Sequence record: PV808484.1
DNA from: a phage
Length of the DNA: 64,000 nucleotides
Strand: one strand, 5' to 3'
In this document: positions 1-64,000 of the stretch, piece after piece
How the letters are laid out: the number at the start of each line of letters is the position of its first letter
Numbering within the stretch: the first letter of the stretch is position 1
The notes under the pieces: generated by a model
What the model was told of the DNA's origin: nothing
Database searches by the model: none
Seen by the model: only the letters and a program-made list of their open reading frames with translations
Made by a program: the position numbers and the translations under genes

Positions 1-2
1 AA

Positions 3-437
3 TTAGTTTAAAATTTCTTTTGCAATGGTAGAAGCAAGTTTTCCATCATATTGATTCGGATACTCTGCTTTAAGGTGTTTCATCATATCTGGCATTTTCT
101 TGCCTGTCAAGGCAAATTCTTCGGCAATAGCTCGAAGATCATCTTCAGATAGCATTTCTGGTAAATATTTCTCCAGAGTGGTGATATCACGCATAGCTCG
201 CTCACATTTGCTAAGGGAAGCATTAACTTTCTTAAGCGAGTCTAGTTCCTCTTTAGCGTGTGCAATACCAATCTTAACAATGTTAATCATAATATCGTCT
301 TCTGATTTGTTTAGATTTGCCTTTTGAGTACGAGCAAGGTCAAACTCACCAATAATATTAGTTAACAAAGCAAAAGCACCCTTATCGGTTGTACGTGCTA
401 AGATACGATCTGCTTTCATTTGTGTCACAATAGACAT
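3..437 (-). CDS. GatB/YqeY-domain protein
   Basis: 144 aa; C-terminal LEKYLPEMLSEDDLRAIAEE...GKLASTIAKEIL resembles YqeY/GatB C-terminal domain; stop codon at window edge. Confidence 0.55.
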   Translation of the reverse strand: MSIVTQMKADRILARTTDKGAFALLTNIIGEFDLARTQKANLNKSEDDIMINIVKIGIAHAKEELDSLKKVNASLSKCERAMRDITTLEKYLPEMLSEDDLRAIAEEFALTGKKMPDMMKHLKAEYPNQYDGKLASTIAKEILN

Positions 438-449
438 TCTATTCTCCTC

Positions 450-1022
450 TTATTTGCTAATGCTTTGAATGTTATTTACAACACGGTTTATTGCCAGTGA
501 AGCCCTAGGCTCTGCAATACCTGTTGCATAGATATAAGGATGACCTTTTGGAGACTCCCTCATACCGAATGAACCTAATTCTAAACCATATTCATCCTCT
601 ACGTCAACCCCAATATTAGTGGGTACTAAATATGTTTTAACTCCATAATAAGTAGAGAAGAAACAGCGCATAGCGTTAGCATACTCTTCAATTGTAGCAT
701 CAGGGTAGAACTCAATCAACTCCAATTTCAAGAAAATATTAAAATGGGTATCATCTAAACTTTCTTCTGTACGGTAACATGGCGTTAGTGCCATATACGG
801 ATTACCTGCTGCAAATTCAAAACCATCCTTCTCCATTTGCAGGAAAGATTGTTCTGCACTAGCTACATAGTATTTACCGTTAGGATGCCCTAATGGGCGA
901 TCCTCTTTATTTTCTGGTAGTGTGTACGCCAGTATATCAGCATCCACGAGATATGGAACTTCTAACATTTGTGCAAATCGACCATAGTAATCAATAGCTT
1001 GAGCTATTACTGCAACATTCAT
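450..1022 (-). CDS. hypothetical protein, possible class II ligase (AsnA/aaRS-like) core
   Basis: 190 aa; PCYRTEE and ELGSFGMRES...ATGIAEPRASL resemble class II motif 2/3; tentative. Confidence 0.4.
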   Translation of the reverse strand: MNVAVIAQAIDYYGRFAQMLEVPYLVDADILAYTLPENKEDRPLGHPNGKYYVASAEQSFLQMEKDGFEFAAGNPYMALTPCYRTEESLDDTHFNIFLKLELIEFYPDATIEEYANAMRCFFSTYYGVKTYLVPTNIGVDVEDEYGLELGSFGMRESPKGHPYIYATGIAEPRASLAINRVVNNIQSISK

Positions 1023-1270
1023 GATCGACCTCCATTGCGGAATGCACGTTTAGTAATGTTTGACATAGTGATCAAATCTTGAAGCGTCATATCAGGAAAA
1101 TGCTGTTCAAGAACACCTTCAACAGCGCCTACAATATCTGATAACTCAATAAGTTGCATCAGCTTGCAGTCTTGATCAATAGCATCTTGAAGTTCATAAA
1201 GCTCTTCTTGAATCTTAGCAACAGAACCATATTCCTCTTTGCTAATCTCCTTCAAATGATACCCTGCCAC
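1019..1270 (-). CDS. possible MazG-like NTP pyrophosphohydrolase
   Basis: 83 aa; EELYELQDAI (EExxE) followed by ELSDIVGAV (ExxD) as in all-alpha NTP-PPases; overlaps downstream start. Confidence 0.35.
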   Translation of the reverse strand: MAGYHLKEISKEEYGSVAKIQEELYELQDAIDQDCKLMQLIELSDIVGAVEGVLEQHFPDMTLQDLITMSNITKRAFRNGGRS

Positions 1271-1280
1271 TTTAACCCCC

Positions 1281-3017
1281 TTAGTTTACCAGTTTATTTA
1301 TGTCTGGTAAAAGATTTATTTCACCTAAGAAATCACCTTCACCTTCCTCTAGCCAACTCTCATATGCTTGTGCATGATTATAGTTACCATCAAAAGAATC
1401 TGCAACAAATTTTTCTACAGTTTTTCGAGATGTGCCAGCGCCAAATACACCAAGTTTAATACCATTGATCGGTAAAGTGGTGCTTGTGGGTACTTTCTCT
1501 GTTGCAACACGGTTGATATCTATAATCTCCTGTACGGTTGTATTCCATTGTAAGCATTTAACACAACGGGTGTGCGCTACATACAGTAGGTTTCGCTCTG
1601 CCTCTTCCAGTCCTACCCATTCACCAGTCTTTTTATCATAATTGGAAGGAAAATCATTAGCAACAATAACCTGATCCCACTCCAAACCTTTAGATTTGTG
1701 TGCTGTAGTCAATGTGACTTTTGCTGTAGGAGAATTTCTATGCGTTCTAAGTGTATGTGCTATAGTGTTTGCCTTACCAGAAACTACAATGTTTAACAAA
1801 CGTTTAGCATCTGGATCAGCCTCTGCACACTCAACAAATTCATCCCAGTCTGCATAAGGTAATACAGTTTCATGTTTTACTTTCTCAATATCTCCTCTCC
1901 GAAGAGCATTAACACTATCTACCATAGAGATAAAATCCCTGGTATCTACGTTAATAATAATTTCTTCCCCGTCTGCAATACGATCCATTGCCTCCATAAG
2001 CAAGGTTAAATTCTTGCGAAAGATGATAGTGTAAGGCTTTGTATAGTCTACAACATCTGATTTGTAGCTACCTACTACAGTATCAAAGCCTTTACCAACC
2101 AAAGGATGACGCAAAGGTTCTTTATCACTTAAAATCATATTCGCAATGTTTGCCACTTTGGGGCCAAAACGGAAGCAAGCAGTTAATGGAAGTTCTGCCC
2201 CATATGTAGAAGTTTCCTTCATCATATTTTGGCTTCCACGGAACTGGTAGATGCTCTGATATTCGTCTCCCACCACTACTACTTGTTTTGCAGATTTAGC
2301 ATTCCGCAGAATAGACAAGAATGCAGGGTTAACATCCTGGAATTCATCCCCAAAAATAATGTCATAACCAAGATCAGCACCTGATAATTCAAACAATTTT
2401 ACATAGGTGTCATGCGTCATCAAAGTATCTGTGTTAGGATCAATGCGCTCTCGCCACAATTGTTTTGCATACTTAACTACTTCTGTAATTAGTTTGTGTT
2501 CGTTAATACCTTTTCTTTTAATATCTGCAAGATGTACACCAGGAAAATGTTTACGGCTGATAAAAGGATCATCCGAAAATTCAAACTTACCTACGGTTTG
2601 CTTGATCATTAAACCAATCATAGCACGAGTTAAAAGTGTTTTCCCTCGTTTATCAATAAGATTATTAATCTTAAATTTCTTTGCTATCTCGCTACCTGTA
2701 CCTGCAACGTTAACATACTGTCCTTCTGGTCGTGACAGTTTTGCACGTAAACGATGATCCAGGAATTGATAGCAAATGGAATGCAATGTACGGCATTCTA
2801 CATTTGGTGGCATCTTACGCCGTGCTTCTTCTGCCATGCTTTTATTGAAAGCTAAGTAAAGAATGCGATCTTCTGTACTGTTAGCCAGCAAATAAAGTGT
2901 TGACGTTTTGCCTGATCCAGATTTAGCCTGGATAGTTAAAAAGCGATGATCTGGAAAAGCCTCCTTAATAGCTGTTTGCTCTTCTGTTGGAGTAAAACTC
3001 AACTCTTTCTTAGCCAT
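1281..3017 (-). CDS. UvrD/PcrA-family SF1 DNA helicase
   Basis: Walker A AKSGSGKTST, DEFQD, VGDEYQSIYQFRG, TTAHKSKGLEWD; start set at internal ATG with AGAGAGG SD, abutting upstream stop. Confidence 0.8.
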   Translation of the reverse strand: MAKKELSFTPTEEQTAIKEAFPDHRFLTIQAKSGSGKTSTLYLLANSTEDRILYLAFNKSMAEEARRKMPPNVECRTLHSICYQFLDHRLRAKLSRPEGQYVNVAGTGSEIAKKFKINNLIDKRGKTLLTRAMIGLMIKQTVGKFEFSDDPFISRKHFPGVHLADIKRKGINEHKLITEVVKYAKQLWRERIDPNTDTLMTHDTYVKLFELSGADLGYDIIFGDEFQDVNPAFLSILRNAKSAKQVVVVGDEYQSIYQFRGSQNMMKETSTYGAELPLTACFRFGPKVANIANMILSDKEPLRHPLVGKGFDTVVGSYKSDVVDYTKPYTIIFRKNLTLLMEAMDRIADGEEIIINVDTRDFISMVDSVNALRRGDIEKVKHETVLPYADWDEFVECAEADPDAKRLLNIVVSGKANTIAHTLRTHRNSPTAKVTLTTAHKSKGLEWDQVIVANDFPSNYDKKTGEWVGLEEAERNLLYVAHTRCVKCLQWNTTVQEIIDINRVATEKVPTSTTLPINGIKLGVFGAGTSRKTVEKFVADSFDGNYNHAQAYESWLEEGEGDFLGEINLLPDINKLVN

Positions 3018-3018
3018 T

Positions 3019-3495
3019 TCAACCTCTCTTAATTTGTTTAACAAGCATAGGAACAAAATCTCGTTTTAAAATTTGTTCAATAATGTGATCAGGTAGCTGT
3101 TGGAAATTATAATTAAAAGCTACTGTTTCACCTTTAGGTGTTTCTACCCGCACATATAACATGTTGCGAAGTTTATCCACTTGTGCTGTATATTCTAAAC
3201 CACGTAATTGATGCATTGCAAACATCAAATCATCAGTTTCAGTTTGGAATCTATCCCTTGTCTGCATCAAGGATAAGGCAAAAGGTAGATTTTCCCTAAG
3301 AGCCACCTTCTTAGGCACTAGTGAAGGGAAATACTCCCCAATAACTTCCTGTGTAAGCTGAATACACTCTTTTTCAAGCTGGTTTTGTTCCTTGAGTTCA
3401 CAAACACTTTTTTGTAAAGTGTTAACCTCTTTTTGCAAAGCTGCTAGTTGAGCACTTAACTTTCTTTTTTGATTACGACCAAAACGTTTAGACAT
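3019..3495 (-). CDS. hypothetical protein (coiled-coil N-terminus)
   Basis: 158 aa ORF; operon context. Confidence 0.5.
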   Translation of the reverse strand: MSKRFGRNQKRKLSAQLAALQKEVNTLQKSVCELKEQNQLEKECIQLTQEVIGEYFPSLVPKKVALRENLPFALSLMQTRDRFQTETDDLMFAMHQLRGLEYTAQVDKLRNMLYVRVETPKGETVAFNYNFQQLPDHIIEQILKRDFVPMLVKQIKRG

Positions 3496-3503
3496 ATTTC
3501 CCC

Positions 3504-4019
3504 CTAGTAAAACCCCTTAACAATTTGTATTAACTCGGCACAACGGTTGACCAACTTTTCCTCGCACAATACACGTTGTGGCATATGTTGTATAATATAC
3601 TCCATTTGCTCATGCCATGTCCACTTTTCTTTTTTGTCCGGGATAACATCACTAGCACGAGAATTATCTTTTAATGTTTGTATAATCCAATTGCTTGGAA
3701 AGTGCTCTCCACCTTTCTTAAATGGTTTATAGTGTCCTAGAGTGAATTGAGAATCCCCTGTTAGAGCACCCAATTTATTTAGATGGATAATCAAACTACG
3801 AAACACGTAGTATTCATAGATGTTATCCACCGTATAGCAAGCATAATATTTCAAGATGCCCTTATCTCGCGGATACTTACCAACATCCAGATTACACCAG
3901 TTGACATTTTCTGGATCATAGTGGTGTTCCTTAAGCCATATTTCTCTTTCATCAAAGTCTGGATATATTACCGCCCTGCTTACAGAGTCAACAAGTGGAG
4001 ATTGAGCATCAAAAAACAT
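3504..4019 (-). CDS. hypothetical protein
   Basis: 171 aa ORF; operon context. Confidence 0.5.
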   Translation of the reverse strand: MFFDAQSPLVDSVSRAVIYPDFDEREIWLKEHHYDPENVNWCNLDVGKYPRDKGILKYYACYTVDNIYEYYVFRSLIIHLNKLGALTGDSQFTLGHYKPFKKGGEHFPSNWIIQTLKDNSRASDVIPDKKEKWTWHEQMEYIIQHMPQRVLCEEKLVNRCAELIQIVKGFY

Positions 4020-4040
4020 TATATTTTCCTTATTGGTTTG

Positions 4041-4406
4041 TTAAACGTTTTCTAAATCTTTTAAGGCATTACCCAACGTTAGAACAATAACATCGTTTGC
4101 TGCCTCTTCCCCATTGATATTGGTGAAATTTGGTGTGACAAAAGTAACCATATAAAACTCGTCCACCTGGAAGATAGCAATAACACCATCCATCTTAACA
4201 TCTTGACGAAAGGAAAAACCAATCATCTTCTCTTGCAAAGGCATATCCCCTTCCTTCATTACCGCCAGGGAGTTTTCAGGAATGTTATATTTATCTGCTC
4301 CGATGTAGATGTACGTAATGTTATCTTTATCGTGATGATACAGGGTTGCTTTTTCCATGTCTAAACCTGACAGATCAAATACGTTAATTTCTTGTGTAGT
4401 CTTCAT
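4041..4406 (-). CDS. hypothetical protein
   Basis: start moved to internal ATG (MKTTQEINVF) preceded by GGGAGG SD; avoids long overlap with neighbour. Confidence 0.45.
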   Translation of the reverse strand: MKTTQEINVFDLSGLDMEKATLYHHDKDNITYIYIGADKYNIPENSLAVMKEGDMPLQEKMIGFSFRQDVKMDGVIAIFQVDEFYMVTFVTPNFTNINGEEAANDVIVLTLGNALKDLENV

Positions 4407-4770
4407 AAATATCCTCCCAAATCCAATAATCATCTGTGTAAGTAGGATGCCTTTTATCCCACTCTGTTCTAGCCCAAGCAACCGCTGCTACCAACACATC
4501 ACCATGACAAGGTTGAGGTGAGCAGAAGCAAACTAAGTCTTTCCCTTCTAATTCTAACAAATCCTCAAGAGTGATTTTACCACAACGAATTTGTTCCCAC
4601 AACCACTCTTTATATCTTTGTATAGTTGATCCTCGTGGTTCATCATCCTTTAACTTGAAAGGATTTGCAAACTTTGAGGCTTTTAACCCCATATGAGGCA
4701 TAGCTCTGCCAATGTACACTGCACCTTCAGGTATTACTTTACCTGAGTGGTAAAAATTTAATACTTTCAT
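4384..4770 (-). CDS. DUF4326-like protein
   Basis: 128 aa; AVYIGR...SKFANPF...LVCFCSPQPCHGDVL pattern typical of DUF4326. Confidence 0.5.
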   Translation of the reverse strand: MKVLNFYHSGKVIPEGAVYIGRAMPHMGLKASKFANPFKLKDDEPRGSTIQRYKEWLWEQIRCGKITLEDLLELEGKDLVCFCSPQPCHGDVLVAAVAWARTEWDKRHPTYTDDYWIWEDIYEDYTRN

Positions 4771-4771
4771 A

Positions 4772-5122
4772 TTAACCCAAACACATCTGCGCGATCAAGC
4801 CTTGTATAAATTTATTAGCTTCTTTACTGTCGTAGTCAGTCTCTTCTGGATATCCATCTTCATCGTACACAACTGTACCTTCAATATACCCTGCCTCAAT
4901 TAAGGCGCGGATCATATCAAATTGCCAGCATGAGTTACCAAATGGACGTTTACCATTAAAACACTCTTCTTCTCTCCATAACGTAGAGAGTAGTTGTCGG
5001 AAATATTCCCGTACAGTGACAGTACCAAGATCTGAATCCTCAAACATAACATCCAGGGCATCAGGATTGCTTTTCTCTACATAAGGAATATATTTAACAC
5101 CATTAATAGTTACATCAAGCAT
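4772..5122 (-). CDS. hypothetical protein
   Basis: 116 aa ORF; 1-nt gap to neighbours. Confidence 0.5.
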   Translation of the reverse strand: MLDVTINGVKYIPYVEKSNPDALDVMFEDSDLGTVTVREYFRQLLSTLWREEECFNGKRPFGNSCWQFDMIRALIEAGYIEGTVVYDEDGYPEETDYDSKEANKFIQGLIAQMCLG

Positions 5123-5485
5123 TTATTTCTCCTTATCATCATATTCTAGGAACATATCTGCACGATATGCTTTACGCTCTTCAAACTTAGCAGGATCTAC
5201 AACAATAAGCAATACAAGGTTAACATCTAAATACTTTTTAACAAATAGAAATAAATCTTTTCCACAGTTAAAACCTACACCAGTATAGGCATCCCCATAT
5301 TGATCTACTGATTTAATCTTCTTACTAACCGTACATTCTATGCTATTCTTTTCTTCTTGGTATAAGGCTTTCCCACCCCAATATGTAAAGAATTTAGTAC
5401 CGTCAGCACCAAGTTTAAAACCCTCTGTTGCATGTCCCGCAAATGAAAGTAAGCATAACCAAGTGATCATCAGGTACTTTAGCAT
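5123..5485 (-). CDS. predicted secreted protein
   Basis: N-terminal signal-peptide-like LMITWLCLLSFAGHA; ATG with AGGTGG SD directly after upstream stop. Confidence 0.5.
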   Translation of the reverse strand: MLKYLMITWLCLLSFAGHATEGFKLGADGTKFFTYWGGKALYQEEKNSIECTVSKKIKSVDQYGDAYTGVGFNCGKDLFLFVKKYLDVNLVLLIVVDPAKFEERKAYRADMFLEYDDKEK

Positions 5486-5486
5486 T

Positions 5487-5969
5487 TTAACCACCTAATT
5501 GCAAATGTTTAGAAAGAACAATATCCCACTGATCACCACAACCGTTATCTATGCGGAACATAATGTACGTATCATCTTCTTCTACGACATATAATACCTC
5601 ATAGGAATTACAACAGCCTTCCCAATTTTTAACAGCCTCTGGTGTATCATGTGTAAAAATTTCATTACCATCATATGACCAAAACAAAGGAGTAAGGTTT
5701 TCGAACGTCAGTGAAGTAGGGTTCACTTCGTCTTTAACTGCTTCCTCATATTCCTTATGCGTTTGTACTGCTTTAGTTAGTGTACTCATGTCTATCTCCT
5801 TTTCTCCTTCTTGACTATGGAGGATAGCGAACTCTCTAAACTCCACCTCACGCCATGTTTTCAGGTAGTGCTTTATAATTTGATCAACATCTGCCTGTTC
5901 AACGTTACTTTTCAAGCAATAGTAGTCATGGTCTTCACCCATTCTACCCCATATGCTATACATTGTCAT
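5487..5969 (-). CDS. hypothetical protein
   Basis: 160 aa ORF. Confidence 0.5.
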   Translation of the reverse strand: MTMYSIWGRMGEDHDYYCLKSNVEQADVDQIIKHYLKTWREVEFREFAILHSQEGEKEIDMSTLTKAVQTHKEYEEAVKDEVNPTSLTFENLTPLFWSYDGNEIFTHDTPEAVKNWEGCCNSYEVLYVVEEDDTYIMFRIDNGCGDQWDIVLSKHLQLGG

Positions 5970-6237
5970 CTGATTGATCCTTCACATTGTTCTTGGCATA
6001 CACAGGAATAACATCATGGTGATCTTTATTACTTTCGTCTGTTAAAGCCCAAAACAACTTACCTGCCGGATGTTTAAAGATGTAAGCAATAGGTTCCTCT
6101 TCCTGTGCTTCTTTGCTACGGATGCCATCCCGCCAGGCAAGCCAAGTGTAGATCATCATCTCTTGACGTTCTTCTTCATTAGGCCACAGATGGGGTAGAA
6201 AGTTTTTATCAAACCATTGCTTAAACTCTTCAGTCAT
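5956..6237 (-). CDS. hypothetical protein
   Basis: 93 aa ORF; SD TAAGGAG region upstream. Confidence 0.5.
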   Translation of the reverse strand: MTEEFKQWFDKNFLPHLWPNEEERQEMMIYTWLAWRDGIRSKEAQEEEPIAYIFKHPAGKLFWALTDESNKDHHDVIPVYAKNNVKDQSDDNV

Positions 6238-6247
6238 AGTCTACTCC

Positions 6248-6412
6248 TTAGCGTACAAAGTTAACTTCTGCTTCTTTCAGCTTTGACACTTCTACATAAC
6301 CACCATGATCATCTTTAATCCATTCTTTTCCTTTACGGATGATAACAGGATATGTAGAGTGAGTAAGTTTAGGTACAGATCTTTTTGTTTTAGTGATAGA
6401 AATGTTTTGCAT
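6248..6412 (-). CDS. small hypothetical protein (54 aa)
   Basis: hand-translated MQNISITKTKRSVPKLTHSTYPVIIRKGKEWIKDDHGGYVEVSKLKEAEVNFVR; AAGGAG SD 6 nt upstream; below ORF-track cutoff. Confidence 0.35.
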   Translation of the reverse strand: MQNISITKTKRSVPKLTHSTYPVIIRKGKEWIKDDHGGYVEVSKLKEAEVNFVR

Positions 6413-6472
6413 AGTAATCTCCTTAGTAAATTTTACATAGAGTCTAGATTATTTAGTAGGTAGAGTCAATAA

Positions 6473-6739
6473 CTAATTACTGTTAGATCTGTACTCTGTC
6501 TTCCATTCACAATGGTAAACTTCAACAGGTTCTAACTTCCAGTGTTCAGGAACTAGTTCAGGACAATATCTACAAAAGAGAAATAGATAGATAACTAAGA
6601 CAGGTATTAAATAGTAAAATGGTATACGATCATAACCATACTTACGAGATAACATGTAGACATATAGATAGGGTATAACAATTAATCCTATAACTATAAG
6701 TAAGAAGAGAAGTATAAACCTTAGTGTAGTAACATCCAT
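6473..6739 (-). CDS. small membrane protein
   Basis: 88 aa; two long hydrophobic segments. Confidence 0.5.
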   Translation of the reverse strand: MDVTTLRFILLFLLIVIGLIVIPYLYVYMLSRKYGYDRIPFYYLIPVLVIYLFLFCRYCPELVPEHWKLEPVEVYHCEWKTEYRSNSN

Positions 6740-6817
6740 AGTATTCTCCTATACAGTAATATACTCTGTTCCTGCCCCTCCATGAGTGACAGGAACAATA
6801 TCTATAGAGAATACTAA

Positions 6818-6878
6818 CTCGCTTCGCTCGTCACCTTTCAGGTTTAGGGTAGCATGTTTTTCTGAAAAAGTCAATACT
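6818..6878. repeat. conserved noncoding element, copy 1
   Basis: CTCGCTTCGCTCG...TTAGGGTAGCATGTTTTT...GAAAAAGT; second copy at 35445-35504. Confidence 0.5.
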
Positions 6879-6904
6879 CTCCACAAAACTTTACAAAATA
6901 CTTT

Positions 6905-7177
6905 TTACATAGGTACAACAGAGTCTGTTTTGAAGTCGTACATATGATTTACACCTGTGATTTTTGACATAGAGATCGCACGTTTAGCACCTGCAATTAC
7001 CTGGTCTGTCTTCTTAATCTCTTCACGGAACTTACGCACAGTTAGAGAGAAGAAACGATGATCCATCCATTGACGATTCACACGATCACGCTTGAAGTGA
7101 CGGAAATCTTCAATCTGTTTATTGCGCAATCGGCGCAGTACATGCAATAATTTATAGTAAGGGTGTTTATTTTTCAT
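6905..7177 (-). CDS. hypothetical protein (basic)
   Basis: 90 aa ORF. Confidence 0.5.
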   Translation of the reverse strand: MKNKHPYYKLLHVLRRLRNKQIEDFRHFKRDRVNRQWMDHRFFSLTVRKFREEIKKTDQVIAGAKRAISMSKITGVNHMYDFKTDSVVPM

Positions 7178-7180
7178 AAT

Positions 7181-7609
7181 TTATTCTCCAAATCGAAAAT
7201 CGTCAATATCATCAAACCATACACAATGGCGAGTCCTTTCTTTTTCTGTTGCAGACATTGTTTCAACAGCTTTAGGACTAAGCACAACAGGAATGTAACG
7301 AACAGGTCGTTCATAGTAGTAGCCATACTTTTCTGTATTAGCTGCCTCAAAGACTTTACGGCGTTCTTCAAGATCTTCTATGGTGAATCCTACCATATAA
7401 CCATCATGTTTGCTACCCCATCCTTCCTCACTTTCAACAATCGGGATATAAAAGCCGTTACGCGTCCCTGACGCTGGTTTTTCTTGAGCCTGAAGGCAAG
7501 CCTCCCATCCTGCTTTAAAGACGTTATAGAGCGATTTACGCACGTTATGAGTGCCGCTTTCGCTTGCTGGATAGAGTTCATTAAATTTATCTTGGATTTG
7601 TTGTGTCAT
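7181..7609 (-). CDS. hypothetical protein
   Basis: 142 aa ORF. Confidence 0.5.
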   Translation of the reverse strand: MTQQIQDKFNELYPASESGTHNVRKSLYNVFKAGWEACLQAQEKPASGTRNGFYIPIVESEEGWGSKHDGYMVGFTIEDLEERRKVFEAANTEKYGYYYERPVRYIPVVLSPKAVETMSATEKERTRHCVWFDDIDDFRFGE

Positions 7610-7752
7610 ACTCGCCCCTTAGTGATTATTTGACCAGCTAAACAAATAGCTTGTAGTACAATAAAGAAGTAGCCTAATTTTACACTACCCAATACCCAGA
7701 ATGCAATGTTTGCAAACAAACAAAAAGCAATATTAAGTCTAAAGAATAACAT
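7606..7752 (-). CDS. small hydrophobic peptide (48 aa)
   Basis: hand-translated MLFFRLNIAFCLFANIAFWVLGSVKLGYFFIVLQAICLAGQIITKGRV; fills intergenic gap; overlaps neighbour start. Confidence 0.3.
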   Translation of the reverse strand: MLFFRLNIAFCLFANIAFWVLGSVKLGYFFIVLQAICLAGQIITKGRV

Positions 7753-7953
7753 TTAATCCCCTTCATATTTAGGTAAAGGCATATATGCCACAATAGGAGG
7801 GTAATCAAAGTGAAAATGATGGTTCACCACAATAATCTTACCAGACATACTTTTATGCACTTCACAATACCCTTTTTCACCATCTTCCATTACCACCACA
7901 TACTCACCTAGTGGGATATCGTATGGATCTTCTACTTTTACCCATTCTGTCAT
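7753..7953 (-). CDS. hypothetical protein
   Basis: 66 aa ORF. Confidence 0.45.
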   Translation of the reverse strand: MTEWVKVEDPYDIPLGEYVVVMEDGEKGYCEVHKSMSGKIIVVNHHFHFDYPPIVAYMPLPKYEGD

Positions 7954-8219
7954 TTTGGAAATACCTCTTGTCCATCTTCATGCATTTGTAGTAAAGTTTC
8001 ACAGATTTCATACACATCTTGGTATGTTACAACTGAGAGATCAGATTCTTGATCTTCGACAAGCATAGCACAAAGAGCTTTAATGTCAATACCTTTACAA
8101 TGTTCCGTAGCTACACGGTACATTTCACCATCCTCCCAAACAATTGGTTGCGGGAGCAAAACATCTGTACCATCTTCACAAGTTACAATGTAGTCTGCAA
8201 TATTGTCACGAATTTTCAT
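7950..8219 (-). CDS. hypothetical protein
   Basis: 89 aa ORF; 4-nt overlap coupling. Confidence 0.5.
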   Translation of the reverse strand: MKIRDNIADYIVTCEDGTDVLLPQPIVWEDGEMYRVATEHCKGIDIKALCAMLVEDQESDLSVVTYQDVYEICETLLQMHEDGQEVFPK

Positions 8220-8473
8220 TGTACTACCCCCTTAAATCCAGATGTACTGCCAGTTTTAACTTTTGCTTTAAGATGTTCCAACTCTACCATAGGTGTTGCT
8301 ACTTGTATAGGATTTTCCTCAACCTCATAAATATAATATTCATAATAAGCATACTTACCAATAGAGTGCAGATACTTAATTGCATGTTCAGGCGAATCTG
8401 CTTCAACATACCCTAAATCTTTTGTGGTACGACCTTCGCAATCACCTTCGGTAGTTACATGATAAAGTGTCAT
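8216..8473 (-). CDS. hypothetical protein
   Basis: 85 aa ORF; 4-nt overlap coupling. Confidence 0.5.
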   Translation of the reverse strand: MTLYHVTTEGDCEGRTTKDLGYVEADSPEHAIKYLHSIGKYAYYEYYIYEVEENPIQVATPMVELEHLKAKVKTGSTSGFKGVVQ

Positions 8474-8784
8474 AAAACCTCCTCATAGTAAGGTAAAGCC
8501 TTGATCAGTTGTTCTGAAGTGCCATTTTGCACCCACGTAACACCATTGTCAACAGAAACATACCCTTTTTTGTCAATAAATTTACGCAGACAACCAGTGA
8601 ACTTATTTTTGTAGATCATTTCTTCTTTCCTTTTTTGATTACAGCCCCCGTCACTTCCTTGCCAAACTTCCGCTCTGAATTCCATCTCAAACCACTCACC
8701 ACCGCAAAAACGGCTGTGTTCAACACGTCTATCTTCCTTCATTGCTTCTTTAGCTTCGATAGAAGTTAGTTCGATGTTTTGCAT
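8470..8784 (-). CDS. hypothetical protein
   Basis: start set at internal ATG (MQNIELT) with AAGGAG SD. Confidence 0.45.
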   Translation of the reverse strand: MQNIELTSIEAKEAMKEDRRVEHSRFCGGEWFEMEFRAEVWQGSDGGCNQKRKEEMIYKNKFTGCLRKFIDKKGYVSVDNGVTWVQNGTSEQLIKALPYYEEVL

Positions 8785-8902
8785 TTGCTTTTCTCCTTTC
8801 CTTTGGTATGCGCTAATCTTAACAAAATAAAAACGTATGTCAATACTTGATTTGAAATTAGTTTCTGGTACTCTGTGTGTATCGTAACAAAAGAGGTTAG
8901 AT
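8785..8902. promoter_or_regulatory. divergent promoter / strand-switch region
   Basis: AT-rich 118 bp gap between first minus-strand gene and first plus-strand gene. Confidence 0.4.
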
Positions 8903-9193
8903 ATGAACATCACACTAGCAACTAAGAATATTACAGAAACTTTCGATGGTTTTGGCATTATTATTGCTGTTCATGGGCATAACGAAAAATGGTTAGCCTC
9001 TTTTGAAGAGGACAAAGAACGCAATGTACGTTTGAATGCACCAATCAAAGTTTTACACCAGGTAGGTGAGAATAAGAAACAATGGAGATCATACAAAGAG
9101 TGGAACATTACAAACGAATTAATACACAAACTTGACAAAGTGATAAACATGTTCGACAATGCACCAAGCAGTGCAAAACGTGTTTTACTATAA
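8903..9193 (+). CDS. hypothetical protein
   Basis: 96 aa ORF; GAGG SD. Confidence 0.5.
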   Translation: MNITLATKNITETFDGFGIIIAVHGHNEKWLASFEEDKERNVRLNAPIKVLHQVGENKKQWRSYKEWNITNELIHKLDKVINMFDNAPSSAKRVLL

Positions 9194-9204
9194 AGGAGAG
9201 TGAT

Positions 9205-9558
9205 ATGAAAATTGTACACGATGAAATTCAATTTGAAGAGAGTGATCTTCTTGATCTGGATGTGACACTAAGTAAACTGATCTACAACGCACTTTCTGCA
9301 TATCGTGCAAAAGTGATAGCCACAAACAATGTTAAAATTCCTAGTGGGTTACTTCGTCGGATGTACCCACACGCTAAAGGTGACTATCTACCTTATATGG
9401 AAGAACGAGCAGCAGAACACTGGTTAGAAATTCTTGAAAAAATGGAGTCCTCTTTTAAAGATTCAACTCCACCTGAAGAAGTTAATGAAAAACAACGGCA
9501 AGAGCGTTTAGAAGGTCGTATTTTGTTTGCTAAGTATTTCCATAATTTGTGGAGCTAA
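9205..9558 (+). CDS. hypothetical protein
   Basis: 117 aa ORF; AGGAGAG SD. Confidence 0.5.
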   Translation: MKIVHDEIQFEESDLLDLDVTLSKLIYNALSAYRAKVIATNNVKIPSGLLRRMYPHAKGDYLPYMEERAAEHWLEILEKMESSFKDSTPPEEVNEKQRQERLEGRILFAKYFHNLWS

Positions 9559-9656
9559 ACATATCTGGTAAAATCACTTATATGTTCTTAGTATACTTGT
9601 GTAAAGAAGTTATCTAACAGGTGTTGAGTGGACTATTAAATTAGGAGGGCTTTAAT

Positions 9657-9995
9657 ATGTTTAGTAAAGAAATGAGAGAAGTAATTGCCACTTTGGTAGT
9701 TGATCATGGTGTTGAAGTTGAGCGTCACGTTTGGAACGATGAACCTCCTTTCTTCGATTTGGCATCACGAGCTAAAAGTCATATGCACCTGCTGGAAGAC
9801 GGTAATGAGTTTGTTCTCCGTATGCGTTATGATCGAGAGTTTCGAATTCCGCTTGACACTGAACCAGATGGTGTAGTAATGTGGTTGGCAGAACATTTCG
9901 CATACGATGCACTACATGGAAGAAGTTTTGGTAATGAGCGTTGGGATGCCATTTGTCGTAAGCATAATATTGAACCAGAGTACGGGAGTTTATAA
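9657..9995 (+). CDS. hypothetical protein
   Basis: 112 aa ORF; GGAGGG SD. Confidence 0.5.
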   Translation: MFSKEMREVIATLVVDHGVEVERHVWNDEPPFFDLASRAKSHMHLLEDGNEFVLRMRYDREFRIPLDTEPDGVVMWLAEHFAYDALHGRSFGNERWDAICRKHNIEPEYGSL

Positions 9996-10246
9996 TGTTA
10001 AGTATCAAACCTAAAATGATAACAGCAGATGAAGCAGACTTTATTTTCAAATGTGGACGTGTATGGAGAGAGTTCACAAAAGGGAATGAAGTGGTTGTTG
10101 TTGTCGAACACAAGATATCTATCCAGGATCTGTTTGGACAATATGTTGATGTTATTAAATTAGGTATTGACAAGGGTTTAGTTGAGGTGTTAACATTAGA
10201 TCAAGTTGAAGCAGAGCACCTCGATAAAGTGGTGGTTGAATTTTAA
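9995..10246 (+). CDS. hypothetical protein
   Basis: 83 aa ORF; ATGA-type overlap with upstream gene. Confidence 0.5.
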   Translation: MLSIKPKMITADEADFIFKCGRVWREFTKGNEVVVVVEHKISIQDLFGQYVDVIKLGIDKGLVEVLTLDQVEAEHLDKVVVEF

Positions 10247-10266
10247 AATACAGACGGGAGAAAGGT

Positions 10267-10440
10267 ATGAGTTTCTTTGTTACAGTATTTATGGCTATTT
10301 GGATTGTAGTCTCACTCGTTCTTTTCCTGGTGGGTTGTCTGGAAGAGATTAAGAAAGCGGTTATTTGCGGTTTCTTTGGCTTTATTATCTCTCCTGCCTG
10401 GATGTGGTTCTTCATTATGATTGGTTTCCTTAAAAGGTAA
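10267..10440 (+). CDS. small membrane protein (57 aa)
   Basis: hand-translated MSFFVTVFMAIWIVVSLVLFLVGCLEEIKKAVICGFFGFIISPAWMWFFIMIGFLKR; GGGAGAAAGG SD. Confidence 0.4.
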   Translation: MSFFVTVFMAIWIVVSLVLFLVGCLEEIKKAVICGFFGFIISPAWMWFFIMIGFLKR

Positions 10441-10454
10441 GTGAGGAATAAAGA

Positions 10455-10892
10455 ATGAGTAAAACAAACGCAATCGCAGATAAAGCAACGGATGTACTTC
10501 TGAACATGGTTAACGTCACTATTCAAACAATGAGTGATGTTGTGGAGTTTGGAAAACAACAAATTCCAGAAGTAATCCATCAATTATTAGTGTGGAAAGC
10601 AGTATCCGCAGGTTTATGGCAACTTTTTAGTATTTGCTTTATGTTTATTACTTTTATTGCTGTGCGGAACCTCGTAAAAGCAATTAAAGATAAAGAATGC
10701 CTGTGGTCACGAGATCGCTATGGTGAAGTATCTGCTTTACCTATTGTTGGTCTTGTTGTCTGTGCTTTCTTTTTCTTTTTAGGATTTGTTATTTTCTTTT
10801 CGAATTTTGATTGGCTAAAAATCATTATTGCACCAAAAGTGTATCTGATTGAATTTGCTGCTGATTTAATTCGTTCATCTCAACAAAAATAA
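10455..10892 (+). CDS. membrane protein
   Basis: 145 aa; several hydrophobic helices. Confidence 0.5.
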   Translation: MSKTNAIADKATDVLLNMVNVTIQTMSDVVEFGKQQIPEVIHQLLVWKAVSAGLWQLFSICFMFITFIAVRNLVKAIKDKECLWSRDRYGEVSALPIVGLVVCAFFFFLGFVIFFSNFDWLKIIIAPKVYLIEFAADLIRSSQQK

Positions 10893-10903
10893 AAGGGGTT
10901 AAA

Positions 10904-12031
10904 ATGAAATACACGATTTATGGTGATATTGTAAGTGTAAATAAAGATATGGGCGTGGAATCTAACTACCTTCCACCTGGATTCTATACTGTTAGTCGTG
11001 ATCCCCTTGGCAATTATTTTTTAAGCCGTGGTAATCTGACAGGTGTACCGGATGTTCTGTATGGTGAAACAGAAAAACGAGCAAATCACGTTATCCGTAC
11101 ATTCCATCGCCGGAGTGCACAAGGTAAAAATACAGGTTTGCTCCTGACAGGAACTAAGGGCAGTGGTAAAACTATGTTAGCCAAACTCATTAGTCGTGAC
11201 CTTGTAGAAGAAGGTATTCCAACTATTATGGTTACTCAAGCCTACAGCGATGCTAATTTCATTGAACTTATTAGCAAGATCACCGACAAAGCAGTGATTA
11301 TTTTTGACGAGTTTGATAAAGTGTATGAGAAGAAACAAGATCAAGAAGCACTTCTCACTTTGTTAGATGGTACTGGCAGTGGTAATAAACTGTTTATTCT
11401 GACTAAAAACAGTGGTTTTATCTCTGAATTCTTTTTAAATCGTCCTAGTCGTGTGTTTTATAATTTTAATTATGATAAAATCTCACTAGAAACTATGATT
11501 GACTATTTAGATAAAAACCTGGATAACAAAGCACACTTTGATAATTTCCAAAGACTTTGGGATGTAAGTTTAGAGTTGTCCTTTGATGTGATCCAAGGTA
11601 TAGTAGAAGAACTTAATTTCTACCCTGATTTATCCTTTAAAGAATGCATCTCTATGATGGGCGTTTCTTTAGGTGGTGGTAATAAATGGGATATCAGCAG
11701 CGTTGTTATTAATGGAAAACTTCAGAAAGTTAGCTGGGTATCTAGTTGGCATAACTTCACACCTGCAATCTTTTTAGGTGGTTCGTGCACACTAGACGTG
11801 TACTTGTCATCTCCAAGTGATGCAGATTCTAAAGAAGCCCTTGCTAATAGCTCTTACGTGGTTTTTGATGATGAAGGCGATGCTCGAATTCCATTGAATG
11901 CGACAAAAATGAAAGCAGACCTTATCACAGGCGGTAAAATCGTTGTGTTTAGTGATGATCCAGAAGATTCTTTCCGTATTGTTCTGGAACCAACTATCAC
12001 CAATGGTGCAACTTTGGCAAGCGTGTTTTAA
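10904..12031 (+). CDS. AAA-type ATPase
   Basis: Walker A LLTGTKGSGKTMLAKL and Walker B VIIFDEFDK. Confidence 0.7.
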   Translation: MKYTIYGDIVSVNKDMGVESNYLPPGFYTVSRDPLGNYFLSRGNLTGVPDVLYGETEKRANHVIRTFHRRSAQGKNTGLLLTGTKGSGKTMLAKLISRDLVEEGIPTIMVTQAYSDANFIELISKITDKAVIIFDEFDKVYEKKQDQEALLTLLDGTGSGNKLFILTKNSGFISEFFLNRPSRVFYNFNYDKISLETMIDYLDKNLDNKAHFDNFQRLWDVSLELSFDVIQGIVEELNFYPDLSFKECISMMGVSLGGGNKWDISSVVINGKLQKVSWVSSWHNFTPAIFLGGSCTLDVYLSSPSDADSKEALANSSYVVFDDEGDARIPLNATKMKADLITGGKIVVFSDDPEDSFRIVLEPTITNGATLASVF

Positions 12032-12047
12032 GTAAGCCAGCAAATAA

Positions 12048-12072
12048 AAACCCGCTTCGGCGGGTTTTCTTG
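12048..12072 (+). terminator. rho-independent terminator
   Basis: AAACCCGC-TTCG-GCGGGTTT hairpin followed by TTTTCTTG. Confidence 0.7.
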
Positions 12073-12105
12073 CATTAATGCCAGATTTAATAAGAGGAGT
12101 AGTAG

Positions 12106-13083
12106 ATGGCAGCACCAAAATCATGGGAACAATATAAAGAAGAGTGTATACCAATAGCAGAGAGTAAGCAAATCCAAATCTTAGGATGGACGGGACAATG
12201 GAAAGGGGGCCACACAAAACTTGATTTGTTGTGCCATTGTGGTTATAAATGGGATACTACAAGTATTAACAGTTTTAAATGTGGTAGCGGTTGTCCACAA
12301 TGTAAGAGGGAGAAACAAACAATGTCCGACGATCAACATATTGCAGGTTTCTTTTCTACAGGGAAATTTAAGGAAGGCACTATCTTCACTAACACAGGAA
12401 CACGGGGTAAAGGATGTAGGCATATTACCTGGATGGTTGAATGTCCTGTTTGCTCTCATGATGAATATGTTCAAGCAGGTGTTTGTGATGGTAAATTTTA
12501 CTCTAAAGGACATCGCCTTAAACAAGGGTATATTCCGTGTCGTTGTGGGAAATATCAGTATACAGAAGACCAGATCACCTATAGGGTAAAAAAGGAAGTA
12601 GAAGGGAAAGGGTATGTCTGGGTAGATTGGATTACCAAACCCTCTTCTATAGGTAAGTTTAAATATCTTTGTCTTGTGCATGGTGAGCAGATAGGGAGTG
12701 CTCGTAATTTATTAAGCCTCGGTCAAGGTTGTCCACAGTGTGCTGGTCATAGTCAACAGCAATTATATATTAATATTGTTAAAGATAATGATATTATAGT
12801 TGCTCTTAAGTTTGGTATAGCTAAAGATAGCGATAGACGATTAAACGGTCAAAATAGCCGTAATCTGTTTTTTATGGAGCGTATTTGTTTATATGATTTT
12901 AGCACAGTGAAACAATGTAAGGCTGCTGAAAGAGCTATAAAGAAAAAATTAAAAACTGGTATTTTAACGGCAAGAGAGTTGAAAGATGGTTATACAGAAA
13001 CAGTAAGTGTTTCTGATTTGGAAAATCTTCAAAAAATTATTACACAATATGGTGGCAAGTTAGTATACAGTAAGGAGGTGTAA
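12106..13083 (+). CDS. multi-zinc-ribbon protein with GIY-YIG-like C-terminal motif, possible nuclease
   Basis: repeated CxC/CxxC modules (CHCGYKW, CGSGCPQC, CPVCSH, CRCGKY, GQGCPQC); C-terminal LYINIV...ALKFGIA...RRL...ERI. Confidence 0.5.
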   Translation: MAAPKSWEQYKEECIPIAESKQIQILGWTGQWKGGHTKLDLLCHCGYKWDTTSINSFKCGSGCPQCKREKQTMSDDQHIAGFFSTGKFKEGTIFTNTGTRGKGCRHITWMVECPVCSHDEYVQAGVCDGKFYSKGHRLKQGYIPCRCGKYQYTEDQITYRVKKEVEGKGYVWVDWITKPSSIGKFKYLCLVHGEQIGSARNLLSLGQGCPQCAGHSQQQLYINIVKDNDIIVALKFGIAKDSDRRLNGQNSRNLFFMERICLYDFSTVKQCKAAERAIKKKLKTGILTARELKDGYTETVSVSDLENLQKIITQYGGKLVYSKEV

Positions 13084-13635
13084 ATGCGGATTACTGATAA
13101 GTATGTGTTCTTCTTCTCGGCAAAAGATGAATTTAGCAACTGGTATCTATCATCTTTTATTGAACCTTTAGCTCCCAAGTATAATAATTCTATCACAAGT
13201 TCTGTCGAATTTACTTGTGTGGAACAATATATGATGTGGAGAAAAGCATGTTTATTTTATGATTACAACATTGCATCTTCTATTTTAACCGGAGATCTAA
13301 GATATACAGGAGAAAAAGAACAAGCATATTATAAGCGACTAGGTAGATTAGTTAAAGATTATGATGAAGATACCTGGACTTCTTTACGGGAGAAGATTGT
13401 CAAACGTGGTTTGTATCTTAAATACACACAAAATGAAGATCTCAAAAATAAACTTATAGCTTACGCAGATAAGGAGTTCGTAGAGGCAAGCCCTTATGAT
13501 TCTATTTATGGTATCAAAATGGGGATGTGGGATCGTGATGTTGAAAATAAGGATTGTTGGAAAGGACAAAATCTTTTAGGAAAATGGCATACAGACCTTG
13601 CTGTTTATCTAAAAGCACAATCTGATATTTCCTGA
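13084..13635 (+). CDS. NADAR (YbiA-like, DUF1768) domain protein
   Basis: FFFSAKDEFSNWY, FTCVEQYMMWRKA, GIKMGMWD...NLLGKWH match NADAR signature blocks; ATG overlaps upstream stop. Confidence 0.7.
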   Translation: MRITDKYVFFFSAKDEFSNWYLSSFIEPLAPKYNNSITSSVEFTCVEQYMMWRKACLFYDYNIASSILTGDLRYTGEKEQAYYKRLGRLVKDYDEDTWTSLREKIVKRGLYLKYTQNEDLKNKLIAYADKEFVEASPYDSIYGIKMGMWDRDVENKDCWKGQNLLGKWHTDLAVYLKAQSDIS

Positions 13636-13854
13636 TATTTTGAAAATTTTTATTTTTATAAAAAGGGGTGTGGGTTTCATGTACGGAAATCCACCCTCTG
13701 AATAATATATCCAGAGTAAGTATTATTCTGTACTCTGTTAATAAATTATTTAATTTGTTTGTTGGATTATGATATCTGGTTTTTAAAAGGCATACTATCT
13801 CTTAACTACTACTTATAACAGAACAGTAAAATCATTTTTATAAAAAGGACAAAA

Positions 13855-14051
13855 TTATTTAAAGTTTTTACAGATTTTTGGGTACAAATTTTGAAAATGA
13901 AAAGTTCAAGTTTGGTCAAAATTATTTAAAGTTTTTGTACGTATTTCCATCCAGATTTTGAAAATGAAAAGTTCAATTTTTTAAAAATTCCCCAGTTTAT
14001 TTAAAGTTTTTTTGCCTTTTTCCGTAGAAAAATCAAAAATGAAAAGTTCAA
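13855..14051. repeat. three imperfect tandem repeats (~67-73 bp) with two conserved boxes
   Basis: box A TTATTTAAAGTTTTT at 13855, 13923, 13997; box B TTTTGAAAATGAAAAGTTCAA at 13889, 13956, 14031. Confidence 0.6.
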
Positions 14052-14076
14052 TTTCGTGTTTTTATAGGTATGCGTA

Positions 14077-14190
14077 TGATAATCATTCTCATTTGTAAAT
14101 GAGAATCATTATCATTTAATTATGTAAGTGATAATCATTCTCAGTAAGAGAATGAGAATCATTAGCAAATGAGAATTTTCTCATTTAGAG
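14077..14190. promoter_or_regulatory. cluster of Fur-box-like palindromes
   Basis: TGATAATCATTCTCATT, AATGAGAATCATTATCATT, GTGATAATCATTCTCAG, AATGAGAATCATTAGC; compare Fur consensus GATAATGATAATCATTATC. Confidence 0.5.
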
Positions 14191-14447
14191 AATAACGCGT
14201 AGGGGTGGTGTTTGTCTCGCGCTCCCGTGTCCCCTCGCCATACAATAAGAATAGCATAACCAACAACAAAAGCAAGCGATTATTTTTATCTTTACATTTC
14301 TTTACAAATTTATTTTAGACGAGCTACCGGCGATCAACCTTCCAACCAGTGTGCCCTGGTATGTTAGCCCCGCCTTTACGCCGTGGGGGTGGCGCTTCCT
14401 CTTCTGTATGTAAAACAGTATAAGCCCGATCCCTGGGCTTGTCAAGA

Positions 14448-14714
14448 TTATTTTTTGTTTTCTTGCCAGGATAGGACACCTAACCAAAAATACATGTCGC
14501 CCCGCGCCCCTGGCGGGATCTTGCTTTCCCCGCCGCCACTGCAAGCCCATAGATAACCATTTGCGAACGTATCAAAATGATCTATTTCTTCCACCTTATG
14601 ATCGCCCAGGTTGAGAACGGTTTCAACCTTTAAGCCCGTTGCGCTTGCTACCTGGTGCACCGTGCCGCCTTGCCAGCCTAATGAGTGCATGAGGTGTAAA
14701 GTAGTATTTGTCAT
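14448..14714 (-). CDS. hypothetical protein (88 aa) in GC-rich segment
   Basis: internal ATG (MTNTTLHLMHSLGW...) in ORF-track frame; local GC roughly 50-60 percent versus 32-42 percent elsewhere; weak SD. Confidence 0.35.
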   Translation of the reverse strand: MTNTTLHLMHSLGWQGGTVHQVASATGLKVETVLNLGDHKVEEIDHFDTFANGYLWACSGGGESKIPPGARGDMYFWLGVLSWQENKK

Positions 14715-14824
14715 GGTATCGCCCTTTCTTTGATGTGCGCCCTGGTTGGCGCGGTAGAAAGATAATAGCCCCTTTCCTTTATAGATAGCAAGCAAAAAAG
14801 AAATGAAAAAAGATTAAAAAAGGG

Positions 14825-14853
14825 TTGACGTTCCTCACCTGGTAGCGTATTAT
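14825..14853 (+). promoter_or_regulatory. sigma70-like promoter
   Basis: TTGACG-17 nt-TATTAT. Confidence 0.45.
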
Positions 14854-14980
14854 TCATCTTGTCGAGGGGGGCGAGGCACAACGACAATAAACAAAAGGAG
14901 GGCGCAATGCAGGACGGGCAAAGGTGAGGATCTCCACAATCCACCGTCACAATAACATTACTTATAAAAGGTTGATAACG

Positions 14981-15076
14981 ATGATCAAGAAAGAAAACAG
15001 CTTGACGGTTGGAACGATTAACGCTATCATTTTCGCCGTTCCATTTTGGGTTGTAGTAGCGGTTATTATCTTTTAA
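14981..15076 (+). CDS. small hydrophobic peptide (31 aa), type I toxin-like
   Basis: MIKKENSLTVGTINAIIFAVPFWVVVAVIIF; about 120 nt leader containing a 6-codon mini-ORF (MQDGQR) with AAGGAGG SD. Confidence 0.35.
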   Translation: MIKKENSLTVGTINAIIFAVPFWVVVAVIIF

Positions 15077-15084
15077 AAATATTC

Positions 15085-15141
15085 TTGACAACGTTTTTTA
15101 ATCTGATAAGATGTATCACATAGGGCGGCAATAGTGCCGCT
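15085..15141 (+). promoter_or_regulatory. promoter plus 5'-UTR hairpin cassette
   Basis: TTGACA-16-TAAGAT then CATAGGGCGGCAATAGTGCCGCTCATA. Confidence 0.55.
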
Positions 15142-15164
15142 CATAACAGAAGAGAGAAATAATC

Positions 15165-15437
15165 ATGGCATCATATAGCGCATCAATGATCGTAATGGGT
15201 ATCACTGGTAAACCTATGCGCGGTGGCGGATCTTTCGCTAACATCAATATTGATGGACGTTTATCCCTGGACGCAGCGATCACAGTGGCACGGGAAACAT
15301 TTAAAAAAGAATGTAATTTCAATAAACAAGATTATCTCGGTTTCGCTATTGAAAAAACCGCGCGATTTGTGGATTATAAAAGCCCGAAAATGATCGACAC
15401 TACACTAAAAGCGAAAGATGTAGCGTTTTTGCTTTAA
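15165..15437 (+). CDS. hypothetical protein
   Basis: 90 aa ORF downstream of cassette. Confidence 0.55.
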   Translation: MASYSASMIVMGITGKPMRGGGSFANINIDGRLSLDAAITVARETFKKECNFNKQDYLGFAIEKTARFVDYKSPKMIDTTLKAKDVAFLL

Positions 15438-15440
15438 GAC

Positions 15441-15501
15441 TTGACACTGAAAAATAATTTGGTAATATATACCACATAAGGCGGGGAAATGGTTTCCCGC
15501 C
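15441..15501 (+). promoter_or_regulatory. promoter plus 5'-UTR hairpin cassette
   Basis: TTGACA...TAATAT then GGCGGGGAAATGGTTTCCCGCC. Confidence 0.55.
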
Positions 15502-15526
15502 AAGCCATCAAAGAAAGGGTAACACA

Positions 15527-15889
15527 ATGAGCAAGCAAATCAATACTATCATGTTAAACCTGGTATCTTTCCGCGATGACGTGAAAAATCTTTCGCGTGA
15601 TGCAGTGGATGCACGGATCGAAAGCTATCGCACACAGATCGCAACATTACCGTTAAAACGTGATCAACATGCCGCTAATATGATGCTTGATGCTATGATT
15701 AAAAAGATGATTCAATGTGATCTTACTCTGGCTTATGAATATGCTGGCGATCTTTTTGTAACATATAACAAGCCCGTTCCAGGTATGAGCACCACGGAAG
15801 AATTGCATGCCTTAAATCTGCGACAAGATGCATGGGATAACATGCGCCGTGTTATGGTATGGGTAGAAAGCGGTAAAATTTACGAATAA
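15527..15889 (+). CDS. hypothetical protein
   Basis: 120 aa ORF; AAAGGG SD. Confidence 0.55.
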   Translation: MSKQINTIMLNLVSFRDDVKNLSRDAVDARIESYRTQIATLPLKRDQHAANMMLDAMIKKMIQCDLTLAYEYAGDLFVTYNKPVPGMSTTEELHALNLRQDAWDNMRRVMVWVESGKIYE

Positions 15890-15895
15890 AAACGG

Positions 15896-15950
15896 TTGAC
15901 ATTGCACTAAAACCTGATAAGCTATCTTAAAGCGGGAATAGTTCCCGCTT
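15896..15950 (+). promoter_or_regulatory. promoter plus 5'-UTR hairpin cassette
   Basis: TTGACA then AAGCGGGAATAGTTCCCGCTT. Confidence 0.5.
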
Positions 15951-15967
15951 ACATAGGATAAAACTTT

Positions 15968-16114
15968 ATGAAACAATATGTAATGAGTATTCACACCAAA
16001 AACGGCGCTACTGTTACGACTCCGGCACGGTTTGCACTTGTAAACCGTTGCAAGAGACTAAAACGAGAGCTAAAAAACAACCGTGCAACGGGCTTTAAAC
16101 GCTGGGGAGGATAA
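15968..16114 (+). CDS. small basic protein (48 aa)
   Basis: hand-translated MKQYVMSIHTKNGATVTTPARFALVNRCKRLKRELKNNRATGFKRWGG; cassette upstream. Confidence 0.4.
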   Translation: MKQYVMSIHTKNGATVTTPARFALVNRCKRLKRELKNNRATGFKRWGG

Positions 16115-16116
16115 TC

Positions 16117-16389
16117 TTGTTTTTTCTAAAAGTTTTTGATAATGTGATCGCTTTTGAACATGCTGCAACGTTCAACCTGGCGAGATACGCTATCAGGTTT
16201 AAAGATAATGTTTATCCCCGTGCTGGTGGCGGTTACACTATCTTTAATCATCGTAACGCTCAATTAACGGATATAACGAATCCAGATCCTGGAGTGTATC
16301 GCATAGGTTGGCTACCGTCAAAAGACGCGGCAAGCATGTTTAAGGTGTGTAAACTACTAACAGAAGAGGCGAACGAACATGGGGCGTGA
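16117..16389 (+). CDS. hypothetical protein (probable TTG start)
   Basis: no in-frame ATG near 5' end; GGGGAGG SD 6 nt before TTG. Confidence 0.4.
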   Translation: MFFLKVFDNVIAFEHAATFNLARYAIRFKDNVYPRAGGGYTIFNHRNAQLTDITNPDPGVYRIGWLPSKDAASMFKVCKLLTEEANEHGA

Positions 16390-16933
16390 ATATGTGATCC
16401 AGTCCTGGGTAAAGCATGATGCTGATGATCCGCGCATAATACCAGATGACATGATCGATCACATGGTAGGGTATAGCGGGGAGCAGATAGGAAATCGAGC
16501 GGCAAAGAGCAACGGTCACACAAAAACGCGATCCGTTCGCCCTGGTTGGCTGGCAAATGGTAACGCTGACATTGCAAGCGCCGCAGATCCAAGCGATGAC
16601 GCTAAAAATAATCCCTTATACAGCATTGATCCGGCTTTTAAGGTGTTAGAAGAGTATCCCGCTAAATTAGCCGCACTAGATAAAGCATATGAAGAAAAGC
16701 GCATGGCATGGACGGTATACAACACCGCTAAAATGGTGCTAGATGCAAAATTGATTAAAGCCCAGGAGAAGATCAATAAACTTGTTACCATAGCGCAAGA
16801 GGAAGACCAGGACGACCAGGAGGAAGAGGAAGAAATCATGCCTACCCTGGAAGAGGAAGAGATCCAGCCATACATGCCGACGGAAGAGGAAAAAAGACAA
16901 GCCCTAAAAAATTATGAAAATTGTGTTGTGTAA
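16379..16933 (+). CDS. hypothetical protein with acidic C-terminus
   Basis: 184 aa; ATG overlaps upstream stop; EEDQDDQEEEEE tract. Confidence 0.5.
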   Translation: MGREYVIQSWVKHDADDPRIIPDDMIDHMVGYSGEQIGNRAAKSNGHTKTRSVRPGWLANGNADIASAADPSDDAKNNPLYSIDPAFKVLEEYPAKLAALDKAYEEKRMAWTVYNTAKMVLDAKLIKAQEKINKLVTIAQEEDQDDQEEEEEIMPTLEEEEIQPYMPTEEEKRQALKNYENCVV

Positions 16934-16936
16934 GGC

Positions 16937-17042
16937 TTGACATATGCAAACAAGCCCCGTAATATGTACCACATAAAGCGGGGCAACGCCCCATAAGGTG
17001 AAATAAAAAATCACTTGACACCTGAAATCAGTAAGCTATAAT
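16937..17042 (+). promoter_or_regulatory. tandem promoters, first with 5' hairpin
   Basis: TTGACA-17-TAATAT then AAGCGGGGCAACGCCCCAT; second TTGACA-16-TATAAT. Confidence 0.5.
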
Positions 17043-17079
17043 GCTTATATAGATTGAAACATTACTAAGGAATAAAAGC

Positions 17080-17259
17080 ATGGCTATTATTGCAAAGACT
17101 GAGATCGTAGGTTTAGATTCTATCATCCTGGCATATGAGGAAGCTATAGAAATGTATGTGGTTTCCTATGGTGATTATATCCGTGAATATAAATCTATTG
17201 ATCTAGCTTTTGAATGCTATATTCGCCAGGTCAATAAAGCCTATGATGATTATCGTTAA
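17080..17259 (+). CDS. small protein (59 aa)
   Basis: hand-translated MAIIAKTEIVGLDSIILAYEEAIEMYVVSYGDYIREYKSIDLAFECYIRQVNKAYDDYR. Confidence 0.4.
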   Translation: MAIIAKTEIVGLDSIILAYEEAIEMYVVSYGDYIREYKSIDLAFECYIRQVNKAYDDYR

Positions 17260-17354
17260 AAGTTTTAGTCTTGTGCTATTGACAACGAACGATAGTGCAA
17301 GCATAATAACTTTTATCGGGAATACTCCTAACTAATCAAAAGAGATTAAAGACT

Positions 17355-17720
17355 ATGGCTAAAAATATCAATGTTTCTGCTTATGCTACCCTGGCTAACA
17401 CTGCTAAAATTGAACTATCCAGCATTGAAGCGGTACATATTAGCGCCCGTCGCTGGTTTCAAAAGTCTTATGGTAACACTTATTTCTCTTTGATGGTTGA
17501 CGTTGAGATCGGCGGTAAACTGATTGAAGTCGTTAACGTTCCGTTTCACTATGGCTACGGGGATCATTTTGATACCGTTGCCCTAGAAGAGTTTAGCAAG
17601 GTTATCAACCTGGAAGGTAAAGAATTTTCAAATTATGCCTACCTTTCCCGTTTTTGCCGTGATAATGGGATCGCTGTATACAGTCATGCAAGCGATGTTA
17701 AACGTAAAAAAGATTTATAA
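17355..17720 (+). CDS. hypothetical protein
   Basis: 121 aa ORF; TTGACA-type promoter about 17280. Confidence 0.55.
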   Translation: MAKNINVSAYATLANTAKIELSSIEAVHISARRWFQKSYGNTYFSLMVDVEIGGKLIEVVNVPFHYGYGDHFDTVALEEFSKVINLEGKEFSNYAYLSRFCRDNGIAVYSHASDVKRKKDL

Positions 17721-17726
17721 AAAGCA

Positions 17727-17754
17727 TTGACAGCACGAATAAAAAGCGTAAAAT
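17727..17754 (+). promoter_or_regulatory. sigma70-like promoter with no ORF directly downstream
   Basis: TTGACA-16-TAAAAT; followed by about 85 nt structured noncoding sequence. Confidence 0.4.
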
Positions 17755-17840
17755 GTTTCATATCAGGACGGGGAACGAAGTAACACCCCGTTAAGTAGCC
17801 CAGGAGTAAGACACACGAAAAACTCCCCTGATAAAATAGT

Positions 17841-17901
17841 TTGACAATGGTTTCTAATAACGTATAATACTTACATCGAGAGCGGGAACACTTCCCGCCT
17901 C
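17841..17901 (+). promoter_or_regulatory. promoter plus 5'-UTR hairpin cassette
   Basis: TTGACA-16-TATAAT then AGCGGGAACACTTCCCGCC. Confidence 0.55.
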
Positions 17902-17923
17902 ACTGAAAAAAGAGATTAACATC

Positions 17924-18163
17924 ATGGCTAAATCTAAAATGTTCTTAGGTCACAAAAACAAAACTCATTGGAATGTAAGCCTTTGGATCAACAACGATGA
18001 AGGTTTTTATAATCTTGCGCGTGAATTTATCGCAGCTAACACCAATAAGAATGACGCAGCGCGTGATATGATGTTATTTCTTGAAAGTATGGATCAAGAT
18101 AAAACGCCAGACGGATTCAAGTTCAGTAAAACCGCGATCCGTGCCGCTATGGTTGGAATGTAA
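17924..18163 (+). CDS. hypothetical protein
   Basis: 79 aa ORF. Confidence 0.55.
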   Translation: MAKSKMFLGHKNKTHWNVSLWINNDEGFYNLAREFIAANTNKNDAARDMMLFLESMDQDKTPDGFKFSKTAIRAAMVGM

Positions 18164-18258
18164 AGGAGACATAAAAATGAAACATCGTTCGACCTATCTC
18201 ACAAAACGTTTTAGCTTAGATCATAAATTGGGCTATTACGGAAGAAATAGAAAATAAT

Positions 18259-18318
18259 TTGACAACGTTTTAAATTAGTGTAAGATATATCACATAGGGC
18301 GGGAAATGGTTTCCCGCC
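18259..18318 (+). promoter_or_regulatory. promoter plus 5'-UTR hairpin cassette
   Basis: TTGACAACGTTTT...TAAGAT then GGGCGGGAAATGGTTTCCCGCC. Confidence 0.55.
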
Positions 18319-18340
18319 AAATCAAAGAAAGGTTATCATT

Positions 18341-18568
18341 ATGGCTATCATTATTGTTCGCGTATCCGGTACGGTTGGAAGCTCCCAGGTAGTAGCAGTT
18401 ATCACAGAGAAGAAAGGGGATGATCTTCACTCTTCCTTGAATAGTTGGGCGGTCGCTAATTTTGGTCAGTGGTCGAGCGTCGAGTATATCGAATCCTACC
18501 AGGTGCCGACGATTAGCCTAACCGATTTAAATGTTGATCGCTTGTTGTGCCTGGATGGATTAAACTAA
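18341..18568 (+). CDS. hypothetical protein
   Basis: 75 aa ORF. Confidence 0.55.
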   Translation: MAIIIVRVSGTVGSSQVVAVITEKKGDDLHSSLNSWAVANFGQWSSVEYIESYQVPTISLTDLNVDRLLCLDGLN

Positions 18569-18576
18569 AAATAATC

Positions 18577-18633
18577 TTGACAAGATAACTAAAATCAGTA
18601 AAATGTAATGCATAGGGCGGCAATAGTGCCGCT
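18577..18633 (+). promoter_or_regulatory. promoter plus 5'-UTR hairpin cassette
   Basis: TTGACA-16-TAAAAT then CATAGGGCGGCAATAGTGCCGCTCATA. Confidence 0.55.
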
Positions 18634-18655
18634 CATAGTAAGAGAGATTATCAAA

Positions 18656-18871
18656 ATGGCTAATATCCGCACACTGTTAAAAAATGCAAGTCAAGTTTTA
18701 TTTTCAGATGACGAGTATTTCAACAAAGACATTACAGGCGTGAAAAATTTAAAAGACGTGAAGGATGTTATCGGTATCCGTGGATCTTTACGTAAAGGTG
18801 ACATATACGGTAACAAGGTGCAATATAAACTGTCAAAAGATTATGATTTTACTTTGACAATTATCAATTAA
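18656..18871 (+). CDS. hypothetical protein
   Basis: start at internal ATG (MANIRT) downstream of cassette. Confidence 0.5.
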   Translation: MANIRTLLKNASQVLFSDDEYFNKDITGVKNLKDVKDVIGIRGSLRKGDIYGNKVQYKLSKDYDFTLTIIN

Positions 18872-18882
18872 GGGATCACAAA

Positions 18883-19041
18883 ATGAAAACTTGCCAATGT
18901 GGTAAAAAGTCTATCTCTGGTTTAAAACGTGGCGTTGCTCTTTGTCAATATCACTATAACGCTCAAACGTGGGGTAAGCAGTGGGCGGATCAGATGGAAG
19001 AGGCAAAGAAAGAAAATATAAAAGTAGTTGCAAAGAAATAA
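18883..19041 (+). CDS. small Cys-containing protein (52 aa)
   Basis: hand-translated MKTCQCGKKSISGLKRGVALCQYHYNAQTWGKQWADQMEEAKKENIKVVAKK. Confidence 0.4.
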   Translation: MKTCQCGKKSISGLKRGVALCQYHYNAQTWGKQWADQMEEAKKENIKVVAKK

Positions 19042-19112
19042 AAATAAAGTAAACTGTATTCATCAAGGCGGTGGAATAGCCCACCGCCTAACAAAGAGAA
19101 GAGGAAAACATC

Positions 19113-19283
19113 ATGATCACTTTCGCTACCCGTGAAGCCGCTCGCAACGTTGCACGTAAAGTTAACGCCGCCAACCTGGGCGCTACGTTTAAAGCCCCGG
19201 TGAAAGATGAGTCAGGAAAATGGATCTTCCCTGGTCTGCGTCACGCTGATAAGCTGGGAACATTAACGTTAAAAAATAAATAA
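19113..19283 (+). CDS. small protein (56 aa)
   Basis: hand-translated MITFATREAARNVARKV...; preceded by hairpin GGCGGTGGAATAGCCCACCGCC. Confidence 0.4.
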   Translation: MITFATREAARNVARKVNAANLGATFKAPVKDESGKWIFPGLRHADKLGTLTLKNK

Positions 19284-19290
19284 GATCCGC

Positions 19291-19349
19291 TTGACAGTAG
19301 CATGATTTATAAGTAAAGTAACAACAACGGCGGGAAATGGTTTCCCGCC
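19291..19349 (+). promoter_or_regulatory. promoter plus 5'-UTR hairpin cassette
   Basis: TTGACA-17-TAAAGT then GGCGGGAAATGGTTTCCCGCC. Confidence 0.55.
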
Positions 19350-19369
19350 ATCAATAAAGAGATAAGATT

Positions 19370-19729
19370 ATGAAATCAGTAAAAGCAATCAAAACTTACA
19401 TTGTATCGGCTATTTCTTTTGAAGGTACTACAACCGAAAAAGAAAAAATCACCGAACTGATGCGCCGTTTTAATTCTGAATACTGGTATCCCGATAATCA
19501 AAAACGTTACAATTATAACGTGATCAAGGCGATAGCCTCATGGTTACAAGGTTTACCGTCAGACATTAACATCGCCTTTGATTATAACGAGATCGATCAC
19601 TTGTTAATTGAATGGAAGTACATAAAAGAAACAAGCAAAGAAACAACCGTTACCCGTGAGCGGGAAAATTATTGGTTATATATTGCAAGCATGATCGTAA
19701 TCCTGGCAAAACAGCATAACGTGGCGTAA
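19370..19729 (+). CDS. hypothetical protein
   Basis: 119 aa ORF. Confidence 0.55.
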   Translation: MKSVKAIKTYIVSAISFEGTTTEKEKITELMRRFNSEYWYPDNQKRYNYNVIKAIASWLQGLPSDINIAFDYNEIDHLLIEWKYIKETSKETTVTRERENYWLYIASMIVILAKQHNVA

Positions 19730-19743
19730 TTAAGAGGAAGAAA

Positions 19744-19881
19744 CATGAACGCATCACAGCAGATCGAAAAATTCAACCGCAGCAAGGCGCGTAAAGATTG
19801 GAACGAAGAGATCACCAAAAAAGGCGACAAGCGGAACAAAACAAAAAGAGATCGCAGCACAAAAAGACACTGGAACGAATA
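19744..19881 (+). CDS. small basic protein (45 aa)
   Basis: hand-translated MNASQQIEKFNRSKARKDWNEEITKKGDKRNKTKRDRSTKRHWNE; terminator follows. Confidence 0.35.
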
Positions 19882-19887
19882 ACAAAA

Positions 19888-19910
19888 AAGGGCGCAATAA
19901 GCGCCCTTTT
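19888..19910 (+). terminator. rho-independent terminator
   Basis: AGGGCGC-AATAA-GCGCCCT then TTTTA. Confidence 0.6.
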
Positions 19911-20000
19911 AGCTTATATAGAGGCTTGTTACCCATAGGCAATGGTAACGCCAGGGCAAGCCTATAAACAACGTTAGACGGCTTTACAGGAGCTTTAAAA

Positions 20001-20183
20001 ATGAGATTAGAAGAAATAAGCAAGGCACTAGCCCAGGGGCAAAGGTTATGCGCCAGATATCGTGATCAATATGGCTTCATAACTAGCGGCGTGATCCTGG
20101 GGATTGAAGGCAATAAGATTTTTATTGACACGTTGAAAAACGTTGTATATAGTGACAATATAATCTCAATAAAACATATATGA
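20001..20183 (+). CDS. hypothetical protein
   Basis: 60 aa ORF. Confidence 0.45.
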   Translation: MRLEEISKALAQGQRLCARYRDQYGFITSGVILGIEGNKIFIDTLKNVVYSDNIISIKHI

Positions 20184-20593
20184 GGCAAGAAATGAAAAAC
20201 TTATTGATCGCTGGTTTACTCTCTTTTGGTATGGTTGGAACATCTAGCGCGGCGATATCCTCCACAGTAGCAGAATTAAGCGCCGTTGATGCAATGGAAA
20301 ACGTCATGCTTATTAATAATGCGATCCCCGATGAAATCATGGAGGATTCACACATGATCGCTTATGGTGCTGTTACACAACTAACGGCAAAAATAGATAA
20401 ATCTATTGTTAATGGCTTAAATGAAGATGTACCATGTGAAATTATTACCAGTGTGCTTACTACTCAAAATTTTACGCCGTGGTTAAAAAGTATTCAAAAA
20501 GTACACAGTACAGCCGCAGATCGTAGCAATGAAAAACTAGTGTCAGCACTTGCAACGTATACCCTAGCAAAATGCACCGAGATAAAAGATTGA
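20180..20593 (+). CDS. predicted secreted protein
   Basis: N-terminal KNLLIAGLLSFGMVGTSSA signal-peptide-like segment. Confidence 0.5.
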   Translation: MRQEMKNLLIAGLLSFGMVGTSSAAISSTVAELSAVDAMENVMLINNAIPDEIMEDSHMIAYGAVTQLTAKIDKSIVNGLNEDVPCEIITSVLTTQNFTPWLKSIQKVHSTAADRSNEKLVSALATYTLAKCTEIKD

Positions 20594-20616
20594 CAACATA
20601 GAAAGCACGTTATAAG
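20590..20616 (+). promoter_or_regulatory. sigma70-like promoter
   Basis: TTGACA-15-TATAAG, then AAGGAG SD. Confidence 0.45.
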
Positions 20617-20640
20617 ATACACACAACAAAGGAGAACTAC

Positions 20641-20943
20641 ATGAACGGCATAGCTAAAACGTTTTTTCTTTTTTCTGGTGTAAATGATCCATCAATAAAA
20701 GTCGATAGTGTAAAAGAAAACAATACTATCACCGCTAAATTGTTTCAAGATGAAACAAATAACGTGCTAATCATTAATCTTAAAGAAATAACTAAAGGTT
20801 ATTATACTATTGCTTACCATGCAATCTATCATGCTGGTACTAGTGAGGAAGTGCAAACAAGCAACAACGAAAGCGCGGCGCTACCTGGTGATCTGGTGCT
20901 GGGCGTTATCAGTTTAATTGTCAATGATTTTTTTAAGGAGTAA
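20641..20943 (+). CDS. hypothetical protein
   Basis: 100 aa ORF. Confidence 0.55.
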   Translation: MNGIAKTFFLFSGVNDPSIKVDSVKENNTITAKLFQDETNNVLIINLKEITKGYYTIAYHAIYHAGTSEEVQTSNNESAALPGDLVLGVISLIVNDFFKE

Positions 20944-20947
20944 AACC

Positions 20948-21043
20948 ATGCCCTATTTACATTTATTTTTCGGTATCTTATTGACAGGATCTTTTTTCTT
21001 CTGTATGCTTGTTTCTATTGTAAACCACGTTTTAAGACATTAA
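20948..21043 (+). CDS. small hydrophobic peptide (31 aa)
   Basis: MPYLHLFFGILLTGSFFFCMLVSIVNHVLRH. Confidence 0.3.
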   Translation: MPYLHLFFGILLTGSFFFCMLVSIVNHVLRH

Positions 21044-21052
21044 GGAAACAGC

Positions 21053-21172
21053 ATGAAAATTATTCCCGTACAATATAGCGTAATAAATCCAGCATACGAG
21101 GAAGGAAGGAAAACAAGCATGGCTTTATGTTGTATTGCTACTATAGCCATGTTGTTATGCATTGTGTTTTAA
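21053..21172 (+). CDS. small hydrophobic peptide (39 aa)
   Basis: MKIIPVQYSVINPAYEEGRKTSMALCCIATIAMLLCIVF. Confidence 0.3.
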   Translation: MKIIPVQYSVINPAYEEGRKTSMALCCIATIAMLLCIVF

Positions 21173-21272
21173 TAGGTTTTATAGTTGTACGCTTTAAAGG
21201 CTTGACAATTTTTTGTTATGCTTTAAACTATATCTTGAAAACGGCAAAGGCCGCAAACAAAAGGGTAAAATT

Positions 21273-21596
21273 ATGAAATCTGTGATCGGTGTTTATTTGG
21301 ATAACTCTGATTTTTTCTATCATCGCGCTCGTTTCCTTGATGCGATTGAAATGATAGAATCAGGCTTTAAAGAGTATCGCCTTGCACATGATGACCTGGA
21401 AGCATTACAGGGCAATAGTGTTTTTACATTGCAAGCTAAAGCACTATGCAAAAGCCGGATCGACATTGCGAGCAAAAAGATAGAACGCGGCATGTCCTGG
21501 TTGCGCACCGCAGAAATCAACATGGGGCAATGGTACGGCGAAAACTTAGAAAATAAACATGCTTTTGTCAATGTAGAAAATATTGAAGATTATTGA
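21273..21596 (+). CDS. hypothetical protein
   Basis: start at internal ATG (MKSVIG) after AAAGGG SD. Confidence 0.5.
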   Translation: MKSVIGVYLDNSDFFYHRARFLDAIEMIESGFKEYRLAHDDLEALQGNSVFTLQAKALCKSRIDIASKKIERGMSWLRTAEINMGQWYGENLENKHAFVNVENIEDY

Positions 21597-21658
21597 TTGA
21601 CAGCACACCTAACGGGTAGTATATTGTATCTCATAGAGCGGGGAAATGGTTTCCCCGC
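21597..21658 (+). promoter_or_regulatory. promoter plus 5'-UTR hairpin cassette
   Basis: TTGACA-17-TATATT then GCGGGGAAATGGTTTCCCCGC. Confidence 0.55.
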
Positions 21659-21678
21659 CATCAATAAAGAGATAAGCT

Positions 21679-21963
21679 ATGAAGATCACAAAAGCACTTT
21701 CCAACTATGCAGCACGTCGCGGATTATGTTTAACCGTTGAAAATTTAGGGAAAGAAGATTTTTTGTGCTTTTGGGAGCTTGAGAATGATAATGAGTGGAT
21801 CTTCTCTTATTCTATCTGCGAAGATCAAAACGGTTGTTTATTAACCTGGCGCGGTAATATCTATCTACCGGAAGAAATCAAAGAAGAATTACCAGGCACG
21901 ATCATGACTGAGAAACAGCTTAAGGAAGTGATCAATTTTGTAGGGCAAAACATTAAAAAATAA
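21679..21963 (+). CDS. hypothetical protein
   Basis: 94 aa ORF. Confidence 0.55.
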   Translation: MKITKALSNYAARRGLCLTVENLGKEDFLCFWELENDNEWIFSYSICEDQNGCLLTWRGNIYLPEEIKEELPGTIMTEKQLKEVINFVGQNIKK

Positions 21964-21964
21964 T

Positions 21965-22022
21965 TTGACAGCAGAAAAACAACGTAGTAAAGTTTATCAC
22001 ATAGGGCGGCAATAGTGCCGCT
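21965..22022 (+). promoter_or_regulatory. promoter plus 5'-UTR hairpin cassette
   Basis: TTGACA-17-TAAAGT then CATAGGGCGGCAATAGTGCCGCTCATA. Confidence 0.55.
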
Positions 22023-22044
22023 CATAACAGAAGAGAAACAAATC

Positions 22045-22215
22045 ATGATCCCGACTATGTTTTATGTATCGCGCAAAGGTCACAATATTTTTTGGTCTGA
22101 AGATTTAAATGAAGCCATGACGTTTGCCCGTGATCGTGTTGCTATCGGTGGCGTTAACATTACTGTAACCGATGAAAATGGCATTGAATACTATAACGGC
22201 GACGATGAAGAGTAA
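22045..22215 (+). CDS. small protein (56 aa)
   Basis: start at ATG (MIPTMF) downstream of cassette. Confidence 0.45.
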   Translation: MIPTMFYVSRKGHNIFWSEDLNEAMTFARDRVAIGGVNITVTDENGIEYYNGDDEE

Positions 22216-22260
22216 TTAACAAGGCGGGGAGTATTCCCGCCGTCAATAAAGGATAATATC

Positions 22261-22398
22261 ATGAAAACTTTCAACGCAACAGCATCAACAATTGGTTATA
22301 TTATCACCGTGCAAGCTATTGATCTAGTAGCTGCAACAAACAAGATTAAAAACATGATCCCTGTAGGCAGTGATTTTTCCGTTTGGGAAGTAAAATAA
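22261..22398 (+). CDS. small protein (45 aa)
   Basis: MKTFNATASTIGYIITVQAIDLVAATNKIKNMIPVGSDFSVWEVK; hairpin GGCGGGGAGTATTCCCGCC upstream. Confidence 0.35.
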   Translation: MKTFNATASTIGYIITVQAIDLVAATNKIKNMIPVGSDFSVWEVK

Positions 22399-22401
22399 AT
22401 C

Positions 22402-22463
22402 TTGACAGTGATTTGTTATTTGATAAGATGTACTACGTAGGGCGTGGCAATAAGGCAACGCCC
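22402..22463 (+). promoter_or_regulatory. promoter plus 5'-UTR hairpin cassette
   Basis: TTGACA-17-TAAGAT then GGGCGTGGCAATAAGGCAACGCCC. Confidence 0.5.
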
Positions 22464-22484
22464 CACATCAGAAAGGGAAAGATT

Positions 22485-22721
22485 ATGACTATAGCAACAG
22501 TATTAACCGCCGTTAAAACCGCCGAATCATCCGGCTTGCATGTTGAGATTATAGATCAACCAGGTGGCGATCTCCTTGTCCAGGTTTACCCGCCGAAAGT
22601 AGGGGATGATTATTATTGGTGCTATTCTGATACGTTCGAACAAGTAGACACGAAAGCGATCACGGCTTTTATTTTAAAAGCTATTGAAGAAAATAACTTT
22701 CATTATAACATCAATCAATAA
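22485..22721 (+). CDS. hypothetical protein
   Basis: start at internal ATG (MTIATV) after AAAGGG SD. Confidence 0.5.
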   Translation: MTIATVLTAVKTAESSGLHVEIIDQPGGDLLVQVYPPKVGDDYYWCYSDTFEQVDTKAITAFILKAIEENNFHYNINQ

Positions 22722-22763
22722 ACCATAAGCGGGGCAGTAACGCCCACTAATGAGGGTAAAATC

Positions 22764-22868
22764 ATGTTAGAGAAAATTTTCACGGTTGTAGTAGTGGGCC
22801 TGGCGTTATCGGTTGGAGTGGTTGCAACTATGGCTAACATGATTCTATCTTCTCACGGTATTGGATAA
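22764..22868 (+). CDS. small hydrophobic peptide (34 aa)
   Basis: MLEKIFTVVVVGLALSVGVVATMANMILSSHGIG. Confidence 0.3.
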   Translation: MLEKIFTVVVVGLALSVGVVATMANMILSSHGIG

Positions 22869-22878
22869 GGTGAATCAA

Positions 22879-23094
22879 ATGATCACGAATAAGACAGGTA
22901 AAACAGAATTTTTACGCGGCTTGCAAATAGGTAAACCTGAGATCTGGCATTGCACTAAATCCGCGCATAATGAAATGAAAGATTTTACCGCTACTTTACA
23001 ACGTGTTAAAATATCTATCACACAGAAAAAAGCCTTGTTAGTAGTAGAAAACGAGATCCCGCAAACTATTATTATTGTCGAGCGTACAGCATGA
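22879..23094 (+). CDS. hypothetical protein
   Basis: ATG (MITNKTG) with AAGGTG SD. Confidence 0.5.
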   Translation: MITNKTGKTEFLRGLQIGKPEIWHCTKSAHNEMKDFTATLQRVKISITQKKALLVVENEIPQTIIIVERTA

Positions 23095-23477
23095 AAACAG
23101 AAATCATTATTGAAATCATCAACGGTTATAAAGAAGCCTTTATTTTTGCTGAATCCGCCAGGGATCATGAAGGTAATTTTATTGATAACTTGACTGATTA
23201 TGATTTTTCAGATCAAGCCCATCAGCGGATCATTCATGACGTAGCGGCTTATTGTGATGCCAATGATGCCGCTATCTCTGAGGCAATGAGCGACGGCGCA
23301 ACAGCCAACCAGATCGGGAATGATTTACATTTTACCCGTAATAGTCACGGCGTAGGCTTTTGGGATCGCCCTGAAATATACACTACTAACACCGCCAACC
23401 GCTTAACTAATGCAGCTAAATTGATGCCATCGGTGCATGCTTACATTGGTGAAGATAATTTGATTTATATTGAATAA
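23091..23477 (+). CDS. hypothetical protein
   Basis: 128 aa ORF; ATGA overlap. Confidence 0.55.
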   Translation: MKTEIIIEIINGYKEAFIFAESARDHEGNFIDNLTDYDFSDQAHQRIIHDVAAYCDANDAAISEAMSDGATANQIGNDLHFTRNSHGVGFWDRPEIYTTNTANRLTNAAKLMPSVHAYIGEDNLIYIE

Positions 23478-23483
23478 AAAGTA

Positions 23484-23542
23484 TTGACACCGATCCCCAA
23501 TATGGTACTATTTACCACGTAGGCGGGAAATGGTTTCCCGCC
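23484..23542 (+). promoter_or_regulatory. promoter plus 5'-UTR hairpin cassette
   Basis: TTGACA then GGCGGGAAATGGTTTCCCGCC. Confidence 0.55.
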
Positions 23543-23565
23543 AGGTAATCAAAAAGGTAAATACT

Positions 23566-23955
23566 ATGCGCAACCTGGTTTCTGTTTCTAACGTTGAAAA
23601 ATTTCAATCTTTACAGGGTATCGTTAACAACGTAGCGCCTTTTTTAGTCAACGGCTTGATTGCAAAGATGAAAAATAAACATCATGCGGCATGGTCTGCT
23701 TACTGCTTTGATAATGATGAAAAAGCGGCTGAAATGATGTTAAATATGCTGTTAGACAGTGTAGAATCATCTTTACCGGAAAACATCGCAGAAGAGATCA
23801 CCTATCGTTATAATATGGCGATCACTTACCAGGAGGTTGCGCAATTTAATATGATGGACGATGACGAACAACAGGATCAGGAAATTTTCTGGGAGTATGC
23901 AGATCGTCAATCGGCTTTTGATGAAAAGTTAGCGATGTATTATAACGAATATTAA
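23566..23955 (+). CDS. hypothetical protein
   Basis: start at internal ATG (MRNLVS). Confidence 0.5.
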   Translation: MRNLVSVSNVEKFQSLQGIVNNVAPFLVNGLIAKMKNKHHAAWSAYCFDNDEKAAEMMLNMLLDSVESSLPENIAEEITYRYNMAITYQEVAQFNMMDDDEQQDQEIFWEYADRQSAFDEKLAMYYNEY

Positions 23956-23970
23956 TACACGGTAAAAGAA

Positions 23971-23997
23971 AGGGGCGCACTAAGCGCCCTTTTTTGT
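23971..23997 (+). terminator. rho-independent terminator
   Basis: GGGCGC-ACTAA-GCGCCC then TTTTTTG. Confidence 0.7.
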
Positions 23998-24341
23998 ATT
24001 CTTTTTTCACAATGGAAGCGACACGTAAAGAATAGGCGTAAAAGGTGGCGTAAAACCATCTAAAACCGACTGTAACCGCTTAAACAAGGCAGGGATGATT
24101 AATCCCCTTACCAGGATGAAAAAGCTGTTAGAGAGCTATTCATAGCGTTTAAAGCACATAGGAAATAATTTGCTTTTTATCTTGCCTTTTATCCTGCTTT
24201 TGATTATTATTATGGAACGGGCGGCACCTGGGGACAGGGGAAGATAATCACCGGAAGATCCCGCTATATATTGATAGCTAATACCTATTAAACAACAAAA
24301 CATCAAAGGGATAAACTATCAAATCTTTACAATCCTACCTA

Positions 24342-24400
24342 TTGACACACGATCACCCTTATACTAATATGTATCCCGTAGGCGGGAAATGGTTTCCCGC
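24342..24400 (+). promoter_or_regulatory. promoter plus 5'-UTR hairpin cassette
   Basis: TTGACA-17-TAATAT then GGCGGGAAATGGTTTCCCGC. Confidence 0.55.
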
Positions 24401-24419
24401 TTGATATAGGAATCATACC

Positions 24420-24650
24420 ATGATCGAACAAATTAAAAGCACTCAAAATGTTAACGGCAATGTGTTCCACTTTATCGGCAATAAAGGAAAAGGCGTACCC
24501 TACGCCGCCGTAACCGTGCAACCTAATGGCGATTATTGGTTTACCGTGTACGGATCATACTCTTTCGGACGCCCGGCACATGATAAGATCTTGCAAGCGG
24601 TTAAACCTGCGGGGAAGAATATTACAGCAGAAAAATTTTATAAAAAATAG
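24420..24650 (+). CDS. hypothetical protein
   Basis: 76 aa ORF. Confidence 0.55.
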   Translation: MIEQIKSTQNVNGNVFHFIGNKGKGVPYAAVTVQPNGDYWFTVYGSYSFGRPAHDKILQAVKPAGKNITAEKFYKK

Positions 24651-24725
24651 CTTGCTTTATTTCTTCTGTTAACTTATAGTTATCGCGTAGGGCAAACAAT
24701 TTTAAACGGTAGACGAGGAATCACC

Positions 24726-25109
24726 ATGAGCAATATCATCAACCTGGCAGCGACTGTAAACGGTAAAGACTTTAACGGCGCTGTAGACCGTGATCCTATG
24801 TGGTGCTTATCAGTGTTTAAAGGCGATCTGGTTGAAGTTAGAACAACCGAAGGGTATAGCGATGATTATAAATGCGAGATCCATTTACATAACTGGTACA
24901 CGGGGAAAACTTATGCGCTGAATCACGCGTTTATCGGGAAAATTGAATATCGCGAGATGATCGACGATGAAACGGGGCAAGATTTTAGTGATTATGTTTA
25001 TATTCGTTCAGAAACATTAGCCGAACGTTTGATCGAGAAAATGAAAGCAAAAAATAAAATTAATTTAGCTCATTGGCTTGATATAACAAATGATCCGGCT
25101 TACAAGTAA
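24726..25109 (+). CDS. hypothetical protein
   Basis: 127 aa ORF; GAGG SD. Confidence 0.55.
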   Translation: MSNIINLAATVNGKDFNGAVDRDPMWCLSVFKGDLVEVRTTEGYSDDYKCEIHLHNWYTGKTYALNHAFIGKIEYREMIDDETGQDFSDYVYIRSETLAERLIEKMKAKNKINLAHWLDITNDPAYK

Positions 25110-25124
25110 ATAACATTTCATACC

Positions 25125-25150
25125 AGGGCGCACAAAGCGCCCTTTCTTTT
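25125..25150 (+). terminator. rho-independent terminator
   Basis: AGGGCGC-ACAAA-GCGCCCT then TTCTTTTT. Confidence 0.65.
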
Positions 25151-25357
25151 TACCTAAATAAAGATGATAGCTTTTACCTATCAAAAACATTCACCGAAAA
25201 AAGTGAATAGATCGCGGTATCGAGCTAATCAAGGAGCAGATGAACAACCATACCATGAAGATCATAAGGCGCTTACAACGTGTTTTAAACCGCTTATTTT
25301 TAATTTCTCCATGTAACTATCTGGCAAAAACAGCCTTTTTCGTGTCTTTCCTCTTAA

Positions 25358-25430
25358 GTGATAATCATTCTTATTTATAGCTGATTATTTATGCAATAAA
25401 CTGCATAATGCAATAATGATAATCATTCTT
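25358..25430. promoter_or_regulatory. Fur-box-like palindromes
   Basis: GTGATAATCATTCTTA and AATAATGATAATCATTCTT; the latter 16/19 to Fur consensus. Confidence 0.5.
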
Positions 25431-25440
25431 AACTTATGAC

Positions 25441-25790
25441 CATCTAACCTATAAAATAATAAGTTATCTAACTAAATTAAAGCTAATTATTTCACCTTTA
25501 TTTATAACTTACTGTTACTATCTCATTGATAACCTTATATTAAACAACAATAACTAATATAAATCATTACTAAGCTAAATATAATCTATCTAACCTTTAA
25601 AACTATAACTATAATCTATCGAATTGTTGCACAAAGTAACTATTAAATTGTTAGTAACATTACTAAATAATTCATATCCTATCTATTTATGATCTAATCT
25701 TTACTTTCCTATCTATTACCTAAATAATCCTATCATACAGTTACCATTTCATGTAATAATCATTTCATACAATAACTATAACAAGAAATA
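25441..25790. repeat. G-depleted AT-rich low-complexity tract
   Basis: about 4 percent G on plus strand; degenerate ATCTATC / CTAACCT motifs. Confidence 0.55.
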
Positions 25791-25808
25791 TAATTCGCAA
25801 GCGTATCA

Positions 25809-25982
25809 TTAGCAGCCTATGCCGGACACATAGGCGGCTAATAATAACGCAACTACACACCCCACATAATAACCATCACCGATAGTTATTATTTGTGCTT
25901 ATGTAGCTTGCAACAATTGCAAGCGCAACAATATACATGGTATATTGTATCCCTTACATTGTTGCGGTGCGTTATTATTAGC
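25809..25982. repeat. nested inverted repeats (structured noncoding element)
   Basis: hairpin TTAGCAGCCTATG-CCGGACA-CATAGGCGGCTAA; palindrome GCTTGCAA-CAA-TTGCAAGC; 14-bp inverted pair GCTAATAATAACGC / GCGTTATTATTAGC. Confidence 0.5.
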
Positions 25983-26296
25983 TAATGTTTGGAACATTGG
26001 CTATAATATAAGCTAAATAATAAGCTATTCAATAATAAACATAATGAATAATGACACTGATGATCATAATGCGCCACCTTCCAGGGGGCGCTATGTGAAC
26101 ACAAAGAAATCTTTCTTGTCAAGAAAAATATTAACACTATTGCGCAAAATTATTTATGTCTGAATAGATGATTTTTCATACTATTGTTATTATTTATCGG
26201 CCCTAACTATTGCCTATTTGTTGAGCCTACTTTCTTAAAAGCGCAATAAATCAGAATTATCTTGATTTTTAGGGTGTTTTATAGTATAGAAAATAT

Positions 26297-26317
26297 GCAA
26301 ATGATAATCATTATCAG
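26297..26317. promoter_or_regulatory. Fur-box-like site (near consensus)
   Basis: GCAAATGATAATCATTATCAG; 16 contiguous matches to Fur consensus. Confidence 0.55.
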
Positions 26318-26481
26318 CTATCTTCCACGGGTGGCACTATTTCACGCAGGATCATTTCATTTGGCAAGGTGTATATAGATGTTTAGACTTGCCAAGCCAT
26401 TGATTTACTTAGAATTTATCTGTTTTGTTGTGAGTAGTACCTTTCTTGCTCAGAAAATAATCAAAAGTCTTATAAGTCATT

Positions 26482-26513
26482 GAATGATAATGCAAATGAT
26501 AATTATTCTCATT
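26482..26513. promoter_or_regulatory. Fur-box-like site
   Basis: GAATGATAATGCAAATGATAATTATTCTCATT. Confidence 0.45.
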
Positions 26514-26872
26514 GATATTTGAGGGGGACGGTCGGCAGAAATCGGGGGGCGCTGAAAATCGCGTTAAGCACCTCTCGCAAGCGAGCAGTATTTTGCGGCA
26601 AGTTATTGATATTATTGGCTTTACGCTTATGGAAAGGGGGTGTGTCGAAATAAATCGGGTATACCGGAAAATTTTTGTGGCATAGATATTTATTTGTCTA
26701 TATTATGTACAAAGGGGTGTGTTAAAAATATTAGGTATATATAGAATAATTGATAGGGAAATCCTATACTAATTCCTCCATTAATGATGTTTCTATGTTG
26801 CTGTTCTTGTAACAGATGAAAAGACGCTGTATGATGTGTAGCATGAAACGTAAATTTATAAAGGAGTCTGAT

Positions 26873-27241
26873 ATGTGTGTTCCTCTTAGCAGTCCTCTGC
26901 TGTTAGAATTTTACAAAGCATGGATGGAAGATCATTCCTCAATGCATCGTGAGAATGTTGGTTTGTGTAATTGCCTTATGGATTACCTGGCAACCACTAT
27001 GTCAAAGAAAAAGCCTACGGAAGAAGATATAGAATATTTCAAGATGGTTCGTAGCAAAACGCTGAAAGAGATGAAACTGCAATTCACGTGTGCTGGGCTA
27101 TCCTCCTTCCTACCCTTTAATTATGATCTTCTATGTTATGAAGATGAAGGTAAGACACATTCTTGCCATACCAACCCAAAGAGATTGCAGTGGGTGAAAG
27201 ATCGTATTGCCGATTCATGTTTGGTGTTAGGGGGGTGGTAA
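26873..27241 (+). CDS. paralog family A protein
   Basis: start at ATG (MCVPLSS) after AAGGAG SD; shared motifs FYKAW, GLC.CL.DY, FTCAGL, LPFN, CHTN..RLQWVKDRI. Confidence 0.55.
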   Translation: MCVPLSSPLLLEFYKAWMEDHSSMHRENVGLCNCLMDYLATTMSKKKPTEEDIEYFKMVRSKTLKEMKLQFTCAGLSSFLPFNYDLLCYEDEGKTHSCHTNPKRLQWVKDRIADSCLVLGGW

Positions 27242-27609
27242 TGAAAAGTAATATTCCGTTGAGTAGTGCAGCTTTAATACGATTCTATAAAGCATGGATT
27301 GCCAACCATCCGGCAATGAATCGCACAACGAGTGGCTTGTGTGGTTGTCTGGTAGATTATGTAGATGATTTTGTTGGCGAGGTAACTAGAGAAGAAGATA
27401 AAAGATGGCGTGATCGTTTGTTGGATAGTTTGAAATACGAAATGAGGAAACAATTTACATGTGCAGGACTGGACTACAATCTTCCGTTCAATGTAGATTG
27501 CATGGATTACCTTTCAGAGTGTATAGACTTGGCGTGTCATACCAACACGTTACGTCTTCAATGGGTGAAAGACAGAATCGAAGATGCAAATAATGCTTGC
27601 ATTGAATAG
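27241..27609 (+). CDS. paralog family A protein
   Basis: tandem duplicate of previous gene; same motif set; ATG overlaps upstream stop. Confidence 0.6.
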   Translation: MKSNIPLSSAALIRFYKAWIANHPAMNRTTSGLCGCLVDYVDDFVGEVTREEDKRWRDRLLDSLKYEMRKQFTCAGLDYNLPFNVDCMDYLSECIDLACHTNTLRLQWVKDRIEDANNACIE

Positions 27610-27680
27610 AAATGTCTGTACACTGTGTTCCATAAGATATGCAATATCGCGCATAACAAAACTACTAATGAGAGGTGTAA

Positions 27681-28139
27681 ATGAAAACTGTATCTTTGTA
27701 TCTTGCTAACACGGAGCGTGTACATAATCTCGTAAAAGAATGCGGTGTGAGTGTTCAATTTAATACAGGAAAGCCTTCCGTGGTGACAGGCAGTGAGATG
27801 TGTGTTATTGATTTCCTCAATGAATATTTTCGTGGAAAACCTATTGCTCGTCACTTCATTCAAGAAATGCGAGATGTTCTACAGGATTATGAATTCTACC
27901 CAGAAGTTTGTGAACGCTATGAAACGATTCTTAGTTCTGTAGAAGATCCAGATACTAGTGAAACAGGTGCTTCCCACTTACTGTGGATGTTGAATGAAAT
28001 TCAGGATGGGTGTAATGGTATGTCTGAAACCAAACGCCATCGTTGGCTAGGCTATATTCAGGGTGTTATGGTTATGAAAAACCTTATTACAGTGAACGAT
28101 GAACGTAACGCTACACGCCCCGTCTTTAATGGAGCATAA
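27681..28139 (+). CDS. hypothetical protein
   Basis: 152 aa ORF; GAGAGG SD. Confidence 0.55.
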   Translation: MKTVSLYLANTERVHNLVKECGVSVQFNTGKPSVVTGSEMCVIDFLNEYFRGKPIARHFIQEMRDVLQDYEFYPEVCERYETILSSVEDPDTSETGASHLLWMLNEIQDGCNGMSETKRHRWLGYIQGVMVMKNLITVNDERNATRPVFNGA

Positions 28140-28140
28140 C

Positions 28141-28356
28141 ATGAAAAGCATTAAGGTGTGTATTGAAAATAATTGTGGCTATCTGGGGTTGACACACGTT
28201 GCTTTCCCTCTTATATTGGATGCCGATATAGCTTACAGCGGAGTTGCTTATGTGTCATTCAAGACAATGAGCCAAGTACCTGGCTGGAATTGGGAAGTAG
28301 TTGATGTTGTTGAAGGAGAAGACTATGTTTTCCTTCCACACGAATATACTGTTTAA
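28141..28356 (+). CDS. hypothetical protein
   Basis: start at ATG (MKSIKV) 1 nt after upstream stop. Confidence 0.5.
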   Translation: MKSIKVCIENNCGYLGLTHVAFPLILDADIAYSGVAYVSFKTMSQVPGWNWEVVDVVEGEDYVFLPHEYTV

Positions 28357-28371
28357 AGAGAGGAAAAGAAG

Positions 28372-28548
28372 ATGGATAAACAAACTACTGTGTACTTAGT
28401 AACAAAGAATACCCCAGGCTGGAGCCAATGCAGCACTGTCCCTTACAAGATTTGTGCAACATTAGAACTAGCACAACGCGCAGAAGCAGAAGTGGATGCC
28501 ATGCAATACAGCTATGGTGAGATCATTCCTTTTACTCTTGAACAATAA
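28372..28548 (+). CDS. small protein (58 aa)
   Basis: MDKQTTVYLVTKNTPGW...; AGAGAGGAAAAG SD. Confidence 0.4.
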   Translation: MDKQTTVYLVTKNTPGWSQCSTVPYKICATLELAQRAEAEVDAMQYSYGEIIPFTLEQ

Positions 28549-28559
28549 GGAGTTGTGTA

Positions 28560-29012
28560 ATGTTTGAAATTGGTAAAGTGTATCGTTTTAAGAACGCATC
28601 TTATATCCGTAAGTTTGCTAATGTGTCTGAGTGCAATAGCAGGATTGCTTCTTTCTTAGGTGATTCCTGTTTTCGTGTATTAGATGTGGATGCCTGGTAT
28701 GGTGTCACTTCTTTGCAATCCTTAGCAGGAGAGCAAGAAATTATCACTCAAAATGAAGGAGACTTTGTTCTGTGTTACACATTGCTTGCAGAAAGTGAGT
28801 TTGAGTATTTTGTAGAAGTATTAGAAGAAGCACCAAAAAGTAAACACGAAGAGAAATACCTGCTTGTAGTGGATGGAGTTCCGATCATGGAAACCACCTC
28901 CCGTGAGGAAGTTGAAAAAGAGGCAAAACGTTACAAGCTGGATCGTACACAGAGTGTAGTTGAAGTCTATTCTCTTGTTGGTGTTGCAGATGTTCATGTG
29001 AACATTGTATAA
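28560..29012 (+). CDS. hypothetical protein
   Basis: 150 aa ORF; AAGGAG SD. Confidence 0.55.
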   Translation: MFEIGKVYRFKNASYIRKFANVSECNSRIASFLGDSCFRVLDVDAWYGVTSLQSLAGEQEIITQNEGDFVLCYTLLAESEFEYFVEVLEEAPKSKHEEKYLLVVDGVPIMETTSREEVEKEAKRYKLDRTQSVVEVYSLVGVADVHVNIV

Positions 29013-29015
29013 TAT

Positions 29016-29228
29016 ATGTGTAATGATAGATACATTCTTCGTGTATCTGATAAGTCTCCTATGTTTGACTGGCGGGGCTGGTGGCTACTAGCTCCGATGC
29101 AAGGTCTGACAGACGTGGAAAAGGAGGCTTATGTGTATACAAAAGAAGAGATAGAAGATAGCCTTTATTTGACAGATAACATTAAGAATGGTATCTTTGA
29201 GTGTAAATTGAAAGGAGAGGAAGAATGA
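29016..29228 (+). CDS. hypothetical protein
   Basis: 70 aa ORF. Confidence 0.45.
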   Translation: MCNDRYILRVSDKSPMFDWRGWWLLAPMQGLTDVEKEAYVYTKEEIEDSLYLTDNIKNGIFECKLKGEEE

Positions 29229-29524
29229 CTATTACAGAAAAACTGCGCTGTATTGCAAAGCAAAGTGGAGAAGGTTTATGGTTTCCTATTGAGGAAATTA
29301 TTCAGGACTGTTATGATCAGGCTAAGACTGGCAAATACTCCAAAGCATTTAAACCGTCTGTTTTCGGTTTGGATGACTATCCAAAAAATGAACAAGCAAA
29401 GAAACGACAAGTTGATTTGATTGATCTGGCTATGGAAGCACTACGAGAGCATGGACTTAGTAAGGTGTATGCTTTAAACACCAAAGAGGGCTTTGTAGAT
29501 TCCGTGATCGTAGACTGGTATTAA
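29225..29524 (+). CDS. hypothetical protein
   Basis: 99 aa ORF; ATGA overlap. Confidence 0.55.
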   Translation: MTITEKLRCIAKQSGEGLWFPIEEIIQDCYDQAKTGKYSKAFKPSVFGLDDYPKNEQAKKRQVDLIDLAMEALREHGLSKVYALNTKEGFVDSVIVDWY

Positions 29525-29533
29525 GGAGAAGTC

Positions 29534-29902
29534 ATGCAAGAGAATAGTAAAGTGTGTAGCATGAAAAGCAGCCCCTATTTGCTACAATTTTATGAGTGGT
29601 GGTTAGAACAAGAAGATACAAACTTTAGCAAAAAACATTATGGTCTTTGCACGTGTCTTGTAGACTTCTTGTACAATATTGCTTTGATAAAAGATGTTGA
29701 GAATGTAGCAAAGCTCCAATCCTCTGTACGAGAGGAAATGAAGGAACAATTTAAGAAAGCGGGTTTGAACCATTTACATCCGTTTAATACGGATTTCTCG
29801 CACTACTTTACGGAAACAGAGCTAGGCATTGCACACCTTAATAAAGAACGTGTACAATGGGTGATTGATCGTATTCGTGATATGGAGGAATACAATGGTT
29901 AA
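29534..29902 (+). CDS. paralog family A protein
   Basis: LLQFYEWW, GLCTCLVDF, FKKAGL, HPFN, AHLNKERVQWVIDRI. Confidence 0.55.
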   Translation: MQENSKVCSMKSSPYLLQFYEWWLEQEDTNFSKKHYGLCTCLVDFLYNIALIKDVENVAKLQSSVREEMKEQFKKAGLNHLHPFNTDFSHYFTETELGIAHLNKERVQWVIDRIRDMEEYNG

Positions 29903-30104
29903 GTTTAAAACTTTCTGTGCAATCACTGTTTGTCTTATTCTTGCATACGTGTTATTCTCTGGTATCGTTCGTTTAGGTGAGTATATGGCAAGAGAAGCTC
30001 GTGAAAGTGCAGCTAAAAAAGAACAGTGTATTGTGTTCAAGCATCAAAGAGATGCTGAAAAGTTTCTTGAACAGGATTGTGGGCGCTATGTGAATTATAA
30101 TTAG
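29895..30104 (+). CDS. paralog family B small membrane-anchored protein
   Basis: N-terminal TM helix; C-terminal KHQRDAEKFLEQDCGRYVNYN matches 34892-35116 (KHNKQAEDFLKNKCYNYIDYE). Confidence 0.5.
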   Translation: MVKFKTFCAITVCLILAYVLFSGIVRLGEYMAREARESAAKKEQCIVFKHQRDAEKFLEQDCGRYVNYN

Positions 30105-30113
30105 GAGGGAAGT

Positions 30114-30362
30114 ATGTTAGATATTTTTACCTTTGATCGTGTTGGTACACCGATTACCGAAGAAGAACGTACCAAAATTGAACAAGAATTGGATGCTTTA
30201 CGTGCGTCTCTTACAGACACAGCCTCACTACAACGTGAAGCTGCACATCTCACAGAGATCACTGGTATTCAGTGGAACACGGAGTGGGTTGTAATTACAA
30301 TTGAAGCGGATATTTGGGGACATGAAGAGACGCTACGTACCGGAGTAGTAACGGTTTGGTGA
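30114..30362 (+). CDS. hypothetical protein
   Basis: 82 aa ORF; GGAGGG SD. Confidence 0.55.
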   Translation: MLDIFTFDRVGTPITEEERTKIEQELDALRASLTDTASLQREAAHLTEITGIQWNTEWVVITIEADIWGHEETLRTGVVTVW

Positions 30363-30408
30363 TAGATGTTATTCTTTTGTGTTTCTTGATATATAAATAG
30401 GAGGGTTT

Positions 30409-30633
30409 ATGGTAAAACGTCTGGAATGGGATGCGTGTACTGCTCACGCTTGTCACTGTGATATTGTTGAAGATCCTAATGGAGAGATGGTGTATTATGA
30501 GGATTACGAAGCATTGCACAATGCTGTGATTGCTTTACTGGATGATATTAGCTCACGCTATCCAGGACAACAATTCACGTGTCCACATATCCAACTATTA
30601 GCCGAACTTACGGAGTATCCAAGTGTTCCATAA
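30409..30633 (+). CDS. paralog family C protein
   Basis: CHCDIVEDPNGEMVYYEDYEAL matches 35768-36040 (CDIVPDPEGDYVLLADYNKL). Confidence 0.5.
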   Translation: MVKRLEWDACTAHACHCDIVEDPNGEMVYYEDYEALHNAVIALLDDISSRYPGQQFTCPHIQLLAELTEYPSVP

Positions 30634-30634
30634 T

Positions 30635-30802
30635 ATGGGTGTCCCTGAACAACTGCTCTTTATTGTAGGATTAGTAGGCTTATTGGCGGCTGGCGCTAAA
30701 GCCGCTTCTCACACGCATCACATAATGTTAAGATTTCTGTTCCTACTCCCTTCTATCCTTGTATTATTAGTCATATTGATTGATAACATTTTTCACAATT
30801 AA
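30635..30802 (+). CDS. small membrane protein (55 aa)
   Basis: MGVPEQLLFIVGLVGLLAAGAKAASHTHHIMLRFLFLLPSILVLLVILIDNIFHN. Confidence 0.35.
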   Translation: MGVPEQLLFIVGLVGLLAAGAKAASHTHHIMLRFLFLLPSILVLLVILIDNIFHN

Positions 30803-30811
30803 GGAGAGGTT

Positions 30812-31396
30812 ATGAGTAAAATTATACCAAGCAGTTATGAATTATTGCAGTTTTATGTATATTACTTAGACTGGGTTAATAGATCGAATGTTAAAGACAA
30901 TGCGATGTTTAGTAAAAACATCTGTTTAACAGAAAGTATCTTCCGTTATTGGCACACAGGCAGAAAGTGTACACACAGTGAAGCTATGCGCATTGTAGGT
31001 GAATACCTGGAGCAATTGCAAAAAGCAGAACTTCCTGTCCTTCACCCATTCAACGAATCTAAAGAAGAATTAGAACAAGAGTGTAGAGAAGGTAAGTGCC
31101 ATTTAAATGAAAAACGTATCGAATGGGTGAGGCAACGTTTAGCCGATGCAGGGAATCCTCCTAGTGACTCTGACTATACGTGGTATGATGTAGAGGGTTT
31201 AGTTCAAGGTTTTGAGGCTTGTGCTATAGGTAATACCAACTTTGCCAAAGTTTTATGCGAGGTTTATGATCTGGCAGATAAAATCCGAAATCACGGATGG
31301 AAACAAGAGCATAAAGAATCATATGAACGCCTTGACAAGATTTTCAAACAGATCTATTCTAACCACAAAGAGATGTTCCAAATGGAGGATGTGTAA
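30812..31396 (+). CDS. paralog family A protein (extended C-terminus)
   Basis: LLQFYVYYL, HPFN, CHLNEKRIEWVRQRL; AAGGAGAGG SD. Confidence 0.55.
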   Translation: MSKIIPSSYELLQFYVYYLDWVNRSNVKDNAMFSKNICLTESIFRYWHTGRKCTHSEAMRIVGEYLEQLQKAELPVLHPFNESKEELEQECREGKCHLNEKRIEWVRQRLADAGNPPSDSDYTWYDVEGLVQGFEACAIGNTNFAKVLCEVYDLADKIRNHGWKQEHKESYERLDKIFKQIYSNHKEMFQMEDV

Positions 31397-32082
31397 TGAA
31401 AGAGATTATGTTTGAAGGGCATCGTTACGAAGTTCCAGACAATGCAAATTTCATGGCTCGTGATATCACTGGAGATGTGTTCTGGTTTGAAGATGAACCT
31501 GTGTTTTCTTCGAACAAACACTGGTTTTCACAACAATCTTCTTCGGAAAATATGACTTTTGGCTACGTAGAGCCTAAAGTGCGCTGCAAAGCAGCTTCTT
31601 CTTTGGTAAAAATTTCCCAAGATGATCAAGAAAATACTCCAGATGTTGTTAGTGCACTACTGAAGTACATTGCAGAACTTGAGAAGAAAATTAAAGAAGC
31701 AGAAACTAAGGTGAAAGCACGATCAGCCATCATTGAAGCTATGTCTGAACGTATCTTAGAGCTAGAAGATTTGTGTGGAGAGGCTTATCAAGTGGTTGGT
31801 GCGCTGGCTTGTGAAGCACAAATGTTTGAAACTTCAGAACAAGTTTCACATATGTTAGATAATTTGAGTGAATGTAAAATGATTCATGATGATGTATTGC
31901 CATTTTGTTGCAATGTTAACAAAACAGAGCAAACACAAGATTCAGAAACAGTTTATGTTCCGCTAATGTGTGTTCCAGATCATCTAAAAGGTGTATTCTC
32001 TTGTAAATGGTCGCTGTTGAGCGTTACTAATTGTGGTGAAAACTATTCTGCCAACATTGAATTGCTAAAACACGTTAAATAA
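31396..32082 (+). CDS. hypothetical protein
   Basis: 228 aa; central coiled-coil-like segment. Confidence 0.55.
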   Translation: MKEIMFEGHRYEVPDNANFMARDITGDVFWFEDEPVFSSNKHWFSQQSSSENMTFGYVEPKVRCKAASSLVKISQDDQENTPDVVSALLKYIAELEKKIKEAETKVKARSAIIEAMSERILELEDLCGEAYQVVGALACEAQMFETSEQVSHMLDNLSECKMIHDDVLPFCCNVNKTEQTQDSETVYVPLMCVPDHLKGVFSCKWSLLSVTNCGENYSANIELLKHVK

Positions 32083-32092
32083 GGAGAGTAAT

Positions 32093-32497
32093 ATGTGGTC
32101 TGTTAAAATCAAATATAATGCGCAGTATTATGGTGGAAAGCCTTACGAAGTTGTTATTTGTGACTGTATCTCTAAAGAAGTTGCACAGCTTTGTGGTGCT
32201 GGTGTTAGTGAAGCTATGAACAAAATGCATAACTCGACTGTGCGTTACCTGGATCAAGATATTCCAGAAGATGTAAATGACTATGCTTACGAAGTTATTT
32301 ACAGTGAAGGTAAGAAGCTCTCTATTGAAGATGCACTTAAAGCACTACCTGCTATGTGCAGCCCAACACCAGAAGCAGTTAAAGAGATTTTACCAGAATC
32401 CAACCCCGATGAATATGCCTCTATGGTTGCTTCAGATATGTGGAATCTCTGTCGAGAAACTATGATTAAAAATCTTGTGGAAATGGCGCATGAGTAA
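32093..32497 (+). CDS. hypothetical protein
   Basis: 134 aa ORF; AAGGAGAG SD. Confidence 0.55.
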   Translation: MWSVKIKYNAQYYGGKPYEVVICDCISKEVAQLCGAGVSEAMNKMHNSTVRYLDQDIPEDVNDYAYEVIYSEGKKLSIEDALKALPAMCSPTPEAVKEILPESNPDEYASMVASDMWNLCRETMIKNLVEMAHE

Positions 32498-32708
32498 AAC
32501 ACACTTTATACATCCGTTTGATCCAAAGAACAAGGCGGTTATACACCGCCGTTGGACTGAAACGCGCATTACAAAATGTCCTGTGCCAGCAGCACAGGAA
32601 TATAACAAAACATATAAAGCAGAATTTGTGGAGTACACCTTTGTAAATAACAAAGGGAAGGAGGTTTATGTTCCAGAATACTGCCTTTGGATAAAATGGG
32701 AGGAATAA
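32490..32708 (+). CDS. hypothetical protein
   Basis: start at ATG (MSKTHF) overlapping upstream gene end. Confidence 0.5.
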   Translation: MSKTHFIHPFDPKNKAVIHRRWTETRITKCPVPAAQEYNKTYKAEFVEYTFVNNKGKEVYVPEYCLWIKWEE

Positions 32709-32875
32709 TGCAAACATTTTTTATCGACAAGTTCAATAAAAGTATGAACACGTGGATGGCAACATTCACTATGCAATTTGCGTCATTTAAAGAAGCTCAA
32801 GAATGGTGCGATCAACACAAGGATTTTGATTTTTACTATCAAATTAATACAAATCTTTCTCCAGAGGATAAATAA
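32708..32875 (+). CDS. small protein (55 aa)
   Basis: start at ATG (MQTFFIDK) after GGGAGG SD. Confidence 0.45.
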   Translation: MQTFFIDKFNKSMNTWMATFTMQFASFKEAQEWCDQHKDFDFYYQINTNLSPEDK

Positions 32876-32876
32876 T

Positions 32877-33221
32877 ATGTTGGCTGATATTGAAATCCTT
32901 ATGTACCGCCAAGGTATGATCAAAATGTGGCTGGATTCTTTTAGCAACATATACTGCACAGTGCGATCAGCAGAGGAGCGTAAAACGCTTATTTTATCTG
33001 CTATTGTTGATAAACAACGTTTCTTCAAAGAAGTTTTGCAAACAGGCTTCTCCGATGCAGGAGTAGAGATTGCAACTCTTAGTCTTGGGGTGCTGTCTTA
33101 CTTGGAGTCCGTTGTTTTATATGTCTTCTCTTTAGAAGAACACTTGCAATTTGAAGCATTAAAACTTATCTTAGATGCTGCAATTGACATAGAACAAAAT
33201 CGAATTGATTCTTTTGAATAA
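32877..33221 (+). CDS. hypothetical protein
   Basis: start at internal ATG (MLADIEIL). Confidence 0.5.
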   Translation: MLADIEILMYRQGMIKMWLDSFSNIYCTVRSAEERKTLILSAIVDKQRFFKEVLQTGFSDAGVEIATLSLGVLSYLESVVLYVFSLEEHLQFEALKLILDAAIDIEQNRIDSFE

Positions 33222-33236
33222 AATAAGGAGAAAACT

Positions 33237-33695
33237 ATGCAAGAGGTTAAACATTATCCACATGGTCGTAGTTTTGTAGCTGTATGGCATGTTCCTGCTC
33301 GTAATGAACTGTTTTGTGCATCTTTTCATTACAAAGATGGACAATATTTCACCTATGATGAGACGATGGATGATTTTATCCCAGAGTGCGATCATGGGTA
33401 TACACCAATGTTCTTTAAACGTATGAAAGCTCGTTTCTTCGTTACAGATGTTGATGGTGAACCTACTTGGCACATCGAAGAAGATTGGCAAGATTCTGTG
33501 GATATTAAAGAAGCCCCAGAATGGGCTACACTACTGGTACACGTGAAAACCCCTACCCTTGACATTATGGCGTGGGTTAATCATGATGATACCCATTACC
33601 AATACATAAACAGTAGCACAGAGATTTCTGGTGAGATTATTGGTCGTTGGAAGCCTACGAATCAGGTTGCTATTGTCGGATATAAGACAGTATAA
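33237..33695 (+). CDS. hypothetical protein
   Basis: 152 aa ORF; AAGGAGAAAA SD. Confidence 0.55.
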   Translation: MQEVKHYPHGRSFVAVWHVPARNELFCASFHYKDGQYFTYDETMDDFIPECDHGYTPMFFKRMKARFFVTDVDGEPTWHIEEDWQDSVDIKEAPEWATLLVHVKTPTLDIMAWVNHDDTHYQYINSSTEISGEIIGRWKPTNQVAIVGYKTV

Positions 33696-33696
33696 T

Positions 33697-33891
33697 ATGA
33701 AAAGTAGCGTAGATTGGGATGATTTATCCGCTTTTGAAAAATGGTTCTTAGGTAGTGGTTGTTATGCAGATGGGGATCTCGAAAGAGATCCTTCTGGAAA
33801 CTACATTATGCCATTAACCCAAGGTTTTTATGAGTGCTGGTGCGCAGCACAAAACAACGTACTGAATAAGGAGACAACACAATGCAATTAA
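33697..33891 (+). CDS. hypothetical protein
   Basis: start at internal ATG (MKSSVDWDD). Confidence 0.5.
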   Translation: MKSSVDWDDLSAFEKWFLGSGCYADGDLERDPSGNYIMPLTQGFYECWCAAQNNVLNKETTQCN

Positions 33892-34121
33892 ACATCGGAC
33901 AACCCATTTTTGATGCAGATACTGGTCAATATGCAGTGATTGTTGCTCGTATGAGCGGTGATGACTTTATTGTTTCAGAACTACTCGGATCAGATCCGCA
34001 ACTGCGAGTAGTATGTGACCTATATCTTCGAGACGAAAGTGATCGCATTGCACTGAAAGAAGATGGTATGCTTTACTACACCTGGACTAGAGATCCTGGT
34101 GTAAAGGAGGTAGAGGTATAA
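33882..34121 (+). CDS. hypothetical protein
   Basis: 79 aa ORF. Confidence 0.5.
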   Translation: MQLNIGQPIFDADTGQYAVIVARMSGDDFIVSELLGSDPQLRVVCDLYLRDESDRIALKEDGMLYYTWTRDPGVKEVEV

Positions 34122-34420
34122 TGGTAAGGAATAGGGGTTTACATAAAAGAAGACACCTTACTTACTGGCATCGCAAAGTACATGAACCTGTATCAAAGAA
34201 AGAATGGCAATACCTTCCTTATGGAAAGGAGCGAAGGAAGTATTTGTTAGCTCATTTAAGGGTACATGGTTCGCTTCCTGTTAACAGTAAGTGGCAATTG
34301 CAAACAGCTTATGACGAAGATATGAAATATCTGTTAAAGAGAGGCATTATTTGCCTTGTTAAGATAGGACGATGGAAATCTCGTCAATCTTATATCGTAC
34401 TTAAACAGGAGAAACCATGA
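34121..34420 (+). CDS. hypothetical basic protein
   Basis: 99 aa, K/R-rich; AGGAGG SD. Confidence 0.55.
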   Translation: MVRNRGLHKRRHLTYWHRKVHEPVSKKEWQYLPYGKERRKYLLAHLRVHGSLPVNSKWQLQTAYDEDMKYLLKRGIICLVKIGRWKSRQSYIVLKQEKP

Positions 34421-34668
34421 ATATCAAAGATGTTGTAGCATATGTAGAAGATGAAGTTAAAAACCATACAAGTTTACTGAAAGTAATGGTTGTGGTTAAA
34501 AATGGCATTGGACAAGTAAACGTACAACATGTCTTATCTGATACTGTATATAATGTGTTTGAATGTAAAGACACACCTCATGGAGTACGTGTGGTGTATA
34601 TTGATAACAATTTCAAAGAGTGTGTGAGACATACCTTAGAAAATGAGCTAAGGATCACAATCTTATGA
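34417..34668 (+). CDS. hypothetical protein
   Basis: 83 aa ORF. Confidence 0.55.
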   Translation: MNIKDVVAYVEDEVKNHTSLLKVMVVVKNGIGQVNVQHVLSDTVYNVFECKDTPHGVRVVYIDNNFKECVRHTLENELRITIL

Positions 34669-34838
34669 GTTATTATGTTGTACCCTATGCCAATAAGTGG
34701 AGAGTAAGAGAAACTTGTTTTCTATTCTCCTGGTGGGCTACGTTCGGAGATGGTTGTGGAAATGATACAGGGAAGCCTGTAGAGTATGACACAAAAGAAG
34801 AATGTGAACAGTGGATAAAATTAACACAAAGATGTTGA
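34665..34838 (+). CDS. small Cys/Trp-rich protein (57 aa)
   Basis: MSYYVVPYANKWRVRETCFLFSWWATFGDGCGNDTGKPVEYDTKEECEQWIKLTQRC; ATGA overlap. Confidence 0.4.
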   Translation: MSYYVVPYANKWRVRETCFLFSWWATFGDGCGNDTGKPVEYDTKEECEQWIKLTQRC

Positions 34839-34863
34839 CACGATCTTAACTTCTTGTTAGTAT
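34835..34863 (+). promoter_or_regulatory. sigma70-like promoter
   Basis: TTGACA-17-TAGTAT upstream of 34892. Confidence 0.4.
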
Positions 34864-34891
34864 CAATATGTACTAACGATAAGGAGGGTTT

Positions 34892-35116
34892 ATGAAGTCT
34901 GTAAACAAGTTGCAACAATTTTTGTTATCAACAGCAATCTTTTTGCTTTTGTTAATTGGTATTCTGTATGGTGCATCTAACTTATACAATCTACACAACA
35001 ATGTAGAACATAATATAGAGAAGTGCACCATCCTAAAACACAATAAACAAGCAGAAGATTTCTTAAAGAACAAGTGTTACAACTACATTGATTATGAGGA
35101 GACAAACAATGATTAA
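34892..35116 (+). CDS. paralog family B small membrane-anchored protein
   Basis: N-terminal TM helix; AAGGAGGG SD. Confidence 0.5.
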   Translation: MKSVNKLQQFLLSTAIFLLLLIGILYGASNLYNLHNNVEHNIEKCTILKHNKQAEDFLKNKCYNYIDYEETNND

Positions 35117-35351
35117 AGAATTAGGTATGCGAGTATACAGTGAGTGGACTCCAAGCAATGGCCCAGGAGTTGTTGCAGCTAAATGTATCAATGGTCGTAT
35201 TGAGTACCTAGAAGGGTATGAAGATAATGAAGAGTTAGTAGATTATGCTAAATCTTTTATTGAAGATGATACAGACTTTATTGTATTATATGATACAGGA
35301 GAGTTAGAGTATGGATATGATGGAGATGGGGATATCTTTGAACTTCAATAA
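35109..35351 (+). CDS. hypothetical protein
   Basis: start at ATG (MIKELGM) overlapping upstream end. Confidence 0.5.
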   Translation: MIKELGMRVYSEWTPSNGPGVVAAKCINGRIEYLEGYEDNEELVDYAKSFIEDDTDFIVLYDTGELEYGYDGDGDIFELQ

Positions 35352-35444
35352 GAGTAGTAAGTAAGGTATAAAGAGTATATAGTTAGTTATAGAGTTAGTA
35401 ACATTACATATACTCTTCCCATGTATAACATGGAATATTCTCTA

Positions 35445-35504
35445 CCTCGCTATCGCTCGGTATATAAGATTAGGGTAGCATGTTTTTTACGAAAAGTAAA
35501 ACTG
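35445..35504. repeat. conserved noncoding element, copy 2
   Basis: CCTCGCTATCGCTCGG...TTAGGGTAGCATGTTTTTT...GAAAAGT; matches 6818-6878. Confidence 0.5.
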
Positions 35505-35558
35505 TTTATACCGATTGATAGCAGGTTTTTAATAGATTCTATCTATGAGGAGTAGAAA

Positions 35559-35777
35559 GTGTACAAATTATATAAAGGAAAAGATAAGTTTACGGGTAAT
35601 ACATCTGGTTTCTATGTAACACCACGTGGCGTTGCTGTATTTGATTGGATTCCTGGTACTCCAGATCGTGAAATGATCTCTCTTGTAAAACTGTCGGAAC
35701 AAGAGTACACTTACGGTGACATTACAACATTCTATTCTCGTGCAGAAAATCCAAAACTGATCGCGGAGTGGGAATAA
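35559..35777 (+). CDS. hypothetical protein (GTG start)
   Basis: 72 aa; GAGGAG SD upstream of GTG. Confidence 0.45.
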   Translation: MYKLYKGKDKFTGNTSGFYVTPRGVAVFDWIPGTPDREMISLVKLSEQEYTYGDITTFYSRAENPKLIAEWE

Positions 35778-36040
35778 TGGTTACACGATATGATTTAGAG
35801 GTGTACAGCCAAGGTGCTGCTGGTCAATGTGATATTGTACCAGATCCAGAAGGAGACTATGTTCTTCTTGCTGATTACAACAAGCTAGAAGAAAGACTTC
35901 TGGCTGTGTATGCTAAAGAGAACAAAACAATCTGTCCTTATTGCAATGGAATGGGTTGGGTGGTTGCAGATGTTGGACAAATGTATGAATGTGTACCTTG
36001 TAAAACCACAGGCTTTATTGAAAAGGATACTGACAAATGA
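35768..36040 (+). CDS. paralog family C protein
   Basis: 90 aa; CPYCNG and CVPCKTTG zinc-ribbon-like C-terminus. Confidence 0.5.
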   Translation: MGIMVTRYDLEVYSQGAAGQCDIVPDPEGDYVLLADYNKLEERLLAVYAKENKTICPYCNGMGWVVADVGQMYECVPCKTTGFIEKDTDK

Positions 36041-36285
36041 CTGTAGCAGATAAAATGAGAGAAATGGCAGAAAACGCAGAACTTAACAAAGCAAAGGAGA
36101 GTTTACAAAACATCTACGCGTATATTGAAAGAGCAGCTAAAGATGGAGACAGAGAAGCTGCCATATACACGCTTTATCCAACTTTTGTAAAAGTTAGTTT
36201 GGATGCTGAAGGTTTTTCAACTTTTATTGATACAGAAACATCTCATTACGATGAAAATTTTACTCGAATAGTTATTCGATGGTAA
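36037..36285 (+). CDS. hypothetical protein
   Basis: 82 aa ORF; ATGA overlap. Confidence 0.55.
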   Translation: MTVADKMREMAENAELNKAKESLQNIYAYIERAAKDGDREAAIYTLYPTFVKVSLDAEGFSTFIDTETSHYDENFTRIVIRW

Positions 36286-36390
36286 ATTTCTGATATTTAT
36301 GCGCCCTGGCTACCTGGGCGTAATAAATTCAGCTTATATTTGATCCGCGCCTTCGGCGCTTAGGCAAAGCCACGCCACACAGGAGAGTTT

Positions 36391-36801
36391 ATGTTCAAAT
36401 GGTTAAAAGAGTTTCTAACATCTTTGGCAGAACCTAAGCAAGATGTTATTAAAAGCTCTATCACAGGAAAACCGCTTGTTATAGTTACAGGCGGCTTTGG
36501 TCATGGGTTTTCTCTTAAACAAACAGATATAGGTTTACAGGGATCTTTGATTAGTTTTAGAATCACTCAATTAGGAGATAATAGACAAACAATCTTAGAC
36601 CTTTTCAATGGGGAATTTGATGATTATTTATCCAAGAGTGGTAAAGAACGTCTGATCGAGCATATAAAACACCGCTATGAGCATGGTGGTTACTACTTAG
36701 ATACAAAACGTAATGCACAAGGTGATCTTGACATAGTTCGTATAGCGTGGGATAATGAATTTAAAACTAAACTTGGTAAACTTCTGGAGGAGTTATGGTA
36801 A
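36391..36801 (+). CDS. hypothetical protein
   Basis: 136 aa ORF; AGGAGAG SD. Confidence 0.55.
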   Translation: MFKWLKEFLTSLAEPKQDVIKSSITGKPLVIVTGGFGHGFSLKQTDIGLQGSLISFRITQLGDNRQTILDLFNGEFDDYLSKSGKERLIEHIKHRYEHGGYYLDTKRNAQGDLDIVRIAWDNEFKTKLGKLLEELW

Positions 36802-36977
36802 ATATTAAAACAGGTGATATTGTACGTCTTGCTAGTGAAGAAATGTTAATGACTGTAATGGTATCTACCTACGATACTTGCGAAGTGGTGTGGTTTGATG
36901 TTAATGAACAACTACAGAAAGCTACATTTGATAAACGTATGCTTCGTAAAGTTGAAGAAGTGAAGGAGGAAGAATAA
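36795..36977 (+). CDS. hypothetical protein
   Basis: 60 aa ORF. Confidence 0.45.
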   Translation: MVNIKTGDIVRLASEEMLMTVMVSTYDTCEVVWFDVNEQLQKATFDKRMLRKVEEVKEEE

Positions 36978-36978
36978 T

Positions 36979-37191
36979 ATGACAATGTTGCTTCGTATGT
37001 TTGTGTTTCTTATGTTCTGGATTATCGTTGGTAACGGTATTGTGTTTTTGATTTTTCCTGAAGTAATGACAGGTAATGAAAATAAGGCAGTGCCTTACAT
37101 TATGCTTATCGGTTACGGTATTGGTACACTCGGATTACTGTTTGCTGACTGGTTAGTCAATACTTTGTTCTCTAAGTACAGGAACAACTAA
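36979..37191 (+). CDS. small membrane protein
   Basis: 70 aa; two hydrophobic helices. Confidence 0.5.
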   Translation: MTMLLRMFVFLMFWIIVGNGIVFLIFPEVMTGNENKAVPYIMLIGYGIGTLGLLFADWLVNTLFSKYRNN

Positions 37192-37192
37192 T

Positions 37193-37465
37193 ATGTCGGA
37201 AAAATTACCTAATGTTTTCTTTTGTTTTGTAGATTGTGTTACACAAGAAATTATAGTTGACGAAGAAGGTATGTTTACTTATTTTGCATCTGAAGAAGAG
37301 GTAAAACTGTCAGCTATGAAATGTATAAGCCAATTGTCAGTACCTGCTGTCAACAGGTTCGGTATTGCACAGGTGTATAAAACAGTAACAGAGTTTACAC
37401 CAGATCGAAAACTAACTTTTCTTAACGTTCACTTTGTTTGTAAGTTTAGTGAACTACGACATTAA
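37193..37465 (+). CDS. hypothetical protein
   Basis: 90 aa ORF. Confidence 0.5.
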   Translation: MSEKLPNVFFCFVDCVTQEIIVDEEGMFTYFASEEEVKLSAMKCISQLSVPAVNRFGIAQVYKTVTEFTPDRKLTFLNVHFVCKFSELRH

Positions 37466-37478
37466 ATCAGGAGTGAAA

Positions 37479-38078
37479 ATGAAAGAATATTGGAGTGGTG
37501 AGAAGGGCTTACTAAAGCCAGGAATGCTTTTGCGAGTGAAGAACATGTTGATCACACAAGATTACATAATGCCTAATCCTGGAGCATTAGTAGAATTCCT
37601 TACTGCGCGAGATCAACCTGGGGTTGGTGAAATGTGGATTGTAACGTGGATATCTCTCGATGGTAAATTGCGCGTTGCTCCTATTGACCCAAAACACCTA
37701 GAATCTCCTTACGCCAGTATTGATCCTCGGATCATAGATTTGGCTAGAGTTTATAAAGCTCGTACTGGTGTAGAATTAAATGTGGAAATTTTAAATCAAT
37801 GTATTGACTTCTTACCGGAAAAAGTGCATAATGCACAACAAGAAGGTAACGGTTTAGAAGTTGTTCTTCTTAATGATGGGATGTTCTCTGGTTTGGCATC
37901 CGTAGATTTTCCAATAACATTAAGATTGTTACCTGGAGAATATGTACTGGATGAAGATACTATTGCTATATCCTCTAAAATTTTAGAACTCATTCCAGGT
38001 GCAAGGTGTGTTGGTGATACATCTTCCTTGCTGTTTACTCTGAATGAAGAAGCCATTATAGTTAAAAAGGAGAAGTAA
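37479..38078 (+). CDS. hypothetical protein
   Basis: start at ATG (MKEYWSG) after AGGAG SD. Confidence 0.55.
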   Translation: MKEYWSGEKGLLKPGMLLRVKNMLITQDYIMPNPGALVEFLTARDQPGVGEMWIVTWISLDGKLRVAPIDPKHLESPYASIDPRIIDLARVYKARTGVELNVEILNQCIDFLPEKVHNAQQEGNGLEVVLLNDGMFSGLASVDFPITLRLLPGEYVLDEDTIAISSKILELIPGARCVGDTSSLLFTLNEEAIIVKKEK

Positions 38079-38183
38079 ATGATGACGTTTATTGTTGGTG
38101 TTATTGTTGGTTATTTTGGTCACAAGTACCAGGATGTTATCATCGCTAAAGTTGACGAAGTAATCGAAAAATTTAAACACTAA
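38079..38183 (+). CDS. small hydrophobic peptide (34 aa)
   Basis: MMTFIVGVIVGYFGHKYQDVIIAKVDEVIEKFKH; AAGGAGAAG SD. Confidence 0.3.
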   Translation: MMTFIVGVIVGYFGHKYQDVIIAKVDEVIEKFKH

Positions 38184-38193
38184 TTTTTTAAAA

Positions 38194-38221
38194 GGCTGTA
38201 CTGCTGTGCAGCCTATCTTTC
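38194..38221 (+). terminator. possible terminator hairpin
   Basis: GGCTGTAC-TGCT-GTGCAGCC then TATCTTTC. Confidence 0.4.
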
Positions 38222-38234
38222 AAAGGAGAGTAAA

Positions 38235-38408
38235 ATGTTCAAAGATACCAATTATAAATGTGTACATTGCGGTAAATCTTTTGGTGATCACAAAGCTAAA
38301 ACATTCAATTGTCCACGAAAAGGGCGGGGTAGCTTTAAAGGTTTTAATCCATCCCACGTTTACTCTCCCAACTACGACAAACCAGAAGAAGAAAAATTTG
38401 TAATCTGA
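38235..38408 (+). CDS. small zinc-ribbon-like protein (57 aa)
   Basis: MFKDTNYKCVHCGKSFGDHKAKTFNCPRKG...; AAAGGAGAG SD; preferred over overlapping ORF-track frame 38206-38403. Confidence 0.45.
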   Translation: MFKDTNYKCVHCGKSFGDHKAKTFNCPRKGRGSFKGFNPSHVYSPNYDKPEEEKFVI

Positions 38409-38417
38409 GGAGGCAAT

Positions 38418-38705
38418 ATGGAACTAGTGCAAGAAGTTTATGAAAAACTGAAAGAAGAGAATCTTGATTGGCCTGAACATGCTCTTATTGTCGTCAAAGA
38501 TACTAATGGTGAAATAAAATTCTCAAGTGTAAGTGAAGATGATGTTGTTTTAAGTCCTACAGGGTATTATATGAGAGGTGTTACGTGTCTATTCAACACC
38601 AAAGTGTATCCTGAAATTAAACTTAGTTACGGTGAACCTGATCATCCAGAAATCGTTACACGTAATGAATATGAAAATTATTATTTTGCTCGTGAAAGCA
38701 AATAA
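38418..38705 (+). CDS. hypothetical protein
   Basis: 95 aa ORF; GAGGAGG SD. Confidence 0.55.
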   Translation: MELVQEVYEKLKEENLDWPEHALIVVKDTNGEIKFSSVSEDDVVLSPTGYYMRGVTCLFNTKVYPEIKLSYGEPDHPEIVTRNEYENYYFARESK

Positions 38706-38713
38706 GGAAAACT

Positions 38714-39037
38714 ATGCAAAAAATAAACACTGGTTCTCGTCCTAAACAGAAGCAAACAAAAGCAAGGGTATCTTATGTTGACAACTCTTGTTATAATTTC
38801 AAAAATGTTAAAGAAGTTATCATTGATGAAAAAGAAGGTTTGATTCACATTTCATCTGAACGTTTGAAAGGTAGTGTTACTCTTCGTGAGAATGTATCTA
38901 TACCTATGAAAGTTGTGGCTACACTCTGTGTTGATAAGCCAGATGTTGTTAACTACTATGTGTTCCGTGATAGTTGTATTTCATTACATAATAAGATTTT
39001 TAAATCTTCGCACGTTAAAACAAAACACATTGTATAA
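38714..39037 (+). CDS. hypothetical protein
   Basis: 107 aa ORF; AAGGAAAA SD. Confidence 0.55.
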   Translation: MQKINTGSRPKQKQTKARVSYVDNSCYNFKNVKEVIIDEKEGLIHISSERLKGSVTLRENVSIPMKVVATLCVDKPDVVNYYVFRDSCISLHNKIFKSSHVKTKHIV

Positions 39038-39042
39038 CACAT

Positions 39043-39067
39043 AAACCCGCTTCGGCGGGTTTTCTTG
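39043..39067 (+). terminator. rho-independent terminator
   Basis: AAACCCGC-TTCG-GCGGGTTT then TCTTG; same hairpin as 12048. Confidence 0.7.
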
Positions 39068-39122
39068 TATATATGCTCTTTGTGTGTTTTTATTTGTCTT
39101 AGCCTAAACAGTAGGAGGTCTT

Positions 39123-39344
39123 ATGTCTGTAGTTGTAGAAGGTAGTATTGGTTTCTTAGTAGATAACCCTCACCCTTTCGTGGTTAAGGTTCATATTCAA
39201 GAAAAGGTAAGCAACAATACGTGGTTGTGCTTGTTAGATAGTAAGATACACTCTTATACAGAGGTTTATCTTCACACTTGGCAAATTGGTACGATAACAG
39301 CAGAGGATGAATTGATAATTGAATTATATGAACGAGATCTATAG
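39123..39344 (+). CDS. hypothetical protein
   Basis: 73 aa ORF; AGGAGG SD. Confidence 0.55.
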   Translation: MSVVVEGSIGFLVDNPHPFVVKVHIQEKVSNNTWLCLLDSKIHSYTEVYLHTWQIGTITAEDELIIELYERDL

Positions 39345-39419
39345 ATGACTTTACTAGAGAGTATCGTAGTGTTAATCATCTTTATCATTGTTGTCATAGG
39401 ATATTTTACAGAAGACTAA
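39345..39419 (+). CDS. possible micro-peptide (24 aa, hydrophobic)
   Basis: MTLLESIVVLIIFIIVVIGYFTED; ATG overlaps upstream stop. Confidence 0.2.
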   Translation: MTLLESIVVLIIFIIVVIGYFTED

Positions 39420-39423
39420 AATA

Positions 39424-39457
39424 AAGCCCCTAGAATCGCTTCTAGGGGCTTTTGTTT
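39424..39457. terminator. bidirectional terminator at convergent operon junction
   Basis: AGCCCCTAG-AATCGCTT-CTAGGGGCT flanked by A-run upstream and T-run downstream. Confidence 0.7.
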
Positions 39458-39519
39458 GCATTAGATAGGGAAACGTATTACTAAGATAAAAAGTGCGTTA
39501 GAATGCGTTACAGGAGGTT

Positions 39520-39777
39520 TTAGGAATGCATAAAATCTTCTTCAGGGCAGGTTGAAAGATAAGAGATGCACGTTGGGACAACAACAACATTGTCTTTAAG
39601 GTTTGCAACCAAGCCTTTTGTAATTCCAGCCACTGCCCCGTTAATATCTGCTTGACGGATACCAAAACCTTGTTGTGCGGATAGATAACAAAATCCCTCA
39701 CCTTTCTGTTGATTATTATTGAAGTAATAAACGTAGTGCATCATAAAATGGTCTTTAACGATTTGTTCTGTGGTCAT
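39520..39777 (-). CDS. hypothetical protein
   Basis: 85 aa; AGGAGA SD. Confidence 0.5.
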   Translation of the reverse strand: MTTEQIVKDHFMMHYVYYFNNNQQKGEGFCYLSAQQGFGIRQADINGAVAGITKGLVANLKDNVVVVPTCISYLSTCPEEDFMHS

Positions 39778-39797
39778 AATATTCTCCTATAAGAAAA

Positions 39798-39811
39798 GGG
39801 GCTTTCGCCCC
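39798..39811 (-). terminator. intergenic GNRA-loop hairpin (attenuator-like) abutting RBS
   Basis: minus-strand RNA GGGGCGAAAGCCCC then UUUUCUUAUAGGAG and ATG. Confidence 0.45.
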
Positions 39812-39821
39812 CTTGGTCAAG

Positions 39822-40634
39822 TTACTTAGTCAAATGATCTTCTATCATTTTTATGAAAGCAGGATTGCTAAAAGCATCTGCTGCCTTTTCTCTATAAACA
39901 AAGACTCCTCTATCTTCGTAAAGAAGAGTTTCTTCGTAATTAATTCCTGGGTTAACAACAATCATTTTTGTACCCATATTAAGTGCAGGGAATAATTCCC
40001 AATTAAAATTGATAACTTGGTTTGAACATCCTACTACAACAACCAAATCTTGCATGGTCAAAGTATCAAACAAGTGAGCCATATCTGCATACAAAGGTGC
40101 AGCCTCACCAAAAAATACAACATTAGGCTTCACCCAGTTATAATCATCTATGTTTATACTATTGTAACCAATGTCTACCAGTGTTTTGTAATCTCCAGGA
40201 TGCATACGGTAAACTACTTCAGGAAGATACCCGTGCACGTGAATAACAGAATCCCTGTCCACACCTGCTCGCTCTAGTAGATCATCAACGTTTGTTGTCA
40301 AGTTTACTACTTGGTTAGGATATTCCTTAAACCACTTTGCTATTTGAATATGTGCAGCATTAGGTTGTACATCTTTAAGCTCAACACGTCTTTTGTTATA
40401 AAATTCGTGTGTTTTGGCATACAAGTCCATACCGTTCTCGTCTACACCACCGACCACTGGAAGATCTGGAGATGTTCTCACACGATAACCTGCTTGGAAA
40501 GCTCCAATATCGCAGACCTCTTCTAAGTCATATTCTTCCCATAAGGCACGACCACTATCTGTGTCTGTTCGGAACGTTCGAATCCCACTGTCTGCACTTA
40601 AACCTGCGCCACTAACAAAAATTACTCTTCGCAT
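39822..40634 (-). CDS. Sir2-family NAD-dependent protein
   Basis: GAGLSADSGIRTFR, TTNVDDL, VHG motifs; no CxxC zinc module seen. Confidence 0.75.
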   Translation of the reverse strand: MRRVIFVSGAGLSADSGIRTFRTDTDSGRALWEEYDLEEVCDIGAFQAGYRVRTSPDLPVVGGVDENGMDLYAKTHEFYNKRRVELKDVQPNAAHIQIAKWFKEYPNQVVNLTTNVDDLLERAGVDRDSVIHVHGYLPEVVYRMHPGDYKTLVDIGYNSINIDDYNWVKPNVVFFGEAAPLYADMAHLFDTLTMQDLVVVVGCSNQVINFNWELFPALNMGTKMIVVNPGINYEETLLYEDRGVFVYREKAADAFSNPAFIKMIEDHLTK

Positions 40635-40645
40635 TCAATATCCTC

Positions 40646-41176
40646 TTAGTAATCATCATCCCAAGAAGATGCGTCGTAACGCTCTTCCTCTTCGAAATCC
40701 CAATTAATTTCTACTCCAAAATCTAAAAACAATTTAACAATGTTTTCTGTAGAGTAGTATTTATCATAAGCATTAGCTAGTTCCCAATACTTGTCACTCA
40801 ATTTTTTATATTTAGGATCATTATAGTCATAATCTACTTTATAACCATAATCATACATCTCTTGTTCAGCTTTAAGCATAGCTTCTGGTGTAAGAAGATT
40901 AGGGAACGGACGATTTCTTTCTTTTAACTTAGAAGCAATCCAGTTTGCAACATTCGCCACTTCACCATCTCGATTATCACCTAAACAACTTGCATAATCT
41001 CCATCTTCGTAAGTGCCTAAATCCCCACTAACTTCATGTACAATAGACGAATACGATCCACACGTTTCACAATCTGAAAAAGTGTCTACTGTTGTAATAT
41101 CAATAGATAAAACTGGTAAAGCCATAGCTTCTTTCACACAAGCCTCCTCATATAATAACATGTCATCAAAACCCAT
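40646..41176 (-). CDS. hypothetical acidic protein
   Basis: start at internal ATG with GGAGGA SD; acidic C-terminus. Confidence 0.5.
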   Translation of the reverse strand: MGFDDMLLYEEACVKEAMALPVLSIDITTVDTFSDCETCGSYSSIVHEVSGDLGTYEDGDYASCLGDNRDGEVANVANWIASKLKERNRPFPNLLTPEAMLKAEQEMYDYGYKVDYDYNDPKYKKLSDKYWELANAYDKYYSTENIVKLFLDFGVEINWDFEEEERYDASSWDDDY

Positions 41177-41230
41177 ATATCCTCCAGACAAATAAAGCCC
41201 CTGTTTGGGGCTTTGGTTAAGTTTTACGGA

Positions 41231-41842
41231 TTATACCAGACTTTTAAGGTACTTGTCAAGGGCTTCTTGATCACCTTGACAAACATAGCAACGGAAGTCT
41301 TGAGCAGAAGGTTCTTTGTCCTCGTCCCAATCCCAATAGACAGTACCTTTATAGCGTGAGCCTGGGAACTCGAAGTATGCCACATGAGTAATATGGTGTG
41401 GGCCACCCCAAAATTCTGTAAAAGTAAATTGAGGATACGCTGCTTTAACTGTATTTTCAAACCAAGTTTTACGATCTAATGCTTCGTTTATAAAATAAGC
41501 ATGGCGTTCCATTTCATCCCAATCTTTCCAAACGCATTTTTCATCCAGAGAAAAAACAAAATCTTCACTGTTAAAATCGTCTGTATCTGATTCCAAAATA
41601 TCATAATCATGTGCACTAGGTATCCACCATCCAGCTTCTAATAGTGCTTTTGCAGGTACAAAACCTTTTTCAGCATATTGATCAAATTCTTTTACTCTAC
41701 GTACAGTGCAGTATTCATCTTCACCACCAATGTCCAGTAGACAAGCACCTTTGCGTCTTGCTGCAAGACCATGTGTATCAAAAACTACAACACTACCTTC
41801 ACCGTCTTCACGATCTACTTGATATGCAACTTTTTGAGTCAT
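41231..41842 (-). CDS. hypothetical protein
   Basis: 203 aa ORF. Confidence 0.55.
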   Translation of the reverse strand: MTQKVAYQVDREDGEGSVVVFDTHGLAARRKGACLLDIGGEDEYCTVRRVKEFDQYAEKGFVPAKALLEAGWWIPSAHDYDILESDTDDFNSEDFVFSLDEKCVWKDWDEMERHAYFINEALDRKTWFENTVKAAYPQFTFTEFWGGPHHITHVAYFEFPGSRYKGTVYWDWDEDKEPSAQDFRCYVCQGDQEALDKYLKSLV

Positions 41843-41965
41843 ATTACCCCCAATGTATATGGGAAATTAACCAAAAGATAAATTCCCAAAAACACCAACC
41901 AAGAAAAGTTAATGGAATTATAAAGGCTATCAGAGCAGTCTTCCAGCCTTTCCACAATGTTTCCA

Positions 41966-42955
41966 CTATTCCTCCATACATTTAAGAATATGTGCAATGA
42001 CAGGTATAGTCCAACCGTTACCTAACATCTTATATGCTTGTGTGTTACTACTCACTTTAAAGTAATCATCTGGCACACCTTGCAAGCGGCAACACTCTTT
42101 AACCGTTAACTTTCTATAATGTACGCCTTCACTCAATTTTTCAAAGGCATCTAGATATCTTCCAGGTGGAATGTAGGCTAATAGTACGTCTTTAGGCACA
42201 GTCGTGAGGCAACGAGTTTTTTCACTGTCCTGAACTTCCAAACAATGTACCAAACGATCAGTTTTAGATGTACTACGTTTGCCATTTTCATTAATTCTAC
42301 GCCCATATATTGCTGCCGGATAAAAAACCAGTTGTCTGCGACTCTTTTCAAAATACTGTTCTATATTACCACCTTTGGCATAATTTGCATCTATGCAATA
42401 AGCCTTATCTCTGTCTACAATACTATCATCTTCAATGATATCTTGCAACACTTCATTGGTAATCTCCCAGGGTTTTATTTCCCAGTTGCACCAGTATAAA
42501 CGTTGTCTATTCTGTGCCGTGAAATCTGCGGAGTTAATGAATACGGGATCAACACCTAAGTAACTTGTGATCACGTTTTCCCACTCCACTTTCATCTTAA
42601 CGTTTTCAAGCATGAACTTAACATTAGGATTAAACTTTTTAATATGTTCAAGAATTTCAACATATTCGAAGAATAGCTTAGATCGCGGATCTTGAAAGTT
42701 CAAACCCTTACCAGAAGAAGAGAAGCCTTGACACGGACTACCACCTAACAAAAGATCAATTTCTCCCCACGGGATATCCCATTCTCTCCATTTTGTAACA
42801 TCACCTAACTGAATAATATCTGGAAAATTTGCTTGGCTTTCAGCTACGGCAAATTTGTCTAATTCTGAAGCGTAATATGTATCTACTTCAATACCTGCAC
42901 TTTTTAGCGCAAGCATTCCTCCTGACATACCATCAAAAAGACTTAAAACTTTCAT
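41966..42955 (-). CDS. dcm: DNA cytosine-5 methyltransferase
   Basis: LFDGMSGG (motif I), GGSPCQGFS (motif IV), MLENV (motif VI). Confidence 0.85.
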   Translation of the reverse strand: MKVLSLFDGMSGGMLALKSAGIEVDTYYASELDKFAVAESQANFPDIIQLGDVTKWREWDIPWGEIDLLLGGSPCQGFSSSGKGLNFQDPRSKLFFEYVEILEHIKKFNPNVKFMLENVKMKVEWENVITSYLGVDPVFINSADFTAQNRQRLYWCNWEIKPWEITNEVLQDIIEDDSIVDRDKAYCIDANYAKGGNIEQYFEKSRRQLVFYPAAIYGRRINENGKRSTSKTDRLVHCLEVQDSEKTRCLTTVPKDVLLAYIPPGRYLDAFEKLSEGVHYRKLTVKECCRLQGVPDDYFKVSSNTQAYKMLGNGWTIPVIAHILKCMEE

Positions 42956-42957
42956 TA

Positions 42958-43368
42958 TTACTTCTTCTCCTTAACACTAGCTGGTAATTCTGCCTTGAGG
43001 CAGAAGTTTAAACGGTAAGCCTCATTCTCATTTAAAAGTACAGATTCACACGATAACCAGAACAAGAGATCCTCAATACCAGGACTGTTAAGCCAACAGT
43101 GCAGAAGAGAATGTTGTTCTATATCAATGTAATTTAGTAACAAGGCTTGTAAGGCGTAACTAGTTCCTGTCGTTTTTGCTTTTTCAAGGATGATATTGTG
43201 TTTACTAACAACTTTCTTCCTAAGACCAAACCATTTATTAACAACAACAGTCTCTTCTTGTAGTTGTTTTCTTATTTTCTCACATTCTTTAACTACAATC
43301 TGCATCTTATCCACTGCTGATTGAAGTTGTTCTTTTGTTGGGTTTACAAAATAATCACTATAATACAT
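42958..43368 (-). CDS. hypothetical protein
   Basis: 136 aa ORF; GAGGAG SD. Confidence 0.55.
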   Translation of the reverse strand: MYYSDYFVNPTKEQLQSAVDKMQIVVKECEKIRKQLQEETVVVNKWFGLRKKVVSKHNIILEKAKTTGTSYALQALLLNYIDIEQHSLLHCWLNSPGIEDLLFWLSCESVLLNENEAYRLNFCLKAELPASVKEKK

Positions 43369-43394
43369 GCTAAACTCCTCTTCTGTTTTTCTGT

Positions 43395-43423
43395 AGTCTA
43401 TTCGAAAAAACTGGTGTTGTCAA
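43395..43423 (-). promoter_or_regulatory. sigma70-like promoter (minus strand)
   Basis: reverse complement reads TTGACA-17-TAGACT. Confidence 0.4.
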
Positions 43424-43450
43424 CAAAAAACCCGCCGAAGCGGGTTTATA
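43423..43450 (-). terminator. rho-independent terminator
   Basis: minus-strand CCCGC-TTCG-GCGGG followed by TTTTTTG. Confidence 0.65.
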
Positions 43451-43708
43451 TTATTCTACAGGAACTTCTTCACCAAGAGAAACTTCTAAACGGAATGCTT
43501 TACTTTCAATACATTCACTACCTTTTAAGAAATCGAATTGCACTATAGACTGACTTAATAGAATAGATAGAATCACATCGCAATCTTCACTAGGGGCTAG
43601 ATGTTTGTATTCTTCCTTCAAGGTAACATCATAAAAACATAAGTCCCCTACTCCTAGTTCATCCCATCCTTCCCATGCATCTACAAAGTTAAATTCTAAA
43701 CCTTTCAT
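43451..43708 (-). CDS. hypothetical protein
   Basis: 85 aa; GAGGAGG SD. Confidence 0.55.
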   Translation of the reverse strand: MKGLEFNFVDAWEGWDELGVGDLCFYDVTLKEEYKHLAPSEDCDVILSILLSQSIVQFDFLKGSECIESKAFRLEVSLGEEVPVE

Positions 43709-44229
43709 ACAACCTCCTCGTAATCGTTATTGTGTTTTACTGTCTCAACATACAATAAAGATTCCATCTGTAATACATTACCAGAAAGAATAAACCCATA
43801 AGCCATTTCAGATGTGTCTATATCATATGCCCCGTCTTCCGGTTTAGCAAAGTGTAAAACTATTTCATCTGGGTTTTCTGCATCCCATAGTTTAGAAATT
43901 TTCCGAACCAGAATGTTAGCTAAAATAGTTGACATTCGGGATAAAGCTGTATCCTCATATCTTTTAAAACCTAGCCAATAGAGGTTAAGAATTTCTACTT
44001 CTTCTTGTGTTAAGTTTTTGTCTAAAGTAATCAGATCTGTAGAGCACGGCGTTTTTGTTGAACCTACTGTTACAAAACCTGGAGTGTTATGAAAAACAAT
44101 CTTAACTTTATCACGTATAAAGTTTAAACCTTGTGCCTCAACTATATATTGTATTGTAGGTACAATATCGTTTGTTACATCAATAAAACTATCTTTAATG
44201 ACGCTTATATTATTTCTGGACAAGACCAT
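43705..44229 (-). CDS. hypothetical protein
   Basis: 174 aa ORF. Confidence 0.55.
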   Translation of the reverse strand: MVLSRNNISVIKDSFIDVTNDIVPTIQYIVEAQGLNFIRDKVKIVFHNTPGFVTVGSTKTPCSTDLITLDKNLTQEEVEILNLYWLGFKRYEDTALSRMSTILANILVRKISKLWDAENPDEIVLHFAKPEDGAYDIDTSEMAYGFILSGNVLQMESLLYVETVKHNNDYEEVV

Positions 44230-44788
44230 TCTCCTCTAAAATAGGCTTAATAAATTCGAAAATTTGTTTTTTACTTTTACCTCGAATATTAAAACAAGGA
44301 ACATTAAACTTTTTAGCCAACATCCAAGCTGTTCTTGTACCACCTAAAGGATCTCCATTTTTATCTGTATTTGCACAAGCTAAAAGAAAACAAGATGGTT
44401 TTGGATTCTCAAGATCTCTTCCAAGAACTTGGTGGATATTTCTTTGATGTAATTTTTTAGCACCTTGAGATAATCTGTCCCAAGCTGGATGCAATTCTTT
44501 TGCATATTGCAAGGTTAGAGCATAGTTTACACTATCTGGTCTGTCAAGAACAATAACCTCTCCCTCTATTTCATTACCTTTAAACGAGAGCCAAGGGATG
44601 TATATTTCTTTCTTTGTATTGTTCCCACTATCATATACCCCGCATTCAAATGCGGAATCTGCACCTTCTGCTTTACCGGATCGCAAAATGAACCATGTAG
44701 ATAACCATTTTGCAACAGATACCATAGTATCCCATTCTTCGTCTGTAATATCTCTGCTACCAACACCTGTGTAGAATAAATCGCTCAT
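44210..44788 (-). CDS. DprA/Smf-like (SLOG-type Rossmann) domain protein
   Basis: start at internal ATG with AAGGAG SD; YTGVGSR, SGKAEGADSAFECG, GGTRTAWMLAKKFNVPCF resemble DprA motifs. Confidence 0.5.
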   Translation of the reverse strand: MSDLFYTGVGSRDITDEEWDTMVSVAKWLSTWFILRSGKAEGADSAFECGVYDSGNNTKKEIYIPWLSFKGNEIEGEVIVLDRPDSVNYALTLQYAKELHPAWDRLSQGAKKLHQRNIHQVLGRDLENPKPSCFLLACANTDKNGDPLGGTRTAWMLAKKFNVPCFNIRGKSKKQIFEFIKPILEENGLVQK

Positions 44789-44798
44789 GGTTTTCTCC

Positions 44799-45119
44799 TT
44801 AACAAGTAATATTGGGAGTAACAATTGGATTAACAATTGGAGTAATAGGGTACGTAAACCAAGGGCTTCCAATTTCCCAAGGATAATAAGGTCTACGAGG
44901 ATCGTATGGAGGAGTTACTTCAGGCTTTTTCCAAATCTCCGCTAATTGTTTCTTCCATTTATCCCTTGCTGTCTCATTATCTTCATCCAACTGTTCATCA
45001 TTATCTTTTATTTCTGGTTTTGGAAATAAAAGCTCTTTGACTAATTCAACATCTTCCGTCTCAATAGTAGTTTCTTTCGTAAGTTCTCCTACTGTTTCTT
45101 TAATTGTGATTTTATACAT
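44799..45119 (-). CDS. hypothetical Pro-rich protein
   Basis: 106 aa; Pro/Thr-rich C-terminus. Confidence 0.5.
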   Translation of the reverse strand: MYKITIKETVGELTKETTIETEDVELVKELLFPKPEIKDNDEQLDEDNETARDKWKKQLAEIWKKPEVTPPYDPRRPYYPWEIGSPWFTYPITPIVNPIVTPNITC

Positions 45120-45862
45120 TAGTCCTCCTCTAAAGTAGAATAAAATTGTAACGTATTTGAATCATCAAAATATGCAAAGGTTAAATTACCATTGAAGCAA
45201 GATCCTGTGTCCATATATACCCTATTACTGCTAATCACAGGTTTAGGAACATAAGAATGCCCGTGAAATACATAATCTACTCCTGAAACCCTAGGAAGAA
45301 GAATTCCTTCAAGTGCGCAATCTATCATATCACGATCCCACATTAAAGATTCTGTGAATCGAGAAACTTGCTCTTTATTCATATTCAAACAAAATGGCAA
45401 AACTTCTGTCACTGGCAAATGTTCCAAAACTGAAGGATACCCACCGTGAATAAAGCCTAGTTTCATATTACGATAATTGACAACAAGTACAACAGGTAAA
45501 TCTTCTAGCATCAAAGCAAGAGCAGTTGCACCCTCTTCTCCACACTCGTCTAGAACTGTATGGCCTCCGTTCTGAAACCAACATTCGTAATATCGTCTAT
45601 CACCTTCTAGCAACCCTTTAATCATCATATCTTCATGGTTCCCACGAATAGCATAACGATTTAGCTTTCTGGTGAATTCAACAACACAACGAAAATTCTG
45701 CTTGCCGCGATCTGTAAGATCTCCTAAAGATACAACAACATCTTGATCTCGGATACCTAAAGTATTAACACCTTTCTGGTACAAATCAAAGCAACCATGT
45801 AAATCACCAATAATAAACAGGTCTTGATCATCTTTTACACTAATTTCTTGATATACTAACAT
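45119..45862 (-). CDS. Ser/Thr protein phosphatase (calcineurin-like)
   Basis: IIGDLHGC, GDLTDRG, RGNHE metallophosphatase motifs; ATG chosen one codon in from TTG. Confidence 0.75.
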   Translation of the reverse strand: MLVYQEISVKDDQDLFIIGDLHGCFDLYQKGVNTLGIRDQDVVVSLGDLTDRGKQNFRCVVEFTRKLNRYAIRGNHEDMMIKGLLEGDRRYYECWFQNGGHTVLDECGEEGATALALMLEDLPVVLVVNYRNMKLGFIHGGYPSVLEHLPVTEVLPFCLNMNKEQVSRFTESLMWDRDMIDCALEGILLPRVSGVDYVFHGHSYVPKPVISSNRVYMDTGSCFNGNLTFAYFDDSNTLQFYSTLEED

Positions 45863-46188
45863 CAACTCTCCTCAAAATCCATAAGTATAAAGATATTAAC
45901 TTTACCTTCTATATTATGTTCTACAACAAGATCTGCAAATTCTTTGTAGGCTTTTTCTTCTATTTGTTCAATGTGAGACGCTACATCTTTGTATATAGCG
46001 TCACCATCTACTTTAACAAGGAGGAATAGAGATCTTACTTCAATCTCTTTATTTTTACGGGGTAGAAAATCGACGGCTTCTTGTATACGCCAGCCGAGAT
46101 ACCCTGGAGTCCTTTGAATATCCTCCAAATGACTTTCTAAGATTTCCCTTCCTTTGTCTATTAAAGCCTGTTCTGTCGTTATTTTCAT
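45862..46188 (-). CDS. hypothetical protein
   Basis: 108 aa ORF. Confidence 0.55.
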   Translation of the reverse strand: MKITTEQALIDKGREILESHLEDIQRTPGYLGWRIQEAVDFLPRKNKEIEVRSLFLLVKVDGDAIYKDVASHIEQIEEKAYKEFADLVVEHNIEGKVNIFILMDFEES

Positions 46189-46198
46189 CCCCTTCTCC

Positions 46199-46771
46199 TT
46201 AATGTGTTAATGAAACTGCGTAGCTAAACACAGGTTCAGATATTACATCGGCTACAGTAATAAAAACGTCTTCGTCTTGAGTTGTTTCTACACGACATAC
46301 AGTTACACCATTCACCACGAATTCAACGCAATGTGGAATATTTTCACAAACGAAGGTAGTGTAAGTAACACCCAAAGCATCATACAAAGATTTAACAGTG
46401 TTTGCAAGTGCCGCAGTTTCTTCTTTTTCTGAGACAATGAATGCTGTAACAACAAGATTGTTTGCATAGTTTAGACTGTCCTCTATAGCCAATGATTTAC
46501 AAGGTAGTAATGCAAAATATTTACCTGGTTTAATCAGACCTGCTTCCCATTGATTCAAAATTGCCTGGGATGGTTTAGTAATATAAAACAGATTTTCACT
46601 TGGGTTATCAATATTACTTCTGGCGATACAACGTGAAGGATTATTAATATCAAACACATGATCAAAATCTACACAAACAGGTAAACTGAAAGGTGTGAAT
46701 TTTTTACCTAATAATCCTATGGCTGATAATATGTTTGCTGTGCTTATCTTCCCGTTAAAAGCTAAACGCAT
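46199..46771 (-). CDS. hypothetical protein
   Basis: 190 aa ORF. Confidence 0.55.
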   Translation of the reverse strand: MRLAFNGKISTANILSAIGLLGKKFTPFSLPVCVDFDHVFDINNPSRCIARSNIDNPSENLFYITKPSQAILNQWEAGLIKPGKYFALLPCKSLAIEDSLNYANNLVVTAFIVSEKEETAALANTVKSLYDALGVTYTTFVCENIPHCVEFVVNGVTVCRVETTQDEDVFITVADVISEPVFSYAVSLTH

Positions 46772-46782
46772 ATTTAACTCCT

Positions 46783-46986
46783 TTAACTAGCAACCGTAAC
46801 TTCCGAACTTTCTTCTTTCGTACTGTCTACGATATGCCTGGTGGCAATATACGAGACTTGCCAGTTACCATCTGGTGTAGTCTCAATAAGTACCCTATCT
46901 ACTTCGAGAAAATGCAAAAATTCAACCATCGCTCGCTTCGATAGGAATTGTTTTTTAACAGTCTCCTCAAAAGATTGAACTGCCAT
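46783..46986 (-). CDS. hypothetical protein
   Basis: 67 aa; GGAGGAAA SD. Confidence 0.5.
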   Translation of the reverse strand: MAVQSFEETVKKQFLSKRAMVEFLHFLEVDRVLIETTPDGNWQVSYIATRHIVDSTKEESSEVTVAS

Positions 46987-46995
46987 GTTTCCTCC

Positions 46996-47658
46996 TTATT
47001 TAATATTCAATTTTGCACAAAGACGTTGTACCGCTTTGGCATCGAACAAACTCCCACGAATAGTTCTCTTTCCTGATTCATTCAGATGCTTTGCAATCGT
47101 CATATATGGCGTTTTACAAGCTCTGTATGCAACTAAAGAATCTTTTAAAGAAAGCGCAAACTCTCTTGAGCGTTTTGCTTCTTCCGTTTTCGTATAATCT
47201 GTTCTTTTGTATTTAGGGTTTGCTGCACCAAGAAGCGTTCCCTTCGCTTTTGCTACCTTAAGGCTCTTCTTAACACGATCAGATATTGCACGAGCCTCTT
47301 CTTCTGCCAGAACTGCTAAAATATTTATTATCATATTTTCAGCGGAGGGCATAGTTGCTATTCGTACATTAATCATCTCTAACAAGGTTGCAACAGAAGC
47401 TGTGTTACGTCCAAGACGGTCAACCTTAGCAACAACAAGTGTAGCACCTGTTTCTTTGCAAAGATTAACAGCTTTTACAAGCTCTCTACGTTGCTTCCAA
47501 TCGCCTTTACCCGAATAAAACTCTGCAAAGCTACCTACAATAGTATAATTTTCTTGTGAATCCAGGAAGCGTTGAATATCTGCTTCCTGTGATTCTATAC
47601 CATACTGGTTGCCTTGTTGTTTCTTCTTAGAAAGTCGATGATATAGTACAAACTTCAT
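46996..47658 (-). CDS. serine recombinase (resolvase/invertase family)
   Basis: N-terminal YHRLSKKKQ with catalytic Ser, VAKVDRLGRN, C-terminal HTH-like segment; GGAGGG SD. Confidence 0.8.
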   Translation of the reverse strand: MKFVLYHRLSKKKQQGNQYGIESQEADIQRFLDSQENYTIVGSFAEFYSGKGDWKQRRELVKAVNLCKETGATLVVAKVDRLGRNTASVATLLEMINVRIATMPSAENMIINILAVLAEEEARAISDRVKKSLKVAKAKGTLLGAANPKYKRTDYTKTEEAKRSREFALSLKDSLVAYRACKTPYMTIAKHLNESGKRTIRGSLFDAKAVQRLCAKLNIK

Positions 47659-47715
47659 AATACCCTCCTGTTCTGTTACAGGAAGTATGCACTACCTTAA
47701 TGTTAAAGTCAACAG

Positions 47716-47919
47716 TTAAGTAGTGGTAATATCATCCTCTTGAATACCAGGGTCAACTTCTGCAAAGATAGCCTCTACAGGAATTTCTTCACCTGCTATT
47801 CTAGAAAGAAGCACTGAACCAATAGCTTTTGCGTGTTCTTCGGATTCCGCATAAACATTAGTTCCTGTGTCTTTTTTCTTAGTTTCGTTAAAATATACCA
47901 GATAGTAATTGTATGCCAT
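47716..47919 (-). CDS. hypothetical protein
   Basis: 67 aa ORF. Confidence 0.45.
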   Translation of the reverse strand: MAYNYYLVYFNETKKKDTGTNVYAESEEHAKAIGSVLLSRIAGEEIPVEAIFAEVDPGIQEDDITTT

Positions 47920-48170
47920 TATTCATCCCAATCGTTGTTACGAGCACTTTCAAGAACCTTGACAACTTCTGCATACTCTACAGCTAAACCAGCACACACT
48001 TCAGCTTGTTTTGCAATTGCTTGTTTAAAGAACATAGCGATTGCAACACTCTGTGTTGTGTGAATGTTATCTGCTTTAGTTGATACATGAAGATCAAAAT
48101 CTTCTTCATCAAAGGTGAGTTCCATAGTAACAATAAATTTCTCGGTCATAAAAATGCTCCTCTTAAACAA
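47919..48170 (-). CDS. hypothetical protein
   Basis: 83 aa ORF. Confidence 0.5.
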   Translation of the reverse strand: MFKRSIFMTEKFIVTMELTFDEEDFDLHVSTKADNIHTTQSVAIAMFFKQAIAKQAEVCAGLAVEYAEVVKVLESARNNDWDE

Positions 48171-48672
48171 AATAGAAAGGTTGAGTTAAACCCAGCCTGT
48201 TTTTTGGGTCGTAGACGTACCAAGCATATGCTGTCTTATCAGTACCACCTGCAACAAAAGATGGTCGTTCAGAAAGAACAATCAAATTTGTTGGTGGATT
48301 CTGTTTATGGAATTCCCTTCGTTTAATAGACTCTAGGAACCCAAGACGCAACAAGTATATGCAAACGTCTGCTTCTTTTAAGCTCTTTTGCAAGAACTCA
48401 AGTGCAAGTTTGAATGGGGGATTTGTGATTATAATATCCGGCTTAGTATGCCATTCGTGGTTAAAATAATCTTTCCCTTCTTCTAACTCACAATATTCTG
48501 ATCCTTCTGGAAAATGTTGATAAATTGCAGCAGCAGCGCCTTTACACGGTTCTGCAAAAATAAAACCTTCTTCTTTAAGGTTATTAAAATCTATTACACT
48601 AAATAATGCATTTATACATTTTTGTGGAGTAGGATAGTAATCAGTTGGTGGACGATCATACTTATTTGCCAC
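48163..48672 (-). CDS. small DNA N6-adenine methyltransferase (probable GTG start)
   Basis: DYYPTP and IIITNPPF motifs; GAGGAG SD. Confidence 0.6.
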   Translation of the reverse strand: MANKYDRPPTDYYPTPQKCINALFSVIDFNNLKEEGFIFAEPCKGAAAAIYQHFPEGSEYCELEEGKDYFNHEWHTKPDIIITNPPFKLALEFLQKSLKEADVCIYLLRLGFLESIKRREFHKQNPPTNLIVLSERPSFVAGGTDKTAYAWYVYDPKNRLGLTQPFYFV

Positions 48673-49090
48673 TACTTAAAATCTCCTCTTTTGTGATTTC
48701 AGGGTCTTCTTCAAAAACCATAATATCTCTTAAGAACGTTAATTCTTCCATAGATACTGGTATTGTATCTTCTTCTGTTTTTCGTTTACATAAATCGTCA
48801 AGAAAGTTTTTAAAGTTTTCTGACAAGTCGTAAAATTTCAACAGTTGATAATCACAGGAGGAGATCCTATCTAGTTCTAACATTCTTTCTAAGATATTTT
48901 CTGTGTTGCCGTACAACACACGAACTTCTCCGAAAGGGTTGACTAAATATTGTGAAGTTCTGAACCATCCCTTTTTAGATACAGTGTAACGCTGTTCTGC
49001 TAAACTTTCAATAAAATTTTTAGCTCTTTTACAGTTTTGTTCTAAAGAGTAGTAGGCTTTTTCTACAAAGTTTACAGGTACTGGTAACAT
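48662..49090 (-). CDS. hypothetical protein
   Basis: 142 aa; AGGAGGAG SD. Confidence 0.55.
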   Translation of the reverse strand: MLPVPVNFVEKAYYSLEQNCKRAKNFIESLAEQRYTVSKKGWFRTSQYLVNPFGEVRVLYGNTENILERMLELDRISSCDYQLLKFYDLSENFKNFLDDLCKRKTEEDTIPVSMEELTFLRDIMVFEEDPEITKEEILSSGK

Positions 49091-49105
49091 ATCTCCTCCT
49101 AATAA

Positions 49106-49120
49106 CCCCCCTTGAGGGGG
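49106..49120 (-). terminator. intergenic hairpin abutting RBS
   Basis: CCCCC-CTTGA-GGGGG directly 5' of AGGAGG SD. Confidence 0.4.
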
Positions 49121-49131
49121 TTTATACTAGA

Positions 49132-49785
49132 TTAATTATCAGAGGACACTTTATCAAGTTTTTCAGAGACTGTCAATACTTTTTCTTGTGATTCTTTCAT
49201 TTCTGCTAAAATACTTTCAGCTTCATCACTATCAGGATCACCAGTCAACAGCATACTAATTAGTTGCTCCTTGCTGAAGTTCAGAATATCTTCCGCTGTT
49301 AACTCCAGTTGTTCTTCGATCTCTTCGATAAAAGTTTCACCGCCTGAAAAAGCATCTCGCAGTTTTGCAACTTCCATCGCTTCTTCTGGGGTTGCCCCAG
49401 CGTCTAAAGCTGCTAAAGCAAAATCTGCCCCACTACCCACAGCATAATAATCTTCAGTTAAAGGATATGCTCGCGTTGGATTATTACCCTCGTGCATATA
49501 AATTTTACCGTCTGGGTGAACAACCAATGCCACAAACTCTTCATCTTCTTTATCAGGATCTGACTGGATCACCAAACCTGGGATTGTCTCTTGTGCTGCT
49601 TGGCATTGTAAGTTTTGTTCGAACCAAGAAAAGAAAGTCAGGATAGAAGACAGACGTCCTGCACCACCAACAAGGTAATCCCCAATTTTACGCACTTTCT
49701 TGAAATTTAAAGTGTCTACACGACTACCTACTGTTACCTTACCGTCAGACAGAATTTTGTTACGTGTTGCAATAATTGTTGTCAT
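49132..49785 (-). CDS. HslV/proteasome beta-like Ntn peptidase
   Basis: N-terminal MTTIIATR, DGKVTVG, KVRKIGDYLVGGAG, AVGSGADFALAA align with HslV blocks. Confidence 0.65.
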   Translation of the reverse strand: MTTIIATRNKILSDGKVTVGSRVDTLNFKKVRKIGDYLVGGAGRLSSILTFFSWFEQNLQCQAAQETIPGLVIQSDPDKEDEEFVALVVHPDGKIYMHEGNNPTRAYPLTEDYYAVGSGADFALAALDAGATPEEAMEVAKLRDAFSGGETFIEEIEEQLELTAEDILNFSKEQLISMLLTGDPDSDEAESILAEMKESQEKVLTVSEKLDKVSSDN

Positions 49786-50276
49786 TATACTTCCTCCTGT
49801 AGTGTTTTAAGGACTGCTTTACCACCGCTTACATATTTACGGAGGTAATCAATAGCTCTTAGTGTTTCTTTATCCACAAGAATTTTATTAGTTCTTGTTA
49901 GTGGATGATTTAGTAAATCACTGCAATTTCTTACTAACATAGATTTCTTGTGAAAGATACTGCTAAGAAAAAGAAGTTTAGAATCTTCTTCATCAATCAG
50001 GAGTAATTCTGAATTAGACCCAGCTATATTTATTATACACTCAAACAAGCCTTCTTGACTATCAGATAATTCCTGGTAATATTTAGTTAGCCAATCCTCG
50101 CCTTTTAACCAACTAAAAAACATCTGAACTTTTTGCAAAGTTGTCATGTTCTCTAAACGAAGAGATATTTCTTTTTCAATCTTGTCAATATAAATCTGTC
50201 TAAACTCATTCGGCTTAACTAAGCCAGCTTGATAGCATTCATCAATACCATTGCGATCAATCTCAATTAGCGTCAT
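49785..50276 (-). CDS. hypothetical protein
   Basis: 163 aa ORF. Confidence 0.55.
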   Translation of the reverse strand: MTLIEIDRNGIDECYQAGLVKPNEFRQIYIDKIEKEISLRLENMTTLQKVQMFFSWLKGEDWLTKYYQELSDSQEGLFECIINIAGSNSELLLIDEEDSKLLFLSSIFHKKSMLVRNCSDLLNHPLTRTNKILVDKETLRAIDYLRKYVSGGKAVLKTLQEEV

Positions 50277-50312
50277 TTAACCTCCATAACAGGCATCCTT
50301 GCCTTGTAATTA

Positions 50313-51065
50313 TTAATATACTTCCGTGATGAACTGAGACAAACGGGAACGTTGGTTATCAGCAGTTGTCATTTCAACATAACCAATAAAATCCACAATA
50401 GCTTCCCTTTCTCCTTCTTCGTTAATAGGAACAACACGATCTAACAAATCACCTAACCCGTTAGCTCTTCGTTTAATTGCATATGTTTGATTAACATCGC
50501 CCATAATGACAATACGTGTATTAAGACCTGCTCGCTCAAGGAGAAGTTTTACTGTATTTGGTGACATAAGTTGAACTTCATCAATAAGAATAATGCTGTT
50601 ATCCCACGTAGCACCTAGTGCATAGTTTGGAATATTAAGTTCAATTTTGCCACTTGCAATATCGTTTTCCAATTTATTTGCAGTCATAAACTGTTGGAAA
50701 ATTCTTTTAGTTGATTCGTAGTGTGCTGCTAGTTTATCAGTTTTATCTCCAGATAAGAAACCAATTTGATCATCACCTACTTCTGTCGGGTTTTTAAGGA
50801 AAATCAACTTTCTGAAATCACCAGCTTTAAGCATTTGCAATGCTTTCCATAGTGCTGTTGTCGTTTTTCCTGTTCCTGCTGGGGCATTAACAATGGTTAA
50901 ATCATTCCAAACCATGCTTCTTACAATAGCTTCTTGATTCCCAATAGGGGTAAATTCATCAAGACGGTAATCATCATTTCCTACTGCTTTAGCCGCATAA
51001 CGACTGGCACGTTTGTCATCATTGGCTGCTGATTGACGACGAGCCTTTGCGGTTTTATTTCCCAT
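50313..51065 (-). CDS. phoH: PhoH-like ATPase
   Basis: Walker A NAPAGTGKTTTAL; PhoH-typical length. Confidence 0.8.
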   Translation of the reverse strand: MGNKTAKARRQSAANDDKRASRYAAKAVGNDDYRLDEFTPIGNQEAIVRSMVWNDLTIVNAPAGTGKTTTALWKALQMLKAGDFRKLIFLKNPTEVGDDQIGFLSGDKTDKLAAHYESTKRIFQQFMTANKLENDIASGKIELNIPNYALGATWDNSIILIDEVQLMSPNTVKLLLERAGLNTRIVIMGDVNQTYAIKRRANGLGDLLDRVVPINEEGEREAIVDFIGYVEMTTADNQRSRLSQFITEVY

Positions 51066-51084
51066 GTTTGCACTCCTTATAAAA

Positions 51085-51098
51085 GGGGCTTTCGCCCC
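51085..51098 (-). terminator. intergenic GNRA-loop hairpin (attenuator-like) abutting RBS
   Basis: minus-strand RNA GGGGCGAAAGCCCC then UUUUAUAAGGAG and phoH ATG; identical to 39798 element. Confidence 0.45.
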
Positions 51099-51103
51099 TT
51101 TGT

Positions 51104-51604
51104 TTAGTTATAAGCGTCTAATGTTCCAGTTTTAAGTACCTGAATTACACGCTCTGCGCGATTAGGCGTTTGGCGATACCATTTACTTTTACGTAAATTT
51201 ATAGAGGCTTGAGTATAATATGAATTACTCACTAAAGTCAAGCTATTTTTGAAAGATTCTGCACCTTTCAATCCCATTTGAAATACCATATTAATAATAG
51301 CCATTTTACGATTAGGACTTACTTTATCGTAAATAGGAGATAATATGGTACTTGAATGGATTTGTTGTATCGCTTTCTTTACGTCACTCTCAAAGATTTT
51401 TCTAGCTTCCGCTTCAGTAATAACTCCATTGGTTTTTCTACCTACTAAGTTATCAAGAATGCGTATAGCTTCTGCTTTATCTTTGCGTTTTGTCAGAAGG
51501 TGTCCAATACCAACTGTCCAATACCCTTCGGTATCAGGATATACAGTTAGCTTTAGTCCTTCATCAAAACGTAACATATCAAACACATCAACTACCTTAG
51601 CCAT
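51104..51604 (-). CDS. T4-type lysozyme (endolysin)
   Basis: MLRFDEGLKLTVYPDTEGYWTVGIGHLL and NMVFQMG close to T4 lysozyme. Confidence 0.9.
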   Translation of the reverse strand: MAKVVDVFDMLRFDEGLKLTVYPDTEGYWTVGIGHLLTKRKDKAEAIRILDNLVGRKTNGVITEAEARKIFESDVKKAIQQIHSSTILSPIYDKVSPNRKMAIINMVFQMGLKGAESFKNSLTLVSNSYYTQASINLRKSKWYRQTPNRAERVIQVLKTGTLDAYN

Positions 51605-51616
51605 GTTTTCCTTATA

Positions 51617-51760
51617 TCAGTCGCCCTCCCCATGATCTAGCTCTTGAAACAGTAGGTGTTCAGGAGACATTTCACGTTTAGGCTTCGTCTTTTTAGTTTG
51701 GGACTTAAGCTCTGTTGCCAAAGCACGAGAAAAGATCTTACGTTTCTGTTTACCTTTCAT
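51617..51760 (-). CDS. small basic protein (47 aa)
   Basis: hand-translated MKGKQKRKIFSRALATELKSQTKKTKPKREMSPEHLLFQELDHGEGD; GGAG SD. Confidence 0.35.
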   Translation of the reverse strand: MKGKQKRKIFSRALATELKSQTKKTKPKREMSPEHLLFQELDHGEGD

Positions 51761-51764
51761 ATTG

Positions 51765-52025
51765 TTACTCCGCAATCTGAGCCATGAATTCACGTAGTTC
51801 AGAAAAACCTCCTACGTGGGTTAGCTGTTCACCATCTTCCACAAAAATCTGAGGAAATGTGCGTGGTAGAACACCTGTTTTCTCTAAAACCAGATTCTGA
51901 ATCTGATCTAAAGAATAGTCTTCATCTAAGGTAAGGTATTTAAAATCCTGTTCACGCTGTTCTAGTAGAATCTTAGCGTTAGTGCAGAAAGGACAATTTG
52001 GTTTACCGTAGATAATAAAATTCAT
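51765..52025 (-). CDS. glutaredoxin-like protein
   Basis: CPFC active site; start set to ATG (MNFIIYGKPNCPFC) with AAGGAG SD. Confidence 0.8.
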   Translation of the reverse strand: MNFIIYGKPNCPFCTNAKILLEQREQDFKYLTLDEDYSLDQIQNLVLEKTGVLPRTFPQIFVEDGEQLTHVGGFSELREFMAQIAE

Positions 52026-52027
52026 TT

Positions 52028-52858
52028 TCACTCCTTGTTTAAAAGTATAGTTAAAGTTCTTACAATACCGCTATCAACACTTCGCGGATTTAAAGTAGGA
52101 TCTGTTTTTAAATAAGATGTTGCTGGTCTGACTGCTTTGGAATTATAGGTTGAAGCAGACACAGGATTAACTGTAACAGATAAATCTATAACAAGAAATA
52201 TCTTTCGTGCAAAATCATACCAAGAAATATAATCTGCACCTGCATAGTGTACAATTTTACTATTTACACCATCTTTTACAAGTTTAAAAATTGTTTCTGC
52301 AAGATCAGGTGCATAAGTAGGACATGATAAATGATCACATACTACATTAAATTCTTTTTGACCACCGTTGTAGCGTTCCAACATAGTTTTCAAAAAGTTA
52401 TGTCCAAATTCACTATAAACAGAAGCTGTTCTGATAATAAGTGCTGTAGGACAAACTGTTTGTACTAAAGTTTCACCTAATTGTTTACTGTAACCGTAGG
52501 TGTTCAAGGGGTTTGTTTTACTATCTTCTGTGCCAGCAACATGCCCATCAAAAACATAGTCTGTTGAAATATGTACAAACTGTATCAGTAAATCATTACA
52601 TGCTTTGGCAATGTTTGTTGCACCGTATGCATTAACATTTATACAGGTGTTAACATCTTCTTCAGCTTTATCTACTGCCGTGTAAGCCGCACAATTCACA
52701 ACAACATCAGGCACATGCTGTACAAGACTATTCATAACATCTTTAAAGTTGGTAATGTCTATATCACTTGCTTCAATCAAAACAACATCTTCTGGTGCAA
52801 CTTTTGCCAAAGATTGTCCTAATTGACCTTTTGATCCAAAGACTAAAAATTTTGTCAA
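52028..52858 (-). CDS. rmlD: dTDP-4-dehydrorhamnose reductase (probable TTG start)
   Basis: N-terminal FGSKGQLGQ Rossmann motif; typical RmlD length; AAGGAG SD. Confidence 0.8.
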   Translation of the reverse strand: MTKFLVFGSKGQLGQSLAKVAPEDVVLIEASDIDITNFKDVMNSLVQHVPDVVVNCAAYTAVDKAEEDVNTCINVNAYGATNIAKACNDLLIQFVHISTDYVFDGHVAGTEDSKTNPLNTYGYSKQLGETLVQTVCPTALIIRTASVYSEFGHNFLKTMLERYNGGQKEFNVVCDHLSCPTYAPDLAETIFKLVKDGVNSKIVHYAGADYISWYDFARKIFLVIDLSVTVNPVSASTYNSKAVRPATSYLKTDPTLNPRSVDSGIVRTLTILLNKE

Positions 52859-53409
52859 AGTATGATCTCCTTTAGTGTTTTTGCTTCCTGATCTTTTTGT
52901 GACAAGATAGGTTTAAAATTAATATCATTAAAGATTAAATCAAAACCCCAATCTATATTGATATCTGGATCATTCCACGCAAGACTACATTCTGAAGTCG
53001 GATCGTAATATTCTGTACATTTATATTCAAAATCAGCAATATCGCTAATCACAACAAAGCCATGAGCGAAACCAGGAGGAATCCAAAATTGTGTTTTATT
53101 CTTTTCAGATAAGAGAACACCTACCCATTCTCCAAATGTTGGACTACCAACCCTAATATCTACAGCAACATCATAAACTTCACCACGAACACAGCGTACT
53201 AACTTCCCTTGTGGGTTTTTCTTTTGAAAATGAAGCCCACGTAGAACTCCTCGGATAGAACGTGAATGGTTATCTTGGACAAAGTTTTGTTTACCTATGT
53301 ATTGATCATATAAAGCCTGATTAAAACTTTCTAAGAAAAAGCCACGTTCATCTCCGTAAACGTCAGGTTGAATGATCAACAAATCTTCGATTTTTGTTGC
53401 TTGAATCAT
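52855..53409 (-). CDS. rmlC: dTDP-4-dehydrorhamnose 3,5-epimerase
   Basis: GDERGFFLESF, RGLHFQ and cupin-type motifs. Confidence 0.85.
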   Translation of the reverse strand: MIQATKIEDLLIIQPDVYGDERGFFLESFNQALYDQYIGKQNFVQDNHSRSIRGVLRGLHFQKKNPQGKLVRCVRGEVYDVAVDIRVGSPTFGEWVGVLLSEKNKTQFWIPPGFAHGFVVISDIADFEYKCTEYYDPTSECSLAWNDPDINIDWGFDLIFNDINFKPILSQKDQEAKTLKEIIL

Positions 53410-53421
53410 TTAATTCCCCTT

Positions 53422-54291
53422 TTATTTTAATTTAAGTAAATACTTACCGTAGTCTGTTTTACTTAAAACCTCTCCAGAACTTTTTACAGAGTCTAAAGTA
53501 ATCCATTCATTTTTAAAAGCAATCTCTTCCAGGCATGCAACCTTCATACCTTGTTGCTTCTCTATTGCATGAACAAATTGAGATGCTTCCATAAGACTTT
53601 CATGTGTTCCTGTATCCAGCCAAGTGAAACCTCTTCCTAGCTTACAGACACGTAAAGCCTTTTCTTTCCAGTACATCTCATTTATATCTGTGATCTCTAA
53701 CTCCCCTCTAGCAGAAGGCTTAACGCTTTTAGCTTTCTGTATAACAGAATTATCGTAAAAGTACAAGCCTGTAATTGCATAGTTGCTTTTTGGTGCTTTT
53801 GGTTTTTCTTCAATACTTACTACTGTACCTTCAGAATCAAACTCAACAACACCAAATCTTTCAGGATCATTTACGTGATACCCAAAAATATTAGCTCCAC
53901 CATTCTTTTCAATATGTTCTCTAGCAGAATCTAAAATGCTACCAAAACTCTGACCAAAGAATAAATTATCACCTAGAACAAGTGCTACAGAATCTTCACC
54001 AATAAAGCTCTCACCAATAATAAACGCTTCTGCTAAACCTTTTGGGCTGTCCTGTATTGCATACTGTAGGGAAACACCAAAAGAAGAACCATCACCTAGA
54101 AGATTTACAAAATTAATTTGATCTTCTGGTGTTGTAATTATTAGTATTTCCCTAATTCCAGAAAGCATTAGGACAGAGAGTGGATAATAAATCATAGGTT
54201 TATCGTAAATTGGTAATAGTTGTTTACTAACCCCTTTAGTAACTGGGTAAAGTCTTGTCCCACTACCACCCGCTAAGATAATACCTTTCAT
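53422..54291 (-). CDS. rmlA: glucose-1-phosphate thymidylyltransferase
   Basis: [18 protein letters not shown]...[16 protein letters not shown]. Confidence 0.9.
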
Positions 54292-54299
54292 ACTCCTCC

Positions 54300-55289
54300 T
54301 TAAACTTTATTTTCCCACCACTCTTTGTTATCTACATACCAATCAATGGTTGAATAAAGTTTTTCTTCAAATGTGCCTTTAGCTTTCCACCCTAATTCCT
54401 TTTCAATCTTATAAGGATTCACTTCATATCTTAAATCATGCCCAGGTCTATCTGTAACCATCTCAATGAGGCTACAAGCATCTGTTTCAGATGGATATAC
54501 CGCATCCATATAATCACAAATCATATAGATTACATCAATATTAGTTCTAGGGTTTCTGCTCCCAATATTATATGTCTCTCCAGATTTGCCTTTAGTTACT
54601 ACCAGGTGTAATGCTTCTGCGTGATCATCAACGTATAGCCAATCTCTTACTTGAAGACCATCGCCATAAACAGGGATTGGTTTATTCATTAAGATATTTG
54701 TTATCGTCTTAGGTATTAGTTTTTCTGGATGATGATATGCTCCAAAATTATTTGAACAATTTGTTATAACTGTCGGAATACCATAAGTACGATGCCACGC
54801 TCTTACCAAATGATCGCTTGCAGCTTTAGATGCAGCATATGGACTACTTGGTTTATAAGGATTCTGTTCTGTAAACGGATAATCCCCTTCTTCCATATCA
54901 CCATACACTTCATCTGTTGAAATATGATGGAACATTTTAAGATTTGATTTATCTCCCATTAAACGAACAGCTTCTAGAAGATTAAATGTTCCAACAATAT
55001 TTGAATTTATAAAAACACTCGGTGATGCTATTGAATTATCTACGTGACTCTCTGCTGCAAGATGCATTATATAATCTGGATTAACATCTGCCACAATCTT
55101 AGCAGTTAACTGCGCATTTGTCAAGTCAACACGACAAAACTTTACATTAGGTGTTTCTGATAAATTTCTAGGGTCTGAAGCGTAACCCCATTTATCTATA
55201 ACGTAAATATCATTCTTAGTATTTTTAGCTAGGAAACGAACTACCGCACTTCCAATAAAGCCTAAACCACCTGTTACTAAGTATTTCAT
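54300..55289 (-). CDS. rmlB: dTDP-glucose 4,6-dehydratase
   Basis: TGGLGFIGS Rossmann motif, YAASKAASD catalytic YxxxK. Confidence 0.9.
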
Positions 55290-55483
55290 TTAGTCTCCTT
55301 CCAATTATTACCTTCAGTAAAAATAATACCTTCATAAAACAACCATCTGGAACCTTTTTCAACAGGAACAGGAAGCTCTTCTTCAGTAAAGTTATAAACC
55401 TCTCTAGCATCTTCTAAAAGTGATGCAAATGTTTTTGGACTTACTGTTACGCGAGGAGCATTGATCAATTGATCTAGCATCAT
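55286..55483 (-). CDS. hypothetical protein
   Basis: start at internal ATG with AAGGAGG SD. Confidence 0.45.
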   Translation of the reverse strand: MMLDQLINAPRVTVSPKTFASLLEDAREVYNFTEEELPVPVEKGSRWLFYEGIIFTEGNNWKETK

Positions 55484-55496
55484 TCTACTATCCTCC

Positions 55497-55823
55497 TTAC
55501 CAAACGTGTTGAGAAATAATAGTTTCCGTTTCAATGTTATATTTTTCAAGAAGTTGTGCATAGGCTTCTTTTGCATTTTTATTTAGTTGCTCAAGATCTA
55601 CAGCTACACTTCCTTCGCCACCTTCTAAATAAATGCCATATATGCAATAAGATTCATCAGCGTCATAGAAAGGTGAGATACGGCTTAAATCAAGACCTTC
55701 TTGTAAGAACCAATTAAAATCTCCATCAAATTCTTCTTCAATTCTAGGATCTTCTCCTACAGCCTCTTCCCATTTATTAAAAGGTGCACCCTGTAACATA
55801 CGCCATTCAGTGTCAACTCCCAT
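55497..55823 (-). CDS. hypothetical acidic protein
   Basis: 108 aa ORF. Confidence 0.5.
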   Translation of the reverse strand: MGVDTEWRMLQGAPFNKWEEAVGEDPRIEEEFDGDFNWFLQEGLDLSRISPFYDADESYCIYGIYLEGGEGSVAVDLEQLNKNAKEAYAQLLEKYNIETETIISQHVW

Positions 55824-55953
55824 TATCTTCCTCTTCTTCTTCCGTGTGAACGAAGCCTAAACCGTTACAATTCCAACACGGAATAAATTGTTCCATACTA
55901 ACAATAAAATTCCCAGTACCACCGCAGATAGGACAAATACTTACATCATCCAT
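55813..55953 (-). CDS. small zinc-ribbon protein (46 aa)
   Basis: hand-translated MDDVSICPICGGTGNFIVSMEQFIPCWNCNGLGFVHTEEEEEDNGS; GAGGAG SD. Confidence 0.4.
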   Translation of the reverse strand: MDDVSICPICGGTGNFIVSMEQFIPCWNCNGLGFVHTEEEEEDNGS

Positions 55954-55955
55954 TA

Positions 55956-56138
55956 TTAAAGCTCCTCAATCTTTTCTAACATCTGTTTTAACTCATTCTC
56001 TGTTAACAGAATTTCTGTGATACCATCATAAGTTTCTACCATCAGAGTAAAACATTTTTCTCCATCTGAACACACAAAAGCACCACCTTCATCTTCTGTT
56101 AAGTCAGAATTAATATCCACATCAACAAAATCAATCAT
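55956..56138 (-). CDS. hypothetical acidic protein
   Basis: start at ATG (MIDFVDV) with AAGGAG SD. Confidence 0.45.
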   Translation of the reverse strand: MIDFVDVDINSDLTEDEGGAFVCSDGEKCFTLMVETYDGITEILLTENELKQMLEKIEEL

Positions 56139-56349
56139 CTTTTTCTCCTTTGATAATTTCAAACTTGGCTACACCATTAACTATAATGTGACCGCAAGAC
56201 ATAACCCCTAGCCAATGATCACCATTCTTTTTTAAACGTTTACCGTAAACATCACAGAAACCATTCTGTAATTCGGAAGCCTCATAAGAGGCTCCCTTTT
56301 CGAAAACGTCTTTGAAGTCAGAAATTAATCCAACACAAAGTAGTTTCAT
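56131..56349 (-). CDS. hypothetical protein
   Basis: 72 aa; ATG overlaps nrdB stop. Confidence 0.5.
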   Translation of the reverse strand: MKLLCVGLISDFKDVFEKGASYEASELQNGFCDVYGKRLKKNGDHWLGVMSCGHIIVNGVAKFEIIKGEKDD

Positions 56350-57434
56350 TAAAAGTCTAACTCCTCGTCATCACTTACATCTTTATTTGCTGAATTCAGT
56401 TTGTAAGCTGTAATTTGGATCTCCTGTGCTGCTGCTTGAATTTGATCTGGATTTAACCAAACATCCATCCAAGGCAGTGGACTTTTCTTCGGTGCACGGA
56501 ATTTGTGTTTCATTTTCAGTCTGCGATAGATAGGCGCGGCATTGAAGTAAACCCAAAGTTTGAACAACTCTGCGTTACCACCAACGATAACCCTTCCTTC
56601 ACTAAACAGATAGTCACACCAATCTTCCTCTTGTCCAACTACCGTATCAAGAATTTCTGTCAGAACGTCGATATTGTCTTCGTATACTTTTCTCCAGACA
56701 GGATCTTTCAGCAGTGCATCAATAATAGCATAATCCATTTTAACGTGCAATAGTTCATCCAACATAATTTTTTGAATGAGTTTAGCTGCACCTACAAACA
56801 GTTGCTGCTCTGCTAAGGCAAATGTTGCAGCAAAAGATGATATGAATTGAATGCCTTCCAGACCGATAAGTGCAATCATTCCTTTCAGAATCAGTAGACG
56901 AAGGTTATCATCCTTCTCAATCAGACCTAGAGCATATTTATGTCCTGCCTCTGCCAGATCACTCATTATCTCTTCAACTATACCCATCCTCTGGAAGATT
57001 CTTTCGTTCTCCATAATCTGATCGATAACTTCATTTGGATTAGGGATACACTGACGAATAATTTCAGAATATGTCAAAGCGTGTAAAACTTCCATTTCTG
57101 ATTGCTTCATCATCATTGCACATGCTTCGTTGTTGCTTAAAAATGGTGCAAACAAAGTGATGATTGATTTAGCAAGTGAATCATTTTCCCATTGGAAGGA
57201 TAGGTTTTTGATCATAACATCATAGTTGCTTTTAGAACAAGCTACGAAATCTTTTCGTGTCTGATCTAAGTTTACTTCGTTTTCATCCCAATCTTGCTGT
57301 TTTTGTAGTTTGTACAGACGATGCATTTCTGGGTATGTTACATTAATAGAATCAAAAATACCTAACTGTTCTCCCAAAAATACAGGGTAGAAACCTTCTT
57401 TGTAAGTGTCGTTGTATAAGTTAATTGCTGCCAT
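56349..57434 (-). CDS. nrdB: ribonucleotide reductase class Ia small subunit
   Basis: 361 aa; diiron/tyrosyl-radical subunit pattern; adjacent to nrdA. Confidence 0.9.
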   Translation of the reverse strand: MAAINLYNDTYKEGFYPVFLGEQLGIFDSINVTYPEMHRLYKLQKQQDWDENEVNLDQTRKDFVACSKSNYDVMIKNLSFQWENDSLAKSIITLFAPFLSNNEACAMMMKQSEMEVLHALTYSEIIRQCIPNPNEVIDQIMENERIFQRMGIVEEIMSDLAEAGHKYALGLIEKDDNLRLLILKGMIALIGLEGIQFISSFAATFALAEQQLFVGAAKLIQKIMLDELLHVKMDYAIIDALLKDPVWRKVYEDNIDVLTEILDTVVGQEEDWCDYLFSEGRVIVGGNAELFKLWVYFNAAPIYRRLKMKHKFRAPKKSPLPWMDVWLNPDQIQAAAQEIQITAYKLNSANKDVSDDEELDF

Positions 57435-57756
57435 TTAAATCCTCCACAATATCACACATTGCTTTTATTGTATCAATGTGTTCTCTCTCCATACCATCCT
57501 CTAGGTAAGCCTTCTCTAATGCGTCCCATACACTCTTTGTGAGTAGTATAGTAACCTCTCCCTCATACCTTGCTCTGGTTAAAGCATACCAGGTAGCTAT
57601 GGGATCATTGGAAGCCCATATTTCAACACTGGAAAATTGAAAACCTGCAATATAATGACAACACCAATCGAATGTAAAATCTTTACTATCTACCAGTGTA
57701 TAATTTCCCCAGCGTCTTTGTGGTGTTGCCCCAGGTAATACAACTAATGTAGGCAT
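57421..57756 (-). CDS. hypothetical protein
   Basis: start at internal ATG (MPTLVVLP) with AAGGAGG SD just after hairpin. Confidence 0.5.
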   Translation of the reverse strand: MPTLVVLPGATPQRRWGNYTLVDSKDFTFDWCCHYIAGFQFSSVEIWASNDPIATWYALTRARYEGEVTILLTKSVWDALEKAYLEDGMEREHIDTIKAMCDIVEDLNGSN

Positions 57757-57772
57757 ATTCCTCCTTAAGAAA

Positions 57773-57788
57773 GGGGGACAAAGCCCCC
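57773..57788 (-). terminator. intergenic hairpin abutting RBS
   Basis: GGGGG-ACAAAG-CCCCC between nrdA stop and next SD. Confidence 0.4.
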
Positions 57789-57796
57789 TAGTTTCA

Positions 57797-60058
57797 TTAC
57801 ATCTTACAAGCCTCACAACCGGATTCTTCATCCTCTTGAGCGAGTGAGGTTGCCGATTTTGTTCTGCTATTTAGATAGTACAAAGATTTACCACCAAGTT
57901 TTGCAAACTGAAGAATATATTGCATTTCTGATTTAATGGATAAACGACCACCTTCCATCTTAGAATAGTCAATCCACTTATCACATGATGCACCTTGATC
58001 TAAGAATTTAGTCAATAGTCCATATGCTTCAGCCATATCTTTATCTGGCGTATCCCAAGCCGATTGGTAAATATCTTTTAGTTTATCGTAATCTGGCACA
58101 ATAAACAGAACATTACCTTTTTGGCTTTGTTTATAAACTATAGTATCACGTACAGGATACACAGAGTTAGTCGTATTACTTACAAGACTACTGGACTCAT
58201 TCGGAGCAATAGCTGCTAATACACTATTTCGGATACCGCCTTGTGCAATGATATCTTGTCGTAAACCTTCCCAATCCATTTTAAGTTTAAAATTGCCAAT
58301 ATCATCTACAGCTTTAGCGTAGGTGTCAATAGGCAACCATCCTTCAGGCCATTTGGTTTTATGCATCCATTCTGCATTACCTTTCTCTTTTGCCAAACGA
58401 AGAGAAGCTCTTGCTAACCAATAATAATGTCTTTCTGCTAATTCGTGAATTAGTTTTTTGCCGTAAGGATCTGAATAAGTAACAAAATTACTTGCCAGAT
58501 AATGTGCAAGGTTTGTAATACCTACACCGATAGACCTACGTGCTTTAGCAGTGATTTCGTTATGTTTAAACGGATACTGCATTGTTTCAATCACATTATC
58601 AATAGTTAGAACGGTATAATATGCAACATCTTCATATTCTTCTGGTGTAACACGACCAGCTACAATAGAAGACAAGAAGCATAATGCCAATTCTTGATCT
58701 TCTGTGTTCTCACCTGTGAAAAGATCCGTCATACTGTGAAATGCTTTCGTAGGTAAGAAAATTTCTTGGCACAAGTTTGACTGATAAATAACATCCTTAA
58801 ACGGAGTATGCTTATTAGCATTATCCGCAAAGAACATATAAATACGTCCTGTCTCTGCTCTTTGTGTAATAATTTCTGCCAGAAGATCTCGTGCTTTTAC
58901 AAACTTCTTCTTAATTCGTTTGCGACTAACTTTTTCATATACTTCTTCAAACTCTTCCTCGCTTTTATAAAGCGCCTCATAGAGTTCTGGTGCTTCGTCA
59001 TAACTGACTAGCATCCAATCTTTGCCTTTTGCTGCACGGCGCAGGAAAGCATTGTTTACTACAATAGAGTAATCAAGTTTATCTACTCGTTTTTCACTAA
59101 CAGTAGTTGGGTTTTTCAAACGTACCAGATCTTCAAAATCAGGTTCTAGTATTGTAAACGTTACTGTTGCACTTCCACCACGACTTGCTTGTTTTGATGC
59201 TCCAACACTTGTTTCCATCCATTTCAGATATGGTAAAAGACCACCGTGAACGATACGGTTGTTCTTAACACCTTGTCCTGTAGCACGGGTTTGGAGGTTA
59301 ACACCAATACCTGCATTATTCAATGTATATTCATGAGCAAGATAGTTAGCAATTGCTAAAGATTCTGCTGTATCGTCTGCTCTAAACAGACAACAAGAAG
59401 CACTACCTTTAATCTTAGTACGCAAAGTTGTTAAATAAGGTGATGGTAAATTAATCTTAAGATCACTTACGTAGGTATATAGACGTTTAATGTCTTCTAC
59501 TCTGCGATCTTTTGGTTGGATTTCCATTACCTTCATTGCTACACCAATGAATAAAAATTGTGGTGATTCAAAAACCACATCATTGATCGCATCTTTCACA
59601 AGATACTTATCAACCATCTGGCGCAGTACGGAATAACCATAAGTTAGGTTTTTATCATGATTGATAATTTTACCAATCTCAATAATTTCTTCTTCTGTAT
59701 AATCCATTTTCCCCCAATAGCCTTTACTTACAGACATATTGTAGAAATCCAGGAGGGAGGGGATATTGTGATATCCCCCATGAGCCTGTTTATAGATCAT
59801 ACCAAGAAGTAACCGACCTGCCATATCACTATATGCCTGATCTTTCTTATCAATACATGCTGCTATCATAGCTTTATGTAAATCACGAGTAGGCACACCG
59901 TCGTAACAACGTTTAACAGCTTCGAGTTCAATTTCAGACCAATTTAATTTACCAGCAGCAAACTCTGACCATTTACGAAGTTTTTCTGGATTAAATTCTT
60001 CTTTCTTGCCGTTTGTTTTTGTTACATAACGGATAGATTTGCTTAGATACTGAGTCAC
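57797..60058 (-). CDS. nrdA: ribonucleotide reductase class Ia large subunit (probable GTG start)
   Basis: 753 aa; catalytic Cys-containing blocks and C-terminal CEACKM tail; AGGAGAGG SD. Confidence 0.9.
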   Translation of the reverse strand: MTQYLSKSIRYVTKTNGKKEEFNPEKLRKWSEFAAGKLNWSEIELEAVKRCYDGVPTRDLHKAMIAACIDKKDQAYSDMAGRLLLGMIYKQAHGGYHNIPSLLDFYNMSVSKGYWGKMDYTEEEIIEIGKIINHDKNLTYGYSVLRQMVDKYLVKDAINDVVFESPQFLFIGVAMKVMEIQPKDRRVEDIKRLYTYVSDLKINLPSPYLTTLRTKIKGSASCCLFRADDTAESLAIANYLAHEYTLNNAGIGVNLQTRATGQGVKNNRIVHGGLLPYLKWMETSVGASKQASRGGSATVTFTILEPDFEDLVRLKNPTTVSEKRVDKLDYSIVVNNAFLRRAAKGKDWMLVSYDEAPELYEALYKSEEEFEEVYEKVSRKRIKKKFVKARDLLAEIITQRAETGRIYMFFADNANKHTPFKDVIYQSNLCQEIFLPTKAFHSMTDLFTGENTEDQELALCFLSSIVAGRVTPEEYEDVAYYTVLTIDNVIETMQYPFKHNEITAKARRSIGVGITNLAHYLASNFVTYSDPYGKKLIHELAERHYYWLARASLRLAKEKGNAEWMHKTKWPEGWLPIDTYAKAVDDIGNFKLKMDWEGLRQDIIAQGGIRNSVLAAIAPNESSSLVSNTTNSVYPVRDTIVYKQSQKGNVLFIVPDYDKLKDIYQSAWDTPDKDMAEAYGLLTKFLDQGASCDKWIDYSKMEGGRLSIKSEMQYILQFAKLGGKSLYYLNSRTKSATSLAQEDEESGCEACKM

Positions 60059-60069
60059 TTCCTCTCCTA

Positions 60070-60318
60070 TTAATTGTGCATGTTTAGAACATCTACATCA
60101 TAACCGCCACGCATCTCATTATATAAGCCATTTGCGTATAGAAAACCTTCAAAATGATCTATACCTTCAAAACCTTTTGCCTTTGCTTTGCGGTCTGCTT
60201 CTTGTCTTTTTGGGGATAATCTTTTAGATGTATCAAGGATAACTGTTACATTGCAACCTAATGTTTCATCAAAATAGACTTCAATTTCACAGCCTTCATA
60301 TTTATTACTTTCTGTCAT
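60070..60318 (-). CDS. hypothetical protein
   Basis: start at internal ATG (MTESNKY) with GAGAGG SD. Confidence 0.5.
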   Translation of the reverse strand: MTESNKYEGCEIEVYFDETLGCNVTVILDTSKRLSPKRQEADRKAKAKGFEGIDHFEGFLYANGLYNEMRGGYDVDVLNMHN

Positions 60319-60330
60319 TTGGCCTCTCAA

Positions 60331-60741
60331 TTAGAATTCAGAATCATCATCTCGTGATGGATCATGTTCATTTCCGAAGTCTTCCATTTTGATATGAGAG
60401 CTACCCCAACCTGTAAAATCTTCTTCTCCAAAGTGCAAAATATCTACACCTTGATAGATTCGCTTATATTTATAGTCTTGTCGAACTGGGAAAGTATACA
60501 ATGTAGTATTTGCAAACACCACACGTCGATTGTTGTTACTACGAATATTAACACCACGTTCTACTGTATAATGTCCATCGGTAGACATACCAAGCATTAC
60601 TAATGCTGCTCGCAATGTAGTGTTATGATATTCGTGAGGAATTTTTCCTCCGTGCTTTTTAGCCATTTCTTTCCAGATCGGTGTAGCCTTAATGGTAGAC
60701 ATACTTACGGTCGCCCAAATGGTTGTATTAATTAGTGACAT
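60331..60741 (-). CDS. hypothetical protein
   Basis: 136 aa; GAAGGAG SD preceded by AGGAGAGC-TAT-GCTCTCCT hairpin. Confidence 0.55.
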   Translation of the reverse strand: MSLINTTIWATVSMSTIKATPIWKEMAKKHGGKIPHEYHNTTLRAALVMLGMSTDGHYTVERGVNIRSNNNRRVVFANTTLYTFPVRQDYKYKRIYQGVDILHFGEEDFTGWGSSHIKMEDFGNEHDPSRDDDSEF

Positions 60742-60838
60742 AAATTCTCCTTCTCTCTTTTAAGGAGAGCATAGCTCTCCTAACGTTAGCCTATACTACA
60801 CGAATCTCAATTAAAAGTCAACTATAATTTTAAGTTGA

Positions 60839-61810
60839 TCACCATTTTGTATGGTTAGTCAAAAGTTGACGATGTTGAATCCAACCACAGAAGTTTCCAC
60901 TCCACAAACGATGTTTACGATCCATATGTGTAATACCTTCTTCCCAAGAGGAAGGGAACGGAGGAATATTAATACCACCTTTCTGTTGTTTTAATCCTGA
61001 CAAATCCATTTCTTTCATTGGCGTTGCCTGGTGTTCAAACGGAGATGCATGTACCTTTTGTCCAGACAGCAAACGAGAATAGATATCCAATGCTTTATCT
61101 TTAGTATCATTCAACTTACGATAACTTACCTGAGCGCAACAAGAAGCTGAAATAGCTTTTGCTTCATCTTCTGTCAACATTTTCTCGTTGGAGAAGGTTT
61201 CACCCAAGAAATAACGGATCATACCAGTTTCTGGATCTCGATCACGATTAACGTAAGGTGTATGCCACTCCCCTGGGAAAAGAAGATATGGTTCAGAAGA
61301 TTCATACAGTTTTTTAATTTCTTTAGCAAGAGCCTCAATAGTAGGATCTGCATCAGCATCTACGCGCAACCACAAGAAGTTTTCTAACTCTGTAGTGGTT
61401 ACTACAGTCTTCATACGCTGGAATGGTTCTAGTAGTCGGTTTGCAACCTGTTTATGATAACCAGCAAGAGCAAACTCTTCTGCAAAACGTGCAGCACTTA
61501 GCGCAGCCAAGTCCCACCATTCTTTTGCAGTGTAACCTGCATCAATCAGGGCATCGTGATCTGTGCCTTTATCTTGCATACCTGGTTGGTTAGCACCAAA
61601 ACGATAAGGACGTGCTGGAGATTGCCGTACCATTTCAATTAGAGTTTTAACAGGGATAGCTCGACTTGATGCGGCATTACGAGAAAACAAACGATGCGTC
61701 ATCAATTCAGAGTGAATGATTCGAGGATATTCAAGTTCAAAGGTAACAATATCCTTACCTTCAGATGTTTGAGAGTGTGCAATAATTTTTGCTGAAATAG
61801 AATCTGTCAT
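60839..61810 (-). CDS. thyX: ThyX-like (flavin-dependent thymidylate synthase family) protein
   Basis: THRLFSRNAASSR aligns with ThyX RHR-x7-S block but first Arg is Thr; ENFLWLRVDADA matches downstream ThyX block. Confidence 0.7.
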   Translation of the reverse strand: MTDSISAKIIAHSQTSEGKDIVTFELEYPRIIHSELMTHRLFSRNAASSRAIPVKTLIEMVRQSPARPYRFGANQPGMQDKGTDHDALIDAGYTAKEWWDLAALSAARFAEEFALAGYHKQVANRLLEPFQRMKTVVTTTELENFLWLRVDADADPTIEALAKEIKKLYESSEPYLLFPGEWHTPYVNRDRDPETGMIRYFLGETFSNEKMLTEDEAKAISASCCAQVSYRKLNDTKDKALDIYSRLLSGQKVHASPFEHQATPMKEMDLSGLKQQKGGINIPPFPSSWEEGITHMDRKHRLWSGNFCGWIQHRQLLTNHTKW

Positions 61811-61819
61811 TATTTCTCC

Positions 61820-62410
61820 TTAAGGTAGTAAAATACTTTCAATTTCTTCCCACTGATTATCTAAACCAGTGATAATTACATTAGGAAGTTTCTTTAACTC
61901 TTCCAAGTATGGATCTTCATAAATAGTGTTGAAATATATTTTCAACGTTTCATCTGGAAACAGGACAAGATTTTCAGCCCTATCATCAATAGTTACGTCG
62001 CAAGGTAATAAGTATTTTTCTTTTGTTGCGAAAAAACCATTACCAGATGTTCTACTAAAATCCACTTTATCTAAAGACCGTGTTACGTGTCTATATTTAG
62101 AACTAAGGTGTCCACCCTTAGTGTGGCTTGCTATAGATATATTAGCTCCATTTGCAATTATACGATGAACAACATCTGTACTATTAGGTACTACGCCCAT
62201 AGTATCATATAGATGTTGGTTATCCCAAAAAGAGTAAGGATCTACACCAAATTGCTTTTTAAAATCAGGGAAATATTTCGTAATATCATAATGCACAGTT
62301 TTATGTGTCTTATCAAATTTGATATTAGATCTACTTACCGCATTTAACCAATTTAACCATTCTATATCCGCAGGAGCTATTACTAAATCCCAATCACATA
62401 CTAGACGCAT
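61820..62410 (-). CDS. HAD-family 5'(3')-deoxyribonucleotidase-like protein
   Basis: start at internal ATG with AGGAG SD; HAD motif I CDWDLV (DxDxV) near N-terminus; later DD motif. Confidence 0.5.
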   Translation of the reverse strand: MRLVCDWDLVIAPADIEWLNWLNAVSRSNIKFDKTHKTVHYDITKYFPDFKKQFGVDPYSFWDNQHLYDTMGVVPNSTDVVHRIIANGANISIASHTKGGHLSSKYRHVTRSLDKVDFSRTSGNGFFATKEKYLLPCDVTIDDRAENLVLFPDETLKIYFNTIYEDPYLEELKKLPNVIITGLDNQWEEIESILLP

Positions 62411-62957
62411 TATTTCTCCTGTTATAACATTTTCTACACATTGTTTCGTAAATGTCTTCTCCCCCAATAACAATCTGTTCTTTAGAGTCGATAAGTCTAG
62501 CATTGAAAATAGCTTTTCTTCCACATTTACAAATGCTTTTCAATTCTGTAATTGAATCTGCTATAGCTAATAACCGTTCAGAACCTTCAAACAATTCTGT
62601 AGCAAAATCTGTTTTAAGTCCATAGCAGAATACAGGAATATCGTAATTATCTACCACATCTCCAAGAATGTCAACCATATCTTTAGTTAGGAATTGTGAT
62701 TCATCTACAAATACTGCATCTACTGGATTTTCTTTAAGCTGTGTATAAATTTCCAGCATATCTTCTTTTGTTTTAACTGGTTTTGCTTCCTCTTTAATAC
62801 CTATCCTAGAAGCAATAGCACAACCAGATCTGGTATCTAAAGCTGAAGTTAAAAGAAGAACTTTCATATTTCTTTCTTTATAGTTCCAAGCTGTTTGTAG
62901 AAGATGTGTGCTTTTACCACTGTTCATCGGACTATATCGGAAATAAAGTTTAGCCAT
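62394..62957 (-). CDS. tdk: thymidine kinase
   Basis: P-loop PMNSGKSTHLL, VDESQF, C-terminal CxCG...CRKCY zinc knuckle. Confidence 0.9.
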   Translation of the reverse strand: MAKLYFRYSPMNSGKSTHLLQTAWNYKERNMKVLLLTSALDTRSGCAIASRIGIKEEAKPVKTKEDMLEIYTQLKENPVDAVFVDESQFLTKDMVDILGDVVDNYDIPVFCYGLKTDFATELFEGSERLLAIADSITELKSICKCGRKAIFNARLIDSKEQIVIGGEDIYETMCRKCYNRRNNASSM

Positions 62958-63002
62958 ATTTTCTCCTCTAACGCTCCCGTTTGTGGGAGCGATAATACTT
63001 TA

Positions 63003-63578
63003 TTATTTCTCTTCGTCAAGAAGAATTTTTACTATTTGTTTTCTTCGCTTACTTACTGTACTTTCTGGTGAAATTCCGCGCTTCGTTAGCCAATTTTTAT
63101 CCTTTTTAGACTGGCATAAAGCTATCGCTTCCTTCTCCGCTTTTGCTTCCCTGAATGTCATATCGTGCTTGTCAGCATAAGCCAGGATAGCGTTACACTG
63201 CTTACAAACTACACGCAGGTCGTCTTCTGTTACATACAATAGGCGTAAAACAAAACTTGGGATATCTTCATAACAGGTTAATGTACCTGCTGCATTGATA
63301 TGGTCTACTTGAAAGTCTTTCATACCTCCTGTGTGTCCACACAATTCACACTTACAATTCCAAACCTGTTTCGGTTTGCCTGTTTTCTTATCTAAAACTA
63401 CATTGCCATCTTTGTCCAACCTATCGGCTTTAAATCGTACAGATTGGATCTTTTTTATCTTATTTGGGTGTCTCACCCATGCTTTCCTTAAGCAACCCCT
63501 TAAATATGTATAAAAGGCTGCTTGAGTTTTCCAAGGTGTTCCATCTCCCCAAATAACTTTAGGTTCTTTATTTTCCAA
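63003..63578 (-). CDS. HNH endonuclease (probable TTG start)
   Basis: CKCELCG...DHINAAG...CKQCNAIL; no in-frame ATG near 5' end; AAGGTG SD. Confidence 0.6.
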   Translation of the reverse strand: MENKEPKVIWGDGTPWKTQAAFYTYLRGCLRKAWVRHPNKIKKIQSVRFKADRLDKDGNVVLDKKTGKPKQVWNCKCELCGHTGGMKDFQVDHINAAGTLTCYEDIPSFVLRLLYVTEDDLRVVCKQCNAILAYADKHDMTFREAKAEKEAIALCQSKKDKNWLTKRGISPESTVSKRRKQIVKILLDEEK

Positions 63579-63762
63579 TAGTGCTCACCTTTTTAGCTAC
63601 ATAATCTCCAGGTGGGATGTTATATTTAAAGAAAAGCATACGGTCTAAACCAGCCTTACACATGTTTTCTGGGATTGTGATTGTATATAGGAGTTTATCT
63701 CCACGCTTATTGTATATTTTATATACTTCACCCTCTCCGTATTGTTTACCGTGAGAAGCCAT
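63568..63762 (-). CDS. hypothetical protein
   Basis: 64 aa ORF. Confidence 0.45.
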   Translation of the reverse strand: MASHGKQYGEGEVYKIYNKRGDKLLYTITIPENMCKAGLDRMLFFKYNIPPGDYVAKKVSTIGK

Positions 63763-63955
63763 CTACACTCTCCTTCAATTGTTCAATAGCATCTGCTGCT
63801 TCAATGTACTTACCTTTATACATTGCTTTTAAAGCCTTACGAACAAGATCATCGTCTGTGTATAAATCAATTAGCTGATTAGCTAACTCAATTTTTACAG
63901 GGTTTTTTAGATTAGGGTAGGCTTCATACAACATATTGTAATACTTATCACTCAA
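63746..63955 (-). CDS. hypothetical protein
   Basis: 69 aa ORF. Confidence 0.45.
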   Translation of the reverse strand: MSDKYYNMLYEAYPNLKNPVKIELANQLIDLYTDDDLVRKALKAMYKGKYIEAADAIEQLKESVDGFSR

Positions 63956-64000
63956 TTCTTTTTCAATATGAATAACGTGAATCGCTTTGTTTAGGTTGAT

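Follow-up and report, generated by a model that had tools for sequence, protein, structure and literature searches.

Conserved genes for very small, predicted membrane proteins in a phi92-like Escherichia coli phage

The stretch of DNA analysed here (the window; 64,000 nucleotides of sequence record PV808484.1) comes from a Justusliebigvirus, a phi92-like E. coli myovirus with a 37% GC genome, and is 98% identical to phage EmilieFrey, with coordinates offset by 64000. An earlier note on this DNA had picked out eight small open reading frames (ORFs) with Shine-Dalgarno (SD) sequences, several of them strongly hydrophobic, and all eight are present exactly at the coordinates given there. They are listed below with the small gene that opens the range surveyed by the earlier reader; transmembrane (TM) segments are predictions.

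6248..6412, (-) strand: 54-aa soluble small protein; phrog_10388; SD TAAGGAG
7606..7752, (-) strand: 48-aa hydrophobic protein, probably a two-helix hairpin; bas61_0094 homologue; phrog_27111, E=1e-35
10267..10440, (+) strand: 57-aa two-TM hairpin protein; phi92 gp219; phrog_22950; SD GGGAGA
14981..15076, (+) strand: 31-aa tail-anchored single-TM protein with an invariant N-terminal IKKENSLTVG motif; bas61_0110
20948..21043, (+) strand: 31-aa single-TM protein (TM residues 7-25); bas61_0128; strong, well-spaced SD AAGGAG
21053..21172, (+) strand: 39-aa tail-anchored protein; phAPEC8 gp259 homologue; phrog_10979 'membrane protein', E=2e-9; SD AAGGA
22764..22868, (+) strand: 34-aa single-TM protein with many small-xxx-small motifs; bas61_0135; phrog_14631, E=2e-22; SD GAGGG
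30623..30802, (+) strand: two-TM hairpin protein of 55 aa (ATG 30635) or 59 aa (GTG 30623); bas61_0156 / phi92 gp009
38079..38183, (+) strand: 34-aa protein, anchored by 14 hydrophobic residues at its N-terminus and carrying a conserved helix, KYQDVI.AKV; phi92 gp032; phrog_11666; SD AAGGAG

The earlier estimate of at least ten credible small ORFs was conservative, as positions 6248-39419 hold 20 credible genes of less than 60 aa. Its description of them as unannotated fails for EmilieFrey, whose GenBank record (MZ501063.1) carries CDSs with identical coordinates (+64000) for seven of the eight (bas61_0094, 0103, 0110, 0128, 0135, 0156 and 0180), and holds for 21053, 20948, 22764 and 14981 in many other public records. 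Of 10 records sampled, 7 lack a CDS at 20948, the phi92 RefSeq entry among them; at 21053, among the 12 matches listed, nine records have no CDS, two are wholly unannotated and one annotates the ORF. Within the panel of relatives, 22764 is annotated in only 2/8 records, 14981 in 3/7 and 7606 in 5/5. Otherwise the description applies only relative to the 60-aa ORF track used by the earlier reader. Most of the eight are already on public record as hypothetical proteins.

Several other small GenBank CDSs of the region were judged spurious: 13809(-), 24136(-), 25240, 26044 and probably 35421, together with bas61_0129 (21127..21276, (+) strand). All five variant sites of the latter are nonsynonymous (0/5), it is frameshifted in L011, and it has no PHROG, SD or Phapecoctavirus counterpart. 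It overlaps the 3' end of 21053-21172 as well as the SD and promoter that serve gene 21273; a TTGACA-N16-TAAACT promoter is located at 21202-21229.

Intact copies of the eight ORFs occur in 56-127 phage genomes. Gene 7606 was found in 56 phage records, all of Justusliebigvirus type, at 90-100% amino acid identity, 20948 in 56 at 90-100% and 21053 in 56 at 80-100%. The tuntematon and phAPEC8 homologues of 21053, labelled 'membrane protein', are 42-48% identical; in this gene the C-terminal TM segment follows a soluble N-terminus with the motif V[QE]Y[ST]V.NPA..EG[RK]K. Gene 10267, whose TM windows cover residues 4-22 and 32-50, has matches in 57 records (>=99% identity in 52), with distant homologues in Citrobacter phage Tr1 (38.6%) and in Phapecoctavirus (26%, E=4e-5) that have the motifs M[SA]-FF and SP[AV]W in common with it. 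Genes for a TM protein and an AAA+ ATPase follow it downstream, as they do in Tr1. For 14981, 108 phage records (Justusliebigvirus, Phapecoctavirus and Klebsiella phages) gave identities of 55-100%. An upstream GTG extension of this gene was rejected, being not conserved, and similarity to tuntematon starts at the ATG. Gene 22764 is intact in 8/8 panel loci, both Phapecoctavirus loci at 94% amino acid identity, and 38079 was found in 127 records in both genera, with 54-60% identity in Phapecoctavirus. In contrast, 30635, with TM windows spanning residues 7-25 and 30-48, appears genus-restricted, because a search of 5.8 billion proteins returned no more than two 90%-identity clusters: the first takes its name from phage AV123, and the second is an unnamed ENA cluster. 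Among divergent homologues the ORF stays the same length, a short motif is invariant, and the TM segment remains hydrophobic while its sequence drifts; protein motifs are kept across genera at 42-60% identity. Five of the ORFs belong to the PHROGs given above (27111, 22950, 10979, 14631 and 11666; HMM E about 1e-9 to 1e-40), and 14981, 20948 and 30635 have no match in PHROGs v4.

An SD-like site precedes the start in seven of the eight ORFs, the exception being the ATG of 30635. An in-frame GTG at 30623, 12 nt upstream of that ATG, has GGAG 7 nt before it; the corresponding 180-nt form is annotated by PATM, and 59 aa is also the length in database cluster P0002. Judged from these features, GTG 30623 is probably the likelier start. 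The SD of 14981 is weak in the window and good in tuntematon (AAGAGG).

Membrane segments were called with a simple hydropathy window, the best 19-residue Kyte-Doolittle value, which was 1.92 for 7606(-), 2.91 for 10267, 2.70 for 14981, 2.32 for 20948, 2.44 for 21053, 2.46 for 22764, 2.78 for 30635 and only 1.18 for 38079. Seven of the eight are thus of TM grade, and 'strongly hydrophobic' was overstated for 38079 because it has only the 14-residue N-terminal anchor, below TM grade and with no canonical TM segment. The predicted architectures are single-pass and tail-anchored for 14981 and 21053, single-pass for 20948 and 22764, a two-TM hairpin for 10267, 30635 and probably 7606, and an N-terminally anchored amphipathic helix for 38079. 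TM-grade segments occur in 7/20 genes of less than 60 aa vs 5/70 larger genes (Fisher p=0.004).

Such ORFs could be chance open frames without functional products, since AT-rich, T-rich DNA favours hydrophobic codons. The 37% GC content fits this reading, as do the spurious GenBank CDSs of the region and the low hexamer coding score of 20948 (79th percentile of the null). As a chance baseline we used 252 wrong-frame small ORFs within long genes of the window: 9.5% reach a hydropathy of 1.6, only 1.6% reach 2.3, and 13% have an SD-like site. The eight ORFs as a set are well above this expectation, and they fit exactly into the gaps of tightly packed operons.

Selection weighs further against chance. 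Distinct variant sites were counted over related genomes without a tree, and are therefore not fully independent; pooled over 13 related loci, they amount to 49 synonymous and 28 nonsynonymous changes (S/N) in frame, whereas the two shifted frames show 14/61 (Fisher p=1.5e-8) and 12/64 (p=1.2e-9). For the small ORFs omega was 0.16, close to the value of 0.13 obtained for 29 long genes from the same region. Taken singly, the counts are significant for 30635 (12/1 in frame vs 4/9 and 0/13 shifted; p=4e-7), 22764 (10/4 vs 1/13 and 1/13; p=5e-4) and 14981 (11/12 vs 4/17 and 3/19; p=0.006), and reach about 0.03 for 7606 (5/4 vs 2/7 and 4/5; binomial p=0.027), 20948 (4/3 vs 1/6 and 2/5; p=0.036, with few variant sites) and 21053 (4/3 vs 1/6 and 1/6). 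Gene 38079 has 2/1 in frame, and 10267 has a single variant site in nine orthologs, near-invariant DNA in which selection on the protein is inseparable from low regional diversity. The four singly weakest ORFs, when pooled, gave 15/11 vs 12/40 (p=0.005); 20948 is the weakest of the eight. The soluble gene at 6248..6412 (-) gave 7/0 vs 0/7 and 1/6. The chance reading of the set is largely refuted and very improbable. Because of the frame-specific purifying selection, the intact copies in 56-127 genomes and the conserved motifs, the eight are credible, and by these sequence criteria appear to be genuine, conserved protein-coding genes of a phi92-like lytic phage for very small integral or membrane-anchored proteins.

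Translation of the ORFs might matter only to their neighbours, as regulatory upstream or coupling ORFs whose peptide is irrelevant. Genes 7606, 10267, 30635 and 38079 are closely packed, and partly coupled in translation, in long operons made up of small accessory genes: 7606 (SD GAAGGGG) shares an ATGA overlap with its downstream gene, its start at 7752 adjoins an upstream stop, the ATG of 38079 does likewise, and the GTG-initiated 30623 form overlaps the upstream gene. However, the amino acid sequence is under purifying selection and motifs are kept at low DNA identity, while 14981 is followed by a next gene with an independent promoter, and we regard coupling as the sole function as most improbable.

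The other four, 14981, 20948, 21053 and 22764, lie within an array of near-consensus host-type sigma70 promoter cassettes, of a kind typical for early genes. Enrichment of promoters is confined to 13.5-27 kb, with 71 of them against an expected 46.9+/-6.6, and the phAPEC8 curators mark host-dependent promoters at equivalent sites. Because of this siting, these four are probably made immediately after infection.

The earlier note had suggested superinfection exclusion, lysis timing or host-membrane targeting as roles. Lysis timing, in which the peptides would be holins, pinholins, antiholins or spanin subunits that set the burst time, is disfavoured and highly unlikely. Their size and one or two TM segments are holin-like, and class II holins are two-TM hairpins, as 30635 and 10267 are predicted to be. 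Nevertheless, the neighbours of the eight ORFs include no lysis-family PHROG or Pfam match, the peptides have no Pfam match, holins included, four ORFs sit in the early-promoter array, and 30635 does not end in the charged C-terminal tail that holins typically have. The lipobox-like L-V-G-C of 10267 was rejected as a lipoprotein signal, as homologues do not keep the Cys and a basic n-region is absent.

Toxic peptides of type I-like kind (Hok/TisB/Ldr/Ibs), depolarising the membrane, or host-shutoff peptides hitting proton-motive force, cell-wall or division machinery seem quite unlikely. Type I toxins are short peptides with a single very hydrophobic helix, a description matched at 31-57 aa here, and 14981 has a weak SD, while its 5' leader, at about 120 nt, is long. 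Against this, searches of Pfam and NCBIfam matched none of the toxin families, whether Hok, Ldr, TisB, Ibs or another, there is no antisense RNA gene and no Rfam match, and the motifs IKKENSLTVG, KYQDVI.AKV and NPA..EG[RK]K suggest specific binding over generic membrane damage.

Superinfection exclusion and host-membrane targeting are plausible by analogy. That the eight as a group bar further phage DNA or block receptors and entry, like T4 Imm/Sp, HK97 gp15 or T5 Llp, is unlikely. Predicted early expression and inner-membrane location would fit, and the subfamily-wide conservation of 14981, 22764 and 38079 is compatible with self-exclusion; on the other hand, PHROG, Pfam and NCBIfam show no similarity to known exclusion proteins, and eight different peptides are unlikely all to serve exclusion. 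T4 Imm and Sp, at about 83-97 aa, are also larger than the peptides here.

We consider it likely that the eight are genuine genes for tiny membrane proteins, expressed early in part, that act on the host envelope. If translated as we infer, each peptide would insert into the E. coli inner membrane, where either the TM helix or the short, conserved motif in its soluble part would bind and modulate a host or phage envelope component, a mode of action that would resemble that of bacterial regulatory microproteins and of small membrane proteins already known from phages; it might serve to take over the host, to keep competing phages out or to guard against envelope-linked defences. The functional part is an analogy, because PHROG, Pfam and NCBIfam contain no homologue of characterised function for the eight peptides, which matched no family at all in the latter two. 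The literature on this phage group yielded no expression, translation or localisation data for these proteins, and our data give no pointer to a specific or unusual function. The finding is an ordinary one.

The EmilieFrey CDSs, phi92 gp219, gp032 and gp009, phAPEC8 gp259 and PHROGs 27111, 22950, 10979, 14631 and 11666 represent the same genes as those described here, with genus-wide amino acid identities of about 90-100% (80-100% for 21053). Phage genomes contain many genes of less than 100 aa, which annotation frequently overlooks and whose products commonly act on processes of the host (the review PMC11323111, citing Fremin et al. 2022, Cell Rep 39:110984). The characterised examples in that review are mostly soluble regulators; 'transmembrane' is absent from it and 'membrane' appears three times, incidentally. 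PMC7677548 concerns T4 Spackle, a superinfection-exclusion membrane protein. T4 Imm and Spackle are likewise small early envelope proteins of a lytic myovirus, with no sequence similarity to the eight in PHROG or Pfam. Holins, pinholins and type I toxins are also small, with one or two hydrophobic helices; the peptides here differ from them in having no family match, lysis-gene neighbours or antisense RNA, and in their early-type promoter context. Bacterial regulatory small inner-membrane proteins such as AcrZ, MgtS, MgrB, CydX/YbgT and KdpF are 30-50 aa long, have a single TM helix, are often tail-anchored, and act by binding a larger membrane complex. The peptides here are phage-encoded and have no sequence relationship to these microproteins (best Pfam match YbgT_YccB, E=0.45, 11 bits vs a 26-bit cutoff), yet they resemble them in length and in the single TM helix, and AcrZ-type microproteins would, by analogy, be the favoured working model.

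By megablast, the window falls in the genus Justusliebigvirus (subfamily Stephanstirmvirinae), the phi92-like E. coli myoviruses, and matches about 290 phage records. The nearest is Escherichia phage EmilieFrey (Bas61, MZ501063.1), whose coordinates equal those of the window plus 64000. Over the 35 kb compared, 756 substitutions and no indels separate the two, and differences within annotated CDSs fall 126, 58 and 361 on codon positions 1, 2 and 3, a split that indicates natural divergence under selection. The genome's accessory genes occupy the stretch 6248-39419. One operon there reads leftward (6.2-8.8 kb), and about 80 genes, most of them tiny, read rightward (8.9-39.4 kb), this second group being broken by two non-coding repeat regions; neither tRNAs nor Rfam families were found in the window. 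The single kilobase between 24 and 25 kb holds 125 of the 756 differences. Here 48 of the 231 nt of a 76-aa gene at 24420-24650 (+) are changed relative to EmilieFrey, with 22 amino acid changes, between flanks about 2% divergent; the gene is either a mosaic/recombination patch or a fast-evolving gene. About 19 "Campylobacter phage" records (e.g. A145, A110a, C3) are ~95% identical to these E. coli phages, and "Enterococcus phage heks" (39.7 kb) has a 942-bp stretch that is 92.9% identical; mislabelled hosts or assembly contamination in databases are the probable cause.

Small membrane proteins remain understudied in phages, where some of them govern exclusion, lysis or host physiology. An earlier note had proposed at least ten credible unannotated micro-ORFs with SD sequences in this region, several of them strongly hydrophobic, and all eight of the hydrophobic ORFs that it listed are present at exactly the coordinates claimed.

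The eight hydrophobic micro-ORFs, named in the text by their first coordinate. Hydropathy is the best 19-residue Kyte-Doolittle window; S/N, synonymous/nonsynonymous variant sites in the ORF frame and in two shifted frames; annotated, panel records annotating the ORF over panel records carrying it, by coordinate cross-reference.
7606-7752 (-): 48 aa; hydropathy 1.92, two TM segments probable; S/N 5/4 in frame, 2/7 and 4/5 shifted, p=0.027; annotated 5/5
10267-10440: 57 aa; hydropathy 2.91, two TM-grade segments; S/N 1/0 in frame, 0/1 and 1/0 shifted, p=0.21, too few sites; annotated 6/6
14981-15076: 31 aa; hydropathy 2.70; S/N 11/12 in frame, 4/17 and 3/19 shifted, p=6e-3; annotated 3/7
20948-21043: 31 aa; hydropathy 2.32; S/N 4/3 in frame, 1/6 and 2/5 shifted, p=0.036; annotated 2/6
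21053-21172: 39 aa; hydropathy 2.44; S/N 4/3 in frame, 1/6 and 1/6 shifted, p=0.033; annotated 2/8
22764-22868: 34 aa; hydropathy 2.46; S/N 10/4 in frame, 1/13 and 1/13 shifted, p=5e-4; annotated 2/8
30635-30802: 55 aa; hydropathy 2.78, two TM-grade segments; S/N 12/1 in frame, 4/9 and 0/13 shifted, binomial p=4e-7; annotated 3/5
38079-38183: 34 aa; hydropathy 1.18; S/N 2/1 in frame, 1/2 and 0/3 shifted, p=0.098; annotated 5/5

The claimed hydrophobicity holds as a TM-grade segment in seven of the eight, whereas 38079 has only a 14-residue N-terminal anchor. An SD-like site was likewise found at seven but not before the ATG of 30635, where GGAG lies 7 nt before an in-frame GTG at 30623; this start agrees with a longer CDS in phage PATM and with a 59-aa database cluster. 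In a null set of 252 small ORFs in the wrong frame within long genes of the window, a hydropathy of 1.6 was reached by 9.5% and one of 2.3 by 1.6%, and 13% had an SD-like site. Twenty credible genes shorter than 60 aa lie in 6248-39419, and seven of them have a TM-grade segment compared with 5 of 70 larger genes (Fisher p=0.004). The observation of hydrophobic micro-ORFs is confirmed and goes beyond chance.

Selection was assessed in a panel of 13 related loci, which includes eight or nine from Justusliebigvirus (genomes or contigs) and the genomes of two Phapecoctavirus phages, with each distinct variant site scored as synonymous or nonsynonymous. Pooled over the eight ORFs, S/N was 49/28 in frame versus 14/61 and 12/64 in the shifted frames (Fisher p=1.5e-8 and 1.2e-9), and omega was 0.16 compared with 0.13 in 29 long genes of the same region. 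The four individually weakest ORFs, when pooled, gave 15/11 in frame versus 12/40 shifted (p=0.005). As a set, the eight are very probably real small membrane-protein genes; for 20948 and 7606 taken individually our confidence is somewhat lower.

The distribution of the peptides was followed by tblastn against 50,697 phage records. Homologues of 7606, 20948 and 21053 were found in 56 records each (80-100% identity), of 10267 in 57 (at least 99% identity in 52), of 14981 in 108 and of 38079 in 127, while exact copies of 30635 and 22764 are present in panel loci. A homologous-protein search returned only two near-identical clusters each for 30635 and 10267, and IMG/VR scans anchored on 10267, 30635 and the AAA+ ATPase gene downstream of 10267 returned only 2-4 close relatives each. 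Three of the eight micro-ORFs are conserved across the whole subfamily. Alignments of the most divergent homologues reveal a short invariant motif beside a hydrophobic stretch of drifting sequence, a pattern that, as a feature of sequence, is the signature of real small membrane proteins. In 14981 the motif [ML]IKKENSLTVG precedes a variable TM tail and is found in E. coli and Klebsiella phages; in 21053, V[QE]Y[ST]V.NPA..EG[RK]K precedes a TM tail (42-48% identity); in 38079 the anchor is followed by KYQDVI.AKV (54-60% identity); and 10267 encodes a 2-TM hairpin with M[SA]-FF ... SP[AV]W (26-39% identity). Similarity between 14981 and Phapecoctavirus begins at the ATG, which identifies the 31-codon ORF as the conserved unit; a 50-aa form with an upstream in-frame GTG extension was rejected, as it is not conserved in Phapecoctavirus. 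In the leader upstream of 14981 lies a six-codon mini-ORF, MQDGQR (14907-14927, +), with a strong SD (AAGGAGG) and a stop that overlaps the in-frame GTG; it is conserved within Justusliebigvirus only and not in Phapecoctavirus. The motif KKENSLTVG is confined to this phage group: its 13 matches among 185,579 bacterial genomes reflect chance or unrelated sequences, and viral matches come from the same group, apart from one broken by a stop codon.

The description of these ORFs as unannotated was true of the 60-aa track from which the earlier note worked, but seven of the eight are CDSs with identical coordinates in EmilieFrey. Several have phi92 gene numbers (gp219, gp032, gp009), and five belong to PHROGs. 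Annotation nevertheless varies from record to record. In the wider tblastn samples, both of which include the phi92 RefSeq, no CDS lies beneath 21053 in 9 of the 12 records listed (2 more are without any annotation) or beneath 20948 in 7 of 10 records. For 21053-21172 the earlier call improves on the EmilieFrey and J-01 records, which annotate the overlapping 21127-21276 instead. The latter was rejected as a gene, as it has 0 synonymous and 5 nonsynonymous sites, no SD, no PHROG and a frameshift in one panel contig (L011), and the next gene's promoter and SD lie within it. In phages tuntematon and phAPEC8 the Phapecoctavirus homologue of 21053 has the label "membrane protein". The products of the eight ORFs, predicted small membrane proteins, are uncharacterised; the phage genus is heavily sequenced, and most of the eight are already in public annotation. 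The gain is one of annotation hygiene for a well-sampled genus, in that eight micro-ORFs are, with high confidence, real genes, and for one of them some GenBank records carry a spurious CDS that overlaps it instead.

Two transcriptional settings were distinguished. Between 13.5 and 27 kb, 71 sigma70-type promoters were found compared with 46.9+/-6.6 in shuffled sequence, many with 11-12 of 12 matches, and at least 15 near-consensus promoters (TTGACA-N16/17-TAtAAT) lie in 14800-24500 (+). After each of these comes a conserved GC-rich hairpin of one of two kinds, GGGCGGCAATAGTGCCGC or GGGAAATGGTTTCCCGCC, and then a stereotyped SD (ATCAAAGAAAGGG / ATCAATAAAGAGAT) and ATG, with one cassette per early gene.

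Examples of promoter-hairpin cassettes.
15074-15155 (+)
15430-15512 (+)
18248-18329 (+)
18566-18647 (+)
21988-22036 (+)
22391-22444 (+)
23473-23553 (+)
24365-24413 (+)

The phAPEC8 record marks host-dependent/PHIRE promoters at the equivalent sites, including one immediately upstream of the 21053 homologue; it gives no role for the 5' hairpins. From the sigma70 enrichment and this annotation we infer that host RNA polymerase probably transcribes 14981, 20948, 21053 and 22764 as soon as infection has taken place. No promoter enrichment was found in the 5.9-13.7 kb and 26.5-39.6 kb blocks, where 7606, 10267, 30635 and 38079 lie within long operons with tight junctions (an ATGA overlap, a stop codon that abuts the next start, or an overlap into the gene upstream).

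Twelve credible non-hydrophobic ORFs shorter than 60 aa accompany the eight. An in-frame synonymous excess was found for those at 6248 (-), 15968, 17080, 19113, 19745, 22045, 22261, 28372, 32708, 34665 and 38235, and for the one at 18883, whose only panel ortholog is in EmilieFrey, the evidence is its SD and coding score. Purifying selection acts on the 58-aa gene at 28372-28548 (+), with 23 S / 10 N, but the gene is frameshifted in phage muut and one metagenomic contig, so it is dispensable in some lineages. When all intergenic gaps were screened for further conserved micro-ORFs, the sole and marginal candidate was 18177-18257 (+), a possible additional micro-ORF encoding a basic 26-aa peptide, with an AAGGAG SD, intact in 4 orthologs and with 2 S / 0 N. 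Five small GenBank CDSs were rejected as genes, namely 21127-21276 and four more: 13809-13919 (-) has a stop codon in J-01, 24136-24303 (-) has stop codons in PATM and J-01, 25240-25380 has no frame preference and stops in Phapecoctavirus, and 26044-26163 has indels and start loss. The CDS at 35421-35555 is doubtful (S/N 0/2, no SD), and 6749-6886 (-), a possible gene, has a TTG start, no SD and no variation. The two large non-coding regions, 13636-14447 and 25110-26870, contain several spurious GenBank CDSs; in all, 21127-21276 aside, about five small GenBank CDSs fall in non-coding repeat regions and are probably not genes. Three AT-rich tandem repeats of about 70 nt each lie at 13834-14054, and TGATAATCATTCTCA iterons are common to both regions (14077-14150, 25355-25384 and 26295-26526). 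Coordinate 1 of the phi92 GenBank record corresponds to about 26224 in the window, and the two regions may be origin, packaging or terminal-repeat sequences.

Around 10267, which encodes the 2-TM microprotein, the gene order (83-aa protein, this microprotein, a TM protein, an AAA+ ATPase) is common to the window and Citrobacter phage Tr1, and Phapecoctavirus has an analogue of it. A general "split membrane-anchored AAA" module composed of the last three was rejected, since six divergent phages with an ATPase of the same family have no TM protein upstream of it. The ATPase gene (10904-12031, +) is labelled "FtsH-like protease" in EmilieFrey; its product has an AAA domain only (PF00004, E=1.5e-9), with no peptidase domain, and its family, phrog_2376 "ATPase", occurs in 361 phage records, some of them from Herelleviridae and jumbo phages. 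Between microprotein and ATPase, the product encoded in the Phapecoctavirus loci (12862-13218 in L005, 13720-14079 in L006) has about 118 aa and a Sec signal peptide of the classical type (MKKLILATLLATVSFTTYAQ...), and that of the window is a 145-aa 2-TM protein, so that the same position is held by different proteins predicted to be envelope-targeted.

Comparison with known families placed five of the ORFs, at full length, in PHROG HMMs, with these E-values: 7606 (phrog_27111, 1e-35), 10267 (phrog_22950, 7e-40), 21053 (phrog_10979, 2e-9), 22764 (phrog_14631, 2e-22) and 38079 (phrog_11666, 1e-12). All five are uncharacterised phage protein families; 14981, 20948 and 30635 had no PHROG, and none of the eight had a significant Pfam or NCBIfam match. 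The earlier note had suggested roles in superinfection exclusion, lysis timing or host membrane targeting. For lysis, no holin family matched, the only Pfam hit at E<=1 for any of the eight being a non-significant one to YbgT, and their PHROGs fall under "unknown" or "moron/host takeover" rather than "lysis". The neighbours of 30635, 38079, 20948/21053, 7606, 22764 and 10267 include no lysis PHROG or Pfam, no lysis cassette and no other informative family. TM domains are present, but 30635 and 10267 end in DNIFHN and FLKR rather than in a holin-type charged C-terminal tail, and 14981 and 21053 end inside the TM segment. A lipoprotein-type envelope protein (o-spanin Rz1, Cor, Llp) was also rejected, as only 10267 has a lipobox-like LVGC, with no K/R before it and with the Cys replaced by Ser or Ala in homologues. 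No ORF matched type I toxins (Hok/Gef, Ldr, TisB, Ibs, ShoB) in Pfam or NCBIfam, and a check for antisense RNA found no Rfam family in the window and minus-strand consensus-promoter matches scattered at background level. Exclusion proteins of the T4 Imm/Sp type gave no match in Pfam, NCBIfam or annotated PHROGs; the similarity of 38079 to the bacteriocin immunity family PncF (E=0.025, 14.6 bits versus a 45-bit cutoff) is not significant.

The micro-ORF products are predicted to be small inner-membrane proteins, in which a conserved short motif or TM helix would bind a host or phage envelope component, with host takeover, exclusion or defence evasion as the outcome for the phage. We hold this general functional class with middling confidence, by analogy with bacterial regulatory microproteins and known phage membrane proteins (background; review PMC11323111); any single specific function is improbable for these ORFs. 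For neither the proteins nor the phage group did literature searches yield transcriptomic, Ribo-seq or functional data. It is also conceivable, if unlikely, that at least one subfamily-wide tail-anchored microprotein is a new kind of immediate-early effector that disables a specific host membrane-associated factor. Anchored at the inner membrane, its short invariant motif would bind that factor, for example a defence effector, a transporter or a divisome component. Candidates are the 31-aa IKKENSLTVG-plus-TM protein (108 genomes), the 34-aa anchor-plus-KYQDVI.AKV protein (127 genomes) and the 34-aa product of 22764, and sequence singles out no one of the microproteins as targeting a host complex. 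A conserved microprotein shown to do so would be a useful new tool. Such an effector would be the phage counterpart of bacterial regulatory microproteins, through a mechanism not yet described for phages. The eight ORFs do not belong to the AcrZ, MgtS, CydX, KdpF or MgrB families, and the best match to bacterial small membrane families is that of YbgT_YccB (the CydX family) to 22764 (E=0.45, 11.1 versus a 26.2-bit cutoff). Their likeness to the bacterial regulatory small membrane proteins, by sequence alone, is one of size (<60 aa) and of predicted TM architecture.

Follow-up and report, generated by a model that had tools for sequence, protein, structure and literature searches.

The two similar noncoding stretches found in distant intergenic regions of the window (the whole 64,000-nt stretch of phage DNA analysed here, which comes from a phi92-like phage, Justusliebigvirus) are copies of one minus-strand unit, which reads as a sigma70-type extended -10 promoter followed by a linker and an invariant box. 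The unit is a conserved promoter class of phi92-like phages and not a new kind of system, and no published description of a class combining a TACCCT promoter with a hairpin was found. With slightly better than even confidence, we favour the explanation that these are promoters read by the host RNA polymerase, whose transcripts would start with a protective or recognition hairpin.

Anatomy and copy number of the unit

The sequence-only reading had reported an identical 18-mer in both places, which was confirmed on the plus strand at 6844-6861 and 35470-35487 (TTAGGGTAGCATGTTTTT), as well as a GAAAAGT block, likewise found in both copies. Its third block was recovered as CTCGCTTCGCTCG at 6818-6830 in copy 1 and as CTCGCTATCGCTCG in copy 2, where it occupies 35446-35459, the start at 35445 given earlier being one base off. 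The intergenic placement holds for both copies (gaps 6740-6904 and 35352-35558), and the matching gaps of phi92, namely gp209/gp208 and gp023/gp024, carry no annotation. A lone 18-mer repeat in 64 kb is weak evidence, with 0.18 matches expected in the pattern scan and two matches reached by 3 of 100 shuffles. The whole unit is present in the window far beyond chance: an nhmmer profile made solely from copies in other genomes found exactly two matches, at 6877-6815 and 35502-35442, both on the minus strand (E=2.5e-16 and 1.9e-14), the next match having E=2.6.

Each complete relative possesses exactly three copies, the third of which lies beyond the window. They are located at about 73.6 kb, 100.5 kb and 140.1 kb in OZ035773 and at 74.3 kb, 100.1 kb and 141.0 kb in Phapecoctavirus OZ035771, so the genome-wide motif search that had been proposed earlier, with an occurrence of only two as the outcome speaking against a regulatory motif, yields three in the relatives. 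Conservation across orthologues is limited to the stretch from the -35 hexamer to the box. There are no orphan boxes in two complete genomes, as a promoter stands upstream of every box. Rfam covariance models gave no match to the element, whether the window was searched at the gathering threshold or 13 loci at E<=1.

On the minus strand, copy 1 comprises the -35 hexamer TTGACT (6869-6874, read directly), the extended -10 motif TGc (6852-6854, with TG at 6853-6854 corresponding to -15/-14 and C at 6852 to -13) and the -10 hexamer TACCCT (6846-6851), and transcription is predicted to start at 6838-6839, 7-8 nt past the -10 hexamer according to standard sigma70 geometry. Copy 2 contains TTTACT (35495-35500, replaced by TTGACT in the Phapecoctavirus orthologues), TGc (35478-35480) and TACCCT (35472-35477), all on the minus strand, and the same geometry places its putative start at an A at 35465. 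The -35 to -10 spacing is 17 nt in both. The blocks reported earlier fall into this layout: the 18-mer includes the end of the 17-nt spacer, the extended -10 TG and the -10 hexamer, GAAAAGT(C/A)AA is the reverse complement of the -35 hexamer (TTGACT or TTTACT), and the CTCGCT..CGCTCG block lies outside the promoter, being the complement of the conserved hairpin just past the predicted start. The statement that the element does not resemble a sigma70 promoter was therefore mistaken. A consensus promoter scan calls neither site because TACCCT matches TATAAT at three of six positions (T-12, A-11 and T-7), which is below the threshold of the scan.

In 14 of 15 distinct instances TTGAC(T/A) or TTTACT precedes TACCCT with a spacer of 17 nt (ten) or 18 nt (four), and TG occupies -15/-14 in all 15, while position -13 varies (C in 13, G in one, A in one). 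TACCCT was also present in all eight instances retrieved without demanding it, which came from box-only scans of two genomes and from two blastn matches. The pattern TT[GT]ACN-N14-15-TGnTAnnnT occurs 13 times in the window, both copies included, versus 1.1 +/- 0.9 times in shuffles. Several copies have AT-rich AAATAAAT-like tracts upstream of the -35 hexamer. After the -10 hexamer, 9-16 variable bases lead to the invariant box of 13-14 nt, CGAG-C(G..A loop)G-CGAG.

The predicted promoter resembles E. coli sigma70 extended -10 (TGn) promoters in its -35 hexamer TTGACT, 17-18 nt spacer, TG at -15/-14, free -13 and T-12/A-11/T-7, but differs from them in the -10 core, which is invariantly CCC (TACCCT, not TATAAT). 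Promoters preferred by sigmaS follow the consensus KCTAYRCTTAA. The cassette matches it at about 8 of 11 positions, which is a lead only, through G/T at -14, C at -13 (13 of 15), TAY from -12 to -10, C at -8, T at -7 and the A-rich -5/-4, whereas it departs from the consensus at -9 (C, not a purine) and at -6 (A, not T) and has a good -35 hexamer.

The hairpin past the predicted start

In copy 1 the box (6818-6830) forms the core of the minus-strand hairpin UGA-CGAGC-GAA-GCGAG-UUA at 6815-6833, which is the minimum free energy (MFE) fold both alone and in the full leader and has covarying flanking pairs; in copy 2 the box (35446-35459) lies within UAC-CGAGC-GAUA-GCGAG-GUA at 35443-35462, also on the minus strand (MFE -7.9 kcal/mol, z -3.7, with covariation). 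The hairpin is built from one C-G pair, two G·A pairs of the sheared type and two G-C pairs, topped by a G..A loop, and three to four covarying pairs usually extend it. For every type tested it was the MFE fold, although the GAA and GCA types have modest predicted RNA energies (-3.5 and -4.3 kcal/mol, with z of about -1.1 to -1.3). In the alignment of 18 sequences 84.9% of the cells are paired, versus 26-45% with the partner slid, and the covariation score of 0.387 (0.170 in shuffles) was reached by none of 500 shuffles. Pair 6-25 is paired in 18 of 18 sequences with five pair types, pair 8-23 is AU in eight, CG in seven and UA in one, and both-sided changes occur in four of seven pairs (19 cells). 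There are 14 G·U cells against no A·C cells, which places the structure on the promoter-sense strand.

It is very improbable that the blocks are instead double-stranded DNA operators, where a repressor or activator bound to the tandem AGCGA repeats and/or to TACCCTAA would control the promoter. Such operators would agree with the sequence invariance across genera, with the box being readable as tandem AGCGA(N0-1)AGCGA, with the invariant non-consensus CCC of the -10 hexamer and with a TACCCT/AGGGTA palindrome after the box in L065. However, the distance of 9-16 nt between the -10 hexamer and the box is unsuited to a protein contacting both, or contacting the polymerase, the flanks covary as base pairs with a wobble asymmetry that shows a single-strand structure, and no shared regulator gene was found.

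The 12 invariant bases exceed the need of a plain stabilising hairpin, and all 18 boxes fit the mini-hairpin DNA consensus GCGNAGC/GCGNNAGC (Hirao; PMC13037366) with a G..A loop closed by C-G (loops GATA and GAA in five each, GCA in three, GAAA and GTAA in two each, GGGA in one). Three-base GNA loops typify very stable mini-hairpins of DNA, and in RNA they are much weaker (PMC13037366). The box may act as DNA: firing of the promoter, or supercoiling of the DNA, would extrude a very stable mini-hairpin from the non-template strand, which would serve as a primase or replisome loading mark or as an R-loop stabiliser and give three transcription-activated replication initiation sites per genome; we consider this unlikely. 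The fit of all 18 boxes to the DNA consensus is consistent with it, as are the arms CGAG..CGAG, which are the "CGAG block" defined by NMR (PMC10085684) and would give C:G, G:A, A:G and G:C pairs exactly as in the NMR structures, the far greater stability of the DNA forms and the presence of such motifs at the G4/St-1 primase origins, RSF1010 ssiA and the N4 early promoters (both PMC13037366). Several copies also contain a second small hairpin of the C(GAA)G type that extends across the predicted start site and hence could not fold in RNA, and copy 2 has no coding target. Those motifs, unlike the cassette, were characterised as single-stranded DNA, and the wobble pairs and the post-promoter position of the box favour RNA: 14 G·T-type wobble cells, some of which follow one another in twos or threes in L171 and L179, would be poorly tolerated in DNA stems. 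Predicted DNA fold energies range from 0 to -2.9 kcal/mol (window and c3-type) to -6.0 kcal/mol (L044) under a model with no special loop bonus. In addition, ordinary GC-rich hairpins lie at the same distance from other promoters of the same genome, the three sites share no iterons or unwinding element, and the repeat arrays at 13.8-14.2 kb in the window are better origin candidates.

If the hairpin forms in RNA, as the favoured explanation has it, its onset would be about 3-9 nt from the start of the transcript, giving the RNAs of all three promoters per genome the same small structure at their beginning. Leaders of the ompA type carry 5'-terminal stem-loops that stabilise bacterial mRNAs, and the cassette hairpin is similar to these in starting only a few nucleotides past the putative 5' terminus of long leaders that are not translated, a layout repeated in this phage at two other conserved classes of consensus promoters, each with a conserved hairpin 10-11 nt later. 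It differs from them in its invariant sequence rich in non-canonical G·A pairs and in an unpaired 5' tail, whose predicted length ranges from about 3 to 9 nt. The hairpin would most likely protect or mark the 5' ends of two kinds of RNA, namely long leaders with poor translation and an antisense RNA, or else provide a handle for one shared regulator.

The cassette in integrated elements and its polymerase

The same cassette was found in integrase-bearing chromosomal elements of Citrobacter, Buttiauxella and Scandinavium, where it heads a noncoding leader of about 1 kb that contains repeats and is followed by a DUF5906 gene, an arrangement also agreeing with a DNA role of the box. These elements have only a methylase and one other protein in common with the phage, and no regulator gene or candidate factor common to both was found. 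No phage RNA polymerase domain was detected in the 10 largest ORFs (at least 628 aa) of one complete relative, the largest of which (1104 aa) encodes a family A DNA polymerase. Taken together with the occurrence of the cassette in unrelated integrase elements, this favours host RNA polymerase. The earlier proposal of a promoter class or protein-binding site was largely right, while the attribute "phage-specific" is doubtful for the same two reasons.

For these reasons it is also extremely unlikely that the plus-strand orientation given to the element earlier was the right one, i.e. that it is a phage-specific promoter such as an N4-like hairpin promoter with the hairpin strand as the template. 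Copies 2 and 3 would then face genes, and the N4 virion RNA polymerase promoters are GCGGAGC/GAA-loop mini-hairpins present three per genome (PMC13037366), so that the cassette shares with the N4 early promoters both the number of sites and a C(GNA)G mini-hairpin beside a conserved sequence. On the other hand, the -35/TG/-10 pattern with its 17- or 18-nt spacing is meaningful on the minus strand only, no candidate gene for a virion RNA polymerase occurs among the 10 largest ORFs, and the cassette hairpin is on the sense strand and lies downstream of its sigma70-type promoter, whereas that of N4 is upstream and on the template strand.

The recurrence of the invariant TACCCT -10 hexamer and the G·A mini-hairpin in unrelated mobile elements hints at a portable promoter-leader module read by a host factor. 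That the portable part is a DNA mini-hairpin marking transcription-activated replication or priming sites, common to lytic phi92-like phages, with three per genome, and to the small enterobacterial integrase/DUF5906 elements, is unlikely; if the hairpin does work as DNA, it would link the mini-hairpin motifs of small ssDNA phages and N4 to large dsDNA phages.

Gene context of the copies

The two copies have the same orientation although the local genes lie on opposite strands, which is accounted for by copy 1 being co-directional with its local genes and copy 2 being a conserved antisense promoter, as predicted from the sequence. Copy 1 would drive the minus-strand gene at 6473-6739 (from the ORF list), which codes for an 88-aa predicted membrane protein (phi92 gp208 region) with no Pfam family found, and the further minus-strand genes after it. 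The gene has an AGGAG site and starts 115 nt past the -10 hexamer. The remainder of the 5' leader (6740-6814, minus strand) is predicted by RNA folding to form a long hairpin pairing AGUAUUCUCUAUAG with the Shine-Dalgarno region, and the fold of the leader at 6740-6838 (-32.9 kcal/mol, z -4.65) was matched by none of 200 shuffles. L022 represents the orthologous arrangement, with an 89-aa homologue.

In the window, OZ035771, L051, L064 and phiWec179, copies of the copy 2 type point at the 3' end of a gene running in the opposite direction, and in five of the five genomes examined the predicted promoter is antisense to early genes. The resulting RNA would lie antisense to the terminal part of the early operon and would meet from the opposite side the terminator-like hairpin of the upstream plus-strand early genes at 35419-35433 (plus strand; one site in the terminator scan, 0.2 expected). 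As there is no ORF downstream of copy 2 and nothing alignable past the box among its orthologues, the product has no evident function. In placement and direction copy 2 is similar to lambda oop, a small promoter located after a gene and firing back over the 3' end of that gene; it differs from oop in that the RNA past it is not conserved.

The terminator-like hairpin opposite copy 2, as well as those with a T-run between the box and the gene in L022 and L168, would suit a nascent-RNA site of the nut/boxB type, bound by a processive antitermination factor or another RNA-binding factor and permitting terminator read-through from the three promoters, which is quite unlikely in our estimation. Lambda boxB, present in few copies per genome, is a short G..A-loop hairpin situated just past an early promoter. 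The cassette hairpin is likewise short and promoter-proximal, has a G..A (GNRA-like) loop and a sequence invariant beyond structural need, and occurs at few sites per genome, each directly after a dedicated promoter. Unlike the nut sites, it is accompanied by no conserved boxA-like partner or second element in the alignments, the copy 1 leader in the window has no T-run terminator, no candidate factor is common to the phages and the integrated elements, and a non-exhaustive look identified no N-like or Q-like gene.

No transcript study of phi92-like or phAPEC8-like phages was found in the literature, and the transcription of these phages is essentially unmapped. Host-polymerase promoters with 5'-terminal hairpins would add three predicted start sites in each genome, one of which belongs to a conserved antisense promoter within the early region. 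The 13-nt structure is open to clean mutation, and the module could serve as a compact expression and RNA-stability part, as well as an annotation marker for these therapeutically used phages. Copy 3 precedes a prs-like operon, and the AT-rich tract after it is more plausibly an upstream element belonging to a second promoter than an unwinding element.

Copies of the element and promoter architecture

The sequence-only reading had described a noncoding element repeated in two distant intergenic regions and proposed a motif search through the phage and its relatives. The repeated sequences are indeed present, namely CTCGCTTCGCTCG at 6818-6830, CTCGCTATCGCTCG at 35446-35459 and an identical 18-mer at 6844-6861 and 35470-35487. 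As one exact 18-mer repeat is weak evidence by itself, the window was searched with a profile built from 12 copies, all in other genomes. This resulted in exactly two sites, both on the minus strand, at 6877-6815 (copy 1, E=2.5e-16) and 35502-35442 (copy 2, E=1.9e-14), the next-best match having an E-value of 2.6. The complete Justusliebigvirus genome OZ035773 and the complete Phapecoctavirus genome OZ035771 contain exactly three copies each, at matching map positions. The additional copy, corresponding to a place beyond the window, lies in a divergent gap upstream of a 297-aa ORF which, judged by position and length, is the counterpart of phi92 gp107, a prs-like gene.

In an alignment of 15 distinct instances read on the minus strand, a -35 hexamer (TTGACT, TTGACA or TTTACT) is followed by a spacer of 17 nt in ten copies and 18 nt in four, a TG invariant in 15/15 instances, a free base (C in 13, G in one, A in one) and the -10 hexamer TACCCT, usually with AA after it. 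Then come an unconserved linker of 9-16 nt and the box CGAGC-(GAA, GCA, GATA, GGGA or GAAA)-GCGAG. Conservation among orthologues is confined to the stretch from the -35 through the box, with the flanks diverging. Judged from the alignment, the conservation pattern is that of a sigma70 extended -10 promoter, and the earlier statement that the element does not resemble one fails on the minus strand, where the -35, the 17-18 nt spacer, the invariant TG and TACCCT are all found. The GAAAAGT block reported next to the 18-mer does exist on the plus strand, and it is the -35 read backwards. A plus-strand or N4-like reading is very improbable. No RNA polymerase domain was detected in the ten largest ORFs of one complete relative, the largest of which codes for a 1104-aa family A DNA polymerase, so the host polymerase is expected to be the reader.

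TACCCT matches the consensus -10 at only 3/6 positions (T-12, A-11 and T-7 being retained), which is why a consensus scan passes it over; neither copy was called by the consensus promoter and terminator scans. Matches to the composite pattern TT[GT]ACN-N14-15-TGnTAnnnT number 13 in the window, both copies included, vs 1.1 +/- 0.9 in shuffles, indicating that this architecture is in wide use by the phage. TACCCT was present in 8/8 instances found without requiring it, either as two blastn matches or by scanning two genomes for the box alone, and box-only scans of two complete genomes revealed no box without a promoter. The extended -10 sequence TGcTACCCTAA presumably also resembles the sigmaS consensus, which we take as a lead only.

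The box hairpin and its possible role

The CGAG arms of the box pair as C-G, G·A, A·G and G-C, and an extra C-G pair closes a loop whose first base is always G and last always A; the helix is usually extended by 3-4 pairs into the non-conserved flanks. Across 18 sequences, pairing amounts to 84.9% of cells, falling to 26-45% if the partner column is shifted along, and the covariation score is 0.387 vs 0.170 for shuffles, of which 0/500 reached it. At pair 8-23, eight sequences have AU, seven CG and one UA; pair 6-25 draws on five pair types and is formed in all 18. G·U-type cells number 14 and A·C cells are absent, indicating that the hairpin belongs to the promoter-sense strand, and the minimum-energy RNA fold gives the same hairpin in each type tested and in both full leaders. 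A duplex operator is quite improbable beside this covariation. The arms are identical to the "CGAG block" (PMC10085684), the box core conforms to the mini-hairpin consensus GCGNAGC/GCGNNAGC (PMC13037366), and Rfam has no match at the cassette.

The cassette would be an extended -10 promoter joined to a 5' stem-loop, both of known kinds. In the best-supported reading, which seems somewhat more probable than not, minus-strand transcription by the host polymerase would begin at about 6838 and about 35465, and the RNAs, long untranslated leaders and one antisense RNA, would carry at their front a mini-hairpin protecting or marking their 5' ends. The role of a simple stabiliser is weakened by the 12 invariant bases of the box, by GNA triloops typical of DNA mini-hairpins and, in some copies, by a second C(GAA)G hairpin lying across the predicted start. 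A mini-hairpin acting at the DNA level, in priming or R-loop formation, we consider unlikely; a nut-like site in the RNA is also doubtful, somewhat more so. The interest of the cassette is moderate, and would be greater if the hairpin acts as DNA.

The promoter elements reported in the rV5 paper are limited to the consensus sigma70 type and a T4-late-like motif, and in the literature we found no account of this promoter class or box and no transcript study of these phages; searches by sequence strings returned unrelated primer matches only. A Hok/Sok lead from a paper citing phi92 proved irrelevant.

TACCCT plus the box was also considered as a motif common to diverse viruses and dropped. IMG/VR contains 88 such loci vs 33 for a control hexamer, and the excess outside phi92-like contigs consists of two groups of mutually related contigs, for which one chance event per group, multiplied by relatedness, suffices. 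In these unrelated groups (L059-L061, L075, L078, L079, L111, L132, and L062-L128, the latter with GCCTGTTACCCTG) TACCCT again precedes a CGAGCG(N)AGCGAG hairpin by a few bases, inside long inverted repeats (~130 nt) in one group and just before a gene start in the other, GC-rich one.

Settings of the cassette and related classes

Both intergenic regions are 97-99.9% identical to those of phi92-like phages (Justusliebigvirus, Stephanstirmvirinae). In phi92 itself, the counterpart of copy 1 is the gap between gp209 and gp208, and that of copy 2 the gap between gp023 and gp024; the phi92 annotation has nothing in either. Copy 1 has the same direction as its neighbouring genes, and a gene coding for an 88-aa predicted membrane protein (6739-6473) begins 115 nt downstream. 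The orthologous site of a distant relative (L022) precedes an 89-aa homologue of this protein. The copy 1 leader folds strongly (z -4.65) with its Shine-Dalgarno region paired; the long hairpin at 6740-6814 (minus strand), where AGUAUUCUCUAUAG is the partner of that region, may provide translational control of the 88-aa gene.

Copy 2 is opposed to the plus-strand early genes and faces the 3' end of the upstream gene and a terminator-like hairpin at 35419-35433 (plus strand), the sole relevant call of the consensus scans, an arrangement identical in 5/5 genomes examined. There is no ORF downstream of copy 2 and no alignable sequence 3' of the box among its orthologues. A conserved small RNA is ruled out here, the orthologues having only the box hairpin in common, although each copy 2-type leader folds well.

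The early region (15-24.4 kb) contains two more conserved consensus-promoter classes, each with a conserved hairpin 10-11 nt downstream. After near-consensus sigma70 promoters on the plus strand of 15074-24413, hairpin GGCGGCAATAGTGCCGC is found at 15124, 18616 and 22005, and hairpin GGCGGGAAATGGTTTCCCGCC at 15481, 18298, 19329, 23522 and 24381. Both classes are also kept in Phapecoctavirus. Placing a 5' hairpin behind a promoter is thus the usual arrangement in this phage group, with the TACCCT cassette as a third, rarer class.

In one scan of bacterial contigs, with one genome per species, the cassette also turned up in Citrobacter, Buttiauxella and Scandinavium, here with TTGACT or TTGACA, 18 nt, TGcTACCCT and a box loop of GAA or GTAA. 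It is located directly 3' of an integrase gene; next come ~1 kb of noncoding sequence that is conserved, then small ORFs and a DUF5906 gene, an order seen in the integrated elements L172, L171, L177 and L179 and in the IMG/VR locus L034, which is of the same kind. The highly conserved noncoding part contains internal repeats and covarying hairpins; in L172 (Citrobacter sp. OP27 chromosome) the stretch concerned is ~3130-4126. The integrated elements have no Rfam match, and beyond the cassette no similarity was detected to the phage collection or E. coli complete genomes. A tblastn search of element proteins against two phage genomes gave no shared regulator, its matches being limited to a methylase and one 225-aa protein; the presence of the cassette in such elements favours recognition by host machinery.

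Genome ends and other features of the window

Window positions 26224-26566 match the left terminal repeat of phi92 (1-343), so the window spans the genome ends. Just inside the left end, ~0.8 kb at 26784-27558, including an ORF at 26816-27241, is extra relative to phi92 (between its positions ~562 and 566). The terminal-repeat match contains a Fur-box-like sequence at 26297-26315 with two mismatches to the 19-bp consensus GATAATGATAATCATTATC; four more, overlapping, are found in a noncoding gap at 14072-14166 and one at 25412-25430. Iron-regulator sites at the end of a phage genome would be unusual. At 13834-14054, in a ~660-bp noncoding gap, a unit of 67-75 bp is repeated three times in tandem (72-73% similarity) next to Fur-box-like inverted repeats, making this a candidate origin or packaging region. 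A tRNA scan of the window gave none. The UvrD-like helicase is intein-free in the window (591 aa, 1281-3056); in OZ035773 (L003 40138-43452 and L004 17109-19922) it contains an intein (937 aa), and the family A DNA polymerase (1104 aa) also seems, by eye, to be interrupted.

Follow-up and report, generated by a model that had tools for sequence, protein, structure and literature searches.

An AdfN-type NADAR gene and a CapR/T5orf172 homing-endonuclease-type gene abut in a phi92-like phage, probably without sharing a function

The window analysed here, 64,000 nt of the phage record PV808484.1, contains two abutting genes that a first-pass annotation had coupled in a joint function of DNA damage reversal or anti-defence. 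Our analysis instead makes it quite probable that they are functionally independent, one encoding a NADAR protein of the AdfN type and the other a T5orf172 homing endonuclease gene (HEG) product, that they are probably co-transcribed in an early or accessory region, and that their abutment reflects a synteny specific to the genus Justusliebigvirus. We found no evidence that the NADAR and the endonuclease work together. The window belongs to a Justusliebigvirus (phi92-like) myovirus of Escherichia coli that is ∼98.5% identical to the BASEL phage Bas61 (nucleotide identity measured over 4 kb), the two being separate isolates. Both ORFs are real and lie on the + strand, at 12106-13083 (325 aa) and 13084-13635 (183 aa). 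The ATG of the NADAR gene had been described as overlapping the upstream stop; in fact the TAA ends at 13083 and the ATG begins at 13084, and the genes abut. The features of the locus are the following.

12036..12082, + strand: terminator-like hairpin followed by UUUUCUU, directly 3′ of the AAA-ATPase gene
12092..12099, + strand: Shine-Dalgarno AAGAGGAG of the endonuclease gene, read from the sequence
12106..13083, + strand: free-standing CapR-array/T5orf172 endonuclease gene, 325 aa, homologue of phi92 gp222 (Pfam CapR, T5orf172, PHROG 681)
12115..12303, + strand: N-terminal canonical CapR zinc-finger unit, aa 4-66, with C43, C45, C63 and C66 (unit HMM)
12328..12555, + strand: central variant zinc module, aa about 75-150, C113xxC116 ... 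C145xC147 (Cys positions)
12556..12741, + strand: C-terminal canonical CapR unit, aa 151-212, with C189, H192, C209 and C212 (unit HMM, conservation)
12742..13080, + strand: T5orf172/GIY-YIG-fold nuclease domain, aa 213-325 (Y221, K235-F-G237, R245, E275, E298)
13072..13079, + strand: Shine-Dalgarno AAGGAGGT of the NADAR gene, lying within the final codons of the endonuclease ORF, read from the sequence
13084..13635, + strand: NADAR protein gene, AdfN-Bas60 type, 183 aa, homologue of phi92 gp223 (Pfam NADAR, E 2.5e-36)
13664..13699, + strand: hairpin without U-tract, shortly 3′ of the NADAR stop

The hairpin at 12036..12082 has a predicted folding energy of -17.8 kcal/mol (z = -3.76), and none of 200 shuffled sequences was equally stable. 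A consensus scan of positions 12032-12105 found no sigma-70-like site. With such a terminator-like hairpin upstream, expression of the HEG-NADAR pair probably depends on read-through or on an unrecognised promoter. Downstream of the pair, the region 13636-13720 folds at -22.6 kcal/mol (z = -2.98), and the hairpin that it contains is possibly the transcript 3′ end or a stabiliser. The phi92 annotation places an AGGAG ribosome-binding site at the position homologous to the Shine-Dalgarno of the endonuclease gene, and another at that of the NADAR gene. tRNA and Rfam scans of the 64-kb window gave no matches.

Profile searches with Pfam NADAR and GIY-YIG had been proposed as a check on the first-pass annotation, and they placed the 183-aa product firmly in the NADAR family, as it had claimed. 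The protein scored 125.8 bits against PF08719 (cut-off 35.1), with residues 13-168 aligned to profile positions 9-154 of 163, and 109.8 bits against TIGR02464 (‘riboflavin biosynthesis intermediates N-glycosidase’), above the NCBIfam cut-off of 73.7; it also matched PDB 8BAU (E 9.5e-13). Alignment to 8BAU showed that equivalents of all the active-site residues are present (E47, K54, R88, Y93, W98, R102, E134 and D139, corresponding to E43, K50, R79, Y84, W89, R93, E125 and D130 of P. nicotianae, with roles taken from PMC11543638), and that the equivalent of P. nicotianae W133 is a Tyr (Y142). The sequence is identical to that of Bas61 at 183 of 183 positions and to that of Bas60 at 181 of 183 (98.9%); neither of the two differences, N62S and A178T, falls in the active site. 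The locus also matches that of the Bas60-type phages, where the NADAR gene occupies the same position 3′ of the same endonuclease-type gene. Many GenBank records label the protein ‘YbiA-like N-glycosidase’, ‘GTP cyclohydrolase II’ or simply ‘hypothetical’.

The Bas60 protein is AdfN-Bas60, known from the BASEL phages Bas60/61/62 as an anti-DarT factor NADAR (Johannesman, Carlson & LeRoux, Nat Commun 2025). When expressed ectopically, AdfN-Bas60 neutralises DarT1 and allows three phages sensitive to DarTG1 to form plaques again, whereas it does not counter DarTG2 (PMC11257639, PMC11825919). All of this relied on ectopic expression, and the sections of these papers covered here describe no knockout of the gene in its own phage. 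We see no material difference between AdfN-Bas60 and the window NADAR, which is effectively the same protein. On this near-identity the 183-aa NADAR is assigned as the AdfN-Bas60 anti-DarTG1 enzyme, a predicted guanine-ADP-ribose DNA glycohydrolase. Host DarT1 would ADP-ribosylate guanines of the phage DNA and block its replication, and the NADAR would restore replication by hydrolysing the ADP-ribose-guanine bond. Thus, the idea that this gene counters a DarT-type defence is right, yet it is already published, since the Bas60 protein has been shown to neutralise DarT1. A HIDEN-SEQ preprint covers T4 adfN and adfM only, not phi92-like phages.

Comparison with other NADARs refined this placement. 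AdfN-T4 (gp30.3) and the DarG1/BC4488 antitoxins have in common with the window protein the NADAR fold, guanine de-ADP-ribosylation in DNA and an anti-DarT1 role. At the position of P. nicotianae E125, however, the window protein carries a YbiA-type Glu (E134), whereas the AdfN-T4 clade carries His and the DarT1-associated NADARs carry Asp. AdfN-T4 further differs in that it is not active without phage infection, while the Bas60-type protein is (PMC11825919). Compared with the DarG1/BC4488 antitoxins, the window NADAR lacks the N-terminal extension, its Pfam domain starting at residue 13 of 183, and it lacks an adjacent DarT gene. No ART gene lies beside it, the neighbours being the ATPase gene and the HEG. 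Its score against NF053876 (NADAR family anti-phage protein DS32_2) was 26.2 bits, below the cut-off of 240, and the sole PADLOC match was to the candidate-system NADAR model.

The Glu at the catalytic position and the score above the TIGR02464 cut-off are shared with E. coli YbiA and, together with several of the GenBank annotations, would fit a metabolic N-glycosidase of the YbiA kind, with intermediates of the riboflavin pathway as substrates. We consider this scarcely credible given the direct anti-DarT1/anti-DarTG1 activity of a 98.9% identical protein. In addition, the phylogeny in PMC11257639 puts AdfN-Bas60 outside the YbiA-like group, together with bacterial NADARs that are neither YbiA nor DarT-associated, and no riboflavin genes were found near the NADAR gene. 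Even E. coli YbiA can hydrolyse guanosine-ADPr in vitro; it gave cells no protection against DarT1 (PMC11125620), whereas AdfN-Bas60 does protect them (PMC11825919).

The product of the upstream gene had been described as a putative nuclease with five Cys-pair modules and a GIY-YIG-like C-terminal motif, and this description was borne out. The 325-aa protein contains three CxxC and two CxC pairs, which together with C189/H192 make up three four-ligand zinc modules. It matches Pfam CapR over three stretches (E 6.1e-24) and PHROG 681 ‘endonuclease’ (E 8.5e-69), and its AF2 model has a pLDDT of 91.8. The CapR Cys/His ligands are conserved among 38 homologues: C43, C63 and C66 of the N-terminal unit are invariant, and the central module, whose CxxC...CxC order is that described for the PLE CapR (PMC8096241), is at least 90% conserved. 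The C-terminus matches T5orf172 marginally when the whole protein is used (20.1 bits, cut-off 20.0) and with 22.7 bits when the domain is searched alone; among 19 homologues, 14 match T5orf172 and eight match MUG113. Y221, K235, G237, R245, E275 and E298 are invariant in the 38 homologues, down to 30% identity, and the protein combines a GIY-YIG fold with the conserved Tyr, Arg and Glu. Identity to the solved GIY-YIG structures (SLX1/HIGLE and the I-TevI catalytic domain) is no more than 14-16%. In contrast to these, the protein has a substitution of the second Tyr, so that ‘YIG’ becomes K-F-G, a motif kept in the consensus of the 38 homologues. The relationship to GIY-YIG is detectable solely through Pfam and fold search: against PDB sequences, phmmer with the whole protein returned chance matches to antibody chains only, and a profile of the T5orf172 domain returned coiled-coil noise only.

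By tblastn, the 325-aa protein matches ‘putative homing endonucleases’ of vibriophage ICP1, for example gp165 (31% identity over 70% of the query). The CapR/T5orf172 homing-endonuclease class has been described, together with its CapR repeats in tandem and their loss in frame (PMC10448857, PMC8096241); for one T5orf172 protein, PMC10448857 cites a nuclease activity that depends on a Glu. From domain content and conserved residues, we classify the 325-aa protein as a homing-endonuclease-type nuclease of the T5orf172 class, for which we infer cleavage and a target site; the CapR zinc-finger array would recognise DNA and the C-terminal T5orf172 domain would cut it. As in the ICP1 T5orf172 HEGs (gp165, gp174 etc.), tandem CapR units precede a C-terminal T5orf172 domain, and as in ICP1 gp174/gp174* the number of repeats shifts through in-frame recombination (PMC10448857). 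ICP1, however, has many such genes, whereas the window phage has one copy in 64 kb, with no paralogue in the window; the gene also belongs to a different phage lineage (Stephanstirmvirinae) and occupies a single fixed locus, for which no allele with an empty site was seen. Unlike the 325-aa protein, the PLE repressor CapR has no nuclease domain, and I-TevI carries its DNA-binding domain at the C-terminus rather than at the N-terminus. The survey of HEGs in PMC10448857 mentions phi92-like or phAPEC8-like phages neither in its text nor in the five supplementary files examined.

Searches of IMG/VR with single proteins retrieved no more than four to five close relatives, a sample too small for statistics on co-occurrence, and pairing was analysed by tblastn on the phage collection and hand-picked loci. 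In Justusliebigvirus the two genes abut in all of the at least 50 GenBank records examined. The HEG was likewise present, abutting the NADAR gene, in 20 of 20 further contexts (metagenomes and assemblies, by exact-protein look-up), and no empty ATPase-NADAR junction was found in either set. In those genomes of the sister genus Phapecoctavirus that were examined the HEG holds the syntenic position, with two ORFs separating it from the NADAR gene. The sole relative without it is EP57, where a microhomology deletion has joined the ATPase and the following ORF into one and a separate deletion truncates the NADAR. In the phage collection, tblastn found NADAR homologues in 717 records (Staphylococcus 233, Listeria 54, Enterococcus 47, Bacillus 44, others) and HEG homologues in 403 (Escherichia 163, Vibrio 146, others), coming mostly from different genera. 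No CapR/T5orf172 gene neighbours the NADARs of Vequintavirinae, Kayvirus and Pecentumvirus, and no NADAR accompanies the HEG homologues of DU_PP_I, Kashira and ICP1. A 176-aa ORF abutting the HEG homologue of Pectobacterium phage DU_PP_I was considered as a second pair and dismissed, having neither NADAR similarity nor a Pfam match.

The strict abutment, the ribosome-binding site of the NADAR gene within the upstream gene and the presence of the pair in every Justusliebigvirus context seen could suggest that a zinc-ribbon nuclease and a NADAR act in one pathway of damage reversal or anti-defence, for example with the nuclease recognising or processing ADP-ribosylated DNA that the NADAR then cleans. 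The absence of the HEG and the truncation of the NADAR in the same phage, EP57, speak for such coupling and against independence; this is weak evidence because the EP57 genome has lost ∼20 kb overall. Plasmid-borne AdfN-Bas60, on the other hand, suffices against DarT1, its expression rescues unrelated phages, and the authors state that other phage factors are unnecessary (PMC11825919). The intervening ORFs of Phapecoctavirus, the NADARs without partner and the HEG homologues without NADAR further argue against a joint pathway. The two genes also evolve at decoupled rates (dS 0.61 in the CapR region vs 0.13 in the NADAR). Because the tested NADAR acts alone, neighbourhoods differ and rates are decoupled, the joint function that the first-pass annotation drew from adjacency is unsupported, and we judge it highly improbable.

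A different link would be a mobile cassette, in which the HEG cuts a co-infecting genome and repair of the break carries the NADAR gene along by co-conversion, thereby spreading it between phages. HEGs do occur at the edges of exchanged blocks in other phages (PMC10448857), and in Vequintavirinae one or two HNH endonuclease genes come after the NADAR gene. Nevertheless, we hold this to be very improbable, since no recipient site without the pair appeared among the 20 contexts and the flanks are no more homogeneous than surrounding genes. Moreover, the NADAR is 98-100% identical within Justusliebigvirus and 56-59% identical to that of the sister genus, where the ATPase has 65.5% identity; its divergence tracks the phage phylogeny and therefore points to vertical descent.

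Nucleotide identity in the CapR part of the endonuclease gene ranges from 69 to 99%, as against 95-99% in the flanking genes. The CapR region showed a dS of 0.61 with a dN/dS of 0.34, compared with 0.13 and 0.22 in the T5orf172 domain, 0.08 and 0.003 in the ATPase and 0.13 and 0.044 in the NADAR. Alleles within Justusliebigvirus are 325, 329-330, 390-397 or 465-468 aa long (396 aa in phi92 and 467 aa in Bas60, for instance), and that of phAPEC8_ev052 is 486 aa. In the window allele, nt 1-117 of the N-terminal unit are 93% identical to unit 1 of phi92 and nt 87-225 are 92% identical to unit 2 of outra, which marks this unit as a chimera in which unit 1 is joined to the last of the N-terminal units found in longer alleles. 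The array thus probably evolves through gain and loss of units of about 65 aa and exchange of old, divergent alleles, the window allele representing a minimal form produced by in-frame recombination between two units. HEG-driven conversion homogenising the flanks was rejected, their identity (95-99%) being like that of other nearby genes.

The fixation of the HEG in Justusliebigvirus leaves room for a retained useful function, because classical homing predicts presence/absence polymorphism and the gene is intact in every context of the genus examined. The endonuclease-type gene might then be no longer selfish and be kept as a sequence-specific weapon or regulator that cuts co-infecting phages or satellites with other alleles, for which there are precedents in the T5orf172 nuclease that ICP1 uses in conflict and in known domestication (PMC8096241, PMC10448857), or as a CapR-array repressor, likened to the PLE CapR or to I-TevI autorepression. 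The lack of any empty site would fit, as would the purifying selection on the catalytic core (dN/dS 0.22), with its residues invariant, next to a diversifying DNA-binding array. In the closest pairs there are hints of excess non-synonymous change in the CapR region (18 non-synonymous and two synonymous changes between the window and phiWec187; five and none between the window and Bas61). However, dN/dS over the whole CapR region stays below 1, and its high dS mainly indicates that old alleles have been exchanged, an outcome equally expected from ordinary HEG turnover. EP57 is viable without the gene, and PADLOC returned no match for the endonuclease. We therefore regard a retained role as unlikely. 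The same doubt applies to a maintained nuclease that switches specificity, in which a reshuffled CapR array would let each phage cut relatives or satellites with other alleles while adfN at most hitch-hikes; such switching would explain the genus-wide fixation, the conserved core and the island of divergence between near-invariant neighbours.

Two independent genes thus remain the reading that we prefer, and the locus is overall ordinary and largely known. Its minor curiosity is a fixed endonuclease gene, set between near-invariant neighbours, whose array differs among alleles both in sequence and in the number of its units. The practical value lies in annotation: the upstream gene is ‘hypothetical’ in many GenBank records, and we propose the names AdfN (anti-DarTG1 ADP-ribosylglycohydrolase) and CapR/T5orf172 homing-endonuclease-type nuclease. 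The assignment is relevant to predicting the resistance of therapeutic phi92-like and phAPEC8-like phages to DarTG1 on E. coli strains that carry it. The pair also cautions that tight abutment in a phage operon need not mean shared function, and its fixed yet hypervariable endonuclease offers a modest lead on how the DNA-binding arrays of HEGs diversify.

The window comes from a phi92-like myovirus of E. coli, a Justusliebigvirus (Stephanstirmvirinae) that shares 98.5% identity with the BASEL phage Bas61 (EmilieFrey) over the 4 kb around the gene pair; at least 80% of that 4 kb is covered in 55 phage records. MG065645 ('Campylobacter phage A145', UNVERIFIED), A150, C3 and A110a are also Justusliebigvirus genomes (~92% identity at the locus), and their Campylobacter host label is probably wrong. 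The locus comprises the following features:

12036-12082, strong hairpin followed by a U-run, 3′ of the AAA-ATPase gene (-17.8 kcal/mol, z -3.76)
12106-13083, + strand, endonuclease ORF, 325 aa, counterpart of phi92 gp222
13084-13635, + strand, NADAR ORF, 183 aa, counterpart of phi92 gp223

Both ORFs, on the + strand, lie exactly where the first-pass annotation had placed them. The overlap that it claimed between the NADAR ATG and the preceding stop codon does not exist: the endonuclease TAA occupies 13081-13083 and the ATG begins at 13084, so the genes abut, and the NADAR Shine-Dalgarno sequence, AAGGAGGT, sits within the final endonuclease codons. A search of the 74-nt spacer upstream of the endonuclease gene returned no sigma-70-like promoter. 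The upstream AAA-ATPase (10904-12031; phi92 gp221 homologue, PHROG 2376) is labelled 'FtsH-like protease' or 'ATPase or Zn metalloprotease' in records, and 670 assembly-collection blocks list exactly this protein. Just 3′ of the NADAR gene are three direct repeats of 67-75 nt (13834-14054; TRF period 67, score 185), with related motifs starting at about 13652; the intergenic region 3′ of NADAR is annotated as 'repeat_region' in GenBank in phages alia and muut, and the repeats are possibly promoter or regulatory iterons. Further along, Fur-box-like palindromes (TGATAATnATTATCA, at most 2 mismatches) occur at 14077-14167, 14973-14987 and 25359-26511, concentrated in two ORF-poor intergenic stretches and with a perfect site at 26302-26316. 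The window holds 9 of them against 0.86 expected, a number reached in 0/100 shuffles, and 5 matches to a 19-mer Fur consensus against 0.03 expected. These palindromes may be sites bound by host Fur, or operators at which a regulator of the phage acts.

Profile searches upheld the NADAR assignment (Pfam NADAR, E 2.5e-36, 125.8 bits, cut-off 35.1; TIGR02464, 109.8 bits, cut-off 73.7; PHROG 1017). Among solved structures the closest is that of the P. nicotianae NADAR (8BAU, E 9.5e-13), and through this alignment we mapped the active-site residues from the set that Schuller et al. list (PMC11543638). The equivalents E47, K54, K84, R88, Y93, W98, R102, E134 and D139 are all present. The residue at the diagnostic catalytic position is Glu; T4 gp30.3 and its clade have His there and DarT1-associated NADARs have Asp, so membership of either clade is excluded. 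The protein is identical to that of Bas61 (183/183) and differs from that of Bas60 (181/183) by N62S and A178T, both distant from the active site. Johannesman, Carlson & LeRoux named the NADAR of Bas60, Bas61 and Bas62 AdfN-Bas60; by their account it neutralises the DarT1 toxin on its own, its expression lets three unrelated DarTG1-sensitive phages form plaques again, and DarTG2 is unaffected (PMC11257639; PMC11825919). The initial statement that NADAR enzymes are reported to remove ADP-ribose from guanine in DNA, and the prediction that they could thereby counter DarT-type defence, were correct in the light of this work, carried out on an essentially identical protein (181-183/183 aa). The anti-DarT role of this NADAR type is already in the literature.

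The endonuclease protein gave three stretches of homology to Pfam CapR (E 6.1e-24), a C-terminal T5orf172 match (20.1 bits for the whole protein, cut-off 20.0; 22.7 bits for the domain alone) and a match to PHROG 681, 'endonuclease' (8.5e-69). Among 19 homologues, 14 match T5orf172 and 8 match MUG113. The five Cys pairs noticed at first reading were confirmed and, with C189/H192, make up three four-ligand Zn modules. In homologues down to 30% identity the Zn ligands, Y221, K235, G237, R245, E275 and E298 are invariant or nearly so; Y221 to E298 correspond to the Tyr/'YIG'/Arg/Glu sequence pattern of the GIY-YIG superfamily, bearing out the GIY-YIG-like C-terminus originally proposed. By tblastn, the protein is related to 'putative homing endonucleases' of the vibriophage ICP1, e.g. 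gp165. Members of that class carry CapR Zn-finger DNA-binding units in tandem ahead of a T5orf172 domain, with repeat number shifting through in-frame recombination (Netter et al., PMC8096241; Barth, Dunham & Seed, PMC10448857). The same architecture places the predicted window nuclease in this described class; its cleavage, target site and homing we infer.

We compared eight Justusliebigvirus alleles, each against the window. The ATPase was identical in seven (375/375) and differed at one residue in the eighth (374/375), which together with its dN/dS reveals extraordinary constraint; NADAR was 179-183/183 identical. The endonuclease was just 69-97.5% identical, with lengths of 325-467 aa.

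dS and dN/dS by region
CapR region: dS 0.61, dN/dS 0.34
T5orf172 domain: dS 0.13, dN/dS 0.22
NADAR: dS 0.13, dN/dS 0.044
ATPase: dS 0.08, dN/dS 0.003

The CapR region forms a sharp island of divergence (69-99% nt identity) among genes that are 95-99% identical. Its high dS points to ancient divergent DNA-binding alleles undergoing exchange, and conservation of the nuclease core indicates that the enzyme is still under selection. Alleles start with 1-4 canonical units at the N-terminus; a central CxxC...CxC module comes next, then one further canonical unit and finally the nuclease domain, the window allele being the minimal 1+1+1 form. In its N-terminal part, nucleotides 1-117 are 93% identical to phi92 unit 1 and nucleotides 87-225 are 92% identical to outra unit 2, the two parts overlapping at the conserved WKG..TKL motif. 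The single N-terminal unit of this allele is a chimera, the trace left by an in-frame deletion from one unit into another. A 112-aa ORF at 9657-9995 also exists as two allelic forms in phages that are nearly identical elsewhere (99% nt identity in Bas61 and outra, ~66% in seven others), and a 183-aa ORF takes its place in several contigs; it is another local allele replacement.

The first-pass annotation had proposed that nuclease and NADAR act jointly in DNA damage reversal or anti-defence. The pair does abut in every Justusliebigvirus context seen (at least 50 GenBank records and 20 metagenome/assembly contexts found by exact-protein look-up), and the Phapecoctavirus Escherichia phage EP57 (OR544956; locus L028, 3480-4010) has lost both genes through two separate microhomology-mediated deletions. 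The first takes out the whole endonuclease gene, leaving the ATPase fused to the ORF that follows, and the second takes out the first 103 aa of NADAR. The EP57 case is weak as support for joint action, as this 130.7-kb genome is ~20 kb shorter than those of its relatives (~150 kb), but it does show that a phage can form plaques without either gene. Against a joint function, the tested NADAR works without a partner and the rates of the two genes are decoupled (dS, dN/dS). Their phage sets also differ: the 717 phage records with a NADAR homologue are mostly of Staphylococcus, Listeria, Enterococcus and Bacillus phages, and the 403 with an endonuclease homologue are mostly of Escherichia and Vibrio phages. 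So do their neighbourhoods. In Phapecoctavirus, the sister genus, the genes are separated by two small ORFs lacking a Pfam match; Kayvirus and Pecentumvirus NADAR has no nuclease neighbour; and no NADAR lies near the endonuclease homologue of Pectobacterium phage DU_PP_I, of Serratia phage Kashira (where it adjoins the DNA polymerase gene) or of ICP1. Vequintavirinae NADAR is flanked by a lipoprotein gene and 1-2 HNH endonuclease genes, close to recombination genes. Joint action is therefore not supported. In Seunavirus KE23 (locus L006, 4510-4947) and Klebsiella phage K54_rec5 (locus L007, 4455-5424) the HNH gene or genes follow NADAR, making Vequintavirinae a second lineage with NADAR beside homing-type nucleases, here of an unrelated family; this adjacency may just reflect the abundance of such genes in these phages.

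A classical homing endonuclease is expected to leave both occupied and empty sites. No empty site was found in the Justusliebigvirus records and contexts surveyed, and the endonuclease gene was intact in every one. The gene is either a selfish element that became fixed recently and whose alleles are still turning over, or, in what we regard as an improbable alternative, one kept for a use, such as competing against co-infecting phages or satellites or regulating via the CapR array.
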